Below are positions 1 to 64,000 of a stretch of 64,000 bases of DNA, piece by piece. Position 1 is the stretch's first letter; each line of letters starts with the position of its first letter. The notes beneath the pieces are model-generated. The model made no database searches. It saw only the letters and a program-made list of their open reading frames with translations, and had not been told where the DNA came from. The DNA lies in the NCBI GenBank assembly GCA_044226015.1, contig JBGAHS010000010.1, positions 1 through 64,000 on the forward strand, read 5' to 3'. The stretch is from Candidatus Obscuribacteraceae bacterium. GTDB lineage: Bacteria; Cyanobacteriota; Vampirovibrionia; Obscuribacterales; Obscuribacteraceae. The position numbers and the translations under genes were made by a program.

Positions 1-87
1 TTCCTGAACCGGCTTCGATTCTTTGCTAATGCTTGTTTGTTCCGACAACAGTCAATCACTTCGGTACTCTTGTCGCGAACTTCTTTA

Positions 88-1416
88 TCAAATCATTTTT
101 GCGCAGATGCCTCTACCACGCTCCACCTCGGACGGATACGTCTCGGTTGAATCACCTGATTCTCGAAATGAGTCTGCTGTTTTTTCAAACGTTGCGTTGT
201 TGCATAAAACTGCTGCACGCAGTAAATCACATGTGGAAGGTGCTTTGTTAGCGATTTGCTCCACTAGAGGAAATGAGTCTTCCTGGTTTGCTATATTAAA
301 GTCCGCAAGATTTGCGAATATGCGCACGACTTGCATATCGTTTTCTGTAAGCGTGCCGGTTTTGTCCGTGCATATGACATTGGTGCATCCAAGTGCCTCA
401 ACTGAGGAGAGTCGTTTAACCAGTGCGTTACGCTTTGCCATTCTCTGCACAGCTAAAGCGAGGGCAAGTGTTATGGTTGGAACCATTCCTTCAGGAACAA
501 ATGCAACAATCATTCCCATCGAAAAAACGAAAGCCTGTCCTGGAGTGCTCAATGAAAGTGAAGTCGCAAGGATGTACATTGCGGCACCAATTCCCAGCGC
601 CAGCAGAGTGATAACCTTGCTGACCCGGGACATTTCTCTCTGTAGCGGGCTTGGTTGTTCAGCGATTGTCTGTGTCAGGTGTGCGATTCGCCCGAACTGT
701 GTGCCTGTTCCTGTTGCATAGACCACGGCTCTAGCATGCCCAGAAATGATTGAGGTTCCTGCAAAAATCAGGTTTTGCATTTCTGCTTTAAGCAAGTTGC
801 CGTTGTTTTGCGATGATGTAATTTCTTCAGCGCGTTTTCTTATTGAGTGAGACTCTCCAGTAAGAGTTGATTGGTCAACTTCAAGCGAATTTGCTTCCGC
901 AATTCTGGCATCAGCTGGAACTTGGTCTCCTTCTTCCAAAACTATTATGTCGCCGGGGACAAGTCTGGCAGATTGGATTAATTGAACTGTGGCGTTCCTC
1001 ACCACCTTTACGCGTGAGGGAAGCAAGTTTTTTAGAGCTTCGGTTGCTTTCTCTGCCCTAAACTCTTGCCATAAACTAAATGCGCCGTTGATTATGTTTA
1101 CGAGCCAGATAGCAATTGCGAGGTCGGGCATCTCAGCGATGTATGCAAGAATGCCTGCGATCCAGAGCAAGACGGCCATCGTGTGCAGGAAATTTTCGCG
1201 AATGAGTGAAAAGAAGGATGACTTCTTCTGCACGCTTATCGAGTTGGGTCCGTGGCGCCGTAAGCGAGACGCTGCTTCATCTTCACTCAGTCCTGTTGCA
1301 GCTGTGTTTAATCTTTCGAACACTTCTGAGAGCGGTAATTTAGCCAAATCTGGCGAAGAATGCGAGCAAGCGACAGTCTCTGCCGCTAAGTCAACTTTGC
1401 TTGCATTTTTGTTCAT
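88..1416 (-). pseudogene. Type II cation-transporting P-type ATPase, C-terminally truncated
   Basis: LTGES actuator motif, VPEG in TM4 and DKTGTLT phosphorylation motif are present. Similarity ends just after GDSTE and the ORF stops at 442 aa, whereas full-length members are about 900 aa. Confidence 0.75.
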
Positions 1417-1491
1417 TCAACCATTATTGTGCAGCCAAGCAAAAAGTAACTCATCCTCCAGGCTTATTAATGAGCTTGGCCGTACTTTACT

Positions 1492-2196
1492 TTAATTCTT
1501 CGGCGCAAGGCTCATTAAGAAGTCTATCAAGCTCTCTCTCTGAGAGTCACTGAGTGGTGCTCTCGGCATGATGTCTGCACCTGCGCTAGAGGGCGATTTT
1601 AAGAGTTCTTCTATATTCTCTCGGTTTCTGCGTGCCGAAACCCCGTCAAGCGCTGCGGCTGTTGTTCCACCCAAGCCGCCAACTGAGTGGCAAGCCAGGC
1701 AGCCACCATTGTAGAAAAGCTCTTTGCCAGCTTTGAGTTGTTTTGCCTGGTCTTGCTCGTTCCGCGTCTTTGGCTGAGATGCTTGCGTATTTGATTTGTC
1801 GCTTGCTTTATGTGCCAGGTGTGGATTTTTTTGTTCAGCAACTTTATTGTTTAGCGTATTCAGATATGAAATGAGTGAGTCAACCTGAGTTGCTGCAAAT
1901 CGTGGGTGTGGAACAAGCTCAGCATGTCCTATAAGCTTTACAAAATCATCTTCGCTGTTCTTACCCAGTCGCAACTGGAGGTATTTCTTGTCATGTCTCT
2001 TCGTTACGCCATTGAGGTCTGGGGCGAGGCATCCGCCTGTACCTGCTATCGAGTGACACAGTGCGCAATTCAGTGTTTTATAGAGCTTTTTGCCGTCGTC
2101 GATTTTTTTCGTTTCTTTATCAGCAGCGTGTGTTTGAGCCAGTGGTAAAACAGCAGCAATACTGATTGCAAAGATAAGTTGAAGTCGACGTTCCAT
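1492..2196 (-). CDS. Exported di-haem c-type cytochrome
   Basis: Signal peptide ending AHA, two CxxCH motifs (CALCH, CLACH) each preceded by GK(K/E)L(Y/F), and a distal MP motif in domain 2. Confidence 0.9.
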   Translation of the reverse strand: MERRLQLIFAISIAAVLPLAQTHAADKETKKIDDGKKLYKTLNCALCHSIAGTGGCLAPDLNGVTKRHDKKYLQLRLGKNSEDDFVKLIGHAELVPHPRFAATQVDSLISYLNTLNNKVAEQKNPHLAHKASDKSNTQASQPKTRNEQDQAKQLKAGKELFYNGGCLACHSVGGLGGTTAAALDGVSARRNRENIEELLKSPSSAGADIMPRAPLSDSQRESLIDFLMSLAPKN

Positions 2197-2402
2197 TAGT
2201 TTCTCCCCTGCGCTCTACTTCGTTGTCAAAAACGCCCTTGAGTGCAACATTCCGTTCAATTCTTATTTGAAATGAAAGCTGCTTCTTTGTGAACATTTTA
2301 GCGTGCTTTCTTGTTTTTTGAATGAGGAATTATCGAAATTCATCAGCCTCAGGCTTTATCAGGTGTGGAGACAGCAGGTGGTCTTTCTTTGCGTGCTAAT
2401 GG

Positions 2403-2429
2403 CAAGAGCCCGCTTTTGGCGGGCTCTTG
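2403..2429 (-). terminator. Stem-loop downstream of hsp20, probable intrinsic terminator
   Basis: Perfect 11-bp inverted repeat CAAGAGCCCGC-TTTTG-GCGGGCTCTTG, 15 bp past the stop codon. The U-tract is weak. Confidence 0.65.
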
Positions 2430-2444
2430 TGTAAACATCAGATT

Positions 2445-2960
2445 CTAGTTTTCTGGTTTGATTTCAACCTTTTTTACATTCTTGAAAGCTTCTTTGAATT
2501 TTGGCATGGTGATTCTAAGAACGCCATTCTTGAAGGTCGCTTCTACATTTTGTCGGTCTATTTCATAAGGTAACGGAATGATTCTGCGGAAAGATCCAAA
2601 TTTTCGTTCGCAGGTGTGGAAGCCGTGCTCATGGTCTTCGCGTTCTTCTTCCTCTTTCTTTTCGCCAGTAATTGTGAGAGCGTGTGTGTCTACAATTACT
2701 TTAATGTCGTTCATGTCTACGCCAGGAATTTCGGCGGTGACCATGATGCGATTGTCCTTTTCTTTGTAGTCAACTTTGACATGTACGTCATTGAAAAATG
2801 GGTCTGCAAATCGAGGACGTAAGAGGCTCATTCCTCTTGTGAAATCGTCAAACAATTGATTCATGTCTCTTTGCAGCAAATAGAATGGGTAAGCTTTCAT
2901 GGCTTCTTTTGCTGATGTTGCTATGTCTTTGGTTTCCTTTTCTAAAGTGCTTGTATTCAT
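2445..2960 (-). CDS. Small heat shock protein (Hsp20/alpha-crystallin)
   Basis: AEIPGV, ITGEK, ERKFGSFRRIIPLP and ATFKNGVLRITMPK motifs. Start placed at the ATG at 2960, which has an AGGAG RBS. Confidence 0.95.
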   Translation of the reverse strand: MNTSTLEKETKDIATSAKEAMKAYPFYLLQRDMNQLFDDFTRGMSLLRPRFADPFFNDVHVKVDYKEKDNRIMVTAEIPGVDMNDIKVIVDTHALTITGEKKEEEEREDHEHGFHTCERKFGSFRRIIPLPYEIDRQNVEATFKNGVLRITMPKFKEAFKNVKKVEIKPEN

Positions 2961-3388
2961 AATAATTCTCCTGGACCTTGCTTTGTACGTGCTGTTCTCC
3001 GACGCAAAGCATAATTCTTCAAAGTGAGCAGCAGGGTCGAGCACAACGACAACGGGGACCTGTTATCGTTGTGCTCTAAGATCAAATAGATCATTTCGTT
3101 TTTGCAGAACAAGAATAGATCATTGCACTTTCCAGTTCCTCCACCAGAAGGACGAAACTTAAAGGAAACCACGCGAAAATGTGGTATCAGATATGGTTCT
3201 CGCTTTCCGTTCGTAGCAATGATCTAACGAAATGTGTCGCGGCAGATTCTTTGAGGAGAAGAACTGGGGCTCAAATCCCTTGAGTGTCAGCGTCTGGCAG
3301 TCGCCATATTGCTTACTCTCAAGTTAATCCTTTTGATGGATGTCGACAGTTCAAAACAATTTCTATGATTGTTGTATGAGGAGCTGTT

Positions 3389-3856
3389 ATGAAAGTGCTT
3401 GTAGCAATTGATGGAGAAGTTTTCGCCAAGGCGATTACAGACATACTTTGCTCACACAGGTGGGAGCAAGGGGCATGCTTTCGATTGATAAATGTTTGCC
3501 ACCTTTGTTATTGCATCAATGGCTCCTCAATAAATTCAGACAACGCAATAGCAGCTGATGAAACATTACTTCAGGAAACTCGAGAACTCATTAATAAGAG
3601 TATTCCCGGGGTCAATATTGAGTGTGTTACCCGTTCTGGAGACCCATCGGAAGAGCTTCTAGCTGAATGCAAAGCCTGGAAGCCAGATTTGTTAGTCATG
3701 GGAAGCCATGGACAGAAGTATTGCGGAAGGTCTCTCCTGGGTAGTGTTTCGCATTTTTTGATAAATCACATTGATTGTTCAGCATTAATAGTTCGGTTGC
3801 CGGCGGATGTATCTCAACAGATAATCATTTCGGCTGGAGCTACTGCTACAGCTTGA
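3389..3856 (+). CDS. Universal stress protein
   Basis: MKVLVAIDG N-terminus and DLLVMGSHG...LLGSVSH Usp signature; GAGGAG RBS. Confidence 0.92.
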   Translation: MKVLVAIDGEVFAKAITDILCSHRWEQGACFRLINVCHLCYCINGSSINSDNAIAADETLLQETRELINKSIPGVNIECVTRSGDPSEELLAECKAWKPDLLVMGSHGQKYCGRSLLGSVSHFLINHIDCSALIVRLPADVSQQIIISAGATATA

Positions 3857-4043
3857 GTGTGAACTTTGAATTAGGTGCAGTCTAGCGATTTTGCACGCAA
3901 AATTCGCGAGCGCACTTACCGATCAAATATTTGGTGTGCGATAACCCGTCAAGGCAGCAAGCTGAATTTCGCTAGCAGGTAATTTCCATGTTCGCTTGGG
4001 GGCGCTAGAATAGTTGCTGTTGAATTAGCTTTGGGGATCGCGA

Positions 4044-4592
4044 GTGGAGAATCGACAGCAAGAGTGGGAGCGGCTTGTATGTGCTGCTAGGGAAGCTCTT
4101 CAAAATACTCAAACTGTTGAGCTGGCAAATGCTTCATGTTATAAGGTTCTCCGCCTTTGGAAGTATTCATCATTTGCTGAGCCTCAGAGTTGGACTTTAC
4201 TGAAAAACGTGCATGGTGCTTATGCAGTCGAACGCGTTTTGTGGGATCGCACAGACGATGGCGAAAGAATGTTCGTGGCGAAAGCAGGGTTGCGCCATCC
4301 CTCTGGTTTCAGCGAGACTCCCTCGATTTCGAGGACTACTGTGTTGATAGAAAACACTGAACTGCTTGTGCTTTTGGAAGACCTCGTCAATTGTTATTTT
4401 TCGCCATTTTGTATTGAGTCACCTAGCGTCATTGACGGAAATAACTTTGGTTTGGAAACCTATGGAGCGATTAGTTGTCGCTTTGTTTGGAGTGATGATA
4501 TGCCTGAAGCTTGGCTGGAACTCCGGAAATGGTATGAGCGGGCGATACTGGTGTTTGAATCTGCAATTTGCCCGGCTGACGATCCGGTTTGA
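4044..4592 (+). CDS. Hypothetical protein
   Basis: 182-aa ORF with globular composition; no motif recognised. Confidence 0.6.
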   Translation: MENRQQEWERLVCAAREALQNTQTVELANASCYKVLRLWKYSSFAEPQSWTLLKNVHGAYAVERVLWDRTDDGERMFVAKAGLRHPSGFSETPSISRTTVLIENTELLVLLEDLVNCYFSPFCIESPSVIDGNNFGLETYGAISCRFVWSDDMPEAWLELRKWYERAILVFESAICPADDPV

Positions 4593-4758
4593 TGTTTTTG
4601 TAGGCTATGGCTGAAATTCGTATATTTAATTGGACTCAAGTGTACATCTAAAAACTATTGAACTTGAGAAGATTGCCATAGATGACATTTTAGTTTTGCA
4701 GTTCGAAGATAAGCGTTTAGAATGGAGTTCGACCATATTGCAATCGGAAACTTTTGTC

Positions 4759-6009
4759 ATGCAGCGCTCATTAACGTTAATTTGTGTATGTTTTGCCCTC
4801 GGGTTCTGGCTTTGCGGCACAGCTGCTGATGCAGCCGTGGAAAAATCTGAGCAGGAAAAATCCTGGGAGAAGACTCTGAAGCAGGGTGTAGATGCTTTAG
4901 ATACAAACAAATATTGGCTCGCTGAACCCTTATTGAAGCAGGCTGTGGTGGAAGCTGCTAATTTTGGTGCGGAAGATTTGAGACTTGCTAAGTCTTATTC
5001 TGAGTTGGGCCGACTGTATACGGTCAGAGGAAAATTCTCTGATGCGGAGCCGCTCCTCGAGGAAGAACTCTTCATCAAGCAACAAACTCTTGATGAGGAA
5101 GGTGACCAGGTGGTACCGGCTATGGGGTCAATGGTCAAGTTCTATTTGAATTATGGAAGCAAGGACAAGGCTGATAAGCTTTGCTCTGAGATGTTGCAGA
5201 TAGTTGAAGGCAAGCTAGCTGCAGCCGCCAGTGGACCAAAGTCAAAAGCAACAAAAGTCGGAAAAACCTACATGCTGGAAGCTTGGGCTGGCGTTGCCTC
5301 GCAGGCTGTGCGTGACCCGTTTCTTGAGTGGGCGATAGCTTGTGACGCAGTCGGCAATGTATACATGGCGCAGAAGGATTTTGACAGGGCTGAGCAATTG
5401 TACAAGGCGGCTTTAGAGGTTAAAGAAACCGTGTATGGAAAGACTCATCTTTCTCTGGCAAATAGCTACGACAGTCTGGGTACGCTCGCTCTTGCGAGAA
5501 AAAATTACGCTGCAGCCGAGTCGCATTTGAAAGATGCTTACGAAATGACAGCAAAGATTTTGCCTAAGTCAAATCCTCAAGTTTTCGGTAGGCTCGACAA
5601 ATACGCGAAATGTTTGGCTCAAGATGGCAAACGAGCTGAGGCTCAACAACTTTACTCTGCTGCCCAAGCTTGTTGGAAAGATGCTAAGGAACCATCAAGC
5701 GATGCAATTAGAGCTTGCTTTGCACTGGGCAATTTGTATTGCGAAGACAAGGACTTTGTATCTGCTGAGCCTTTGTTGAAGCGGGCAATGGACGAAGCCA
5801 GAACTTATTATGGTGAAAGCTCTGAGTCTGTGGTGCCTTATATTCAACGTTATGCTTATGCCCTCTATTATCTTGGCAGAAAGCCAGAGTCTGATGAATT
5901 TAAGGCTCTTGCGGCAAGTATCACGGGCGATGTCATTCCAGTTGCAGAGGTTCCGAAAAAGGTCGCAGGCAACGAGTCCGCAGGCACCGGCAGCGGTACT
6001 ACGCATTAG
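4759..6009 (+). CDS. Exported TPR-repeat protein
   Basis: Signal peptide from the ATG at 4759 and repeated kinesin-light-chain-like TPR units (LAKSYSELGRLY..G.FSDAEPLL; LANSYDSLGTL). Confidence 0.85.
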   Translation: MQRSLTLICVCFALGFWLCGTAADAAVEKSEQEKSWEKTLKQGVDALDTNKYWLAEPLLKQAVVEAANFGAEDLRLAKSYSELGRLYTVRGKFSDAEPLLEEELFIKQQTLDEEGDQVVPAMGSMVKFYLNYGSKDKADKLCSEMLQIVEGKLAAAASGPKSKATKVGKTYMLEAWAGVASQAVRDPFLEWAIACDAVGNVYMAQKDFDRAEQLYKAALEVKETVYGKTHLSLANSYDSLGTLALARKNYAAAESHLKDAYEMTAKILPKSNPQVFGRLDKYAKCLAQDGKRAEAQQLYSAAQACWKDAKEPSSDAIRACFALGNLYCEDKDFVSAEPLLKRAMDEARTYYGESSESVVPYIQRYAYALYYLGRKPESDEFKALAASITGDVIPVAEVPKKVAGNESAGTGSGTTH

Positions 6010-6024
6010 TTCCGTGGGCGTGAT

Positions 6025-7158
6025 TTAGTGTTTCAGGCTTGTATAGTTGAATAGCGGATTTGGTGCGTGTGATGCATCATACACTTGCCACTTCGTGTTG
6101 AAGTTCGCTTCGTTCCAAACGTGGGGTTGTGGTCGCTTTATCCCCAGCATTCCTTCGCGCATTCTGGCTGGTAGTCCGAGGTCGTCAGCGATTGTCTTAA
6201 ACACGGCAGAGCGTGGCAAGCAGACGCCACTTCCTTTTGATAAAAACAGACCAACTGGAATTTCCTTGCAGCCTCTTCGAAGTGTTTGTTCGTAGATAGC
6301 AGCTAGTTCTTCGCCTGGGAGGTTGTATCTGTTCATGAGTTGTGAAACATGGTTTCTAAGATCCATTGCCATCTGAGGGGAGACGGGAACGCCAGCGTAA
6401 CGTAGTCTTGCATCCTCGATAGCGGCACGTAAAATTGGATCATTCTGGCGGTCAACCACTATGAATTGTTCTGCTCGATTGACTGCGCCACCAAACTTTG
6501 AAAAGCCCGCCGAATCAACTACTGTCGGCAATCTCACGCCATCTACAATGCGACCAGTAAGAAGTCCAGTTTCAACATATTCCTGTGACATCTTCAGTGC
6601 TTGAGCGCTCATCGGAGCGATTTCGGCCGCTGCTACGCTATCGAATGTGCTGAACTTTGGAAGTGGACGATTTATCGTCAGCGATAGCGGAGTATGCGCA
6701 CCGATATCGGTGCCTGTGTCTAATGCAAGCCTGCTGGAAAGTGGAAGTCGACTTAGCGTGTTCTCCCCAGAAGCGACTGCCAACATCTCTAGCTTGCTGA
6801 TCTCACTAGCTGCTGCTTTTCCGAGGAGCGGGGCTTCCCTCGAAACAAAAGCGGAAGTGTTGCCAGGCTTGCGCCCAAGGGTGGCTACTGCCGCCACCAG
6901 GAACATCGTAGCTAACGCTGTCTCTGTTGATGGTATCTCAATTGGTAATTTATTGTTCGGTGAGTCGCTGTTTGCTGCCAGTGTGCCCATACTCAGAAGG
7001 TGACTTTCTGCGAAGGCTGGCAGCTTTGAAGCAGCATTCTCTCTGTTTGAAGTGCCCGACAGCGTGGGAAGTCCAATTTCGCTCAAAAGACGATGACTGC
7101 TAGAGAGGTCTGGTGATTCCTCTTTTTCCTTTTTCGATTCTTGATTTTCAAAAGACAT
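6025..7158 (-). CDS. Protein with C-terminal transglutaminase-like/EDR1-like cysteine-protease domain
   Basis: GVCLPRSAVFKTIADDLGLPAR...HVWNE...VYD gives a Cys-His-Asp triad in transglutaminase-fold order. Confidence 0.7.
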   Translation of the reverse strand: MSFENQESKKEKEESPDLSSSHRLLSEIGLPTLSGTSNRENAASKLPAFAESHLLSMGTLAANSDSPNNKLPIEIPSTETALATMFLVAAVATLGRKPGNTSAFVSREAPLLGKAAASEISKLEMLAVASGENTLSRLPLSSRLALDTGTDIGAHTPLSLTINRPLPKFSTFDSVAAAEIAPMSAQALKMSQEYVETGLLTGRIVDGVRLPTVVDSAGFSKFGGAVNRAEQFIVVDRQNDPILRAAIEDARLRYAGVPVSPQMAMDLRNHVSQLMNRYNLPGEELAAIYEQTLRRGCKEIPVGLFLSKGSGVCLPRSAVFKTIADDLGLPARMREGMLGIKRPQPHVWNEANFNTKWQVYDASHAPNPLFNYTSLKH

Positions 7159-7261
7159 TTGCAGCCACTCCCGAATTGATTATGGCAATTCAGGCTGGCG
7201 GCGTCACCCCGGAAAATACGTAGACGCTTTTGAGAGTATTTTGGATGTGCCTAATTTCAGG

Positions 7262-7630
7262 CTATTCCAACCAATCGTAAAGCGATTTGGCTTCACTCGT
7301 TTTTGTTCCCTGAGTTCTTCCAAGCTCTCTTTCATTTTCCAGGCAGCTGTGCTGCGAAATGTGCATGTCCTGAATAACTTCATCGGGATGAACATCGCCG
7401 CGGGCTTTCCAGAAGTCTTTGCCGTGATGTTCTACGCGTCGATTGTGGCGGACGCTCAGGTCCATGTGCATCTTGTCGATGACGTCGTTTGGGTGAAGAG
7501 GATCTCTTGCTGCTGATTTGTGCTGCGCATCATGCAATTTCATTGCATCAGCATTTTTCTTGCCCAGGTGCGTCACAATCCAGGCTGTTCCTCTGAAAAA
7601 ATCGATAATGTCTTCAAATACTGTAAACAT
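7262..7630 (-). CDS. Hypothetical His/Asp-rich protein
   Basis: ORF of about 120 aa with an internal repeat (LHPNDVIDKMH / VHPDEVIQDMH). Confidence 0.55.
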   Translation of the reverse strand: MFTVFEDIIDFFRGTAWIVTHLGKKNADAMKLHDAQHKSAARDPLHPNDVIDKMHMDLSVRHNRRVEHHGKDFWKARGDVHPDEVIQDMHISQHSCLENERELGRTQGTKTSEAKSLYDWLE

Positions 7631-7952
7631 GATAACCACCAGATTCTTTGCTGCATTTTGTATTTCGACTGTTTACGCTAACAATCATACCTATATTGAG
7701 TTACCCCGGCATTGACCTGCCGAGTGATTGATCTTGGGCTCAGTGGAGTATGCCTCATCCGAACGATTGATCCGTTTAAAGTCGAGTAAAAGCGGATTTT
7801 GTAATCCTTTTGACCAGTTTTAAAAACCTTTTGCAGAGCATAGCTCCATCTAGCCTTTGCTGGACTTATTTCGGAGCTATTAACTGTGCCAATTCAGACA
7901 GTCTTATTATCAGCCAAGATTACATTCTTCGAGAACCTTATTTGTGGCTGAA

Positions 7953-8588
7953 TCAACCGAGCTGAATCCAGACTTCGTTGCGTCTCATAAATGGTAGCGT
8001 CCAAGGGGGATTGTAGAAAGCTCTGAGAGGTTCTCCCGTGATGGCGCTTCCTTTAGTCTTGAGATAGGCGCGTAATTCATCCTCGTGTTTTTTCATGCTT
8101 TCTTCGTTGGCTGGCCCAGAAAATTTGATGACCGCAAATTTTCGAGGTTCAATTTTCTTGAATTGAATTCGCTTGTCTATTGCCTCGGGAAGGTCACTCA
8201 GAGAGTACTTTGCTGGCATGTAGAAACTCATCAGCATTTCGCCTTGAGTGTTCAACGTAGTGACGGGTATCGTCATTGCAATTTTCTCCGACACTTTTGA
8301 TTCTGTGACGGGAACCGTCATTGCGATTTTGTCTTTGCGGATGTTTTTGCCGAAAATGTAGCCGGCCAAAATTTTGAACGCCTGATTTGCTGCTTCTTTA
8401 CCGGTTCCTACGACTTGCACTTGTGCTGCGATAACTGATGGGTATTCCCTGATCTCGATGTTGCCCTCTTTTTCGCTAACCGTGTATGCGGGTTCCTCAT
8501 ACTTTGCCAGTGCTTCTTGTCCTGCAATAAACGCCACGGTTCCTATACCTGCGGCGAGAATACTTGTAATAATGATCGCTTTTCTCAT
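7953..8588 (-). CDS. SOUL haem-binding protein
   Basis: YEEPAY..EIREYP, AF..LAGYIFG.N, KIAMTVPV and YNPPWTLPFMRRNEV motifs. Confidence 0.92.
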   Translation of the reverse strand: MRKAIIITSILAAGIGTVAFIAGQEALAKYEEPAYTVSEKEGNIEIREYPSVIAAQVQVVGTGKEAANQAFKILAGYIFGKNIRKDKIAMTVPVTESKVSEKIAMTIPVTTLNTQGEMLMSFYMPAKYSLSDLPEAIDKRIQFKKIEPRKFAVIKFSGPANEESMKKHEDELRAYLKTKGSAITGEPLRAFYNPPWTLPFMRRNEVWIQLG

Positions 8589-8598
8589 AGGAACTCCG

Positions 8599-10146
8599 TC
8601 AGGTTGGGCTGTTTAAGAGTGTCGAAGAAGGAAGACGATGCACACCGCCATCCATTTTGCAGTTTGAGGCTTTAGCTAAACCACGTAGCATGCCGCTGAA
8701 GATGAATTCGTGAAACGGTGTGACGGCAAACCAATACGCTAAGCCCAGTAATCCGGATGGCAGAAATCTGGCTATCTGAATTATTTGAGTCTTGTTATCG
8801 CCTTGTGGAATTATTTGGAATTCCAATGCCGCTTGTCCAGGTAAGCGCATTTCAGCGATGAGCAATAGCCTTCTATCTGGCTCTACCGCTTTTGCTCGCC
8901 AGAAATCAATGGCGTCGCCTGTTCCAATCTGGTCTGGATGGCGGCGCCCTCTTCTCAGCCCCGTTCCTCCGAAAAGTTGATCAAAAAAGCCGCGCAAGAT
9001 CCACAGCCAGTTAGCATAGTACCAGCCTGTACTACCGCCTATTCGTGAGATGGCGTGCCAGGCATCTTTCGCGCCACCGTCTATGGTGATTGTTCGGATG
9101 TCACTGAATACGGTGCCTCCCGACCAATTCGGATCTGACTTGTTGAACCACTCAACTGGTGGAAGCTTGCCAGCATCGGTCCAATGGCTTTCGACCTGGT
9201 GGTGCTGAATTTTGTCTATGGCCAATTGCATGGCTTTTTCGCAGCTCAGTAACTCCTGGGGAATGAGTTCTCTTATGCGTGACTCCATGCACACAGCTGG
9301 GTTGCGTAGCCCGTCAGCTAAGGGGCGCGCGATGAATGCTGGTACCGGGGTGATAAAGTTGATCCAGTAAGAGCTTAGTTTAGGCGTGAAAACAGGCACC
9401 GGGACGATAAAAGGTGCCGGTAAGCCAGCTTGCCTTGCGTAAATCTTCATGAGCTCTCTGTAGGTTACAATTTCTGTGCCACCAATGTCGAACGTTTGAT
9501 TATAAGTGTTTTTGTTTGCCAGGCATGCGACAAGATAGTAAAGCACGTTCCTGATTGCGATTGGTTGAGATGGAGTGTTCACCCACTTTGGCGTAATCAT
9601 CACAGGTAGACGTTCAACCAGGTATCTGAGAATTTCGAATGAGGCGCTGCCCGAGCCGATTATCATTGCAGCACGCAAAATCGTAGTTGGATATTTAGCT
9701 GTCTTTAGAATGTCACCGACTTCGGCACGTGATTGAAGGTGCTTTGAGAGGTTGGTATTTGTTTCGCCTAAGCCACCCAAATAAATCAGCTGGTCAATTC
9801 CTGCCTTCTCACCGGCGCGAACCATAACTTGTGCTGCTGCTCGATCTGCTTCTGCGAAATCCTTATTTTGCGGATTCATTGAATGCACGAGATAGAACAC
9901 GTAGGCGCAATCTTTGAGAGCTGTCTCTGCGTCATCCTCATTCTGAATATCCAGGGCGCATAATTCAACGTTATTGTGTTTTGCCCAAGAACGCTCGCGC
10001 ATTTTCTCTATGGAGCGGCTTGCCGCCCTCACGATGAAGTCTTGGTCGAGAAGCTGCTGCACGAGACGGGTGCCCACATAGCCAGTAGCACCAATAACGA
10101 GAACTCGCCTGTCTCTTTGATTAGCAGTCATTTCAGATCTCCTCAT
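8599..10146 (-). CDS. YbjT-like atypical SDR with C-terminal DUF2867 domain
   Basis: GATGYVG Rossmann motif, YLVHSM, HLQSRAEVG, IIGSGSASFE, IGG..GWYY..WLW and AEMRLPG.A.LEF. Confidence 0.9.
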   Translation of the reverse strand: MRRSEMTANQRDRRVLVIGATGYVGTRLVQQLLDQDFIVRAASRSIEKMRERSWAKHNNVELCALDIQNEDDAETALKDCAYVFYLVHSMNPQNKDFAEADRAAAQVMVRAGEKAGIDQLIYLGGLGETNTNLSKHLQSRAEVGDILKTAKYPTTILRAAMIIGSGSASFEILRYLVERLPVMITPKWVNTPSQPIAIRNVLYYLVACLANKNTYNQTFDIGGTEIVTYRELMKIYARQAGLPAPFIVPVPVFTPKLSSYWINFITPVPAFIARPLADGLRNPAVCMESRIRELIPQELLSCEKAMQLAIDKIQHHQVESHWTDAGKLPPVEWFNKSDPNWSGGTVFSDIRTITIDGGAKDAWHAISRIGGSTGWYYANWLWILRGFFDQLFGGTGLRRGRRHPDQIGTGDAIDFWRAKAVEPDRRLLLIAEMRLPGQAALEFQIIPQGDNKTQIIQIARFLPSGLLGLAYWFAVTPFHEFIFSGMLRGLAKASNCKMDGGVHRLPSSTLLNSPT

Positions 10147-10283
10147 TTCTACATTAGCATGAGGCGAATGAACGCTAGGTGAACACGTTGACTATAGGCG
10201 GTGAGGGCTGTCTGCAGTCGAATCTACGAATTGCTGTTTTGCTGACAGGAAGTGCAAAAGATTGAAGATAATAAGCTGTTTGA

Positions 10284-10340
10284 CCCTGAGCATGCTGCGG
10301 GTTCCTGAGCATGCTGCGGGTCCCTGAGCATGCTGCGGGT
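10284..10340. repeat. 19-bp tandem repeat, three copies
   Basis: (C/T)CCTGAGCATGCTGCGGGT repeated three times. Confidence 0.9.
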
Positions 10341-10427
10341 GCTGCAATTCTAAGCCGGGAGCATGACAGTTGCTTGCTACTTTGGTTTCTACAGGCAATG
10401 ACTTCAGTTACTCAAGGAACTCTTGGG

Positions 10428-10952
10428 CTAAAATCCTTCGGACGCACGAAATTTCTTGGGCAGCTCTGTTCCCAACTCTTTCAATTTGCTCAAATCATCG
10501 CCTATTGATTTATTCTTGTCTGAAAGAATAGCGTATCTGGCAGGCTGCAAATTAACAGCCCCTTTAGCGTCAGATCCGGTGGTTCCTCTCCTATCGGTCG
10601 CGTATCGAGTGGGAGTGTCGCCACCCAATCCGTCACCGTTGGAAAGAATCGCATACCGAGCATCTGGCAATTCTTGGAGTGATGTGCCTGGTCGTGCGAT
10701 GCTCGCCGTTGTGACCTTAGGTAGATTCGGTATATTAAAGCTTCCTCGCCCCTGAGTTGCTGTACGTTGGGTGAGTCCAGGAGGTGCAAGCGGTTCGTTG
10801 CCAGGCATCGAGAATTGCTCTGTTTGGGTGTTGGTGGTCTCACTCGGAAGCGATGCACCTCCAAAGCCACTGTCGTCAGCATCATCCGCTCGGACCTGCG
10901 GGCAGAAGAGTGCTGCCAGTAGTATCGTTGCTGCCATGGTTGTCTTCAGCAT
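10428..10952 (-). CDS. Secreted hypothetical protein
   Basis: Signal peptide, GGAGG RBS and an internal ARYAILS repeat. Confidence 0.7.
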   Translation of the reverse strand: MLKTTMAATILLAALFCPQVRADDADDSGFGGASLPSETTNTQTEQFSMPGNEPLAPPGLTQRTATQGRGSFNIPNLPKVTTASIARPGTSLQELPDARYAILSNGDGLGGDTPTRYATDRRGTTGSDAKGAVNLQPARYAILSDKNKSIGDDLSKLKELGTELPKKFRASEGF

Positions 10953-11208
10953 GAGAGAGTGCCTCCAAAGGCAGAATGGACCCTTGAGCGTCCTAGTAAG
11001 AGTAGATCCATCATAAAATTGAGACTGGCGCTTGTCAACCAGGTTAAACCCTAGCTTAAAGGCGTTCGGTATTTAGGAAATCCTCTCTCAGCTCAGATTC
11101 AATGAATCTGATGGGCTGAAAACGCTAACGAGAGCGGAGCCATTATTTTTGCTCTACCTAATTGGAACCAAAGTTGGTAGCTGAGGCTCTGTGTCACCAG
11201 AAATTGAT

Positions 11209-12273
11209 TCACGCGTTAGGGCGAACAAGGTAAGGTAGCATTGCCTCGCGAGGAAATTTGTCTCTGAAGCGCCAGATGAATCCGTCCAAATAGTAGTGAA
11301 CCATTCCGAAGCCGAGAACTATCCCTTTGAGGAGTTGTCCTGAGAGATTGGTATCACCTTGCAGTTTCTGAAAGTAAGTCAATGTCAAAATAAAGAACAC
11401 CAGGCTAAATCCTGAAATGATGTATAGAAGAATCGGTTTCTTTAGTGGAATATTTTCGATTCTTTCTTCGCCCTGGTATTTGCGTTTTGCTACCACAAAG
11501 TTGATACCAATGTACTGGCACCAGTGCACCATGAGCGGTATCATCAATGCGTCGTCGTAATTCTTGCCGAGAAACGCAAATGGTACCAGGTAGGTTACGC
11601 ACAAAAGCCAGAAAAGGAAAGAGGGCGCATTCAAGTGTTTTCCTGCTGCTAGTTCCTTTCCGAGACTCCATATGTAAGCTGCGGAATATGCAATACCTGC
11701 AATTGCAGTTATCGCAATAGGCACCATCATAGGTTCAAACAACGGCGTTCCTGTTAGCAGTTGTTTTCTGAAGAAAACGAGAGCCATGGAGAGCCCTACT
11801 AATCTCTGGCTCCAGCTCTGAATTGCGCGCGGAATTTTTGCTTCGTTAGTCTTACTATTCTGGTATAGCAACATGATTCCGATGTTTTGTTGTATAGCGT
11901 GATTCAGCGACCAGCAGATGTAAATGAAAAATGTCAGTGCTGGAACCGTTATCTCTCCGACTACTGTGGCCACAAAAAGGAAGAGCGGTTGCACTACGAA
12001 ATCCAGAATTCCTTTCTTGCCAACAAAGTAGTGTTTACGATTTTCTTTGTCCAGGAAATGGAACCAGGTGGCACCCTGATGGAATGCACCGAATCCTACA
12101 ATTTCGAATACTATAATGGTGTACAGAAGAGCGTTCGTTGCTTCAAATTGCTGTGCTCCGAGGTAGAGCATCAGTGTAAATGGAACCGGAAGGAAAAAAT
12201 AAAGCAGGTCCTGCCAAGGACTAAACATCCAGTCGAAGCGTATGTTCTGGACTTTTTGGGGAACTGCTTGCAT
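11209..12273 (-). CDS. Polytopic membrane protein of unknown function
   Basis: About 9-10 hydrophobic segments with His-containing motifs (FHQGAT, HAIQQN, HWCQY, HYYLDGFIWRFR). Confidence 0.75.
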   Translation of the reverse strand: MQAVPQKVQNIRFDWMFSPWQDLLYFFLPVPFTLMLYLGAQQFEATNALLYTIIVFEIVGFGAFHQGATWFHFLDKENRKHYFVGKKGILDFVVQPLFLFVATVVGEITVPALTFFIYICWSLNHAIQQNIGIMLLYQNSKTNEAKIPRAIQSWSQRLVGLSMALVFFRKQLLTGTPLFEPMMVPIAITAIAGIAYSAAYIWSLGKELAAGKHLNAPSFLFWLLCVTYLVPFAFLGKNYDDALMIPLMVHWCQYIGINFVVAKRKYQGEERIENIPLKKPILLYIISGFSLVFFILTLTYFQKLQGDTNLSGQLLKGIVLGFGMVHYYLDGFIWRFRDKFPREAMLPYLVRPNA

Positions 12274-12405
12274 AGTTAGTAAGTTAAAATGGAATCGTCA
12301 AATCCAGTAAATCACCCTGAAGGAGCAAATGTCAATACAAATTGGCTTACTGGAAAAATCAGATTGCGTGGCTCGTAACTCAATATTGGTAAGGCTCTTC
12401 GGTAC

Positions 12406-13422
12406 ATGTCTGATTCTAGCAAAACTATAGAGGCTGCCCAGAATAAGCCACTGCACTGGGCTGTACTGGTCTCAATTATTGCATTAATTCTCGGTCTGGT
12501 TTCTTTGAGTGCATACTGGAATTGGGTCGGAATGATCGCGAAATCGCAACAACAGCTTGAAGAAGGAGCCTTGGCTGCTTCTCGTATGAGTTCAAAGGAA
12601 GCGGTATCATTCATGTCACCATTTCAGAAAATTTTTCCAGATGCAATGGCGATCAGTATCCGTTCTTTGATGAATGTTTACGCTTGCAGACGGCATTTTG
12701 ATGAGGCGCAAATTGTCAACCATCGACTTGTTGAATTTGACAAAAGCATTTGGGGTGATAAAAGCTTCCAATATGCTGACGAAATTGCGGGGCTCGCCTT
12801 GATGAAGAGGAAATTGCGTGAGTTCGAGAACTCAGCACGATTGTACGAAACAGCAATTTCAATTTATGAGCATTTTCCTGACAAAGCCGCTGAAAAGGCT
12901 CGTGTTCAAGCCTTGCTTGCTTGGGATTACATTCAGCTAGGACAGCTCGACGAAGCGGAAAAGTTGCTGCAAGAATCGGATGGATTTTTGAAAAGCAAAT
13001 TTGGGGATAGTAGTTTCGAAAGACTGGTGCCACTTATTGAGCTAAGCTCTTTGCATAAGACTCGTGGGAATCCGCTTTATTCCTCGGAGTTAGATACTGC
13101 TTACAGAATTGCAACTGAACCAAAGAGGCTTGAGAAGAGTTCTGCTCAAACTGTTGTGGTACTGAATTTGATGGCACAGATGTTTGTTGAATCGAAGCAG
13201 TTAGAACGTGCTTTGACGAGTTTTGAACTAGCTGAAAAGAACTGTGAAACTAGTGTCTATGGCAGTCGTACCAATCTATTTATGGCGGACATTCTGTTGC
13301 CCGAAGCTGCTTTGTTGCAGCAACTCGGTCGTGTTGATGAGGCTAAAGCTAAGTTAACCGAAGCAACTCACATTAAGCAATTGCGATTTGCTGAGAACGA
13401 GCGTAATCTTGAGTCACCTTGA
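12406..13422 (+). CDS. Membrane-anchored TPR-like protein
   Basis: One N-terminal TM segment followed by TPR-like helices (LAWDYIQLGQLDEAEKLL). Confidence 0.75.
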   Translation: MSDSSKTIEAAQNKPLHWAVLVSIIALILGLVSLSAYWNWVGMIAKSQQQLEEGALAASRMSSKEAVSFMSPFQKIFPDAMAISIRSLMNVYACRRHFDEAQIVNHRLVEFDKSIWGDKSFQYADEIAGLALMKRKLREFENSARLYETAISIYEHFPDKAAEKARVQALLAWDYIQLGQLDEAEKLLQESDGFLKSKFGDSSFERLVPLIELSSLHKTRGNPLYSSELDTAYRIATEPKRLEKSSAQTVVVLNLMAQMFVESKQLERALTSFELAEKNCETSVYGSRTNLFMADILLPEAALLQQLGRVDEAKAKLTEATHIKQLRFAENERNLESP

Positions 13423-13498
13423 GCTGGTTGGTTGTCATGTTGTTGGATAAATTGCACTTTCTGGCTACAATCGCAGGTGTTGTACATCGGAGAGCGCA

Positions 13499-14167
13499 AT
13501 GAATTCGGAATCCAGCGAGGGTGTTTCTTCTAAATCGGGAGCAGATGCAAGTTTAGACAGTGCTTCTGAGAAAGAGAATTTTGGGGCTCCAGTTGAAAAA
13601 TCTTCGGGTCAGGAGTCAGGTGCGGTTCATTCGTCTGGGTCCGGTGAGCCAGTCCTCGTATCAAGTGACGTTGACACTGGTGGTACTTCTTCTTCGTTGA
13701 AGACAGGCTCTGCCAATTTACAGAAATTTTTCATTGAGCTTGCTTCGGCGCAAGCTTTCCTTTTGTTGGTGTGCATGTTTTGTACTTCTCTCTGGTTGTG
13801 GGGAGACCTCGGAATAAGTTCAAGCAAGAATATGAGTGACGCGATTAGAGATTATGATGAGCTTGCTTTGATACGGGTTCCGTTTCTTGCCTGGTCTTAT
13901 CCACTGACTTGCCTGGCCGCAATCGCCACAGGACCGCGTAGTGCATTGGAAGGGAAGTGGGCTCTTTCTACTTTTGGAAGTTTGTTAGTTTACCTTGTGC
14001 TGCTTGGGGCATTCTGTTTTGGTGGGCAGATTCTTCCTTTCATTGGAATTGGTGCGGTGAAAGCGTTCGGGTTGCTTTTTACAAGTGGGGCGATTTTTGT
14101 TCCTGTCGGTATCAATATTGTTGGTTCATTGCTACTTTATTTGGGAAGGCGAATGCGCCTCGTCTGA
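13499..14167 (+). CDS. Membrane protein with Ser-rich N-terminus
   Basis: Low-complexity N-terminus followed by about four TM segments; GGAG RBS. Confidence 0.7.
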   Translation: MNSESSEGVSSKSGADASLDSASEKENFGAPVEKSSGQESGAVHSSGSGEPVLVSSDVDTGGTSSSLKTGSANLQKFFIELASAQAFLLLVCMFCTSLWLWGDLGISSSKNMSDAIRDYDELALIRVPFLAWSYPLTCLAAIATGPRSALEGKWALSTFGSLLVYLVLLGAFCFGGQILPFIGIGAVKAFGLLFTSGAIFVPVGINIVGSLLLYLGRRMRLV

Positions 14168-14263
14168 AATTTTCCAAGCGCTATCGGTTCGAGTTTGGGA
14201 AAATCTGCGAGGCATTTGGAGCGGAGAGTATGAAAATGCCAAGCGCTATCAGTTCGCGTTTTT
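14168..14263. repeat. Doublet of the ~28-bp REP-like palindrome
   Basis: AAGCGCTATC(G/A)GTTCG cores at 14176 and 14241, 65 bp apart. Confidence 0.8.
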
Positions 14264-14333
14264 CTTCGCGCTCATATGCGCGGCGGGCGTTTGGGGGATG
14301 CGACTTGCTTTAACTTTCGCCCCAAAAAACATT

Positions 14334-14362
14334 GGAGTAGGCACTGATTAGGTGCCTACTCC
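14334..14362. other. Perfect 11-bp hairpin between convergent genes, possible terminator
   Basis: GGAGTAGGCAC-TGATTAG-GTGCCTACTCC. Confidence 0.55.
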
Positions 14363-14658
14363 GTTGCGCTCCCACGCAAAATCGGATATCTCAATGCGAC
14401 TTGAGAGTTTTAGTAAGGAGTTAAACCGATATGGTTTGAAGTACCATATTTGAAATCTCTGAACGCAACAGAACACATGAAGCGAACAGCACTGATGCGC
14501 AGCAGAACACATGATGCGCGTCAAGGATGCGACACAGCAGAACACATGATGTGTAGCGAGAACTTGTTTATAAGACTCATCATTGTCCAATCTGGTTCCT
14601 TGAATCAGATTGGACAATTTTGAGCTGGTGGTGTCTGGCTAGAACCGAGATAACTGAG

Positions 14659-15024
14659 CTATAGAGCAGGTTTTGGTGAGCCGATTTCAGTTATTTCAAA
14701 GTTCTCGTAGAGTGCCAGTTCTTCGTACATGTATTCGAGCTGCCGATCGATTTTTAGTTCGCGCGGTCTGTAAACTTGTTCATTTGTGTTTACGAGCCAA
14801 CGAGCTTTGCTCGATCGCTGCCCTTTTCTCTCTTTTTCGAGTTGCTTCATCTCCAGGCAATTCATCATGTCCAGTTTCTTGCCGCCTTGTTCTACGAGGG
14901 TGTATTTCTGTTCTAATTCAGCTTCTGCTGCGGCTTCTTCTCTGGCTCTTTCAAGCGATTGAATCAAGCGTCTCGCTTTGGAGACCTTTTTTTTGACGAA
15001 CAACCCAATACTGTGGATCTTCAT
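14659..15024 (-). CDS. Hypothetical charged/coiled-coil protein
   Basis: 121-aa ORF with an ATG start and helical composition. Confidence 0.55.
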   Translation of the reverse strand: MKIHSIGLFVKKKVSKARRLIQSLERAREEAAAEAELEQKYTLVEQGGKKLDMMNCLEMKQLEKERKGQRSSKARWLVNTNEQVYRPRELKIDRQLEYMYEELALYENFEITEIGSPKPAL

Positions 15025-15186
15025 AATACTTTCCGTGGTGACGAAATTTCGGATAATTCCGAGCTGGACTTAATGCCAACATTCTCATCGTGCACGACGA
15101 GATTCCAACAACACAATTGGAACTCGTAAAAAAAGTATGCATTGTTTTTGTGACGCATTTTAATAGCGCTGAGTCATATCCAAGTT

Positions 15187-15420
15187 GCTCAGTTATCCCG
15201 AGTAGAACAGCTCAGTCATCCCGAGTAGAACAGCTCAGTCATCCCGAGCAAATCAGCACAGCTAGTCATACCGAGTAAATCAGCACAGCTCAGTCATCCC
15301 GAGTAAATCAGCACAGCTCAGTCATACCGAGTAAATCAGCACAGCTCAGTCATCCCGAGCAAATCAGCACAGCTCAGTCATCCCGAGTAAATCAGCACGC
15401 TCAGTTATCCGAGTAGAGCA
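15187..15420. repeat. Tandem array of nine 23-28-bp units
   Basis: GCTCAGTCATCCCGAGTAAATCAGCACA-type units starting at 15187, 15210, 15233, 15261, 15288, 15316, 15344, 15372 and 15399. Confidence 0.92.
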
Positions 15421-15516
15421 ACTCGTGTTGCTCCGGATCCCGAGGGATTCAGCTCACGCAGCTTCAACGAAGCTGCAAATGTGAAAGATCTTGCACAAGT
15501 GGAGGTGTTAACTTAA

Positions 15517-18450
15517 CTACTTCGTGTCAGCGCTATTTTTCTGCAGCCAGTTTTGGATTCTCTCCTGATTTTTCTCTTTGAACAGAACTGCAATGCGCAC
15601 TTCTTCTAGTGAGCGTGAAACTGCTGCCTTAGCCATCTCCATGGGGTGAGCCGCGAAGTAAGCATTCAGGCTATGTTCCATTTCTGCGGAGTTAAAACTT
15701 GAGCAGCTAGCTGCTATTCGTTTGTTAAAACGTGGCGGGAATTTTTTACTTAGTTTGTCCCAGTTGCTAGAGACGAAAGCCCATGCTGCTTGGTTTGATT
15801 CCATTCTGCCTAACATTGCTGTGAGTATTGAAACTGAGTCTGTTGCTCTCGTTTCCTCAGCCAGAGATGATTCCAGGGTCCGAGATATCAGCTCGCTTTG
15901 TCTGAATTCTGTCAGGGCAAGTAAGAAGCGTTTCTCTTCCTGTGGGTTCGCGGCGCTCTTCATCGCCTCTTTTATGCGATCGTACTCTTTTGCGGTCCCG
16001 TTGTAAGCAACAATCCCAAGAACTGTTGATACCATATCTGGGCTCACTGATTCTCTGTCCTTCATATACTTTTCGAAGAGTTTGTTTGCTTCTTCTATGG
16101 TATCGGCATCCTGTCCATAGGTTCCGAGAATTCGAATCAGATCTGCGCGAAGGTCTTTAAGTGTGTCCTCTTCGCCTTTGCTTTCTTCCCATCCCACACG
16201 CTTTTTCAGGGGCAGCAAATAATTGCGAATCAACTTTTCATAGGCATCTTTATTAGATGGTGAAATGAGATATCGCAAGCTTGAAAATTTGTTGACTAAG
16301 GAATTCAAAACTATGGTGTCATTATCAGCTTTCACCTTGAGCATTATGTCGAGGCTCTGCTCAACGGGGATGTCGCCTTTTCTAGCTAAGTACGCGATGT
16401 CCGACATGAGTGATAGTCTTTCTTCGGGAGTCAAATCCTCAAACTTTTCTAGAAGTTTATTCGTTTGCTCTTCTGAATATAGAACCCTATAGAACCCGCT
16501 TGCCCCCGCGTTGAGAAGTGGGCTTGAATCGCCGCAGGCAAAATCATTTTGTTTCTTGTCCAATAGGAAAGATTCTGTTTTGGAATTTGAACTCAGCGAG
16601 CGTGCCATAAGCGGCACGAGCCATTCTTCATTGCCTGCTTTGGCGCCTGGCATAACAAGAAATCTGCTTTGAGCAGCGTTGAACTTGCCCTCAGTCTTTG
16701 CCTTGCCCATGGTGACTAGCGGGAAGCCTGGTTGTGTGATCCACGTCCCCATCATTTTTGCTACTGGTACGCCTTTGCTTGCTGCTCCGATCGAGTTCCA
16801 TAAATCTTCACTGGTGGCATTGTCGAATTTGTGCGCTTCTAAATAATCATGGACGCCTTGTTGGAAGTTCTTTTCGCCCACGAATACTTCAAGCATTCTG
16901 AGTACTGCTGAGCCTTTATCGTATGTTATTGCATCAAACATTTCTGAGGCTTGCTTGGGGTTGCCCACGCGTGCTCTGATTGCTCGCGTTGATGCTAGTT
17001 GGTCGATAGCCATTGCATCCATACGCTCAACGACGCCTTTTGTGCGCACTCGCCATGCTGGGCGCAGAGTGTGTTCTGTTTTTGTTGCAGCCCACGTTGC
17101 AAATGCCTCATTAAGCCAGAGGTCGTCCCACCATCTGTTCGTAACCAGATCTCCGAACCACTGATGCGCCATCTCATGGGCGATTACGCTCAGTGCGCTG
17201 CGCTTAGCAAAATTACTTCCCGTTTTTTCATCTATGAGCAGGAGGCTGTCTTTGAAGGTGATAGCGCCGAGGTTCTCCATCGCTCCTGGGGCGAAATCGG
17301 GTATCGCGATGAGGTCGAGTTTCTTTGCGGGAAACTTGATGCCGAAGTAATCCTGGAGGAAGACCATAATTTCTGCTGCTGCACCGAGTGCGTAACTGCC
17401 CATGGACTCTTGTCCGGTTGGTGCCCAAACTCTGATTGGCACTCCCGCGGAGATTTTTTCCTCAGTGGAGGAAAATTCACCTACAACGAGCACCATTAGA
17501 TAGGTTGACATTCTTGGTGTTGGTTGAAATGCAATGACGCGCTTGTTCGATTCATTTATTTCAGTAACATGATCGATTGGGGCGTTGGAAATTGCCGCAA
17601 GTTTTTTGTCGATAACTGCATTTAGTTGGAACACTGCCTTAAACTCGGGCTCATCAAAGCAGGGAAACATGCGCCGTGCATCTGACGGTTCCATTTGCGA
17701 ACTGCAGAGCCAGTGTTTTTCGCCTTGTTTATCCTTGTAATAGGAGCGATAGAAGCCACGTAGCGAGTCGTTGAGAATTGCAGAGAACTTGAGCTGAAGT
17801 TTGTACTTACCTGGGCTAAGTTCCTGTGGAAAACTGAGTTTCGCTTGTTCGTTTTTAGGGTCCATTTCTACGGAGCCAAGTTGCTTCTTGCTACCGTCCG
17901 CGAGAGTAATTTCTACGTCTGAAATGCTCATTTCAAGCGCGTGCAAGATGATTTCTTTGCGTGCGGATGCGATGTCTAACGTTATGGTTTCTTTGCCGCT
18001 GTAAGTGAATTTTTGGAGGTCGGGTTGGAAGGTCAAGTCGTAGAGGCTAGGTTTGACTTCCTTTGTTAACCTGAGCACGTCGCCAGGTTGAGCGGCAGTT
18101 GATTGTGTTGCCTTTTGGGCGTCTTGTGATGCGGCTGGCGACTGCTTCGATGACGCGGTCGCTGTAGCATTTTGTGATGGTGCCGAGGGTTTTGTCGATT
18201 TCGTCGGTGACGAGGATGTGTGCGACTTAGATTTCGCTCTTCCTTTTTCTGGCTTGTCACTGGGTCCGTTTTGTTTATTTGCGGGAACCTTTGTTTGTGC
18301 AGTTACCGTGCCTGCTGCGTAAGCTGAAAGTGATGAGAGTACTATCGTCGATGCCAGGAGGGCGGAGATCCCGCCAACGTAATGTTTTTCTGAAAACCAA
18401 GAATTTAGCCTGAGCATTTGAACTCTCCATTTTGCCAAAGCTGTAATCAT
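15517..18450 (-). CDS. pepN: M1-family aminopeptidase with ERAP1-like C-terminus, exported
   Basis: GAMEN and HEMAH-x18-E zinc motif, YDKG, and an N-terminal signal-like segment with a low-complexity linker. The exact start is uncertain. Confidence 0.93.
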   Translation of the reverse strand: MITALAKWRVQMLRLNSWFSEKHYVGGISALLASTIVLSSLSAYAAGTVTAQTKVPANKQNGPSDKPEKGRAKSKSHTSSSPTKSTKPSAPSQNATATASSKQSPAASQDAQKATQSTAAQPGDVLRLTKEVKPSLYDLTFQPDLQKFTYSGKETITLDIASARKEIILHALEMSISDVEITLADGSKKQLGSVEMDPKNEQAKLSFPQELSPGKYKLQLKFSAILNDSLRGFYRSYYKDKQGEKHWLCSSQMEPSDARRMFPCFDEPEFKAVFQLNAVIDKKLAAISNAPIDHVTEINESNKRVIAFQPTPRMSTYLMVLVVGEFSSTEEKISAGVPIRVWAPTGQESMGSYALGAAAEIMVFLQDYFGIKFPAKKLDLIAIPDFAPGAMENLGAITFKDSLLLIDEKTGSNFAKRSALSVIAHEMAHQWFGDLVTNRWWDDLWLNEAFATWAATKTEHTLRPAWRVRTKGVVERMDAMAIDQLASTRAIRARVGNPKQASEMFDAITYDKGSAVLRMLEVFVGEKNFQQGVHDYLEAHKFDNATSEDLWNSIGAASKGVPVAKMMGTWITQPGFPLVTMGKAKTEGKFNAAQSRFLVMPGAKAGNEEWLVPLMARSLSSNSKTESFLLDKKQNDFACGDSSPLLNAGASGFYRVLYSEEQTNKLLEKFEDLTPEERLSLMSDIAYLARKGDIPVEQSLDIMLKVKADNDTIVLNSLVNKFSSLRYLISPSNKDAYEKLIRNYLLPLKKRVGWEESKGEEDTLKDLRADLIRILGTYGQDADTIEEANKLFEKYMKDRESVSPDMVSTVLGIVAYNGTAKEYDRIKEAMKSAANPQEEKRFLLALTEFRQSELISRTLESSLAEETRATDSVSILTAMLGRMESNQAAWAFVSSNWDKLSKKFPPRFNKRIAASCSSFNSAEMEHSLNAYFAAHPMEMAKAAVSRSLEEVRIAVLFKEKNQERIQNWLQKNSADTK

Positions 18451-18485
18451 ATATCTTTCTATGCTCTCAGAAACCTGTAAGCATC

Positions 18486-18834
18486 AAAACGCGAAGCGAT
18501 AGCGGTTGGCGTTTAAGAGGATTATGTGCGTGCGAGCGCTTGGGAACGCAAAACGCGAAGCGATAGCGGTTGGCGTTTAAGAGGTTTATCTGTGTGCGAG
18601 CGCTTGGGAACGCAAAACGCGAAGCGATAGCTGTTGGCGTTTGCGAGGATTATGTGTGTGCGAGCGCTTGGGAACGCAAAACGCGAAACGATAGCGGTTG
18701 GCGTTTAAGAGGATTATGTGTGTGCGAGCGCTTGGGAACGCAAAACGCGAAGCGATAGCGGTTGGCGTTTAAGAGGATTATGTGTGTGCGAGCGCTTGGG
18801 AACGCAAAACGCGAAGCGATAGCGGTTCGCGTAT
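18486..18834. repeat. 64-bp tandem array (five units plus a terminal palindrome) built on the REP-like element
   Basis: Units start at 18486, 18550, 18614, 18678, 18742 and 18806; each is AAAACGCGAAGCGATAGCGGTTGGCGTTT plus a near-identical 35-bp linker. Confidence 0.95.
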
Positions 18835-18844
18835 CGATCAAATA

Positions 18845-21800
18845 TTATGCCAGTAAAGATGAACTGGAACTTGTGGATGGCGAGAATTCGGCGCCGTCCT
18901 TTAGGGCTATTGTGTTGTTTGTGGTTGCTGGCGTTCTCTTGCCTGGCACAATGATTCCAATGAGATTTAGGGGATCAGCTGCAGATAGGTGAATCAGATC
19001 GGATTGCACCACTGGTGATTTGTTCCGTGAATGGCGCAGCGATTCGACTGCTTCCGCAAGTGCGAACTGTTCTCCCATGAAGCCGCTGACGAATCGTCCA
19101 CCGCGAATTTCTCCTCGGTCTTCCAATCGCCTGAATGCGATTAGTAATTCTCTCCATTTCGGGATAATGCTTTCTCTTGCAAGTACATCTCGCATTACAA
19201 CGCCATATCGACGCAAGAGGACCCAGCAAATGGCTTCGTGCTGACGTGCCTTTTCGACGGCATCGACATAAAGCAATGACCAGCGCCCCGTGCTATATCG
19301 TGGCATTGACATTTTTGCTCTTCCCTGACCTGAGCGACGTTTCGGATCAATCAGCGCCCTTAGATTGTCAAATCCATCAGCTGTGACTAGTCCCGCTGCT
19401 ACCAACTCCCAGAGCGCATTTTCGATTTCTGATTGCAGTCGATTTGTTCCTCGCTGAATATCAGCAAAAAAGGAAGCACCACGTTGTTTCAAGAACTCTT
19501 TTACAGCGATCGCTTCGTTGCTCAAGCCTTTATTATCTTCAAACATCGAACCTGGATGAATTGCGGGAAGCCAATCACAATCTTCCCTTATATAGAAGGT
19601 TATGGGCGCAACGCTGGTTGGAATCACACGCCAATTTTTGCTGCTTGCCTCTCCGGTGTTCTCTTGCATTGTGGCTGGATGCGGGGAGATGCGTCCCCAA
19701 CCAATTCGTCCAGTTAGGCAGAGTTTGTCCAGAACATCGGGCTTATAGTCTTTTAGTCGTTTGCGCAAAACAAATTGCTCCCAAGCATTTGCTGGAAGTT
19801 CTATGCCCTGCAATTGTTTTATAACCTCGAGAGTGCTTCTCTCGTCGCCAGGTAGTTGTGTACCTGCCGCTACATGTTGCCAATGCAGAAGCCAATTCAT
19901 GTAATGCGCCGGCGAAACAGCCTCAATGCCCTTACGAAGCACGGCTACAGTCAATTTGTGTATTCGCGCAAGAAGTCTTCGGTCGCACCATTCAAGAACT
20001 TTTCTCTTGTAGGCATCGGGTCTGAACTCGCCTCGAAGAACCGCTCCACTGGATTCGATTCGAATTAAAGCGAAGTCTAAATCTGAGGACGCAAGCTCGA
20101 ATAAATCTACGAGTTCGGGGACCGTGGTCGGTCCTAGATGCGATAGCCAGCCTTGAAGGAGAACCATAATCACATCTTCTCTGGTAAGCGGCTCGCCTTT
20201 CAATGCCTGAACTGGCTTAAGTTCGTTGAGGAGCTTAATTTCCGGGTAGAGCAGTTTGACGGATTCTTTTCTTTCTGCTGATAGCCAGATGATTTTTGAT
20301 TTTCCTGGGCTGGAGCCATCGCATGTTTCGACCACATCCGCATCCGCACCGCATGCGACCACATCCGCATCCGCACCGCATGCGACCGCATCCGCAGCGC
20401 TTGCATCTGCATTCGCACCGCTTGCATCTGCATCCGCATTGCTTGCGACCGCATCCGCGTTTTCATTCCCAGAGTTTTGTGTATCCGGAGCACGAGTAGG
20501 AATCTCGGCTCTAGCTGCTCTGCCGCGGCTAGCAAGTTCTTCGAAAAAATGCCGCCAGGTCGCTGGGATCTTATTCATGTCCTCCGGAATCACAACAAGT
20601 GTTTGCAGAAGGTCGTGCAATTCATCGCAATCGCGTAAATCAGGCCATGCTTCCTCTTGTACTTGAGCGATAGCCGCGGGCTCCAGGCTGGCAACGTCCT
20701 TCAATCTGTCAGGCATGACACGGCGCAACTCGACTGCGCGCGCTCTTCGCTCTTCCAACGGAGCATCATCTAAATACGCGTACGGGTTCGAATTCAAAAT
20801 TTCATGCGCAAAAGCAGAAGGAATCGGTGTGTCTACCGCAAGACATCGAATCTTTCCAGCGTTTATGCTTTTGAGAATTTCCGTCAATCCCTCAAGATCC
20901 ATTGCTTCTGTTAGAACATCTTTCATCACCTCGTTGACGAGTGGATGATCGGGCATTTCAATATCGCCCTCTATGTTGTCCTGACAGGCAGCAGCTTGAG
21001 GAAAAACAGCTGCCAACAAATCGTCGCTCTTTAGTCTTTGCAGATGTGGTGGCACTTTTTTGCCGCCCTGAAAACGGAGCAGGGCAAGCGAGCGATTAGC
21101 ATCCCAGCGAAATCTCGTTGTGAAAATGGGTGATGCAAGCGATGCCTGCTCTAACACATGTTTGACCGATTCTGCGCTCAGAAAACTAAAAACGTCTGCC
21201 AGAGGAAAGCTGTGTTGCTCGCCCAGTGAAATATTCAATCCGTTGTCGGTTGCTGCTGCCTGAAGCTCGAAGTTGAAGGACCTGCAAAAGCACTTCCTCA
21301 GAGCAAGGCCCCAAGCTTTGTTGATTCGCGCACCAAACGGCGCGTGGATTATCAGCTGCATGCCTCCGCCTTCATCAAAGAATCTTTCTGCGATGATGGT
21401 ATCTTGCGAGGGAATTGCGCCCAGTACTGCTTTTGCTTCTAGAACGTATTCTATGGCTTGTTCCGCGCCCGATTTGTCCAGACCATAAAGCTCGTTCAAT
21501 TTTTCCACAAGTGCATTCTTGCGTTCTTTTTCGTCAGCAATTTCTTCAGCTGCCATAAAATCAGCGATAAATTCGCGAATTTTGCCGACCTGGAGCGAGA
21601 GTTCAGGTGTGCGCCCAGGCGCCTCGCCTTTCCAGAATGGAATTGTCGGAGCCGCTCCATGGGCATCTTCGACAAGGACTCGCCCGCGCGATTGTTCCAC
21701 CCGATGGATCCGCCAGGACGCATTGCCAAGCAAGAATATATCTCCTCGTGAACTCTCCACTGCAAACTCTTCGTCGATGGTACCAATTGTGGTTTCTTCT

Positions 21801-23335
21801 GGCAGTGCCACCACACTGAAGAGTGCCGTCTCTGGAATGGCGCCACCGCTAGTGATGGCAGCCAGTCGCGCTCCCCGTCGAGCTTTGAGTATCTTATCTA
21901 CGCGATTTCGCAAAATGTACGAACTATATCGACCTCGGCGGGCTGCGATTCCTTCCGAAACCATTTCAACAACTTCATCAAATTGTTCCTGGCTCAAATT
22001 ATGATATGGAGCGGCTTTCTTGATAGTGCTGTACAACTCGTCTTCATTCCAATCTTCCGCACTGCACATGGCGACAATTTGTTGCGCCAATATATCGAGG
22101 GGACAATCAGGAACGATTAATTTATCCAGCTCGCCTTGTCGTACACAGTGCACCAGCGCTGCGCTCTCTAAAAGCTCATCGCGAGTGGTTGGAAAGATGC
22201 GTCCTTTTGGAATCGCGCCTCGCCAGTGTCCTGCACGTCCGATTCGCTGCAGAGTTACAGCGATTGAGCGAGGTGAGCTGATTAGGCACACGAGGTCCAC
22301 GGTTCCAATATCTATTCCAAGCTCAAGAGAAGCTGTGGCGCAAAGAGCACGCAGCTCTCCATTTTTCAGCTTGCGTTCAGCCATATGACGCATCTTACGC
22401 GAGAGGCTGCCATGGTGTGCTGCAACTGCGTCTTCGCCCAAGCGCTCCGCAAGATGCAGTGTCATTCTTTCAGCAAGAGCTCTGGTATTTACGAAAATCA
22501 GAGTGGAGCGATTTTGTTCAATAAGTTGGGCAAGGCGGTCATATATTTCGTCCCATTGTTCATTTGTTGATACCGCGCCTAGTGGCTGCCCGGGTACTTC
22601 AACTTCAAAGTCGATTTTTCTCTTATGCCCAACATCTACTATCACTGGCATTTGGCGGTCGTTTCCAACGAGAAATCGAGCGACGATTTCAATTGGTTTT
22701 TGTGTTGCACTAAGTCCAATGCGAATAGGTCTAATTTCCGAGAGTCTGTCGAGGCGTTCTATTGAAAGCGCAAGATGAGTGCCGCGTTTATCATCCGCTA
22801 CGGCGTGGATTTCGTCCACGATAAGTGTTCGAACGTTTTTGAGATTCGCCCTGCTTTTATCAGAGGTGAGCAGGATGTAGAGTGACTCGGGCGTTGTCAC
22901 TAAAATGTGAGGTGGTTGCTTCAACATTTTTCGGCGATCTATTTCCAGCGTGTCGCCTGTTCGCACGGCGATGCGGATCTTTTGCATCTTTATGTCACGT
23001 GCGTCTGCTAGCATCGAAATTTCATCGAGCGGACCTTCAAGATTCTTCTGGATGTCGTTGCTCAAGGCTTTGAGTGGCGAAACGTAGACCACTTCGGTCT
23101 TGTCTTCCAGCGTTCCTGCGCATGCTTTTCTGACTAGTGCGTCGATGCAGGCAAGGAAGGCGGTTAAGGTTTTTCCTGACCCTGTCGGGGCGGAAATGAG
23201 GGTGGCGTTTCCTTTGAGGATTTCCGGCCAGCCAACGATTTGCGGTTCGGTAGGACTGCCGAATTTCGCAATAAACCAGTCACGCACCAGCGGGTGCGCC
23301 CAATCAAGCGACCTGTCAATTTCTAATTGCTGCAT
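18845..23335 (-). CDS. lhr: Lhr-family ATP-dependent SF2 helicase, long form
   Basis: APTGSGKT, TTPESL, DEIH, GLSATQ, HHGSLS, SLELGIDIG and QRIGRAGH motifs, plus a C-terminal LLRRYGVV...GEIRGGRFV region typical of long Lhr. Confidence 0.93.
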   Translation of the reverse strand: MQQLEIDRSLDWAHPLVRDWFIAKFGSPTEPQIVGWPEILKGNATLISAPTGSGKTLTAFLACIDALVRKACAGTLEDKTEVVYVSPLKALSNDIQKNLEGPLDEISMLADARDIKMQKIRIAVRTGDTLEIDRRKMLKQPPHILVTTPESLYILLTSDKSRANLKNVRTLIVDEIHAVADDKRGTHLALSIERLDRLSEIRPIRIGLSATQKPIEIVARFLVGNDRQMPVIVDVGHKRKIDFEVEVPGQPLGAVSTNEQWDEIYDRLAQLIEQNRSTLIFVNTRALAERMTLHLAERLGEDAVAAHHGSLSRKMRHMAERKLKNGELRALCATASLELGIDIGTVDLVCLISSPRSIAVTLQRIGRAGHWRGAIPKGRIFPTTRDELLESAALVHCVRQGELDKLIVPDCPLDILAQQIVAMCSAEDWNEDELYSTIKKAAPYHNLSQEQFDEVVEMVSEGIAARRGRYSSYILRNRVDKILKARRGARLAAITSGGAIPETALFSVVALPEETTIGTIDEEFAVESSRGDIFLLGNASWRIHRVEQSRGRVLVEDAHGAAPTIPFWKGEAPGRTPELSLQVGKIREFIADFMAAEEIADEKERKNALVEKLNELYGLDKSGAEQAIEYVLEAKAVLGAIPSQDTIIAERFFDEGGGMQLIIHAPFGARINKAWGLALRKCFCRSFNFELQAAATDNGLNISLGEQHSFPLADVFSFLSAESVKHVLEQASLASPIFTTRFRWDANRSLALLRFQGGKKVPPHLQRLKSDDLLAAVFPQAAACQDNIEGDIEMPDHPLVNEVMKDVLTEAMDLEGLTEILKSINAGKIRCLAVDTPIPSAFAHEILNSNPYAYLDDAPLEERRARAVELRRVMPDRLKDVASLEPAAIAQVQEEAWPDLRDCDELHDLLQTLVVIPEDMNKIPATWRHFFEELASRGRAARAEIPTRAPDTQNSGNENADAVASNADADASGANADASAADAVACGADADVVACGADADVVETCDGSSPGKSKIIWLSAERKESVKLLYPEIKLLNELKPVQALKGEPLTREDVIMVLLQGWLSHLGPTTVPELVDLFELASSDLDFALIRIESSGAVLRGEFRPDAYKRKVLEWCDRRLLARIHKLTVAVLRKGIEAVSPAHYMNWLLHWQHVAAGTQLPGDERSTLEVIKQLQGIELPANAWEQFVLRKRLKDYKPDVLDKLCLTGRIGWGRISPHPATMQENTGEASSKNWRVIPTSVAPITFYIREDCDWLPAIHPGSMFEDNKGLSNEAIAVKEFLKQRGASFFADIQRGTNRLQSEIENALWELVAAGLVTADGFDNLRALIDPKRRSGQGRAKMSMPRYSTGRWSLLYVDAVEKARQHEAICWVLLRRYGVVMRDVLARESIIPKWRELLIAFRRLEDRGEIRGGRFVSGFMGEQFALAEAVESLRHSRNKSPVVQSDLIHLSAADPLNLIGIIVPGKRTPATTNNTIALKDGAEFSPSTSSSSSLLA

Positions 23336-23658
23336 TCACTAAGTTTAACCGATCTTTTCGGGGGAATTTCTTCTATTTTGCAGCTTATAGAATGTACAGG
23401 TTGAGTCAAATATTTTGAGCTCTTCGATCAAGATTTTTTTGTTTAGTCGGCGGTAGATTTTCTGATTTTTTGATTTGCTTTTTCAACTTAGCCGAAAATG
23501 GTGTTTGGGCAGATCGTTTTGGCATATTTCAAATCCGCATAAATTCAGATGGTACAAAAGCAAAGATAGCCGTAAATGGTCCTTTTCGGCTATCTTTCTG
23601 TTCATTTCTCTTTTTAGGAGCTGCTAAAATCACTTACATAGACTGTTGGAGATCGCTC

Positions 23659-23988
23659 ATGGCTCAGTCAGGTTTTCGCAAAGTATTGGAAAAATATGGT
23701 TGGTTTATCGCCTCGGGTTTTGTCCCACCAGTTTTTTTCGCGCTCGCCTGGTTCATCAGCTCAGTTTGTTGGCCGCGTCCAACAGATGATGAATTAGCTT
23801 TGAGCCATGTTGTATCGAACATCCCTTCCTTCGGAATAATACCTTTTATGTTTGTCTTCATTCTATTGGGTTATTTGAAACGCAAACATCCAAACACCTT
23901 TTTGAGTAAGTATCCGATCTGTTTGATTCTTGGAGCTTTTGTCGTCAGCACTCTACTTTCAATGGCCTTTTTTGCCATCTTTATTTGA
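23659..23988 (+). CDS. Small membrane protein with about three TM segments
   Basis: ATG at 23659 with a GGAG RBS; convergent with the Rhs gene, stop codons 9 bp apart. Confidence 0.6.
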   Translation: MAQSGFRKVLEKYGWFIASGFVPPVFFALAWFISSVCWPRPTDDELALSHVVSNIPSFGIIPFMFVFILLGYLKRKHPNTFLSKYPICLILGAFVVSTLLSMAFFAIFI

Positions 23989-23997
23989 AAAACTTTC

Positions 23998-26334
23998 TTA
24001 CTTACAATAATTCCGAAGTTCGTTCCAAATCGTTCCGTTAGTCCGTTTTTTTGTCGGAAGCCCAAATGGTGGGAGATTGTAACCTGGCGCCAGTCCTCCT
24101 GGCCAAAGATCTACTCCTCGAGTTAAATTGAAAAGAACTTGATTGCTTGTTGCATGATCTCCTGGACCGAGAACTCCAGGCCAAGGATTATAAAATTTTG
24201 GATTATCTCTCAGTAAGGCTTGCATTTTATATGCATCGTTAACAATTTGAGCGGCTTGATCATGTGGTATCGAGATTGCGCCTTGGGTATATCCAGCCGT
24301 CCAATTAAAAAGAGGAATGGAACTTGGGTGTACCATAGGAATGTCGGGACGCGAACTCGATGTTCTGATATCGACGCTCACGCGACCTATTGTCCTGAAA
24401 TCCAGAGCAAAGAATCCGTTTATCGTATAGTAGGTCCCATCAACTTGCACAACAGTTCCGGCGTGCCGGAGCTGTTGTACGCCAAAAGCCGGACTTCCGA
24501 TTGCTTGTATTGTCGAATAGTTAGTATTTGAACTTTGCTGCAATCCAGTTGGGTCTGAAAACGCTACAGGATCATTTTTGACGTAAGTGTAAAGGTTTAA
24601 GTCTCCGCTGACCGTGTTTGTCGGATCAGGCTGTAGAAACCTCCCAAGAGCAGGTGAATATATGCGTGCCTTGTAGTTATACAGACTAACTTCTGGGTCA
24701 TATCGCTGCCCAGTGTAACCGAACGTTGCACCAGGCAAGCTAGTTGTTTCACCAAAAACACCATATTTGTATCTATTCAAAACTAAGCCAGCCCCATCTG
24801 TCCGAGCAATGACAGAGCTTAGCCTGTCCAGATGGAGATATGATTTTGTCGTATCCTTTATTGAAATAAGAGTTTCATCTGCCAAAGGACCTGGGACGAA
24901 TCTGTTAACCAGAACGCCATCCTGATCGTATTGTTCAATAAGCTGTGCTCCGTCGTACAGAAAATTGGTCTGTGATGCATTGCTTGTTTTACGAGCTTGT
25001 CTATTTTTTGGATCATAAATGTAATCGTTCGAAACATCATCTGTAACCAACTGCGTCAAACGATTTAGTGTGTCGAAAGTCGCTAAGAATGGTCCATCTG
25101 TTAGGCAACCGTTGGTATTGTAGGTAAGCAATGTATTTCCAATCTTCGGATATTGATTTAGATTATTTGCAATCGAGTAAATTTTGGTGTTTGAACTAGC
25201 TGGAGTCCAATTGTACTTTTTGTTGCTGGCGCTCGTTGATATGGGCTGATGGACCTTGTTATAGGTCAATAGGAAGCCTACGGAGTCATCTTCGAATACA
25301 TGCTGCTGCTGTTCTAAATCATTGCTTAGATTCCATGAATAAGTGCAAGTGCAACCATTCTCATATGTAATGAGAACTCTTCGGGAAAGCGCATCATAAT
25401 CAAAATGAATTGCTGAAGAACTGCTACCATTAAGCCTAATATCGGTCATTCGGTTCAGTTCATCGAACAAATATTGAGCACAATATCCATCCGGATAAGT
25501 CAGCTTCGTCCGATTACCATTTTTATCTAATTCGTAACTCACGGTTTTGGAATCCGGCATACTTTGCGAAACGAGGCGACCAGCGGTGTCGTATCCGAAA
25601 CCATAGTCGCCTGTAGTAGGGTCTTCTGGATTTGCTGGAGTATTGATATTCATCAGCCGTCCAGCCAGATCATATGTCATCGTTTGCAAGGCTAAAGTTT
25701 CTGGTTGCCTAGTTCGTGAACGATTGAGCACATCAAAAGTGCTAGCAATTTCATCCCCAGCTCTCGTAATCATTGAAAGGACGTTTCCATTATCGTCGTA
25801 CAATGAGTTTTGCTCAAAGGTCAGGTCAGGATAAATGCGCTTGTTAAGCCTATCGAATCGATCATACTCATGCTGTATCTGATTATCATTTGCGTCGCTG
25901 ATAGTTGCAAGATGACCGTTTTCTGTGTAAGTCCGGGTTTCAGAGTCCTGCAAAAGAGGATCCACTAGAACGCTGATTCGACCCAATTCGTCATAAATGT
26001 ACTGCCACTTTCGTCCTTCTGCATCAGTTTGCTGAATAAGCCAGTTGTTTGAGTTGTATTCAAACCGAGTTAAGTTGTTTAAGGGATCGGTTGTTTTACA
26101 GAGAGATCCGTTAGGCAAATATTCCCAATTCCAAATCTGGAGAGGATTTAAAGGATCTTCGGTTTCCTTTTGCAAGGATATTGGCCAGCCATTTTTGTCG
26201 AAGAGCCAATTTGTAACGAAGCTAAAAGGGGAAGGCGTTGTTTGTTTCGTTGGTCGTCTTTCAAAATCAAATTGGAATGTGGTTTCATTTCCGTTTGGAT
26301 CGGTTATTCCTGTTAAGTTTGTACTGGAACTCAC
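23998..26334 (-). CDS. Rhs/YD-repeat toxin protein, N-terminally truncated (orphan), with a ~180-aa C-terminal domain
   Basis: Many YD repeats, Rhs core GYTGQRYDPE..LYNYKARIYSP.LGRFLQPDP, and the PVAFSDPTGL cleavage motif. The ORF begins mid-repeat. Confidence 0.9.
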   Translation of the reverse strand: MSSSTNLTGITDPNGNETTFQFDFERRPTKQTTPSPFSFVTNWLFDKNGWPISLQKETEDPLNPLQIWNWEYLPNGSLCKTTDPLNNLTRFEYNSNNWLIQQTDAEGRKWQYIYDELGRISVLVDPLLQDSETRTYTENGHLATISDANDNQIQHEYDRFDRLNKRIYPDLTFEQNSLYDDNGNVLSMITRAGDEIASTFDVLNRSRTRQPETLALQTMTYDLAGRLMNINTPANPEDPTTGDYGFGYDTAGRLVSQSMPDSKTVSYELDKNGNRTKLTYPDGYCAQYLFDELNRMTDIRLNGSSSSAIHFDYDALSRRVLITYENGCTCTYSWNLSNDLEQQQHVFEDDSVGFLLTYNKVHQPISTSASNKKYNWTPASSNTKIYSIANNLNQYPKIGNTLLTYNTNGCLTDGPFLATFDTLNRLTQLVTDDVSNDYIYDPKNRQARKTSNASQTNFLYDGAQLIEQYDQDGVLVNRFVPGPLADETLISIKDTTKSYLHLDRLSSVIARTDGAGLVLNRYKYGVFGETTSLPGATFGYTGQRYDPEVSLYNYKARIYSPALGRFLQPDPTNTVSGDLNLYTYVKNDPVAFSDPTGLQQSSNTNYSTIQAIGSPAFGVQQLRHAGTVVQVDGTYYTINGFFALDFRTIGRVSVDIRTSSSRPDIPMVHPSSIPLFNWTAGYTQGAISIPHDQAAQIVNDAYKMQALLRDNPKFYNPWPGVLGPGDHATSNQVLFNLTRGVDLWPGGLAPGYNLPPFGLPTKKRTNGTIWNELRNYCK

Positions 26335-26801
26335 ACAATTCTGGTTCAGCGAGCTTTTGCAAACTTATGTAGGACCGACTGTAGGACTATATCGATTCTG
26401 TTGTGCTCTCACACCTCGAGAATTCAGGAGTGAGAGCGGAAAAGCTTCAACTTGAGTCGGTCTCTTTGTAGGAAATTTGTAGAAGCTGAAGAGCACTTAA
26501 TATAGCTGAACGACATCCTTTTTACTTTTTTCGTTTCGATCCGGTAATAGTATTCAAGACAGGCGAAAGGGCTCGCGCTGCTAATCACCATGGTTTGCAG
26601 CCTGGCGCTGTCTCAGTGCTCGATTTCGACCAGTCATCGTTGTTTGTAGAACCTGAAAAATAAATCAGCTCATTTCAATGAACTCTTGGTGTGTTTTTCT
26701 CGTTTAAACATTAGAGAGGGTCACACTAAAGTTGCCCAACCTTCCCAGCAACCGCGCCGTTTCAGGGGCGGCTAATCTTCAGCGCCTTGGAGGGCACCAT
26801 A

Positions 26802-28097
26802 ATGCCAAAGTTGACAAAGGAATTTATCGAAGCAGAAATCAATTCACCAGTAACGGGACAACGATTCTACCGTGACGACGATCTCCCTGGATTTGCAATT
26901 CGGGTAACGCGATCTTCAATGTCATTTGTTCTTGAGAAACGCGTTGGTGGATCTAACAGGCGAATTACAATTGGTAAGTGTAGCGAGTTGACTTTGGATA
27001 CAGCGAAGAAGCAGGCTTTGATCATGCTCGGTGATATAGCTAGAGGCAACGATCCAAAAACAGGCAAACGCATAAACACGCTCCGCGATATCACGCTGAG
27101 GGAGGTGCTGCACAAATTTCTCGAAATGAAACCGATAAGAGAAAGCACCAAAAGAAATTATCATTATGCAATCAACCGGCACTTTATCGATTGGCTCGAC
27201 GTGCCGATCACTTCTATAACAAAAGACATGGTTGAACTGCGTCATGGCGAACTGACGGAAAAACCAAACAGGCTGAAAACTTCAAGTCACGGTCGTGCAA
27301 ATAATGCGTTAAAAAAGTTAAGCGCGCTCATCAATTTTGCTTCGGACCGATACGGTAGCGAAGATGAGCCGTTGATTAAAACGAATCCAGTGACGAGGCT
27401 TTCCCGCAACAGGTCCTGGCACAAAATTCATCCCAGGCAAGGCATCATTCCAGATCATAAACTGAAAGATTGGTATAGAGCAGTAGCCACGCTCAAAAAT
27501 GAAGTGGCACGCGATTTCATCTTATTTCTACTACTGACCGGTTTACGATTCGGCGAAACGAGAAAACTAAAGTGGAGTTATGTAGATTTTGAAAACAAAA
27601 TTTTAACAGTCCCACGTGAATTGACGAAGAGTGATCGAGAGCATCGACTTCCGCTCAGCGACTTCCTTTTGTCACTTCTGCGAAAGCGCCACATTTTTAG
27701 CAATGGTTCTCAATGGATTTTCCAATCTACGCGATTGAAAAACAAACATCTCAGCGAGGGCGTAGGAATCGTTCGAAGAGTACGTGCAAAAAGTGGTGTG
27801 CATTTTACTTTCCATGATCTTCGCCGCACTTTCCTCACCATGGGAGAAAAGTTGGATGTTCCGCCGTATGCTCTCAAGCGCTTGGTCAACCACAGCGTCT
27901 CAAACGACATGACAGGACGCTATCTAGTCTTAGACATTGATCGCCTTAGAACGCACATGTGTCGAATTACCGATGCGTTTCTGGATTTGCTCGGCATCAA
28001 TGAAAGCATTGGAAAGGAATGGACACCGATAAAAGAACGGGAGCATGAGGAAGTAGTGCAGCTTCTCATTTCGCAATTCGATTCTACTCCTGTGTAG
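26802..28097 (+). CDS. Tyrosine recombinase/integrase, P4-like, with N-terminal arm-binding domain
   Basis: Arm domain (RDDDLPGFAIRVT...RRITIG) and catalytic residues TGLR, K, HDLRR, NH and Y (GRY); GGAGG RBS before the ATG at 26802. Confidence 0.93.
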   Translation: MPKLTKEFIEAEINSPVTGQRFYRDDDLPGFAIRVTRSSMSFVLEKRVGGSNRRITIGKCSELTLDTAKKQALIMLGDIARGNDPKTGKRINTLRDITLREVLHKFLEMKPIRESTKRNYHYAINRHFIDWLDVPITSITKDMVELRHGELTEKPNRLKTSSHGRANNALKKLSALINFASDRYGSEDEPLIKTNPVTRLSRNRSWHKIHPRQGIIPDHKLKDWYRAVATLKNEVARDFILFLLLTGLRFGETRKLKWSYVDFENKILTVPRELTKSDREHRLPLSDFLLSLLRKRHIFSNGSQWIFQSTRLKNKHLSEGVGIVRRVRAKSGVHFTFHDLRRTFLTMGEKLDVPPYALKRLVNHSVSNDMTGRYLVLDIDRLRTHMCRITDAFLDLLGINESIGKEWTPIKEREHEEVVQLLISQFDSTPV

Positions 28098-28432
28098 GCA
28101 AAATTTTCAGCCTACGGAATTTCTACATTCGCGATTGCAAAAGTGCTCTTCGCGATTCACTTCGCGCCTTTTGAGGTTTACGCTTCTGCCAAACAATTTT
28201 CGACACCTACAAACGCGTCTACACGGAGTAAAATACTCTGACTGCGTCGATAATGTATGAGTTCCAGTACAATTATCGTAAAGGAAGCTCTGTGAGCTTG
28301 CATCATCAAAGCTCTCATTGCTCGCCGGGCCACGTGAACTTTCAGCGCTCGAAGAAAATGAACTGCGGGTCTGGCGTTCTTCTCCAACGGTGTCTGAATC
28401 AATCAGCCAGGAGCTGTTCTTTAACGGGGGGG

Positions 28433-29059
28433 TCATTGCAGCAGATTTTTCAACAGGGGTAAGAGATCTCTGTAAAGGTCATTGGGAGGACGATGTCCGG
28501 TGGCATCGCAACGCAGAACAAATGATTTATCTATCAGTTGAAAGCCAGGAATTAAATTGTAAGCTGCGTTGCCGATGTAGCTCTGGTCTGCAAAAAGTAC
28601 AATCTCGTTTGCGCGATTTCCAAAGTTAAAGTGTTTCGACCATTCTTTCGCTTGTTGAAGATTCGGTGCAGTCATTTCGGGGCTGTAAAGCAAAAGATGG
28701 ATCCTTAGTAGACGAGTGTCCGTGCTGCTAATTCCATATTGTTGCAAGCTTGTATCGATAGACGGAAGCCCTGCCTGCGCGCTGCCGCCGTGAAAGGCAC
28801 CTTTTTGTGCTGCTCCGACGAATGCCTGGCATGCAGGGCAAGACATACCTATCGGTTCCAGCAAAATTATTTTTCCAGCGTACTGCGATAGCTGTATCTT
28901 TCGCCCATCGGTGTTAGTTAGTTCGAGGTTCGGATATCGCTGATTAAGTTGGGGCGGCCATGGGGCGGATGGGCTCGCCAACGAACTAAGCTGACATGCA
29001 AAAAATAGAGAACATGCAACGACAAGCCATTTCGTTTGCAGGAGGTGTAGTCGTCCCAT
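28433..29059 (-). CDS. Exported thioredoxin-fold (redoxin-like) protein
   Basis: YPNLELTNTDGRKIQLSQYAGKIILL followed by CPAC, and a signal-like segment. Start uncertain; the ORF extends to 29200. Confidence 0.75.
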   Translation of the reverse strand: MGRLHLLQTKWLVVACSLFFACQLSSLASPSAPWPPQLNQRYPNLELTNTDGRKIQLSQYAGKIILLEPIGMSCPACQAFVGAAQKGAFHGGSAQAGLPSIDTSLQQYGISSTDTRLLRIHLLLYSPEMTAPNLQQAKEWSKHFNFGNRANEIVLFADQSYIGNAAYNLIPGFQLIDKSFVLRCDATGHRPPNDLYRDLLPLLKNLLQ

Positions 29060-29311
29060 TATTGACTGCAAGAAATTTACTGTAGATATGAAAAGAGGCT
29101 CCTTCTTGGTTAAGATTTCGGTGGTCAGATTTGTCTGTCTCTTTGATCTCTTCAATGGCTGTGCTTTCGTCGATGAATCCGTGCTTTTCCGCAATCGCAA
29201 ATGTGTTTGTGCTTTTTTGTTGTTTCGTATAAGTTTAGACGCTTGCGTATCTGCGGGTAGTAGTTTTGTAATTTAGCTCTGAAGTGATTCCAGGTTCAAA
29301 TAGATCCAGGT

Positions 29312-29968
29312 TCAAAATAAATCTAGGGCGCACAGGTGATGATAGATCGAATCTTTTACTGAAGGTGACCAGCTTGGGTAACGAGAGCTCATCTTGTTCC
29401 ATGCCGCAAAGAGACTGGATGAAGCTGCCCTTCCTTCTGGAACAGCTAAGACTGTTTGCATGTCCTTGTGTTGCTCTCTTAGTTGAGTGCCCGTCCTGAA
29501 AAACGAAATTTGCAGATCAATTGCTTTTATAACATCATTCTTGAACTCATCCAACCCGCTCGGTGCCTTTTCTGCTGCAATTTTCTGTTTTGCAGCTGTG
29601 GTCTCTTTCAAATATTGATTGAATGCGCTTGAGTAATTTTCATTGTTTTTGTACAAGGCATCTATCATTAGCATCTTAGCCTGGAGACATTTTAGAATCA
29701 TGCTATATGCATGATTTATGAACTCTCTATCCCCCGCTGGGATTCCATCGAGAGAAACCGGCAAAGCTACCAGAGCGCAGGGATATTGGTGACCAGCAGG
29801 CGGTGTGATTGATGTTGGATACCAGTTGTCGTATGCTAAAACCACGGTGCTGAGAGTGCTGGACAGTATTGCTGTGAGCAAGGCCGCTACGGTTTTGCTC
29901 TTCTCAGGAATATTCAAACGGAATTCCTCCGACGATGCGCTGATTATACGATTGTACCCTTTTCGCAT
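29312..29968 (-). CDS. Secreted helical hypothetical protein
   Basis: Signal-like segment ending VLA, three Cys and helical composition. Confidence 0.7.
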   Translation of the reverse strand: MRKGYNRIISASSEEFRLNIPEKSKTVAALLTAILSSTLSTVVLAYDNWYPTSITPPAGHQYPCALVALPVSLDGIPAGDREFINHAYSMILKCLQAKMLMIDALYKNNENYSSAFNQYLKETTAAKQKIAAEKAPSGLDEFKNDVIKAIDLQISFFRTGTQLREQHKDMQTVLAVPEGRAASSSLFAAWNKMSSRYPSWSPSVKDSIYHHLCALDLF

Positions 29969-30402
29969 GGTATAACTTCGGGCATTTGATGAGAGTGAAT
30001 TGGTGCTGATTAAGCGGATGAAAATGAATTGGCACTGAGAATTGTCGGACAGCTTTTTTGAACGGTGTAATACTTATTGCTTTGATTGTGATACTGAATA
30101 TGGTGCCTGGGTTTGGTTCAAATGAAGACTTTCTGCTGTAATTCACAGAGCTGTGATGGGTTGTTGATACCAATGCAAAACGCGGTGTTAGAGTTTCTTG
30201 CTGAATAGACGAAGTTTGTCGGAACTAAAGAGTCATGAGTACGGCGAAAAGTGCTTTTGAGATGAGTCGGCTTTTGATACTGTTTTGGCTTCGATGCTTT
30301 TGCTCTGCAGCCGACGGGGCTTGGCTCGAAAGTGGAGGGGGCTCTACCGAGATTTTCTTGAAGCTATTTAATTGTTACCCCCTCCGACAACTTTCATGTA
30401 AG

Positions 30403-30504
30403 GCGCTTGAAGAAAAACGCGAGCCGATGGCGCTCGGAGAAAAACGCGAACCGATAGCGCTTGAAGAAAAACGCGAACCGATAGCGCTCGGAATTTTCGC
30501 GTAT
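30403..30504. repeat. 27-bp tandem array of the REP-like element
   Basis: GAAAAACGCGA(A/G)CCGAT(A/G)GCGCT units at 30412, 30439 and 30466. Confidence 0.88.
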
Positions 30505-30606
30505 CCAACACCAGTAGTGGAAAGTCCGAAACGGCTTCCCTTGAGAACTCGAAATCTCACAAACGCGAACTCGCTTTTGTAGGAGATTGCATTGATTTAG
30601 AAAATT

Positions 30607-30678
30607 TGGGTCATGATGGATTCGAACCATCAACCAATTGCTTAAGAGGCAACTGCTCTACCGTTGAGCTAATGACCC
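30607..30678 (-). tRNA. tRNA-Lys(CTT)
   Basis: GGGTCATTAGCTCAACGGTAGAGC...anticodon arm GTTGC-CTCTTAA-GCAAT...GGTTCGAATCC...ATGACCCA; CCA not encoded. Confidence 0.96.
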
Positions 30679-30700
30679 AGCTTCGCGTCATTATATAATA

Positions 30701-30773
30701 CACGCCCGGTTGGATTCGAACCAACGACCCTCCGCTTAGAAGGCGGATGCTCTATCCACTGAGCTACGAGCGC
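30701..30773 (-). tRNA. tRNA-Arg(TCT)
   Basis: GCGCTCGTAGCTCAGTGGATAGAGC...TCCGC-CTTCTAA-GCGGA...GGTTCGAATCC...CGGGCGTG; CCA not encoded. Confidence 0.96.
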
Positions 30774-30870
30774 ACGCGTCGACCAAGTGTTTTATCTTAT
30801 CTTTTTTTGGGCTTCCTGTGCAGCTAGTTGTTCCGATGTGTATTATGTGTGAGCCTGTTTGGAGCAGAAA

Positions 30871-31761
30871 ATGCCAGATACACTAAGCGAAAACGAGTTT
30901 ACACAGCGTTTCATAGATCAAATACAGAGCCTGAACCTTGATGCGCAGTGCAAAGAGCCATTAAACCTCGAACTTCACTATGGAGAAGACGAGCCTGTAC
31001 TGAATCTTTCGCTAAAGGATGCATACAATCAATATCAGGCTGAGCCCCAGCGGTTTGACGAAATAATGGCTCCTTACTTTCAGGACCTCAAGTGGACGGC
31101 CGAGACTCCCAGGATTCTGTCCAAGGACCTGTACCAACACTGTCTTCCTACTCTTCGTAACTTTATGGTTTTTCCTCCAACTGAATCAGAGCTTACTCTG
31201 AACTCTAAGGGACCAATATCGTACGAGGATGTATTAAAGGCTCCGACTGAGCACATTGTCATGCAATTCAATTACTATGAGGAGGGCATATATACTCCTC
31301 TTTGCAAAGGGGACACACTTCCCTGCATCCCTGACCAGAAATTATTGGCACAGTTATCACTCCACAACCTGGCTCTTGCAACTGAGGCTGGTGGCATCAC
31401 TTGTACCCCGTTGCCCTTCGAAAATTTGCGCTCAAAATCATATTTGGTTGGATTCGGTGATGAGCGTATTCGACCGTGCAGCGCTGCTTTGAGCTGCATT
31501 CCTCAAGTGATGGCATCGCTTGAAGAAACTTTCCGTGCCAGGCATGGATTGATTGCAATTATGCCGGCCCAGGATCAACTCATTATTAGTGTAGAAACTG
31601 ATGAGCAGGCTCTTGTGGAGCTTGGTGTTTTAGCACAACAGTTGGCAAGTAGGGCCCCAATACCGCTAAGTAAGTTGATATGGAGCTTTGATGAGGGGAA
31701 CCTGGCAGCCGTGCAGGCACTTGATTTAGAGGAAATCAGTGATGAGCCACTTAACGAATAA
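30871..31761 (+). CDS. Hypothetical protein
   Basis: Acidic globular ORF of about 296 aa; GGAG before the ATG at 30871. Confidence 0.7.
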   Translation: MPDTLSENEFTQRFIDQIQSLNLDAQCKEPLNLELHYGEDEPVLNLSLKDAYNQYQAEPQRFDEIMAPYFQDLKWTAETPRILSKDLYQHCLPTLRNFMVFPPTESELTLNSKGPISYEDVLKAPTEHIVMQFNYYEEGIYTPLCKGDTLPCIPDQKLLAQLSLHNLALATEAGGITCTPLPFENLRSKSYLVGFGDERIRPCSAALSCIPQVMASLEETFRARHGLIAIMPAQDQLIISVETDEQALVELGVLAQQLASRAPIPLSKLIWSFDEGNLAAVQALDLEEISDEPLNE

Positions 31762-32379
31762 GTGATCAAAAAGTGAATCAATTTCCCTCTTGGTTAAAGA
31801 GCTTCTTAACCCTCCCTTAAACGTTTTCGGCAATAATGTTGCCTGTGACATCTCTTGTGAGTCCAACCCCCAACAAACTTTTATGGCTTTAGTAATATCC
31901 CTAGTGCTTTGCCTGGCGCTCGTTGTAGCGATTATTTCAGTGATGATGCCTGAGTTCTGTTTGCCGATTTTCCAGAAGCTCTGGAAAAAACAAACCTTTT
32001 ACATAAACACCCACGACCAGGGACGGTAGCAGTCCAAAAGGGTCGATTGGTAGAAGTGAAGCGGTTCCGAGATTGGAGTGGCTTTACATTGACGGTTCCG
32101 TTTTCTGGATTGCTTTTGGAATCTCTGAACAGTTCAAGCTGTTCTGTTCGAGACAAGTATTGGAAGGCGGGGGCGAGAACGTTCCCTTACGAAAAGCTGT
32201 CAGACCAAGGCTGGATTGACTGATGCCAAGATCCTGATACCAGAGACCCTGATTCAATCGCTTAAGGGTTTGGTAAGGGGATGCAGCGCTCGCAAAGTAA
32301 GAGAATTTTGCTGAAATTTACCGCTTTTCTCCGGTGTTCTCTCGTGTGACAGTCTAGTGTGACAGGGCTTACTTCCTAA

Positions 32380-33060
32380 TTAACTGATGGCTGGTCCGAT
32401 TTTATTAGCAGCAGGCTGAGGCTTGCCGCCTTCCTTTCCCTGTTGGCTCGAGTTACCGCTGGCGGCTAGTGCTCGTTCAATTTCATTAGCAGCAGACTGC
32501 GGCTTGCCTCCAGCTTTTCCTTCTGAGGTCGAGTTACCGCTGGCGGCTAGTGCCCGTTCGATTTCGTTAGCAGCAGACTGCGGCTTGCCTCCAGCTTTTC
32601 CTTCTGAGGTCGAGTTGCCCGAGCTCAGAGGGTTCTCAATTTCCTTTGAGGGTTGAATGTCGTTTTTCCTGTCTTTCTGGGATTTGTCTGCGCCGTTTGT
32701 ATTCTTTGAGAGCTCAGTGTGGGAATTTCCAAGTTGGGCATGATGCATTTGGCTGGAGAAGTTTCGCTGATTATCTGTGTTTTGTTCGGCTTCTTTGTCT
32801 TTCTTCAATTCCGTATTCTTTTCTGAGCCTGCCTTGGAATCGTTGTCTTTTGATGAATCTGTCAGAGAAAAGTTGTTCCAAGAGTTCAGCAGGTCCTGTG
32901 AACTCTGTCTTGAGGACTTTTCCATCTCTCTGACTGCTGTGTTTGAACTTGAATTAGTAAGATCGGCTGCTGAATTTAGGTTCTCCTGAAATTGGGACCT
33001 TTCTGTGTTTTCGTTTGATTCTCTGGGCTGAATATTGTCCTTGTCTGACTCGCCTGGCAT
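32380..33060 (-). CDS. Low-complexity hydrophilic protein with 27-aa tandem repeats
   Basis: SGNSTSEGKAGGKPQSAANEIERALAA repeated about 2.7 times; AGGAGG RBS. Confidence 0.7.
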   Translation of the reverse strand: MPGESDKDNIQPRESNENTERSQFQENLNSAADLTNSSSNTAVREMEKSSRQSSQDLLNSWNNFSLTDSSKDNDSKAGSEKNTELKKDKEAEQNTDNQRNFSSQMHHAQLGNSHTELSKNTNGADKSQKDRKNDIQPSKEIENPLSSGNSTSEGKAGGKPQSAANEIERALAASGNSTSEGKAGGKPQSAANEIERALAASGNSSQQGKEGGKPQPAANKIGPAIS

Positions 33061-33128
33061 GAAGAGTACCCTCCTGCTTCCTTAGACAGATCTTATGTTC
33101 TGTGCGTGGCAATTTAGTGATCCAAGGA

Positions 33129-33450
33129 GCGAAGCGATAGCTGTTGGCGAAAATGGATGAGCGGGAAGAAAAACACCGTATCCTCAAGTCTTGAGCTGAA
33201 ACGCGAAGCGATAGCTGTTGGCGAAAATGGATGAGCGGGAAGAAAAACACCGTATCCTCAAGTCTTGAGCTGAAACGCGAAGCGATAGCTGTTGGCGAAA
33301 ATGGATGAGCGGGAAGAAAAACACCGTAGCCTCAAGTCTTGGGCTGAAACGCGAAGCGATAGCTGTTGGCGAAAATGGATGAGCGGGAAGAAAAACACCG
33401 TAGCCTCAAGTCTTGGGCTGAAACGCGAAGCGATAGCTGTTCGCGAAATT
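33129..33450. repeat. 74-bp tandem array (four units plus a terminal palindrome) built on the REP-like element
   Basis: GCGAAGCGATAGCTGTTGGCG at 33129, 33203, 33277 and 33351, and GCGAAGCGATAGCTGTTCGCG at 33425. Confidence 0.95.
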
Positions 33451-33688
33451 TTAGAAAGCTGAAAAAATGCCAACAGGGGATTGTTGGCACTATAAAGTAG
33501 GTCCAAACCACCCTAAATTTGCCCCGATAGCCAGCAACACCAGGAGCGCAAACGCTCCGAATAATACGAAAAATGCCGGTTCGCCTTCGCCGAGATTCAT
33601 TCTTGCTACCTTTTGCTGAGCTAGAGTCACGGGTATACTTCAAATATCATCCTATCATTTAAGCAGATTCTCAAGAGATGGTGACGAG

Positions 33689-34732
33689 ATGGATGACGGT
33701 GCATCTCAAGCAGTTAACAATAGCAATCGCAAAAGTTGGCAGGGGCGGTCATTTGAGCCGCATCCGATTTTGCGCAATAGTCACCTGATGACCATAATTC
33801 CGGGATTTTTGCCTCGCAAGAATCTGGCTAACTTTAAGAAGTCCGGTACACCGCGCCTGTTTCGTGTGAACAATGATGCGGAAGTTCTTGGCTATTGCCA
33901 CTTTCAGAAAGATTCTGATAAACCCACTCTGATTGTTTTACACGGACTCGAGGGATCGTCTGAATCAAGTCATGTTTTGGGAATCGGTTACAAGGCATTT
34001 CAAGAGGGATTCAGCGTAGTTCGCTTGAATATGCGTAATTGTGGTGGCACTATGCAGTACTCCACAACACTATATAACGCCGGGATGTGGCACGACCTCC
34101 GTGCCGTAATGAAGAGCCTTCACAAAGAAGATCGAATAGAAAATTTTGCACTTGCAGGTTATTCGCTCGGAGGAAATCTCATTTTGAATGCATGTGCGAG
34201 GCACGATGCCTCATTGAAGTTCAATATAAAGGGTGCTTGTGCCGTTTCGCCAGCGATTGATCTTGCCAACGCAGTTCGAGCAATAGAAAGACCTGAAAAC
34301 AGAATCTACCAGGACTGGTTCTTGAGAACGTTGAAAAGAAAAATTGTGGAGAAGTCAAAACAACATCCCGACATCTATGATCCCTCCGCATTGAAGGATG
34401 TTCTCACGATCCGACAATTTGATGATGTATTCACTGCTCCTCATGGTGGCTATGGAAATGCTGACCGATACTACCGCGAGGCTAGCTCCTATGCGTATCT
34501 CAAACACATCAAAATTCCGACTTTGATAATCAGTGCAGAAGATGATCCTCTTGTGCCTATAGACTGCTTTTCAGAAGTTCAAAATCTTTCGCCGTTTATT
34601 GAACTTCTTATTACGAAATTTGGAGGACATGGTGGATTTTTGCAAAGCCAGGCCGAAACTGATTCTTCGTTTGATCATTTCTGGGCGGAGAACCGGGTTG
34701 TAGCGTTTTTGCGGGAAGTCAGTATAGACTAA
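33689..34732 (+). CDS. YheT-family alpha/beta hydrolase
   Basis: LHGLEGSSES, NMRNCGG, GYSLGGN nucleophile elbow, AEDDPLVP and GGHGGF. Confidence 0.92.
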   Translation: MDDGASQAVNNSNRKSWQGRSFEPHPILRNSHLMTIIPGFLPRKNLANFKKSGTPRLFRVNNDAEVLGYCHFQKDSDKPTLIVLHGLEGSSESSHVLGIGYKAFQEGFSVVRLNMRNCGGTMQYSTTLYNAGMWHDLRAVMKSLHKEDRIENFALAGYSLGGNLILNACARHDASLKFNIKGACAVSPAIDLANAVRAIERPENRIYQDWFLRTLKRKIVEKSKQHPDIYDPSALKDVLTIRQFDDVFTAPHGGYGNADRYYREASSYAYLKHIKIPTLIISAEDDPLVPIDCFSEVQNLSPFIELLITKFGGHGGFLQSQAETDSSFDHFWAENRVVAFLREVSID

Positions 34733-34895
34733 ATATCGTTGCTTTTATATTGCAAAGCGCAGATTCTGCACATTTGAGAAAAATTTGCAGGCACAAATCA
34801 GCAACTTTGCAGTACGATGGTAGCGATTACTAATGTTTTGACGATTGGATTCTGTGGCAAAAATAGGCAAGGATCCTGGATTTAGGAGGACGGTT

Positions 34896-35315
34896 GTGAA
34901 GAGATCAATGTTCGCCACAACACTAGCGATGGTGGCACTAATGGGAGCAGTAGCTCCAGCATTTGCGGCTGATAATGATGGTTTAGAAAAGAGTGTTGGT
35001 GTCGCAGAATGGCCTGTCAGAGTTGCTGGCGTAGGTTGTGGTACCGTCGGTGGTACTCCTATTGCAGCAGTGCGCCAGAGCTTGAAGGCTTACACTGCAT
35101 GGACACCAGCCCTGGCTGATAAAGTCGGTGGAAAAGATTGTGGACCATGCTGCGCTCTTGTTAGCGTTGTTACTCTCCCAGCAGCAATTGCTTGGGGCGG
35201 AGTTACTGGACCATACTATGGAGTGAAAAACGGTTTTAACCACGGATTCAACAATCCGTTCACTCATCAATCATTCTCACTTGACTCTGAGTATGATGGC
35301 GGCGGCGGCAAATAA
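34896..35315 (+). CDS. Exported or membrane-associated hypothetical protein
   Basis: AGGAGG RBS before the GTG at 34896, signal peptide ending AFA and Gly-rich hydrophobic segments. Confidence 0.75.
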   Translation: MKRSMFATTLAMVALMGAVAPAFAADNDGLEKSVGVAEWPVRVAGVGCGTVGGTPIAAVRQSLKAYTAWTPALADKVGGKDCGPCCALVSVVTLPAAIAWGGVTGPYYGVKNGFNHGFNNPFTHQSFSLDSEYDGGGGK

Positions 35316-35348
35316 GCCGACACGTCCAATAGACACATCTTGTCAGTT

Positions 35349-35394
35349 TGCCCAACCCCAGCTATCCTAAAAATAGGGGTTGGGCATACTTTTT
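35349..35394 (+). terminator. Probable intrinsic terminator
   Basis: TGCCCAACCCC...GGGGTTGGGCA stem followed by TACTTTTT. Confidence 0.65.
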
Positions 35395-35411
35395 GGTTTG
35401 GTATTGCATAG

Positions 35412-35660
35412 ATGGTTGAAAAAGCGACCGTTGACGATTGGGTTGTCAAAATTCAGAAGACTAGAAGCGGCACAGAACTGCTAAAAATTCTTGAGCAGTT
35501 CCGTAAATTCGATTGGACTGACCAGGAAAGGCAGAAAATTTCGCATACCTACATGAAAATGTTGGATGGAATTCTGAAAGGGTCAGTTACTGAGACCTTG
35601 AAAAAGGCTGAGGCAGCAGTTGCTGCTAACGACGGTCCGGTTTGGTACGAAAAAATGTAG
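35412..35660 (+). CDS. Small hypothetical protein
   Basis: 82-aa helical ORF ending DGPVWYEKM. Confidence 0.65.
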   Translation: MVEKATVDDWVVKIQKTRSGTELLKILEQFRKFDWTDQERQKISHTYMKMLDGILKGSVTETLKKAEAAVAANDGPVWYEKM

Positions 35661-35691
35661 ATGCCTTTAGGCATCATGAATCGATTCGCTA

Positions 35692-37788
35692 TTGCTCGTT
35701 CCGGGAATTTACTTAACAGTGATCGGAAAAGTAATGGCCAATTTCAACTGGAGATTATTCTGGAGAGAGAGCAGTGTGCTTATTTTGCACACGCTTTTGT
35801 CTGGCTTTTATTTGCGCATAGCGCAGGTCTTATACACGTCATACAAACAGCCAATCTTGGCTGTTTGTTTTTTCGTTGTGGCTCTTTGCTTTATTCTGCC
35901 ACTGGGGCTCAATCTACTCGATTTGTGGGCTCGCACCGTGGCATCTGTCCGAGAAGAGAAAATCGCCATTCGAATTCTCGAACTTTCGCTGCTCATCCAC
36001 CGTAAGCTGTTTGGAACGAAAAACGCATACTATTCAGAAAAGCAAGCGATGTTAGCCAGCCTCTATTACGGTGAAAAACGCCTGGACGATGCAGAAAACT
36101 TGTTTGCTGATGCTCTGACTAACTATCGAAAATCGTTTTTCAAATATCCGCTGCTGCATCCGTGTTTTGATGATTATCGAAATATCTTATTGACTAAATC
36201 CGAGTCCGAAGTTGCTGATGCGTTGAATTCATCCGGCACTGCAGGACCTTCCGGAGTGCCTGATAAATCCGATACGTTTGATACAAAATCCGAGTCTACG
36301 CGTGATTCGCTGGGCGAGTCTCGGAGTGGGTCAGAGGGCGAGTCTCGGCGTGACTCCGAAACTTCCTTTTCCAAGGGAAAAACGACCGGTGAAAACAATG
36401 ACTTAATTCTTGAACTGAAAAAGGAGCTTCGAAAAACTAGCATTGGAGCATTAGCACAGCGTTGCGGAATAGCATTGCTTACGATTCCCATCCTCTGCTT
36501 TCTGATAACTGTGCAATCCATGGAAAATACCATCGCAAAAACGAACGCGCGAGGAAAAATCTTTGAGGCGTTGAATGGAGTGAGCTCGCTTGCTGCTCTT
36601 GAAGCTATGGTGCTGGGGAATTATGCTCGCTGTAAGGTTTACAAAGACTATGCGCAAGCGTTTGAGGACAATGCTCAGATTCACGAGATGCTCTGGTGTG
36701 TGCACAAGGCCTTATCAGCTGCCAAACTTTCTTCAAACCGAGATGATTATTTTGATGTGGTGCTTCTGAATCTTTTGGCAAAAGGAGATCTAGCGCAAGG
36801 CAAGCCAGACGAAGCGCTCTCAGCGCTTGAGCAATCTTCCAAGATTTGCATGGATTGGGATCTTGCGCAAAGATCCAGGAACAACTTTGATGCTTCTGTT
36901 GAAAGAGAAAAAACTCTTGACGCATTGGCAGAGCTCAAGAGAAAAAACGGCGATTACGCTGGTTCTGAGAAGCTATTCAAGAAGGTTTTGATGCTACCCG
37001 ATGGACCAATCGATCTGGCGAAGATAGAAGTGAGAATTTTCGATCCGATCGAAGCAATCGATCGATTGCACAAACTTCAGTCAATTGAGGAAAAGCTAGG
37101 GAAGAAAGATGATGCAATTATCTTGCAGAAGAAGGTCTGTGAGGTTTTGGAGAATGGCATCAAAGGCTTGGCAGAGAAACATAAGAATACTGTACTATTC
37201 GATTTCGGCGTTAGAGAGACTGCTCGAGAGCTTGAATCAGCCGCAATTATGCTGGCTGACGCTGGAAGAAACTCAGAATCGGAAGAGTATCGCAAGCGGG
37301 CAGATTCCTTGAGAAGGAGTCGTTCCAACACGTTGAAGCTTGATGCCGCGCAACAGGATTCCATTGTTGAAGCTAGTACCCAGCTCACCAATGATTTGCT
37401 TTCAATCAAGTATAAAGCTGGCGATTGCGAACGTTCTTATAAGACACTTTTAGCGCAAGACCTGAAAACTCCTAGAGCGAAGCACTCGTTTGAGGAGTTG
37501 CCCTGGTATGATGCAAATCTTTTGAAGAACGAAAATCTTCTCAAAGTCGCTGGTTCCAATCGACGAATGGAGGTTGATATTTCTCCAATGAGTATTCGAA
37601 ACAGTCGTGACGCTGCTGGAAACATCGCAGTGGATGTCCAGGGCGTGGTGAAAATCTACAAGGGAAAATCTACGGTTGCGGATGAAAGAAAATTTGGCTT
37701 CGCTTACATAATTAAGACGCCGAAGTCCGGAAATCGAGCGGAAGTAGAAGAGTTTCTCGATAATGGGCTTGATATGCCGATCGAATAG
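35692..37788 (+). CDS. Membrane-anchored TPR-like protein
   Basis: N-terminal and central TM segments, TPR-like helices and a Ser/Glu-rich insert. Start uncertain. Confidence 0.75.
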   Translation: MLVPGIYLTVIGKVMANFNWRLFWRESSVLILHTLLSGFYLRIAQVLYTSYKQPILAVCFFVVALCFILPLGLNLLDLWARTVASVREEKIAIRILELSLLIHRKLFGTKNAYYSEKQAMLASLYYGEKRLDDAENLFADALTNYRKSFFKYPLLHPCFDDYRNILLTKSESEVADALNSSGTAGPSGVPDKSDTFDTKSESTRDSLGESRSGSEGESRRDSETSFSKGKTTGENNDLILELKKELRKTSIGALAQRCGIALLTIPILCFLITVQSMENTIAKTNARGKIFEALNGVSSLAALEAMVLGNYARCKVYKDYAQAFEDNAQIHEMLWCVHKALSAAKLSSNRDDYFDVVLLNLLAKGDLAQGKPDEALSALEQSSKICMDWDLAQRSRNNFDASVEREKTLDALAELKRKNGDYAGSEKLFKKVLMLPDGPIDLAKIEVRIFDPIEAIDRLHKLQSIEEKLGKKDDAIILQKKVCEVLENGIKGLAEKHKNTVLFDFGVRETARELESAAIMLADAGRNSESEEYRKRADSLRRSRSNTLKLDAAQQDSIVEASTQLTNDLLSIKYKAGDCERSYKTLLAQDLKTPRAKHSFEELPWYDANLLKNENLLKVAGSNRRMEVDISPMSIRNSRDAAGNIAVDVQGVVKIYKGKSTVADERKFGFAYIIKTPKSGNRAEVEEFLDNGLDMPIE

Positions 37789-38022
37789 TTAGTCGGAATT
37801 CTGCTTGAGTTCGACGTTGGTTTCGCTGATCGTCCCGAGGATAAGTTCAATTAGAGACTGTGCGTCAGGTTCCTGAAAGCGCGTGTCGTTGGAGCAGATT
37901 AGCTTTATAGCTTCAGTTCGCCTACCGGAAAGAAGAAGATGCTTCAGTTTTAGGAAGACGGGATCGACAGAATCAATCTGTGCGAAGTACTCGCTTACGA
38001 ATGAGGAACTGTTAGCAGTCAT
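37789..38022 (-). CDS. Small hypothetical protein
   Basis: 77 aa with an ATG start and GAGG RBS. Confidence 0.5.
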   Translation of the reverse strand: MTANSSSFVSEYFAQIDSVDPVFLKLKHLLLSGRRTEAIKLICSNDTRFQEPDAQSLIELILGTISETNVELKQNSD

Positions 38023-38094
38023 AGAAACCTCGAGTTTCTCTTATTATCGCCCATAATTTACGGTTCGGGTTGCTGAGAACAAGCGATTTCTTGG

Positions 38095-38189
38095 AAAATG
38101 CGAAGCGCTATCGGTTCGCGTTTGAGAAAAATCTTCCTGCTAATCCGAGCGAAGAATGAAAAATGCGAAGCGCTATCGGTTCACGTTTC
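38095..38189. repeat. Doublet of the ~28-bp REP-like palindrome
   Basis: AAAATGCGAAGCGCTATCGGTTC(G/A)CGTTT at 38095 and 38160, 65 bp apart. Confidence 0.88.
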
Positions 38190-38344
38190 TCAGCACGGGT
38201 CGCTTATGGTCTGCGTTTCGGACGCTGTCAATTCCTCGTAGTGAACTGTTGCATCTAGCCTTTCGGGTTCTGCCTCATGATACAATTGACCCATTCTGTA
38301 CTTGGCATCGCATTCACGGCAGCACTTTTGCCGGAGGAGTTAGG

Positions 38345-38836
38345 ATGAAGCGTTTTGCATTGTTCCTTTTAGTCTCTTGTTTGCTGGCGGCTCCTAATTG
38401 CGAAGCACAAATGCTGAAGAAGCTTGGTCAAGAGCTTTTGAATGGCGCCTCTGGCGGTGGCATGCCAGGGATGAATGGGGCCGGAACAGCCGGTCAGCCT
38501 GCTGGGCAGACAAATCTTCCTCCGGGTCAGTACATGATGAGTAACATGAGTACAGGACAGGGTTACTACATTCTTGTTGACGGCAATGGACAGATGTACG
38601 CTTCACTTCCCAATGGAGTCCAAAACCAAGGAATGACCCAGCAGAATGGAATGATGGGTGGCACTACAAGCGGTGGCATCGGCGGCTTGCTACAGAATTT
38701 TACCGGTGGACAAAACAATGGCTACCCTGTTCAACAGCAGCAGCAAGGTGGGGTTGGAGGACTAATGCGCGGATCCCTCGGTAATTTCTTGAAGCAGGAG
38801 CTGACCCCTCAGCAACAAGTTCAACCGCAATTCTAG
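38345..38836 (+). CDS. Secreted Gly/Gln-rich protein
   Basis: GGAGG RBS upstream and a signal peptide MKRFALFLL...CEA. Confidence 0.75.
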   Translation: MKRFALFLLVSCLLAAPNCEAQMLKKLGQELLNGASGGGMPGMNGAGTAGQPAGQTNLPPGQYMMSNMSTGQGYYILVDGNGQMYASLPNGVQNQGMTQQNGMMGGTTSGGIGGLLQNFTGGQNNGYPVQQQQQGGVGGLMRGSLGNFLKQELTPQQQVQPQF

Positions 38837-38890
38837 AATGCAACTGAAGTCCCAACAGTGCAATCAGCTTAGCACTGAGCTGAGCCACCG

Positions 38891-41800
38891 TTATTTGTCT
38901 TTGATTCCCAACTTTTCCATCGTCATTTTTGTCAGGCTGTAAATGAAGATGAACATCCCTGCAAAAGCAAACCAGTATTTTGTCAGATAGGTCCAGAACA
39001 AGCCGACGATCTCGTTGCTTTCGGTTAGAACTGTGCCAGCGGTATTTACTCCGCTTATTACCGTGGGGTCTGTAGCTGAATCCGGAGCTACTGCTTGCAT
39101 GGATCCAATTGGATTGAATTCCTTGCCTGATTTGAATTCAACACACGGGGTTGATGGCATTTCAGAGTTTCTTTGGGGCAAATTAACCGCTGAGCTAAAT
39201 CCGCGAAATTTGCCCGCTTCAACTGGTGCTATCGCGCAACCTGGTGCAGATTGACCTGCGTCAGATACGCCTGTGCTGAATGCATCGCCGCCAACTGAAC
39301 TGGCTCCACCGGCTCCTGCCGCTCCGCCTCCCGCAGCTACAATGCGATTGCTAGTCATGTCCATCTCTTCCGAGACAGGCATTCTGCTATCGGTTACAAC
39401 TGGCGCCATGTCTTTCATCGCGACTTCCTTCTTATTGAAGGAATCAAACGGGCTTATTGTGCCGTTAGTCGCACCGTCTAATGCGTCTAGCGATGCAGTC
39501 TTTTGTTTTGAAAGTCTAGATTCATCACTCATTGCCTTCCGTCGCGCGCTGATCTGGCGCAGAGCATGCCGCGAACCAAATGAAAGCTTGTCGGATTGCT
39601 CGTTTATTGCAGTTGGACCCGCTGCAGGCATCGGCGCATCAGCTTTGAGGCTTGAAACCTGCCCTTTTGCGGAAAAACTTGAAGAACTCTCAGGTAGCGC
39701 GATGCTATTGACTGCTGCACGACGAGCAACTTTTTCTTCACGAACATAGCTTGGCTCTGGTTGTGATGTTACTGAATTCAGTCTGTTTAGCTGATTTACA
39801 ATCGTGTCGAAACTCTTTGGCTCACCCTTCGCGTCAATATTGTTGTCGCTCATTGATCCGGATAACGATGAACATCCTGTTAAACCGAGACCTGAACCAT
39901 TCGTGAGTACGCCCAGGGTGGAAGCCGCATTTCTTGCCGCTGCAAATGCCCTGTCGTTTTGAATCTGGCTGGATAGATTGAAGAACTGGTGGATTAGATC
40001 ATTGCTTGGTTCCGAGGCTGGACAAGAAAGCCGGTCGAGCTCACTTACTGTATCTGTAAGCACTGCACTTGATACCGCAGTAACAAGATGGTATTTCGCA
40101 GCAAGATTTAGAGCTGCTGCTTCATTGTGATTCTGCAAGTAATTGTTGATCTGCGATACAGCGTACAATTGAGCAAGTTGATACATCTGAGTTTGACTTG
40201 CATTTAGCTGCGGTTTATTGGTTTGACGTGCATTCAGCTCTGTGTTGGTCTGTCTGGAAATTGCACTGTTGTCGATGTGACTAGAAACAGTTCCACCGAG
40301 GAAAGACACGGCTGTCTCATTTGCCGAGTTCCCTCTAGTGCTAAATTGGAACTCTTTTGTTGAGCCTGGTTTTTTCCAGTTCTCAAAAAGTAGGTTGAGA
40401 TCGTTTTCAACCGAGGAAAAACGAGGAACGGTAATAAGTGACGCGCTTGTGACACCATCGAGGAAAGCGTTAGGTCCGCTTGCTACTTGCATGTCAAACA
40501 GTTTCTTTGTGCGAACATCTACGCGATTGGTTGCGCGATTGTATCTTGCAACAGACTGTGAATCGAGATCCAAAATCTGCATACCAAATGGCTGCGGTCC
40601 ATGAAGCCACAAGACGCCGGCACCAGGTTCACATGCACTCAACATTGTGTTCAAGGCAGAATCCGTTTGACCGCCGATGCATTTCTTTTCTGAAAGCTTT
40701 TGAAGAACATTTTGGAATTCAGCTGAGCCTGCTTTGATCCAGCTTGAGTTTAAACTTGATGGACCGCCGTCTTCAACGCACACTACCTGGACGTACAAGT
40801 CCGAAGGTAAGTTCTTTAAGGACGAAACGATTCCTTTAAGATGATCTGCCATAGTATTGGAGAGATCCACCAGAATCATTAGCGAACTGGGCTTGCTGGA
40901 AGGCGCGTCGACAATCTTTTCGAAAATTCTTGGCTCCCTGCCGCTGTGGCTCGGAGTCGCGGACTTTACACCTGGTGCCGGAGCTATCGCTGGCGCGATG
41001 GCTGGAGCCACTGCGATTGTTGGGACGGCTGCTGGCGAGCTGACGACCTCTTCAGGATCGACTTGAATGACTACGCCGCTTGTTGGTCCGTCTGAGATGA
41101 CCCTCGTCGTCCCAACACCTGCTGCTGTGCCGCTCCCCGACGGTGCGGCTGCTTCTCCGATGGAAGGTGGGGATGCTTCTCCGACTGATGTTGGCGAATC
41201 TATGCCTACCGACGGTGGGGATGCCTCTCCGTAGCATGGTGGAGAATCTTCTCCAACCGCCGGTGGGTTAGTTTCTCCTCCCGATGGGGCCACCGCCACG
41301 CCTCCGCTTCCTTCATAACCCGGAGAAGATCCAGCGGACACTCCAGGAACACCATCAGAGATTGAATTATTGGATGCCATCGCCTTCTCTTTGGCAATTT
41401 GCAATCTTCGAGCGTATTCTCCAGTGGCAAAAATGTCAGTCGTCCAGAACTCCTGCTTCTTATCACGGTCGAAAGTGATGATACCATTTCCGGTGGCAAG
41501 AGCAGCAGGCTCTAGATCGCCTGAGAGAATGAACTTGTCTTTTTGTTTTTCATTCTTTAACTGTCCTAGCTGGGCTGTTATCTCGTGATTTGCCTCGACT
41601 TTTAGAGAATATGGTACGTTGATCTGGAAGTTTCGCTCTTCAAATTGAGGCAGAGCCATAGCTCCCTTCATGTCTTTGCGTAGTTCTACTGGTGATACCA
41701 CTCCGAGGTGAAGCTGTAAAGCTTCGCCTGGTGGAACCGGATAACATTGCACCAGCACTGTATCCTTGCCGCACTGGCTTACCAGCAGTGGATTCTGTTT

Positions 41801-42970
41801 CGCGGCGACTGCAGCCTGGTATATTTGCCGTGCTTCTTCTTTCAATGTTACGTCGCACTCGAACTCTTTGCCATTAACTATGAGGCTTGCTTGATTAACA
41901 GCAGCTCCGTGAGGCAACTTAATTCTTGTGCGAACTTCGCGGTCAAACTTGGAAACATTTTTGAAGTCCAAGAACCAATTGATCTGTGCGACTCCTGCGT
42001 CTGAGTCAACATTCGCTAGCATCTTTGACCTGCTAACAGAAAGTCCGCGCGATACGCCACTAACGACTTCTCCTGCGACATCTGGGTCAAGGTCAAATTC
42101 ATCGTCTGCGCCTTGATCCATGCCATCATATTTCAGGGTGCCCATGTGGTTCATGGTAGAGCGAGCCGACTCTGGAATAGGAAATGAGTTAAATGTCCTT
42201 CCTGTTGCCTTGTAGAATATAGCTCGCATGAGTTCGACATCGGCTGGATGGGAAACTTCATATAGAGAGCCAAGCACGTCAGTTGCGCGTCCTGAACGTT
42301 CATAACAGGCTCTCAGCATTACTTCCTGATTGCCGAAAGCACGAAGCAGGCTCAGTCCCTGTTCTTGCGAATCGGGCTGGCAAGCCATACCCATTGCCAC
42401 TCGTGTAACAGTAGATGGCAGTTCAACCGCAAGCACCGTAGCTAGTATCACAAGGTGTCCTGCATGAACCACTTGCGGAGGTTCAAAATAGCTGCCCATG
42501 CTCTTATGCAGCTTTTCTAATTTTTGACCGGACGCCCAGAGCGCTATCAACGAGAAAAATGGTGACAGTCCTAACAAGCCAAAGCCTAAGTAGACTATGG
42601 CGGCCGCAGACGCTGGCATAATCGGCAAAAACATCAACGTATATAAAATCGCGATTCCAACTGCCATGCCATTGGTGAAAAGCGCGAGCCCGTATTGCGA
42701 GCGAACATTTTGCCCTAGAACAAGCCATGAGAGTAAGCCTGCTATGGGGACAAGACAGAATATCAGGGTATGAGAATTGCTTGGGAATGGATCAAAAAAG
42801 TACTTTGCACAGAGGTGAAATTGCGTTTCGAAGAGCAGCGCCAGGGTAGGAAGAATCACTCCTGCGTATGCGAGAAAACGGGAAAATGCCATTCCCACTA
42901 ACGGCGGCTCTTTTCCCAATGGAGGAGCGCCCGTCAAATTAACGCTTCCAAGGTCTCGTTTCCTGAACAC
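38891..42970 (-). CDS. Integral membrane protein with VIT and vWA-like domains and a C-terminal TM anchor
   Basis: About five N-terminal TM segments, VIT-like FKN...EVR.RIKLPHGA...VQCYPVPP, ILVDLSNTM MIDAS-like motif, YHLVTAVSSAVL and a C-terminal TM. Confidence 0.8.
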   Translation of the reverse strand: MFRKRDLGSVNLTGAPPLGKEPPLVGMAFSRFLAYAGVILPTLALLFETQFHLCAKYFFDPFPSNSHTLIFCLVPIAGLLSWLVLGQNVRSQYGLALFTNGMAVGIAILYTLMFLPIMPASAAAIVYLGFGLLGLSPFFSLIALWASGQKLEKLHKSMGSYFEPPQVVHAGHLVILATVLAVELPSTVTRVAMGMACQPDSQEQGLSLLRAFGNQEVMLRACYERSGRATDVLGSLYEVSHPADVELMRAIFYKATGRTFNSFPIPESARSTMNHMGTLKYDGMDQGADDEFDLDPDVAGEVVSGVSRGLSVSRSKMLANVDSDAGVAQINWFLDFKNVSKFDREVRTRIKLPHGAAVNQASLIVNGKEFECDVTLKEEARQIYQAAVAAKQNPLLVSQCGKDTVLVQCYPVPPGEALQLHLGVVSPVELRKDMKGAMALPQFEERNFQINVPYSLKVEANHEITAQLGQLKNEKQKDKFILSGDLEPAALATGNGIITFDRDKKQEFWTTDIFATGEYARRLQIAKEKAMASNNSISDGVPGVSAGSSPGYEGSGGVAVAPSGGETNPPAVGEDSPPCYGEASPPSVGIDSPTSVGEASPPSIGEAAAPSGSGTAAGVGTTRVISDGPTSGVVIQVDPEEVVSSPAAVPTIAVAPAIAPAIAPAPGVKSATPSHSGREPRIFEKIVDAPSSKPSSLMILVDLSNTMADHLKGIVSSLKNLPSDLYVQVVCVEDGGPSSLNSSWIKAGSAEFQNVLQKLSEKKCIGGQTDSALNTMLSACEPGAGVLWLHGPQPFGMQILDLDSQSVARYNRATNRVDVRTKKLFDMQVASGPNAFLDGVTSASLITVPRFSSVENDLNLLFENWKKPGSTKEFQFSTRGNSANETAVSFLGGTVSSHIDNSAISRQTNTELNARQTNKPQLNASQTQMYQLAQLYAVSQINNYLQNHNEAAALNLAAKYHLVTAVSSAVLTDTVSELDRLSCPASEPSNDLIHQFFNLSSQIQNDRAFAAARNAASTLGVLTNGSGLGLTGCSSLSGSMSDNNIDAKGEPKSFDTIVNQLNRLNSVTSQPEPSYVREEKVARRAAVNSIALPESSSSFSAKGQVSSLKADAPMPAAGPTAINEQSDKLSFGSRHALRQISARRKAMSDESRLSKQKTASLDALDGATNGTISPFDSFNKKEVAMKDMAPVVTDSRMPVSEEMDMTSNRIVAAGGGAAGAGGASSVGGDAFSTGVSDAGQSAPGCAIAPVEAGKFRGFSSAVNLPQRNSEMPSTPCVEFKSGKEFNPIGSMQAVAPDSATDPTVISGVNTAGTVLTESNEIVGLFWTYLTKYWFAFAGMFIFIYSLTKMTMEKLGIKDK

Positions 42971-43337
42971 AGCTAATCCTCCAGCCCCACAAAGCAGTTA
43001 TTCCCTATATATGGATTTATGCATTGTAATTCTGTCGCTCGATACTTTCAAACATAAGATGGATGTTTGAGATTTGGCAGAATGGATAGAGCTTTACCAG
43101 GGAAAACCCCATGGTGTTTGAAGACTAACGCTCACAAACCCTCGGCGGTTTGCAAAAGGCTCGACCGACGGGTGTGTTGACAAGGTGTTCTCAAGGGGCT
43201 GCTTCGCATTCCTGCCTGCCTTTTGTTCGTTAACTTATTCCTGCTAATTCAAGACCAATCCGGCTAACGCGATATACACTAACAATTCGGTTACCATTGC
43301 GTCCGCGTAACGGGCAATATCTTCGAGGCGAGCGAAA

Positions 43338-46300
43338 GTGAACATGTTAAATGAAGGAACTCTGCACAGAGCGACTCCCGTCTGGGCAACAGTGTTGGCT
43401 ATCGCCACGGGACAGCTATTCTCGCTGGGTGCGGAAGCTCAAGGCGTTCGCCCTGGGACGATGCAGCCAACGCAAAATAACGCTGCAGCGAGTTCCGGGT
43501 CGTCTGCGCTCAAAGATTTCAATCTCGCAGCAACAGTGCCCATCGTCCATGCAACAAAATCGGGAACAATACAAATTGGTGGCACTGTATCAAATGGTGT
43601 CATTTCTGGTGGCGTGCCACTAAACATAATTGCGGGTCAGGCTTTAACTCCAGCTATGAATGCCGCACTCTGGCAAACGGCAACGCACGGTACGCAGAAT
43701 CTTCAGCTCAATTCTTCAGGCGCTGCGATGGCTGGTTCTGCAACCTTGAACTCTTCATGGGCTGCAAATCTTACTTCGCTGGTGGTACCAAAAGGAGTCA
43801 CTGTCAACGCCATCAATTTCACAGCATCAAGCCCTCTCAATGTTGCAAATGCAGCAGATATTTCGGGGTCTGTTTACGCTTTGCAGTCTCATCCAGGAAT
43901 GACAGCTGCTCTGAATTTCAACAGCGATTTGCATCTCGGTGCAGGCGGGCTGCTTTCCACAAATCTTCCGGCAAACTCCAATCTGGCTGGGCTTTATTCC
44001 TCGCAAAATCTAACACTGAGTGTGGGCGGCAACCTTGTTAATCAAGGACGCATTGACGTAGCGGGAACTCTCTCGGCAACTGTATCCGGCACTATCAGCA
44101 ATGTCTCTGCTGGCTCGTCCCTTGCGTCGCTAGTTGCACAAAATATAAATCTCACAAGTGGAACTGGAACAATCATCAACTCTGGTTTAATTAGTGCGTT
44201 GAACTCATTGAATATTGATTCTCCGGACCCGGCTGTCGATCTGAATATTTCAAATGCTGGCGGTGTCTTGCAGGCTATAGGCACACGTAATCCGCTCACT
44301 GGTCTTTTAGAGGGCGGAGCTCTAAATATTAGGGCCGATGGTGCAGCCGTTGAGGCTGCAAATGTTCGAGTTTTAGACGGGCAATTGCGAGCAAATGATG
44401 GAATAAATGTCTTTGGCAAAAACATAAACATGTTCACTGACATGATTGATGGAAGAGTCAACATAAAGGGCTCTGCTGCTCATCTTGGCGTTGCAAATGG
44501 CGAGCTTATTTTGGGCGATCAAATCTTGAGCGGTGACCCAACATATTCAAATGCCAATGGCAATATTGTCATTGATGGAACTTTCACCACTTCTTCCGCA
44601 AACCCTGACCTCGCGATAATTGCTGGTGGCAACATCACAGATACAAATTCCGGTTTGCCATTTGGGCTGAATTCCACTAACGGTGGCTCGCTGCTCTTAG
44701 CCGCTGGTGTTTCTGGGATAAGCGCCAATTTAGTCAATGACACAACGACGACTATTCTTTTCGTTACCACGCCCAATACAACAACCGGCGGTGGTAGCAT
44801 TATTTTCAGTGGCATGCTCAAGAATGGAATAAACACTTCAAGCGCGGGCAACGGTGGCAACGTCACCTTACTTGCGCTTCAGGGTACTAATCCAACAGCC
44901 GGTCGTATTGATCTTCAATCTGGTGGGATCAATGTTAGTGGCAGTGGCTCCAACAATAATGGCAATGTGACTATCATTGCTAATGCTGCCGCCGGAAGTT
45001 CTGCAATTCAAAACATAGGACCCATTAATGCGTTCGGAACTGGAAGCGGAAGTGTTGTTATAAGTGCTTCCGCTCCCGCATTCGGCCCTGTAGTTGTTAA
45101 GAATGGCGCCATCACAGCCGGTACCATAACAGCCAGTTCTCTGTCTGGTGGTTCCATCAGTGTTGGCGGTGATATCAACTCGACAGGTAGTGTCAAAGTA
45201 CAGTCTAATGGACCCATCAGTGTACAGAACATAGGTTTGTCTAACAGCCCTTCAACAGTCCAAATTCTTTCGTTCGGCGACACTGTTTCTGCAAAATCCA
45301 TAAATAGTACCGGTGCTATTTCGGTCGGAACGATTGCTTCAAAGGGTGTGACTCTCACCGGAAATTTGACCTCACTAACTGGTGACATTAGCGTCGTCTC
45401 GGGCTCTGGAGGAATTGATGCTTCCTCTAGTTCCGTCACTACTGCAGGCTCCGTAATAGTTAGCTCTGACTCAGGTGATGTCAGCATTGGGACAATCAAC
45501 AACTCTACAAGCACTAGTTTCGCCCCAGTAAATGTTGTTTCATCAACGGGTAAGACTACAGTCGGTGCCATCAACAGTGCTGGTGGTGCCGTGTTAATCG
45601 GGAATGCTTTTACTGCTAGCACGGGAGTTGTGCTCAACGGTGACATTGTGAACACCAAGGCTGGTACTGGTGGCGTGGTGACGGTTGGCACTGCAACTGG
45701 CGGTATAGCTGGTGCAGGTCGCAGCATCACCACTGATGGTGCCGTCACAATCCTAGCCGTGAGTACCAGCTCCAGTGGTGATGTCGCCATTGGTGACATC
45801 TTCAATGCACCCGGTAAATCCGCGACAGTTCAGATTGATGCAAGTTCGGGAAAGGTCACAGTTGGAAACGTTGTAAGCGCTAGCTCTGTGAGGCTTGGCA
45901 ATATTAAAACGGGACGAGGCGTTGTATTGAATGGTGATATTTTAGCTGGCGATTCGGGATTTGGAGTCACAATCTACACGAGTACTGGAGGCATCGCCGG
46001 CAAAGGTCACAGCGTTACAGCAACAGGACCGGTCGAGATCATTGCTTCCGATACCAACAGCAGCGGTGCTATCAACATCGGTGCTTTGAATAATATTTCT
46101 GGTTCTGGCGACGTCTTAGTTGCTTCGAGTTCTGGTTCACAAACTGTTGGAGCAATTAACAGCAATGGACAGGTCACTGTCGGTGCGACTAGCAGCACCG
46201 GGGTCACACTAACTGGGGATATCAACTCAAGCAGCCTCCAGGGAGTGTCTGTCACGACTGGCACTGGTGGCATAGACGGCTCCGGCGCCAGTATAAATTC

Positions 46301-49300
46301 GAGCGGTGGCGTTTCCGTTTTAGCATTAAGTACCACCACTAGCGGTGCAGTAAGTGTTGCTAACGTCAGCGCTCTCAATGGAGACATATTCTTAAATTCT
46401 GCGTCGGGAACAGTTAAGGCCGCAGCTCTCTACGCAAGTGGCAACATTACGATTGGTGGAAATTCAACAGCAGGAATAACATTAACTGGAAATATTCAAT
46501 CGCTCGGCAATAGTGGCGTTCAAATTCTAACTGGCAGTGGAGGAATTTCGGGCGCTAATGCAAACATAAATGCAAAAGGAAATGTGTCGCTTTTTGCACT
46601 TAATAGCACTGCAAGTGGTCCTGTGAGCTTCGGTTCTATAGTCAGCCAGGGGGCAGCTGGTGTTTCGCTAACTTCGCAGACAGATACTATGACTGTTGGC
46701 TCCATCACCGCGAAAGGACAGGTCAGCATTGGAAGTTCTAGTTCTGCTGGTCTCACATTGAATGGAAATATACAAAGTGGTGGCATCAATGGAGTGCAGA
46801 TTGTTACTGGAACTGGCGGTATTTCAGCTGGAAATGCAAGCATTCAAGCCTCCGGTCCAGTATCAGTTCAAGCGCTGGATAAAACCATCAGTGGGAATCT
46901 AGCGATTGGAAAAATTGTAAGCAGTGGCGGCGCGTTTGATGTTAGCATCAGTTCGGCGAGTGGGTCCGTGAGCTCTGGCGGCGTGAATAGTTCCGGCAAT
47001 GTCTCTATTGGAAATTCTGGCACTGCAGGAGTAATTTTAACTGGGACGATTATCAGCGGTGGCTCTCTGGGAGTTTCAATCACAACGGCAACCGGAGGCG
47101 TTTCTGCATCAGGTCAGGATATAAACGCAGCGGGGTCCATTAGTCTATTTGCGCTGGATAAGTCAAGTAGCGGTTCCATCAGTGTAGGCAACTTGAACAA
47201 TATTCAAAGTGGCAGTGGAAATGTTCAGGTTTTTGCAGCAAGCGGGTCAATTCAAACTGCAGGAGTTTTGAGTGCTGGCAGTGTAACTATTGGAAGCACC
47301 GGAAGTAAGGGAATCAATATATTAGGAGATATCGTCAGCGGTTCAGCCACGGGAGTTAGTATCACCACTGGTTCTGGCGGCATTAACGCTTCGGGGCGAA
47401 CTATCACTGCTGCCGGTCCCGTGCAGGTTGTTGCAACTGAGAAAAACACAAGTGGCTCGGTTAGTGTTGGGAAAATAGATGCATCAGCTGCTGTCTCTGC
47501 GGCTGCTGTCTTAATAAATGCTCAGGGTGGTTCTGTAGGCTCAGGCGGGGTTGTCACCGCAGGGGATGTGTCCATAGGCTCAAACAACAGCAGCTCAGTT
47601 TCGCTTATTGGTGATGTGAATTCCCAGGGGACAAACGGTGTCACCATTCTTGCGGACTCCGGAGCCATTTCAACCGCTGGTGTCAAAATTAACGCTGATG
47701 CAGGCGTCTTCATAGGCATAAACAAGGGTACTGTGAACGTGGGCGGCATCACCGCTGGTGGTGATGTTAATATCGGTAATTCTTTCAGCGGCACGGGAGT
47801 GACTCTTTCTGGCGATATCACCAGTGGTGGCGCAGCTGGCGTCAGCATAGGCACTGCTACGGGTGGCATCAGCGGACCCAGCGCTAACATTAATGCTACA
47901 GGTCCTGTTTCAATAATAAGTACGGACTTCAACAATAGTGGCAATCTCAGCTTGGGTTCGATAAGTTCTGGGGCAAGCGTCCAGCTCAGTGCTTCATCAG
48001 GAACGATAAAGAGCGGCTCCATTTTCGCAGCTGGGGATATCTCTATTGGCAATACAGGCGGTGCAAAGGGAATTACCGTAAACGGATCCATTACAAGTCA
48101 GGGACTCAATGGGGTCGTAATTAATACATTCACGGGCGGTATAGTAGTTGGTGCTGACATTAGTTCTGCTGGGCAGGTTGTTGTTGCTGCATTGTCGAAC
48201 ACCAATAGTGGAGCCGTCACTGTAGGGGCAATCACTAATAACGCGGCGGTACAAATAGACTCGTCGTCTGGCACTGTGACTAGCGGAAGCATTACGAGCT
48301 CAGGTGATGTTAGTTTGGGTAATCTTAAAGGCGCGAAAGGCGTATTCATAAATGGCGACATATACAGCACTGGTTCCAACGGAATCCAGATTTCTACAAG
48401 TAGCGGTGGCGTAGATGGCAGCAATGCAAATATTTCTGCAACGGCTTCGGTCTCGGTTCTTGCATCTGCCAACCTCAACAGCGGCGCGATAAAAATCGGC
48501 AGCATTTCCGCGTCAGGCACTAATTCATCCATACAAATTGATTCTTCAAGCGGAACTGTTAGTGCAGGTAGCCTGAACGCTGTTGGCAATGTTTCGGTTG
48601 GAAACATCACCAACGGGAAGGGAATCACTTTGAATGGTGATATCAGTGCTGGGCTTAGCGGCGTAAATGTATTTACTGGCAGCGGCGGCATCGCTGGAAG
48701 CAAATCAAACATTGTTGCAACTGGTCCTGTGTCTATTCTCGCGTCCGACAGTTTCAACAGTGGCTCCGTTGCCATAGGTTCTGTCAGCACGACTGGAGCT
48801 AAGTCAGATGTGCAAATCGTCTCCCAATCTGATTCCGTAACCGCCGGCGCTATCGATGCGGACGGCAACCTTTCTGTAAGAAGCATCAGTGGCAAGGGTG
48901 TCACACTACTGGGAAATGTAAGCAGCAATGGACTTGCAGGTGTGATTATCACAACTGGAACTGGAGGCATAGCAGCTGCAAATTCTTCAATAAATGGGAC
49001 AGGACCTGTTGTTGTTTCCACGGCCGACTCAATAAATAGTGGTGCCATTAATGTTGGCCCAATCATAAGTAATGGCACCGTAACACTCGATTCGAAAAGC
49101 GGTACCATTAGTTCCGCCGGCATCCAGAGCGGTGGTGCTGTTACCATAGGGAATTCAATTTCAGGAAAAGCCGTAAATATTACTGGCGTGGTGACTAACG
49201 TCCTGGGGACTGGTGACATTAGCATCAGCACCGGCAATGGTGCCATCAGCAGTAGCGCTGACATCATTGCAGCGGGTGCCCTCAATGTTACAGCAATAGG

Positions 49301-52300
49301 TAGCGTATCGATTAGCGGGATGGCAGCTTCGCAAAAATCTGACATCACTATAATCGGGCAGTCAGGCTTCGGATTAAATGCAGTATCGCTGGGCGATTTA
49401 AGTGCAACTGGTGCAATCACGGTGACGGCTAACGGTGGTGGCAACCTCGCAATTAATGCGACAACGGTTCAGTCCGGAAAATCCGCAACGTTTTCGGCAA
49501 CTTCCGTTGGAGCCGTTAATTTCAATGGCGGTTCTATGAACTCTGTCGATTCTTTAACGTTTAATGCTGGTGCTGTCAATATCGGTGCTTTCTCTGCTGT
49601 TAGTGCGAGCAACGGTCCAATAACTTTTAATTCCGATCGCGTAAGCATCGGATTGTTGGCGACCGTAACAGCTCCGCAAATCAACTTCAATGGACAAACC
49701 CTTGATGGAACAGTTGCAGCTAATTCCAACATGTCGCTAAGCAACTCTGGAACTGTTCAGTCTACGAACGGAGACATAACCATTGCTTCCGCTGCAGGCC
49801 AGGATTTAAAATTGACTGGAAATGGTACTGGAAAATTTGTGGCGCCGACTTCAACGCTAATCAATAATACAGCTACTGTCTCAGGTACGCGACCCACTCC
49901 AGCAATGATTCTTGGACCCGGTAACCAGGAATTCGTTGTTGGTGATGGTTTAAGTCCAGGCGGATCCGTTGCATTTAATGCGGGATCAATCACGATTAAC
50001 CCTGGCGTGAACTATTTGTTCAGCAATGATTTCAGTTCTGTTCAATTGAATACCAGCAAACTGAGTGGCAATCCGGCTCAGTTTGTAATTCATCCAAATG
50101 GTGGCAACCCTAACTCGAAAATTACCGTCGTCTCTACTGGTGGTGGCACGATAGCGAACAGTGCAGGACCTGTCAATCTCGGATCTTTTGATTTGAATTT
50201 TAGCGGTCCGCTAACGATAATTTCTTCGTCCGATATAGTCTCTGCTGGACCTTTGACCATTCGCCTGTCGGGGACAGGGGCAGACATTAATCTGATTGCT
50301 GGTTTTGATTTCTTGCCTGCTACATCGGGGCAAGAAGGTCCTGATTCAAAAACACGATTGGTGAGTGGTATTAGCACTGGTGGCTCTATAAGCCTTGGCT
50401 TGGTGAACATTCAGGCAGACAGCTTTGGGGCTGGAAACATTTTTGCAGTTGCTGGAAATGGTACTGTCTCTGGGACTGGCGCGATCTCTCTAGGCTCTTT
50501 GAGTTCTGGTGGAACCCAGGGCTCAGGAGGCAATGTACGTTTGCTAGGAACTACGATTTCGGTGGGTGCTATCGACACCAGAGGACCTGGGGGCGCTGGC
50601 TCAGTCATTGTACAAGCGGCTAATACGATCTTCGGTGGTGGCATCATTACTGCAGGACAACTCAGTGGCTCCTTTGTCGGTACAGGTGTTGGCGGTGCTG
50701 TCAATGTATCTGATATTCAAGCTGGAACTAACAGCGTAAGTTTGACTGGGCAAACGGTGAGTTCATCCGGAACTATTAGTGCTGGAGCTCTCACTGTACA
50801 GGCGTTTTCTACTGTGAATCTGCCAAGTACACAGATTGGAAAATTTACTGTGTCAACCGCCGGAGCTGTCACCATCAACAACAATGGAAATCTCATACTC
50901 AATTCAGTTAGCTCACGCGGATTAACTTTGCAAAATGCAGGAAATGTTACGCTCGCTGGAGCCCTCACAAATACAGGTTTAACCCCTGTCAGCCTCATCC
51001 TGAGTTCCGGCACGTTTTCTAACAATGGAAATGTGCTGAGCAATGTCTCAGGTGATGTGAATATCACTGCTGACGATATCAACTTGACTGGCAGTATTTC
51101 TATTGCTGGACAAAAGGTTGTTCTGCAACCGTATACGAGTACCCTGCCAATCGTCATTGGCACAAAAACGGGACCCGCACTGGCAATATCAAATTCCGCT
51201 ATTTCAAGTCTTGTCGGTCAAATAACTATCGGTTCCAAGAATTCAACTGGAGGGATAAGTGTCAACTCTCCGTTGACTCAGTCGAATACCATTATCTTGA
51301 ATTTAGTGCAGGGTGCGGTCAATGGAACCGCGTTTGCACAAAATGCTGCAATAAACCTTACCGGAGCTGGAAGCATTCTCTCGGTAAAAGCTGATTCAGG
51401 CACTCTCAATGTTGGTGCTGTCAGCAATACCACTGGATTCGTCAGCTTTACCACTGATGGCGTCGGAAGTAGCATAGTTTTGACAGGGGGATTCCCCGCT
51501 GCCCATGGCATCACACTTGATGCCAAAACTGGTACCCTTTCAGGTTTGCCTCAAAGTCCGGCGCTTATTACTCCGCTTAGAGACGCAAGTGGCAATGGTG
51601 GAACTCTCTTCTTGAGCGCTTCCAATCTTGCAAGTCAAAACCTTAACGTTGATGTTAGTGGAACGGGCACTGGTGATGGTGGCTTGTTCTCTTACAATAA
51701 TTATTCAACGTCGACTTTCAATCTAAGTTCTGCAGACTTGCAGGTGAATGCCAGCGGCGTCAACGCTGGCACAATCGGCATCAGCAGCAGTGGGAACCTC
51801 ACCATCAATACCAGCGGTATGTTCAATTCTGGTGCGACTGGTTCTGGTGTAAATAAAGGACGCGGAGCCACGTTTAACTTCTTAGCCGGATCTTCAGCAG
51901 CAGGCAACTTGCAGATCATTGGCAGCTTGAATGCTAATGGAGTTGGCACAGATGGTCAGGGGGGCAGTATAACTCTCAGATCTAACAGCCCAACAGCATT
52001 TAATATTGGCTCTACTGCGGCTTCCAATACCAACGGTATAAAAGGAACGCTGACCGTGTTTGGTTCTGGAGCTTCCGACGGAAGCATCTCAGTGTACAAC
52101 AAGGGTGGCGGAATTATCAGTTCCACTCAGGCACTCACTGCTGTTAGGACTCTCATATTCGACACATCTGGAGCTAGTGCTGGCACCATCACCATTGGCA
52201 AGGCTCTCGGAAGCAGTTCGACCGATTCAATTACCCTCACCGCTGGTGGTACCGGTACCATTTTGCCGGGAGCTAATCTCATAACAGGCAGCACCGTATC

Positions 52301-54839
52301 GTTGAGAAGTAATAGCGGCTCAATCACCGCTAATGTCAACACTTCGAACCTGTCGGTTAACACTGGTGGCAGCGCTGCTGTATCTGTCACGAATTCGCGC
52401 CCAGGTTTACTGACCTTAAGTGCATCATCTGCCGGTGGCAACTTTACCGTGAAAAACACTGCAGCCAATAGTGGAATAAGCGTTGCAGGCAGTATCGTCT
52501 CGGCAAATCTCAGCAATGGCGTCGTGTCACTCACGGCTAGCGGAACAGGCACCGTCACCGATGCCAACGTATCTGGCACTGATTTCATACAAGGCGCCAC
52601 TGTTAAGTTGACTACGGGAACCGGATCTGCCGGCATCGGCACCGGCACACTGAAGGCTGACGCCGTCCGAGTCAAAGCCAGCAGCCTGGCACTCAGCACT
52701 CCGGGAGTTATGAACATTGATAATCTCGGTTTAAATGCCGGCACGCTTACGATAACGGCTGCAAATCCTAGCTCTACTTTCAGCTTGCGTTCCACTACTG
52801 CAGTAGCGATTACTCCTGCTCTCTCGAACGCAAAGGCTGTAATAATTGATACCAGTTCTGGTGCCGGTGCAATATCGTGGAAGAGCACCGTCGGAAACAG
52901 CAAAACTGAAAGCATAGACTTAATCACCAGCTCTGGATCTATTTCCGGTGCTGGTGTGCTGTCAGCTAACAACAGTGGAACTGGGGTTCGATTCATAACG
53001 AGTACTGGAAGTATTGGTACTAGTACGGCTGCTGTCAAAACGAACAGTCCAATCCTCAACGTGCAGACAAGCAATAGTGCCTTGATCAATCTCTCAGATT
53101 CGTTCACTGGTGGTATCAGTGTGAATTCAGCACTCAGTTCCTCTACTGGTAGCATTACCTATGTAGGATCAAGCAAGACTACTTTTACTGGTGACATAAG
53201 TGCCTTGAATGCCGTCAACATCAAGACTACTGTCGGTGGTGCCTCGTTCGGTGGAAACATAACAGGTAGTCAGGTCATTATCACAAGCGCCTCGAGCACT
53301 GATTTTGCTGCATCGAAGAACGTTAGCGCTTTGAATGGACCCATAACCGTCACACAGATCGCTGGACTCATGACGATAGGCGCTGGTGCTAAGTTCAGTT
53401 CTAGTTCATCTGGTCCGACTGCAAAAATCACGTTGCAAGAAAAGGCAAATGCAACTGGAGCTGGTATCACTATCGGTGACGGCGCTCAACTGGTCACGAA
53501 CGCTGGAGGAGTTAAAGGTGGCACTGGTGGGCAGATTATTGTTGTTGTCGGCGCTACTCTACCTGCCAAAGTCGCTGGGACGCAACCTTCTAATGTGACG
53601 GTAGATTTGTCCCAAGCCACGAACCCCGCAGTCAACAAAGTCTATTGGGGAACTAACTCCAGCAAGATATTAACTCCTGGTTCAAATGTGAACAAGCTTG
53701 CCATCATAGGTGATACCGCGATTCAATTCAGTGCGGGGTCGATTGCACCCATAACGCTTGCAGGTAATACGCAGATCACAGCAGACCCACCAGTCGCGGC
53801 TCTCGTTTCCTTGCCGATAATTGCGACCGGAGCCAGAACTTTGAGTTTGTCTCCTAGTGTTGGAAGCGTAAGCGCTGTAAATGCTGCAAGTTCTTCCGGT
53901 TCTGAATTCTCTAGTAATTCGAGCCTCAGACCATCTGTTCCACCTTTCCTGGTAGTGGATGCTAACCGCATTTCTTCTTACTCCTTAAACCAGAACATTG
54001 CGTCGATTGCGGCGTTTGGAAAAGCAATTGCTACTGCAAGCCAGGCGGATAGTTTTGACAGCTTCTCTATCTCAAGTAGGTCTGCGTTGCAATCGAACTC
54101 TTCTGAGCCAAGAGTGCTTCAGGGCGGCGTGACTGAAACCGGAAGTCCTGCTGAGACCGGAGGATTCGCTCAAACCGGAGGATTCGCTCAAACCGGAAGA
54201 TCCGCTCAAGCTGCAGGATTCGCTCAAGCTGCAAGATTCGTTCAAACTGCAGGATTCGCTCGAACTGCGTCAGTTTCTCCAGATCCGCAGGTAATTAACC
54301 AGGCTCCCAGAAAGCAAATAACGATGAACGAGGGAAGTGCTGTGTTCGCGTCTCGATGCGCCACTATAGTCTCTACCCCATTTGGAAATGTCGAGATTGA
54401 GCCAGATTCCCTCGCAATGATGTATGTTTCGAGTTCCTGTCTCAGTGTTTTCAATCTAGACGATTCGCATCGCGATTCAATTGTCGTCCGAGTTGCTGGT
54501 GGCGCGATAAAGCTGGAGCCAGGGCAGCACTTAAGCATCTCCAACAATGGTGCCAAATCGTTCGATGTGGTCAACCCAGTGGAATCGATTGGCTATCGTA
54601 AGGTAAGTGATGCCGAGCTGGCTGGCGGACTGAGAGTGTTCCGCGCGGAGTTTTCCGTTCCTTCAGCCATAAGCGCCATACAACCTTTGAAGCAACTCTT
54701 GAACACAAAATCCGCACAGGGGCTGAAATTGCGCAATCACTTGCTCAAAACATATGCGGCATTGAATCAAATGAAGCCTGGGCGTGAACGCTTCCAGCAA
54801 TATATGAACCCAAGAATGGCGGCTTTTGCTCAGCCATAG
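43338..54839 (+). CDS. Giant (3833-aa) Gly/Ser/Thr-rich beta-helix, haemagglutinin-like exoprotein
   Basis: Signal-like N-terminus ending AEA, many imperfect GxVxI / TGGI / ASSG repeats and a distinct ~170-aa globular C-terminal domain. Confidence 0.85.
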   Translation: MNMLNEGTLHRATPVWATVLAIATGQLFSLGAEAQGVRPGTMQPTQNNAAASSGSSALKDFNLAATVPIVHATKSGTIQIGGTVSNGVISGGVPLNIIAGQALTPAMNAALWQTATHGTQNLQLNSSGAAMAGSATLNSSWAANLTSLVVPKGVTVNAINFTASSPLNVANAADISGSVYALQSHPGMTAALNFNSDLHLGAGGLLSTNLPANSNLAGLYSSQNLTLSVGGNLVNQGRIDVAGTLSATVSGTISNVSAGSSLASLVAQNINLTSGTGTIINSGLISALNSLNIDSPDPAVDLNISNAGGVLQAIGTRNPLTGLLEGGALNIRADGAAVEAANVRVLDGQLRANDGINVFGKNINMFTDMIDGRVNIKGSAAHLGVANGELILGDQILSGDPTYSNANGNIVIDGTFTTSSANPDLAIIAGGNITDTNSGLPFGLNSTNGGSLLLAAGVSGISANLVNDTTTTILFVTTPNTTTGGGSIIFSGMLKNGINTSSAGNGGNVTLLALQGTNPTAGRIDLQSGGINVSGSGSNNNGNVTIIANAAAGSSAIQNIGPINAFGTGSGSVVISASAPAFGPVVVKNGAITAGTITASSLSGGSISVGGDINSTGSVKVQSNGPISVQNIGLSNSPSTVQILSFGDTVSAKSINSTGAISVGTIASKGVTLTGNLTSLTGDISVVSGSGGIDASSSSVTTAGSVIVSSDSGDVSIGTINNSTSTSFAPVNVVSSTGKTTVGAINSAGGAVLIGNAFTASTGVVLNGDIVNTKAGTGGVVTVGTATGGIAGAGRSITTDGAVTILAVSTSSSGDVAIGDIFNAPGKSATVQIDASSGKVTVGNVVSASSVRLGNIKTGRGVVLNGDILAGDSGFGVTIYTSTGGIAGKGHSVTATGPVEIIASDTNSSGAINIGALNNISGSGDVLVASSSGSQTVGAINSNGQVTVGATSSTGVTLTGDINSSSLQGVSVTTGTGGIDGSGASINSSGGVSVLALSTTTSGAVSVANVSALNGDIFLNSASGTVKAAALYASGNITIGGNSTAGITLTGNIQSLGNSGVQILTGSGGISGANANINAKGNVSLFALNSTASGPVSFGSIVSQGAAGVSLTSQTDTMTVGSITAKGQVSIGSSSSAGLTLNGNIQSGGINGVQIVTGTGGISAGNASIQASGPVSVQALDKTISGNLAIGKIVSSGGAFDVSISSASGSVSSGGVNSSGNVSIGNSGTAGVILTGTIISGGSLGVSITTATGGVSASGQDINAAGSISLFALDKSSSGSISVGNLNNIQSGSGNVQVFAASGSIQTAGVLSAGSVTIGSTGSKGINILGDIVSGSATGVSITTGSGGINASGRTITAAGPVQVVATEKNTSGSVSVGKIDASAAVSAAAVLINAQGGSVGSGGVVTAGDVSIGSNNSSSVSLIGDVNSQGTNGVTILADSGAISTAGVKINADAGVFIGINKGTVNVGGITAGGDVNIGNSFSGTGVTLSGDITSGGAAGVSIGTATGGISGPSANINATGPVSIISTDFNNSGNLSLGSISSGASVQLSASSGTIKSGSIFAAGDISIGNTGGAKGITVNGSITSQGLNGVVINTFTGGIVVGADISSAGQVVVAALSNTNSGAVTVGAITNNAAVQIDSSSGTVTSGSITSSGDVSLGNLKGAKGVFINGDIYSTGSNGIQISTSSGGVDGSNANISATASVSVLASANLNSGAIKIGSISASGTNSSIQIDSSSGTVSAGSLNAVGNVSVGNITNGKGITLNGDISAGLSGVNVFTGSGGIAGSKSNIVATGPVSILASDSFNSGSVAIGSVSTTGAKSDVQIVSQSDSVTAGAIDADGNLSVRSISGKGVTLLGNVSSNGLAGVIITTGTGGIAAANSSINGTGPVVVSTADSINSGAINVGPIISNGTVTLDSKSGTISSAGIQSGGAVTIGNSISGKAVNITGVVTNVLGTGDISISTGNGAISSSADIIAAGALNVTAIGSVSISGMAASQKSDITIIGQSGFGLNAVSLGDLSATGAITVTANGGGNLAINATTVQSGKSATFSATSVGAVNFNGGSMNSVDSLTFNAGAVNIGAFSAVSASNGPITFNSDRVSIGLLATVTAPQINFNGQTLDGTVAANSNMSLSNSGTVQSTNGDITIASAAGQDLKLTGNGTGKFVAPTSTLINNTATVSGTRPTPAMILGPGNQEFVVGDGLSPGGSVAFNAGSITINPGVNYLFSNDFSSVQLNTSKLSGNPAQFVIHPNGGNPNSKITVVSTGGGTIANSAGPVNLGSFDLNFSGPLTIISSSDIVSAGPLTIRLSGTGADINLIAGFDFLPATSGQEGPDSKTRLVSGISTGGSISLGLVNIQADSFGAGNIFAVAGNGTVSGTGAISLGSLSSGGTQGSGGNVRLLGTTISVGAIDTRGPGGAGSVIVQAANTIFGGGIITAGQLSGSFVGTGVGGAVNVSDIQAGTNSVSLTGQTVSSSGTISAGALTVQAFSTVNLPSTQIGKFTVSTAGAVTINNNGNLILNSVSSRGLTLQNAGNVTLAGALTNTGLTPVSLILSSGTFSNNGNVLSNVSGDVNITADDINLTGSISIAGQKVVLQPYTSTLPIVIGTKTGPALAISNSAISSLVGQITIGSKNSTGGISVNSPLTQSNTIILNLVQGAVNGTAFAQNAAINLTGAGSILSVKADSGTLNVGAVSNTTGFVSFTTDGVGSSIVLTGGFPAAHGITLDAKTGTLSGLPQSPALITPLRDASGNGGTLFLSASNLASQNLNVDVSGTGTGDGGLFSYNNYSTSTFNLSSADLQVNASGVNAGTIGISSSGNLTINTSGMFNSGATGSGVNKGRGATFNFLAGSSAAGNLQIIGSLNANGVGTDGQGGSITLRSNSPTAFNIGSTAASNTNGIKGTLTVFGSGASDGSISVYNKGGGIISSTQALTAVRTLIFDTSGASAGTITIGKALGSSSTDSITLTAGGTGTILPGANLITGSTVSLRSNSGSITANVNTSNLSVNTGGSAAVSVTNSRPGLLTLSASSAGGNFTVKNTAANSGISVAGSIVSANLSNGVVSLTASGTGTVTDANVSGTDFIQGATVKLTTGTGSAGIGTGTLKADAVRVKASSLALSTPGVMNIDNLGLNAGTLTITAANPSSTFSLRSTTAVAITPALSNAKAVIIDTSSGAGAISWKSTVGNSKTESIDLITSSGSISGAGVLSANNSGTGVRFITSTGSIGTSTAAVKTNSPILNVQTSNSALINLSDSFTGGISVNSALSSSTGSITYVGSSKTTFTGDISALNAVNIKTTVGGASFGGNITGSQVIITSASSTDFAASKNVSALNGPITVTQIAGLMTIGAGAKFSSSSSGPTAKITLQEKANATGAGITIGDGAQLVTNAGGVKGGTGGQIIVVVGATLPAKVAGTQPSNVTVDLSQATNPAVNKVYWGTNSSKILTPGSNVNKLAIIGDTAIQFSAGSIAPITLAGNTQITADPPVAALVSLPIIATGARTLSLSPSVGSVSAVNAASSSGSEFSSNSSLRPSVPPFLVVDANRISSYSLNQNIASIAAFGKAIATASQADSFDSFSISSRSALQSNSSEPRVLQGGVTETGSPAETGGFAQTGGFAQTGRSAQAAGFAQAARFVQTAGFARTASVSPDPQVINQAPRKQITMNEGSAVFASRCATIVSTPFGNVEIEPDSLAMMYVSSSCLSVFNLDDSHRDSIVVRVAGGAIKLEPGQHLSISNNGAKSFDVVNPVESIGYRKVSDAELAGGLRVFRAEFSVPSAISAIQPLKQLLNTKSAQGLKLRNHLLKTYAALNQMKPGRERFQQYMNPRMAAFAQP

Positions 54840-54879
54840 TGGCTGTGTACAGGCTAGAACTCAGAAGCCACTCCATGTT

Positions 54880-55275
54880 TGGTCGAATTTTCCCCTCGTT
54901 AGGTCAATTTTGCCCATCCTGGATCGAAGCTGCCGAATCGTGGGTCGAAGCAGCCCTCACGCGGATCGAAGCAGCCGAATCGTGGGTCGAAGCAGCCCTC
55001 ACGCGGATTGAAGCAGCCCTCACGCGGATCGAAGCAGCCCTCACGCGGATCGAAGCAGTCCCCCTCGTAGGTCGAAGCTGCCACATTGTGGGTCGAAGCT
55101 GCCCCATCGCGGATCGAAGCTGCCCCCTCTTAGGTCGAAGCTGCCACATTGTGGGTCGAAGCTCTCACATTGCGGATCGAAGCTGCCACATCGCGGATCG
55201 AAGCTGCCCCATCGCGGATCGAAGTTGCCACATCGTGGATCGAAGCTGCCTCATCGTGGGTCGAAGTTGCCTGTA
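54880..55275. repeat. 21-bp tandem array, about 19 units
   Basis: GG(A/G)TCGAAGC(A/T)GCC core plus a variable 7-nt tail; 17 clear units from 54921 and two degenerate units before them. Confidence 0.92.
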
Positions 55276-55691
55276 ATAAAAGTTGGTAACTTGCTGAAAC
55301 TGTGGCGGTTTGCAGGCGATTCGGTTAGCATCTATATGTAGCGCATCCAACGCATTGATTTCGGATATGTCCGACTGGTGCGATGGAGCGTGGAATGAGA
55401 ATCGTTGGTTTGCTGACAATTCAGACGTGTCAATAGGCAATGATGCCTTCCTGGTATCCAAATCTGGAAAATTTGTACCCAGAAATGTTCTTCAACTCTA
55501 ACTTGGATGCGTCCGGAAAAGGTTGTTAGATAAGGGTTTGGAGTCAAGTCATGGGAAGACTACGCTAAGTTTAGGCTCGTTTAATTAGCCTTAAGCTCGT
55601 AAGGGTGGCAAACTTATTCTCATAAATGTCAATATGACTTTCTCGAAGCGTGTGAAGCTTTGAAGATATCGTCAAAAATCCCGCGAGGTAT

Positions 55692-56567
55692 GTGATGGCT
55701 GACCGCAGAAACGATGCAAAAACTCCACTTACAGGAATTAGTGGAAGAGAATCTGTGTTCGACAAGAGATTGAGAGAGTTCCGCAATACAGGCTCTTTCC
55801 AAAAGCCGCAGCCAAAGTCTCTAATCTTTAATAAGAAGCAAGCGGCAGATTTCGAAACGCCGTCAATGGATTCAAAATTGCGTCCTAAAACTAGCGAGAA
55901 TGAAGAAATCACGGAAATCGAAAGACTCGCATTTTACGACGAAGCAAGTGGGCTCCTGAATACTCGCACAACCTTGGGCAAACTCGCTCAAGAAATTCGT
56001 CGCTCAGGACGTTACAAACATAGTTTCTGTCTTTTCATTGTTGAACTCGATGGTTACGCCAATGAAGATGGACTGACACCGCTAGCTAAAGAAATGCTAT
56101 TCGCTGATTTTTGCAAGGTAATGCGAAAGAGTATTCGAGAAGTAGATATCATCGGTAGATTCGATGATCCTTCTGTTTTAGTTATCTGTCCCGAAACCAC
56201 TCTTGGTGATGCGGTGATCGAAGCCGAACGCCTCAAGAGCACCATTTCAAGCACTCATTTCAAGCGCGTCAGCAGCCATGCAGCAATGACCGTTTCGATA
56301 GGAATTTCATGCTACCCAGAACACGGAACAACTCCGGTAGAAATTCTCGGCTCTGCCCTTGAAGCAGCTCAACAGGCTGTTTCTTACGGTGGAAATGCAA
56401 TTGCGGCTGCCAAAGCTGAAGTTGCTGCGGCTGAGGAAGTCAAGCCACTGGTCGATTTCAGCCCAGAACTGGATGCCACTCCACCTCAAGTCGATATGTC
56501 TCCAAGCAAGGCTGCGGCAAACGAGATGGCGTTTGTGACACCGGAAGTATCAACCGTCATCAAGTAG
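55692..56567 (+). CDS. GGDEF-domain protein with degenerate active site
   Basis: AFYDEASGLLN, IREVDIIGRFDDPSV in place of GRxGGDEF, and TVSIGISCYP. Confidence 0.88.
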   Translation: MMADRRNDAKTPLTGISGRESVFDKRLREFRNTGSFQKPQPKSLIFNKKQAADFETPSMDSKLRPKTSENEEITEIERLAFYDEASGLLNTRTTLGKLAQEIRRSGRYKHSFCLFIVELDGYANEDGLTPLAKEMLFADFCKVMRKSIREVDIIGRFDDPSVLVICPETTLGDAVIEAERLKSTISSTHFKRVSSHAAMTVSIGISCYPEHGTTPVEILGSALEAAQQAVSYGGNAIAAAKAEVAAAEEVKPLVDFSPELDATPPQVDMSPSKAAANEMAFVTPEVSTVIK

Positions 56568-56593
56568 ATCGGAAAATCTGACTAAACCTTTCG

Positions 56594-56619
56594 GGGCAGC
56601 TTCGGCTGCCCTTTCTTTT
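56594..56619 (+). terminator. Intrinsic terminator
   Basis: GGGCAGC-TTCG-GCTGCCC followed by TTTCTTTT. Confidence 0.88.
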
Positions 56620-56820
56620 GTTCCGGGAAGCATTTGCTTCTTATGGGCTTCTTTTCTTACGGGAAGTCGAGAAAGCATTTGCTTCTTATGGGATTCTTTT
56701 GTTCCGGGAGTCGGGAAGCATTTGCTTCTTAGGGGCTTCTTTTGTTCCGGGAAGTCGAGAAGCATTTGCTTCTTAGGGGCTTCTTTTGTTCCGGGAAGTC
56801 GAGAAAGCATTTGCTTCTTA
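56613..56820. repeat. ~44-bp tandem array, five units
   Basis: TTCTTTTGTTCCGGGAAGTCGAGAAAGCATTTGCTTCTTAGGGGC-type units. Confidence 0.9.
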
Positions 56821-57039
56821 TCATTCCGGTGAGTCCGCGGCGGGCTTGGTCAGTTTTATGTAGCGCTTCCTACAATTTTGGTGCTTAGCGAGCTTTCTTG
56901 TGGACTTGCCTCCGGGGATGGGGATTGCTCGGTCTTTCGCAGGTTCCCTTGAAATTCGCTCTCATTCATTCTGTGCAGCAAAAGCACTTTTTCTTGAGCT
57001 CTGTTAGACTTTAATGCTGCAGTTCGTTTGGGAGGATCC

Positions 57040-58032
57040 ATGGCGAGGATTGTTAGATTCGAAAAGACTGGTGGCGCTGACGTTTTGAAAATCATGGAAG
57101 AGGAGCCGGCGGCTCTTGCAGAAAATGAAGTGCGCATAAAGGTCGAAGCCGTTGGACTAAACAGAGCCGAAGTCTTGTTTCGACAGGGGTTGTATCTGGA
57201 AAAACCTTCTTTGCCGTCGCGAATTGGTTATGAAGCTGCTGGAACAGTAGAAGCTGTTGGTTCAAAAGTCGAAGGCTGTAAGGTTGGCGACAAAGTAAGC
57301 ACTATTCCTGCGTTCAAGATGAGTAAATACGGCGTGTATGGCGATTCATGCGTGGTGCCTGAGTACGCTGTTGCGCATTATCCGGAGAATTTGAGTGTTG
57401 CTGAAGCTTGCTCGATTTGGATGCAGTATCTCACCGCATACGGTGCCCTGTGCGAGTTGGCAAAGATGAGTTCTACTGATTACGTTGTAATCACGGCAGC
57501 TAGCAGCAGCGTTGGTTATGCAGCAATTGAACTTTGCAGAGCGTTCGGAGCCACAGCAATTGCCACTACCAGAGGACCTGAAAAGAAACAATTATTGTTG
57601 GATGCAGGCGCCCATCACGTGATTGTCACGAATGAAGAAGACCTTGTTGGCAAAGTGATGGACATCACAAATGGAAAAGGAGCTTCGATTTTGTTTGACG
57701 CTGTTGCTGGACCAATGCTGACCCAGTTGGCAAAGGCAGCTGCGTACGGTGCGACGATATTCGAGTATGGAGCATTGAGTCTCGATGTCACACCATTCCC
57801 ATTGATGCTCAGTCTTGATAAATATCTGACTGTCAAAGGCTATACGCTATTTCAGATGAATCAGAATCCCGAATATCAACGACGCGCTGTCCGATACATT
57901 CATGAAGCACTCAAAAGCGGTCAGCTCAAACCGAAGGTTGATAAGGTGTTTGATTCGATTGAACAAATCGCTGAGTCGCACAGATATATGGAATCGAATC
58001 AGCAAAACGGAAAGATTGTTGTGAAGATTTGA
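57040..58032 (+). CDS. NADPH:quinone oxidoreductase (zeta-crystallin-like MDR)
   Basis: VEAVGLNRAE, GYEAAGTVEAVG, ITAASSSVG and GKIVV motifs; GGAGG RBS. Confidence 0.92.
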   Translation: MARIVRFEKTGGADVLKIMEEEPAALAENEVRIKVEAVGLNRAEVLFRQGLYLEKPSLPSRIGYEAAGTVEAVGSKVEGCKVGDKVSTIPAFKMSKYGVYGDSCVVPEYAVAHYPENLSVAEACSIWMQYLTAYGALCELAKMSSTDYVVITAASSSVGYAAIELCRAFGATAIATTRGPEKKQLLLDAGAHHVIVTNEEDLVGKVMDITNGKGASILFDAVAGPMLTQLAKAAAYGATIFEYGALSLDVTPFPLMLSLDKYLTVKGYTLFQMNQNPEYQRRAVRYIHEALKSGQLKPKVDKVFDSIEQIAESHRYMESNQQNGKIVVKI

Positions 58033-58068
58033 AGTTCTGCGATAGCGCTTGGAGAAAAACGCGAAGTA

Positions 58069-60534
58069 CTATTGATTCAATTCTTCTGCAGTAACTGAAT
58101 CCGCAGCTGGCTCAATGAGTTCTGTCTCGCCGTCATTCTTTTTTGGAGCCCGACCCGGTCGTTTTCGCTCTGTGGAAGACTCGTTGCCAATCGGATGATC
58201 GGAGCAATTGATGAAAATCTCGCCATTACGCAACTCTATTCGAGCATAACCTCCGTTCTCAAGTTTGCCAAACAGCAACTCTTCCGACAATGGTTCTTTG
58301 ACAGATTTTTGAATCAATCTGGACATCGGGCGAGCCCCGTAAAGGCGATCATAACCCTTTTCAGCTAGGAAGACCTTAGCTTCATCTGTGATGGCAAATT
58401 TGACGTTTTTCTCCACCAATTGCAGGTCCAATTCTTTCAGGAATTTCTCCACAACATGTTTGATATTTTCGATGCTAAGTTGATTGAAAGGTATAAGTGC
58501 ATCGAGGCGATTTCTAAATTCTGGAGAAAAAGTGCTTTCGATGGCACTCTTCGATTTTCCTGCGCCGAAGGCTGAAATTGCACCAGATTTGGTGAGCATC
58601 GCTTTGCCAGCTGCCAGATCCTTCTCAGCATCTTTGCTGGTAAAGGAAGCCTTGAATCCGATGTCTTCAGACACAAGGTCGCGTGCGCCGGCGTTCGTGG
58701 TCATGCACAAAATGACATTGCGGAAGTCAGCTCTTTTGCCATTGTTGTCCGTAAGTGTTGCGTTATCCATAACCTGCAACAATATACTAAAAAGGTCTGG
58801 ATGGGCTTTTTCAATTTCGTCCAGCACAAGCACCGCGTGCGGTGACTTTATGATTGCATCAGTGAGCAGTCCACCCTGGTCAAATCCGACATAACCGGGA
58901 GGTGCGCCGATAAGTCGCGAAACCGTATGTTTCTCCATGTATTCGCTCATGTCGAAACGCAGAAATTGGATACCCAGAATTCTTGCCATTTGTTTCGCCA
59001 GCTCGGTTTTACCGACACCTGTTGGACCTGAAAACAAGAACGAACCTATTGGCTTAGTTGCGTTCCCTAAACCGGCTCGTTGCAATTTTATTGCTCGAGT
59101 TACTTGCTCAATTGCGTGGTCCTGCCCAAAAATTACCGATTTTAATTCTGACTCAAGTTGGTGCAATCTCTCTTTATCGCTTGCAGAAACTGTCTCAGTT
59201 GGAATTTTTGCGGTTCCAGCGATTACTTGTTCAATATCTGTTACGTCAACAATTTTTTCGGGGCGCTCTTCCTCAGAAAGGAGTTTTACCAGCGCGCCAG
59301 CCTCATCAATTGTATCGATGGCCTTATCAGGCAAAAATCTATCGTAAATGTATTTTGAAGACAAGACCGCAGCCGCGTTTAAGGCTTCATCTGTGTATTT
59401 AACTTTGTGGTGCTCTTCATAATACTTCTGAAGACCCTTGAGAATTTTCAACGTATCTTCAACACTTGGCTCTGATACCTCAATCTTTTGAAAGCGTCTA
59501 GCTAGCGCTTTGTCTCTTTCGAAAGAGGCTTTATATTCAGCATAAGTTGTCGAACCGATACAGCGCAATTCGCCTGTTTGCAGAGCTGGTTTGAGGATGT
59601 TTGATGCATCCATTGTTCCGCCTTCGACAGCTCCGGCTCTTACGATTGTGTGAATTTCGTCAATGAAAAGAATTACCCCAGGTTTCTTCTGCAAAGCCTT
59701 GATCACTGACTTAAGTCTCTGTTCGAATTGCCCTCTAAAACGCGTTCCTGCGATGAGAGCTCCCATGTCTAACGAATAAACTTCGACATTCTTTAACTGT
59801 GCAGGGACTTCTCCATTGTGAATTCGAAGCGCAAGACCTTCTGCAATCGCAGTCTTACCGACGCCTGGTTCACCGACGTAGACAGGGTTGTTTTTTCTTC
59901 TTCTGCACAATACCTGGATCGTTCGTTTTATTTCTGAGTCGCGACCTATGAGTGGATCAATCTTTGTATCTTTTGCTCTTGCAATCAGGTCGACCGTAAA
60001 CATTTCCAGTGGATCTTTCGAGTCACTATCTCTTCCCTCGTGACCATCCATATCAGCATCGCCTTCTGGTGGAACAGGCTTACCAATGTCCGAGAAATCA
60101 TCAATCTTTGAAATTCCGTGAGAAATAAAGTTGAGTACGTCAAGCCTGGTGATGCCTTGTTTGTCGAGCAGAAAAACAGCATATGAATTTCTTTCTTCGT
60201 ACATTGCTGCGAGAATATTGCCACCGTCTATGGTGGTTTGTCCGGAAGAAATGGCTTGAGTTCCAGCCCGTTGTAAGACTCTTTCGAATCCGCTACTAGA
60301 TTCTGGATCCGCAATTATTCCTGGAGGCAGTTGTTCCAGGTTATTCTCCATAAAATTCTCAAGTTCTTTTCTGAGTGTAGAAGCGTTTCCGCCGCATTGT
60401 TTGATTACATTGCTGCCAGTCTTTTCGTCCAGCAAGGCATAAAGCAAATGTTCGAGTGTCAAGTATTCATGACGCCTCTTTTGCGCTTCTTTGTATGCAG
60501 CCTCTAAGGTCTTTTGCAGTTCAGCACTCAACAT
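58069..60534 (-). CDS. clpA: ATP-dependent Clp protease ATP-binding subunit ClpA
   Basis: HEYLTLEHLL N-domain, two AAA modules (GEPGVGKT, GPTGVGKT), no long ClpB middle domain, IGF loop, and position directly downstream of clpS. Confidence 0.95.
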   Translation of the reverse strand: MLSAELQKTLEAAYKEAQKRRHEYLTLEHLLYALLDEKTGSNVIKQCGGNASTLRKELENFMENNLEQLPPGIIADPESSSGFERVLQRAGTQAISSGQTTIDGGNILAAMYEERNSYAVFLLDKQGITRLDVLNFISHGISKIDDFSDIGKPVPPEGDADMDGHEGRDSDSKDPLEMFTVDLIARAKDTKIDPLIGRDSEIKRTIQVLCRRRKNNPVYVGEPGVGKTAIAEGLALRIHNGEVPAQLKNVEVYSLDMGALIAGTRFRGQFEQRLKSVIKALQKKPGVILFIDEIHTIVRAGAVEGGTMDASNILKPALQTGELRCIGSTTYAEYKASFERDKALARRFQKIEVSEPSVEDTLKILKGLQKYYEEHHKVKYTDEALNAAAVLSSKYIYDRFLPDKAIDTIDEAGALVKLLSEEERPEKIVDVTDIEQVIAGTAKIPTETVSASDKERLHQLESELKSVIFGQDHAIEQVTRAIKLQRAGLGNATKPIGSFLFSGPTGVGKTELAKQMARILGIQFLRFDMSEYMEKHTVSRLIGAPPGYVGFDQGGLLTDAIIKSPHAVLVLDEIEKAHPDLFSILLQVMDNATLTDNNGKRADFRNVILCMTTNAGARDLVSEDIGFKASFTSKDAEKDLAAGKAMLTKSGAISAFGAGKSKSAIESTFSPEFRNRLDALIPFNQLSIENIKHVVEKFLKELDLQLVEKNVKFAITDEAKVFLAEKGYDRLYGARPMSRLIQKSVKEPLSEELLFGKLENGGYARIELRNGEIFINCSDHPIGNESSTERKRPGRAPKKNDGETELIEPAADSVTAEELNQ

Positions 60535-60554
60535 TGCTTTTGCTCTCTCTTTGT

Positions 60555-60881
60555 TTACTCTTTTTCCATCGAACACAGGAGTGGGTATTCATTTTGTCTA
60601 GCCATCGCCGTAACTTTATTTATCTTCGACTCAGCGATTTCGTAGGTGAAGACTCCAGCCACCCCGACTCCCCTGTTATGTACTTCTAGCATGATTCGTC
60701 TTGCAGTTGGCTCGTCTTTGTAAAACACGCTCATCAAAATGAAGACAACAAAGTCCATGCTTGTGTAATCGTCGTTATGAAGCAGAACTTTGTATAACGG
60801 TGGTTTCTCAGTCTTTTTCTGAGTTTCCGTTGCTACACCAGTCGCAGAGCCCTCGGAAGGGTCGTCTTCCCAATCAGACAT
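60555..60881 (-). CDS. clpS: Clp protease adaptor ClpS
   Basis: YKVLLHNDDYTSMDFVV...IMLEVH..G.GVAGVFTYEIAESK...YPL. Confidence 0.97.
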   Translation of the reverse strand: MSDWEDDPSEGSATGVATETQKKTEKPPLYKVLLHNDDYTSMDFVVFILMSVFYKDEPTARRIMLEVHNRGVGVAGVFTYEIAESKINKVTAMARQNEYPLLCSMEKE

Positions 60882-61628
60882 TCACTGTTCTCCACACAGA
60901 AAGTTCGTGATACTGTCGCGCACCGCAGTGCCCGGAATGTACCCTTCACGTTCCACACGTGCATGGCGTTCAAACCCAACTTTGACGATATCAAAAGACG
61001 CTCGCAGATCTCTTGAAAACCTCGATGGATACTGATTTCTGAGCCTTGGCTTATCTTAGCGCGAATAAATATTGCGAGATGTAAACTTAGCCACTTTTGG
61101 GATTGTTGATGAACATTAACTGGAGGATAGTGAGAGAAGGGTTAAATCAATTGGGTTTCGGGAATTGGCGCTTGCTGGCGAGATTACTTCGCGAGCGGAG
61201 GTTAGTATTATGCCGAATCTTTTGCCGCTTTCTCAGAAAGCTGCTCAGAGTTCTTTTTCAGTGCGTTTAGACATGGAATGCTCTAAACCGTCTCTTTGCG
61301 GGAGAATTGAGGGAATCACCGGTTCACGAATTATCGGCAATTCGGTGCGGTATCAAATTATTTGGGACAGTCTCTTGGGAACCAGAGGCGTTAAGACAAA
61401 CGAAAGGTTTTAGCGCTTGGTCCAAAAATGGTAGCTAAGAGGAGCGCTTATCTTGTCTCTCTTTAATGTTCTGACTCGATGCTCTCTTGACTCTTGGTAG
61501 TACCAAATTTGGTGCCTGCTCTGTAAGCAGACCTGCATGCAAATGTTTCTGCAATTCAGTGAAAATCGAATTGAATTGCCAATGCTGCAAGTGCTTTTGT
61601 CGATTGCGAGTGCTTGTGTGTTGTTGCC

Positions 61629-61812
61629 AGTGACGATGAGTGTCGCCAATTACGAAGCGTGAGGACAGCGACGATGCGTGAAGGTAGTGATACGTGATGT
61701 CAGTGACGATGTGTGAGGACCGTGATACGTCATGTAAGTGACGATGCGTGAGGACCGCGACCATGCGTGAAGCCCGCGATACATGATGTCAGTGACGATG
61801 CGTGAAGCGTGT
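61629..61812. repeat. Degenerate compound repeat
   Basis: Recurrent GTGACGATG(C/T)GTGA and GATAC(G/A)TGATGTCA blocks. Confidence 0.7.
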
Positions 61813-61871
61813 TCAATTGACGAGTAAGAGAAGGCAGCAGTTTCAAAAAAATTTCCAGTACGGAAGGTCAA

Positions 61872-62456
61872 ATGATTTCAAGTTCAAATTTATCAACTGC
61901 ACAGGCATCGACTGCCAATTTCCTCTCTGAACACGGTTGGGCTATCTGCCTGCCGTTGGGTTGGAATGCCCTTCCAAAATGTGAACAGGAGACGAATTTT
62001 GGTCTCAATACCATAGAAGTTTTTGCACATCCGAATGACCCCTCACTTTCCTTGACTTGGATGTGTTCTTCAAGCCAGTTTAGTATTGAATTGCTAGAGC
62101 GCTTCGCGTTTGTTTCTAAACACCCTGGATTGATACCACCTGCGGAGGCACAGTCTTTAATTTCTTCAGTTTTCCCACTGATGGGACGGGTAGTCACCGC
62201 ATATGCAGTGCAACTGGCTGATGGTCAGCCAGCGATAGAGCTGACTGAAGAAATCCAATCTTTTGCCGGCGGAGCTGAACCTTTGAGAGCCTATCACCTT
62301 TTGTTTCCTGCGCGTGGCCATGGCAAAGAGAGTGGTCCAGAAAAGATGCAGCAGTTGGTTTTCTATGCAAGACAGAGTAAATTCTCGCAAGAAATCGTCG
62401 GTGTCATTCAGTCCGCGCGCTCATTTCAACTTGCGAAGTTCCAATCAAAGCTTTAA
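61872..62456 (+). CDS. Hypothetical protein
   Basis: 194-aa ORF with an ATG start; no confident family assignment. Confidence 0.6.
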   Translation: MISSSNLSTAQASTANFLSEHGWAICLPLGWNALPKCEQETNFGLNTIEVFAHPNDPSLSLTWMCSSSQFSIELLERFAFVSKHPGLIPPAEAQSLISSVFPLMGRVVTAYAVQLADGQPAIELTEEIQSFAGGAEPLRAYHLLFPARGHGKESGPEKMQQLVFYARQSKFSQEIVGVIQSARSFQLAKFQSKL

Positions 62457-62537
62457 CCGCCAGCGCACCAGCGCTAAATTAAACGAGGTCAGAGGCAGCG
62501 CTATTTTCATTTAGCGCTGCTTTTGATTTTGACGAGG

Positions 62538-62953
62538 CAGGAGAAGGGATCCGGTATCAGGAGAAGGGCGATGGGAAGTATCAGGAGAAGGGCGCCGGTA
62601 TCAGGAGAAGGGATCCGGTATCAGGAGAAGGGCGCCGGTATCAGGAGAAGGGATCCGGTATCAGGAGAAGGGCGCCGGTATCAGGAGAAGGGATCCGGTA
62701 TCAGGAGAAGGAATCCGGTATCAGGAGAAGGGATCCGGTATCAGGAGAAGGGCGCCGGTATCAGGAGAAGGAATCCGGTATCAGGAGAAGGGATCCGGTA
62801 TCAGGAGAAGGGCACCGGTATCAGGAGAAGGGATCCGGTATCGGAAGAAGGGATCCGGTATCAGGAGAAGGGATCCGGTATCAGGAGAAGGGCGCTGGTA
62901 TCAGGAGAAGGAATCCGGTATCAGGAGAAGGGCGCTGGTATCAGGAGAGGGGC
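62538..62953. repeat. 20-bp tandem array, about 21 units
   Basis: CAGGAGAAGGG(AT/CG)CCGGTAT units. Confidence 0.96.
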
Positions 62954-63254
62954 ACCACCTGGTTGCGGAGTCAGTCAGGCAAGTGGCTGGCTCTTGTGAT
63001 AATGGTGAATTCTTTGGTTAAAGCGGCACCGCTTACCGCATTAAAGCGGAGCAACTGGCAGGTTTGGCGGGATGATCTTCCCATTGTGACGGCTAAAGTC
63101 ACAAAATAATATTGTTCGAAATGACCCATACTGACTTGGGTCTGCTGGTTTAATGTTGAATTGTTAGAACGCATTAATTAGACCTGTTCAAACAGATAAA
63201 GACAATGGAAAGTGGAGTTTGTTGGCTTATATTCCTTCGAGAGAGAGGCACGAG

Positions 63255-64000
63255 ATGTCTTTTCGATTTGTACTTTTGTCATTCTGTATTTGTTTGGCAG
63301 GACTTTACTCTATGCCCTGGTCTATGGCTAAGGATAAAGAGCAGGAAGTGATTCTTCCGTCTGCCGAGGCGAACAAAGAATTTACTCCTCTGCTTGTACC
63401 AGCCGAAGCCAAGGCTTGTGGTATCAGTCTTAGTGGCAGTGCGAAACTATATCAACTTGAACCGGGTGCGTTTCAACTTGGATGTGGTTGTGTGCTTATT
63501 CACACCGAAGAACCAATAAATGTGAAAACTTGCAGAGCGATGGTATCTGCGAAGAATGGTGCTACAGTCGTTATCGGAGCCAAATCCGATGCAACGAGAA
63601 TCCTAAATTTGAGTGATAGAAAGCACGATAGTGTCAGAGTTATTTTCGGACGAAATCATGTAACTCTCAATCCAGGCGAAGAAATAGTCGTTGTTAGCAA
63701 TCAGCTATCGGACTTCGAGAAGAACGCCATGGAAGAGGTGATCCGCTATCGCAACGCGCAGTCTTTGCAGGTTTCGCCGGAATACAAAGCCGTAGTGTTT
63801 GAGTTCTCACTCACTGATGCTATGAAGCGTTGCTTGATTTTCAAACAGCTCAATTCATCGCCGAATCAGCAAGATCATGCGCTGCTAAAGGAAATAATCA
63901 AGACTGCTGCTGCCGTAAATACGATGTTCTCCAAAACCAGAGAAAAGTACACTCACGGAGTTGAGACCACGAAGGTCGCTTCGAACAAAAAGAAGCCAAC
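63255..64000 (+). CDS. Secreted protein resembling the C-terminal domain of the giant exoprotein; runs off the window end
   Basis: Hand translation MSFRFVLLSFCICLAGLYSMPWSMAKDKEQ... stays open to the window end; GAGG RBS; absent from the supplied ORF track. Confidence 0.85.
   Translation, partial: MSFRFVLLSFCICLAGLYSMPWSMAKDKEQEVILPSAEANKEFTPLLVPAEAKACGISLSGSAKLYQLEPGAFQLGCGCVLIHTEEPINVKTCRAMVSAKNGATVVIGAKSDATRILNLSDRKHDSVRVIFGRNHVTLNPGEEIVVVSNQLSDFEKNAMEEVIRYRNAQSLQVSPEYKAVVFEFSLTDAMKRCLIFKQLNSSPNQQDHALLKEIIKTAAAVNTMFSKTREKYTHGVETTKVASNKKKP

Follow-up and report, generated by a model that had tools for sequence, protein, structure and literature searches.

How short palindromic repeats originate and spread in bacterial genomes is still an open question, even for the repetitive extragenic palindromes (REPs). 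A palindrome of about 28 bp is dispersed through a window of 64,000 nucleotides (the whole stretch of DNA analyzed) from a Candidatus Obscuribacteraceae bacterium, whose genome is referred to here as G000. A first-pass annotation of the window had described the palindrome at six intergenic loci and read it as a lineage-specific, non-autonomous element or an RNA-processing repeat family with a CRISPR-like geometry.

All six intergenic loci were found as described. A palindrome doublet on the minus strand (14168..14261) begins 1 bp past the stop codon of the ORF at 13499-14167, and a second minus-strand doublet (38095..38188) has a unit like that of 65-69 bp seen in other fields of the family; in both, the reported spacing of 65 bp between direct copies is correct. 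The linkers of the two doublets had been called related, and they do have the named motifs in common, although their ungapped identity is only 12/37 positions. Three arrays lie on the plus strand, and their claimed periods of 64, 27 and 74 bp (at 18485, 30403 and 33129) were reproduced. The first (18485..18832; six palindromes) occupies the gap between M1 aminopeptidase and Lhr helicase genes, a junction at which no match to the core is present in three congeners. The second (30403..30495) consists of three bare palindromes and adjoins two tRNA genes, which were the only matches in an Rfam search; a single half-site lies nearby at 30561. The third (33125..33448) holds five palindromes. A permuted, centre-less fragment made up of core, right arm and next left arm (58039..58066, plus strand) is located between two convergent genes. 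The asymmetric core of the two doublets is on the opposite strand to that of the arrays, and linkers within arrays are near-identical (means of 94% and 97%) rather than unique spacers. The window's portion of the palindrome field spans 14168..64000 without assigned strand, and the field continues to C4:126 kb.

Within C4:14-126 kb, the 28-mer is present in 88 copies at 15 loci, with 2 copies elsewhere in the genome, and 90 distinct sites were found at ≤4 mismatches to a 25-mer consensus, versus 0 in the reversed genome, a number well beyond chance. The 28-mer is a regional variant of a palindrome found throughout the genome, the core of which (A-N-CG-N-TA-N-CG-N-T) occurs in about 400 copies at 100 loci, comprising 30 singletons, 14 doublets and 56 arrays. 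The preference for a spacing of about 65 bp held in part; a period of 64-65 bp is found at only 3 of the 14 multi-copy loci of the 28-mer variant, while 64-69 bp is modal in the wider family (23/70 multi-copy loci). Periods in the window's field range from 27 to 105 bp, and linkers are 89-100% identical within arrays. The core is near-invariant and the linkers have diverged. Neighbouring loci have linkers in common, palindrome and linker having moved jointly between loci, and half-sites reassort, with one half-site paired with 17 others. Among gene-adjacent palindromes of relatives, 16/18 have perfect arms of 15-32 bp, with outer halves that are unique to the locus. Convergent intergenic gaps are favoured, making up 29/62 gaps with palindromes versus 650/3,457 overall. 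Arrays end raggedly, at points that vary within the unit, and neither insertion ends nor target duplications were definable, congeners being too diverged for a clean empty site. As had been claimed, there is no GTAG foot: no conserved terminal foot of the GTAG or CGTC type is present in the outer arms of the 100 loci, and both arms are symmetric. The reading of a non-autonomous palindrome restricted to the lineage, with linkers specific to each locus and with local amplification, is supported, and a literature search returned no description of such a gene-palindrome system, although subscription journals or supplements might contain one.

Two candidate partner genes named by the first-pass annotation were searched for. 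PF01797, for a RAYT/IS200-like gene, gave 0 matches in G000 (92% complete). Two GIY-YIG matches are present, and the small one, at C8:399 kb, has no copy nearby. Most palindrome copies form fields around eight paralogous genes, the eight fields of the one genome having distinguishable palindrome variants. The gene of the window's field (C4:83722-85305, minus strand; 527 aa) is located 20 kb beyond the window, and it and the field were missed in the first pass because of this position. It has two palindromes about 80-120 bp downstream and a promoter-like motif about 55 bp upstream, and the 28-mer is confined to a field of ~112 kb around it.

In G000, palindromes are concentrated near the genes. 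For 7/8 paralogues a palindrome copy lies ≤1 kb from the gene midpoint, and 49/77 strictly defined loci are ≤60 kb from a gene, versus 7.9 by random placement (maximum 33 in 20,000). Density falls from 6.3 loci per 100 kb at 1-25 kb from a gene to 4.0 at 25-50 kb, 1.2 at 50-100 kb and about 0.45 at 100-400 kb; the same decay is expected under outward hopping from a founder copy, with or without cis action of the protein. Loci most closely resemble their own location-defined field in 57/67 cases, versus 10.6 when shuffled. The sister paralogues at C7:474765 and C11:213139 have a GTTAAC-core variant in common, and the homology of their 3' flanks stops at the far arm of the palindrome. The fields are not strict: 12/77 loci are on contigs without a gene (with five at C10:0-11 kb, possibly a neighbour of the C11 field), the C1 field is spread over 700 kb, and the closed chromosome of a relative, G337, has gene-less palindrome clusters. 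In G337, 14/37 copies are located inside 2339-2411 kb around one gene and 15/37 are ≤50 kb from any of four genes, versus 2.8 expected (p=0.02); a gene at 3558 kb has no canonical copy nearby.

The encoded protein combines parts that resemble two known proteins. An hhalign comparison with an intact IS1595 transposase (99%, E 6e-18) aligns the N- and C-termini and leaves the catalytic core unaligned; PF12760 was found on two homologues, and the IS1595 DDE domain (PF12762) gave 0 matches in G000 and the relatives G001 and G013. A predicted model of the protein has no RNase H-type sheet, and E158 is the only acidic residue that is >95% conserved. The place of the DDE core is taken up by the invariant motif [KR]RSxETPAxxHPxxE together with an acidic linker and a winged helix. 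No catalytic domain was recognised in the protein, and fold searches matched the winged helix alone. Among 5,821 called ORFs, the family profile finds its best non-family match in residues 310-376 of host DprA (E 3e-20), and it matches the C-termini of host DprA proteins with E values of 1e-21 to 1e-24. PF17782 (DprA_WH) is above cut-off in 6/6 relatives' proteins, up to 34/62 residues are identical to the host DprA C-terminus, and the LTMLELxG helix is kept, with Q in place of the conserved E of this helix in 4/8 paralogues. The C4 paralogue is the most diverged of the eight and has no Pfam match at E<=1e-4. Synonymous sites of these genes are saturated, with pN of 0.22-0.40. On these alignments, the protein is a former IS1595 transposase with its DDE core exchanged for a winged helix most like the DprA C-terminus.

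In Vibrio and Helicobacter the ComM helicase is recruited by the winged helix of DprA, and YraN is a relaxed-specificity nicking nuclease that works with ComM (PMC12012524, PMC13663708). G000 has comM, yraN and dprA, and by analogy the gained winged helix likely hooks ComM, the host's DNA-uptake helicase. A promoter-like motif, TGAACT-N15-DCGTH, is found upstream of all eight genes, comM, yraN, a radC-like gene, xseA and sbcC, and a loose form precedes comM in 17/19 family genomes versus 2.7% of all ORFs. The motif was absent upstream of dprA itself (0/5), and it also occurs upstream of dnaB, dnaE and nrdA and may therefore mark a general DNA-metabolism regulon.

Distribution among relatives also ties palindrome to gene. 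Among 24 family genomes (Obscuribacterales-type Melainabacteria), the palindrome is present in 16/17 with a full-length gene and 0/7 without, counts in which kin genomes are not independent and 2/7 gene-less genomes are <70% complete. Spread is not an obligatory consequence of having the gene, since G001 carries 10 genes and just 11 canonical palindromes. Gene expansions are lineage-specific in a quick tree that leaves out 8/29 relatives' loci with no reading frame found, and gene copies occupy unrelated positions in each lineage. The fields are likewise at non-orthologous places, and the orthologous regions of congeners are empty. A conserved chromosomal domain was rejected, as the G013 field is partly syntenic with C8:200-243 kb of G000, which has no copy. 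A phage site was rejected on 0 matches to the palindrome in viral contigs. The canonical pattern was found in 0/300 other genomes of the phylum, outside the family, and the 80 loci listed from all species carry Obscuribacterales, Melainabacteria or unclassified/cyanobacterial MAG labels, except for one Lachnospiraceae and one Chloroflexota record.

REP, REPIN and BIME elements with their RAYT (TnpA-REP) genes are likewise short palindromes in intergenic gaps, linked to a dedicated gene of transposase origin, with several gene-repeat pairs per genome, doublets, linkers, local tandem amplification and a preference for convergent gaps (PMC3733652, PMC8049555, PMC3333891). G000 differs in having no HUH/Y1 protein, a palindrome that is a near-perfect dyad with a central TA and no GTAG or CGTC foot, and a partner gene that is IS1595-derived and core-less. 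REPs spread genome-wide, whereas the copies here are in fields of about 20-700 kb around a gene. RAYT genes do not copy themselves, according to one of the cited papers, whereas the partner gene here has multiplied within lineages. IS1595 transposases (PF12760, PF12762, NF033547) resemble the protein in zinc ribbon, HTH and C-terminal helices that align across the whole length, and in copies at unrelated positions in each lineage; unlike them, it has lost the DDE core. No terminal repeats or target duplication were seen around the genes, empty sites being too diverged. The palindrome was also considered as two fused IS1595 ends and this was rejected, since intact copies in the relatives G012 and G024 have unlike ends. 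The dyad sites parS and matS, with ParB and MatP, are chromosome-domain markers. The regional concentration of a dyad that has a candidate binding protein recalls them, whereas the fields here are non-orthologous among relatives and a genome has several, each associated with a gene and a variant of its own. Compared with the ComM-recruiting DprA (PMC12012524), the winged helix here is joined to a DNA-binding shell of the site-specific type, where DprA has an ssDNA-binding Rossmann domain, and is multi-copy.

With the catalytic core lost and a likely ComM-hooking domain gained, these genes probably spread their own putative binding sites nearby with borrowed host enzymes. We give a probability of roughly 0.5 to the specific reading that the gene's protein binds its field's palindrome and recruits ComM and YraN through the DprA-type winged helix, copying short pieces that contain the palindrome into nearby intergenic gaps. 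The palindrome would be the likely binding site of its own field's protein, bound by a dimer via the transposase zinc ribbon and HTH, with the protein made while uptake-recombination genes are on. As no catalytic domain was recognised in the protein, we infer that the enzymatic step is borrowed. Recruited nicking and branch migration at a palindrome would copy one arm onto the other, leaving long perfect arms and locus-unique outer halves, and the same enzymes could swap arms between copies. Palindrome and some flank would move in hops of about 5-20 kb into intergenic gaps, where two direct copies could grow into a tandem array by ordinary slippage or recombination. Occasionally a gene with its adjacent palindrome would relocate and found a new field, the variant drifting with the gene.

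A different role for the same protein is possible, if doubtful: it may bind palindromes and hook ComM in order to stall or divert it, preventing incoming kin DNA from overwriting the gene's neighbourhood, with copies that arise from host accidents being retained close to the gene, since a site must be linked to the gene to protect it. Such a shield or domain marker would be equally consistent with the ComM hook, the common promoter motif, purifying selection, the distance decay and a near-invariant core among diverging linkers, and needs no catalytic domain; by itself, however, it leaves unaccounted for the perfect arms whose outer halves are unique, the reassortment of arms and the movement of palindromes together with their linkers. 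Those movements could be host-driven altogether, the palindrome hopping through cruciform repair (SbcCD cleavage, template switching or LigD end joining) while the gene supplies only a founder copy and encodes a repressor that acts on the gene itself. Genes for sbcC and a LigD primase-polymerase are present, stepwise hopping is visible in linkers common to loci, convergent gaps are favoured, and in relatives the palindrome lies 90-240 bp upstream of the gene beside the promoter motif. We consider this unlikely, as gene-adjacent copies in G000 are downstream, away from the promoter, a repressor does not need the conserved DprA-type helix, and gene-less genomes have no copies.

The remaining candidates are units of other known systems. 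The CRISPR-like or RNA-processing repeat-spacer reading of the first pass drew on a geometry of about 28 + 36 bp at three window loci, and the modal period of the wider family agrees with it, but it is contradicted by the identical linkers within arrays, the range of periods and the absence of Cas1 from G000 (0 matches to PF01867), G002, G013 and G024, with no Rfam match beyond the tRNAs; we regard it as very improbable. Equally improbable is an origin as msDNA copies of a retron inside the field (C4:68585-69463), where a retron-type RT and a folded upstream RNA are followed by a degenerate array. The non-coding RNA lacks the palindrome core, the repeat is unlike the retron's msd, other fields have no such full RT, and G007 has the same RT at the orthologous position but no palindrome copies around it.

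Returning to palindrome copying by recruited host enzymes, we tentatively suggest, at somewhat less than even odds, that it may represent a new class of selfish element: a core-less transposase that hijacks ComM-YraN via a DprA hook it has captured, seeds the 50-100 kb around it with its own recognition palindrome and evolves jointly with that palindrome, splitting the chromosome into private domains, one per paralogue, and biasing recombination with incoming DNA in the element's favour. With eight pairs of gene and repeat, each having a field and a variant of its own, this single genome constitutes a natural experiment in which protein-site specificity, cis range and dependence on comM and yraN are testable one pair at a time. 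Should the ComM hook prove functional, this would be a mobile-element protein that plugs into natural transformation rather than disrupting comM, and would offer a way of loading a branch-migration helicase at specific sites.

All six palindrome loci reported in the first-pass annotation are present in the window as it described them. The genome-wide search with its consensus, run on the Candidatus Obscuribacteraceae genome (8.19 Mb, 13 contigs, 92% complete), returned 90 distinct sites at ≤4 mismatches, of which 88 fall at 15 loci within 14-126 kb of contig C4, whose first 64,000 bases are the window, with one on C8 and a weak one on C9; the reversed genome gave no site. Thus, the palindrome is real and confined to one region. 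Periods there are 27, 28, 46, 55-58, 64-65, 74, 82 and 105 bp, and linker identity within the window's two long arrays averages 94% and 97%. The CRISPR-like reading offered earlier is contradicted by these near-identical linkers and varied periods, by the lack of any Cas1 match in the genome, and by an Rfam search that found two tRNAs and nothing else. A RAYT/IS200-like (Y1) transposase, which the first-pass annotation suggested looking for, was not found in the genome. Other intergenic minisatellites with small hairpins occur at 15207-15415 and 56627-56820 of the window (28-bp and 44-bp units), each at one genomic locus and without the family core described below, and more lie at 54913-55271, 61652-61805 and 62538-62952 (units of 21, 35/54 and 20 bp). 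The corresponding region of congeners also holds minisatellites, unrelated to these, and the lineage is therefore generally repeat-prone. The ORF at 43338-54839 encodes 3,833 aa with short glycine-rich repeats and looks like an adhesin.

Other frequent words of the genome are likewise palindromic and regional, and all have the core A-N-CG-N-TA-N-CG-N-T in common. With AA/TT flanks and a TA centre this pattern has 122 occurrences, versus 0-4 for each of five other centres. A profile counted 402 copies, a few of them likely false, at 100 loci, of which 30 are single, 14 double and 56 arrays. Modal periods lie near 28, 51 and 64-69 bp; the last is the commonest unit, and the 65-bp doublets of the first-pass annotation are similar to it. 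Convergent gaps are favored (29 of 62 classifiable loci versus 650 of 3,457 gaps, with 38 loci overlapping crude ORF calls excluded). Family relatives carry the canonical form AACCGATATCGGTT, which is absent from 300 other genomes of the phylum, and the relative G017 has hybrids between it and the window's CGCGAA arm. When orthologous regions were compared, the window was found to be syntenic in four congeners and the palindrome missing there, with no core match in 54 kb of G007 and a single match that looks accidental in each of G002 and G003. At locus L093 of G007, a palindrome with a different centre, CCGAATTCGG, occupies the usual place upstream of the partner gene introduced below; the central TA is therefore not universal. 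A longer repeat, ACCCAATTTTCGTATG, occurs at 23 loci on contig C11 only (81-1287 kb).

Among seven relatives compared, one protein family recurs beside the palindrome in five genomes. The genome studied here has exactly eight paralogues, each within one field, that is, a neighborhood crowded with one palindrome variant; that of the window's field lies at C4:83722-85305. By a profile-free definition (77 loci), a copy is present within 1 kb of 7 of the 8 genes, and for 49 loci the distance to a gene is no more than 60 kb (random placement: mean 7.9, maximum 33 in 20,000), with locus density decaying with distance. The closest variant is that of the locus's own field in 57 of 67 loci (10.6 after shuffling), and several misses are two sister genes matching mutually or scattered C1-type copies. 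A quick tree places the eight paralogues in a single clade with support 100, and four G001, two G006 and two G024 copies likewise form clades by genome. Flanking genes vary between lineages, the genes of two relatives sitting between genes that adjoin here. The two closest paralogues have a common variant, and their downstream homology ends at the palindrome's far arm. Across 24 genomes, whose kinship makes them non-independent, the canonical palindrome occurs in 16 of 17 family genomes with a full-length gene, the exception having a variant palindrome upstream of it, and in none of seven without, two of which are <70% complete. On the closed G337 chromosome, 14 of the 37 copies cluster around one gene; gene-less clusters and one gene without a copy also occur. 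The palindrome lies ~90-240 bp upstream of the gene in relatives, where 12 of 13 loci have a clear or nearly clear copy and the other a degenerate one, and gene-adjacent copies are downstream in our genome.

Grouped at 50% identity, the family counts no fewer than 620 clusters (E ≤ 1e-30). Both ends align with an intact IS1595 transposase (probability 99%, E 6e-18) and the catalytic core does not; the protein is an IS1595 descendant without a DDE domain. Near-invariant among 156 sequences are four cysteines, R55, [KR]RSxETPAxxHPxxE, SRKYxQ and, as the sole acidic residue, E158. Helices predominate in the predicted structure (pLDDT 82), and the only part that fold searches matched is a winged helix (PF17782), the family consensus of which is nearly that of the host DprA C-terminus. 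All eight ORFs are intact, and synonymous sites were saturated in five pairs tested.

In Vibrio and Helicobacter, ComM binds the winged helix of DprA and is loaded by it; the interface residues L350, E353 and L354 are important, and E353Q is tolerated (PMC12012524). By spacing, these residues would correspond to the family's LTMLEL helix. PMC13663708 describes YraN as a DNA nickase of relaxed specificity that works with ComM. Genes for comM, dprA and yraN are encoded in the genome, as is a second, shorter DprA-family gene (C2:37484-38104, 328-aa frame; the chromosomal dprA is on C4). TGAACT-N15-DCGTH, a putative ECF-type promoter, has 88 matches at spacing 15 versus 35-53 at other spacings of 12-18, and 35 lie upstream of ORFs. 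It precedes all eight paralogues, the window integrase, and comM, yraN, a radC-like gene, xseA, sbcC, dnaB, dnaE and nrdA; in the form TGAACT-N15-ACGTT, conserved in the family, it appears to mark these last as a DNA-metabolism regulon. A loose form stands before comM in 17 of the 19 genomes of the family, in 2 of the 3 from its sister family and in none of 8 others, before yraN in 3 of 3 and dprA in 0 of 5 (background 2.7% of all ORFs). The integrase (26787-28097), a tyrosine recombinase with an arm-binding domain, has the motif ~108 bp upstream. Contigs of a related strain show this stretch in rearranged form and barely cover the adjoining RHS-repeat protein (23998-26334).

At 16 of 18 loci in relatives, the gene-adjacent palindrome has perfect arms 15-32 bp long, the outer halves being peculiar to each locus, so one arm was likely copied onto the other. 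Median arm length is 16.5 (n = 10) upstream of genes versus 10 (n = 70) elsewhere. Half-sites combine in many pairings, and neighboring loci 5-20 kb apart share whole palindrome-linker units in either orientation. Linker similarity in the C4 field declines weakly with distance (rho -0.31, 66 non-independent pairs), and array ends are ragged. A near-identical strain, available as another study's contigs only, keeps the 14168 doublet but departs from the window immediately next to two arrays, with 23 extra bases behind 18832-18848 and the left flank of the 30403 array replaced. A retron at C4:68430-69463 (L034:1200-2244) combines a folded msr-msd-like RNA (z -3.0) with a 292-aa RT, also present at this place in G007; a LigD primase-polymerase gene lies upstream and an ADP-ribosylglycohydrolase gene is convergent.

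We hypothesize, with a probability of about 0.5, that the protein binds its own field's palindrome and enlists ComM-YraN for strand nicking and migration at that site; this would homogenize the arms and seed copies nearby, and host slippage would then expand these into arrays, by analogy with REPIN tandem copies, for which PMC8049555 proposes slippage. The main rival, in which the same ComM hook shields the gene's neighborhood from being replaced by incoming DNA, is possible and clearly less probable. That the palindrome hops from a founder copy independently of the protein is more doubtful still; it predicts an identical distance decay. The REP-RAYT pair (PMC3733652) works alike, but differs in its enzyme (no Y1 was found in our genome) and foot. 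No description of this gene-palindrome system was found in the literature searched. This genome combines eight coexisting fields, whose distinguishable variants follow the gene tree, with downstream placement of the gene-adjacent copies and a tendency to form arrays. The link between gene and palindrome is much better established than any of the mechanisms.
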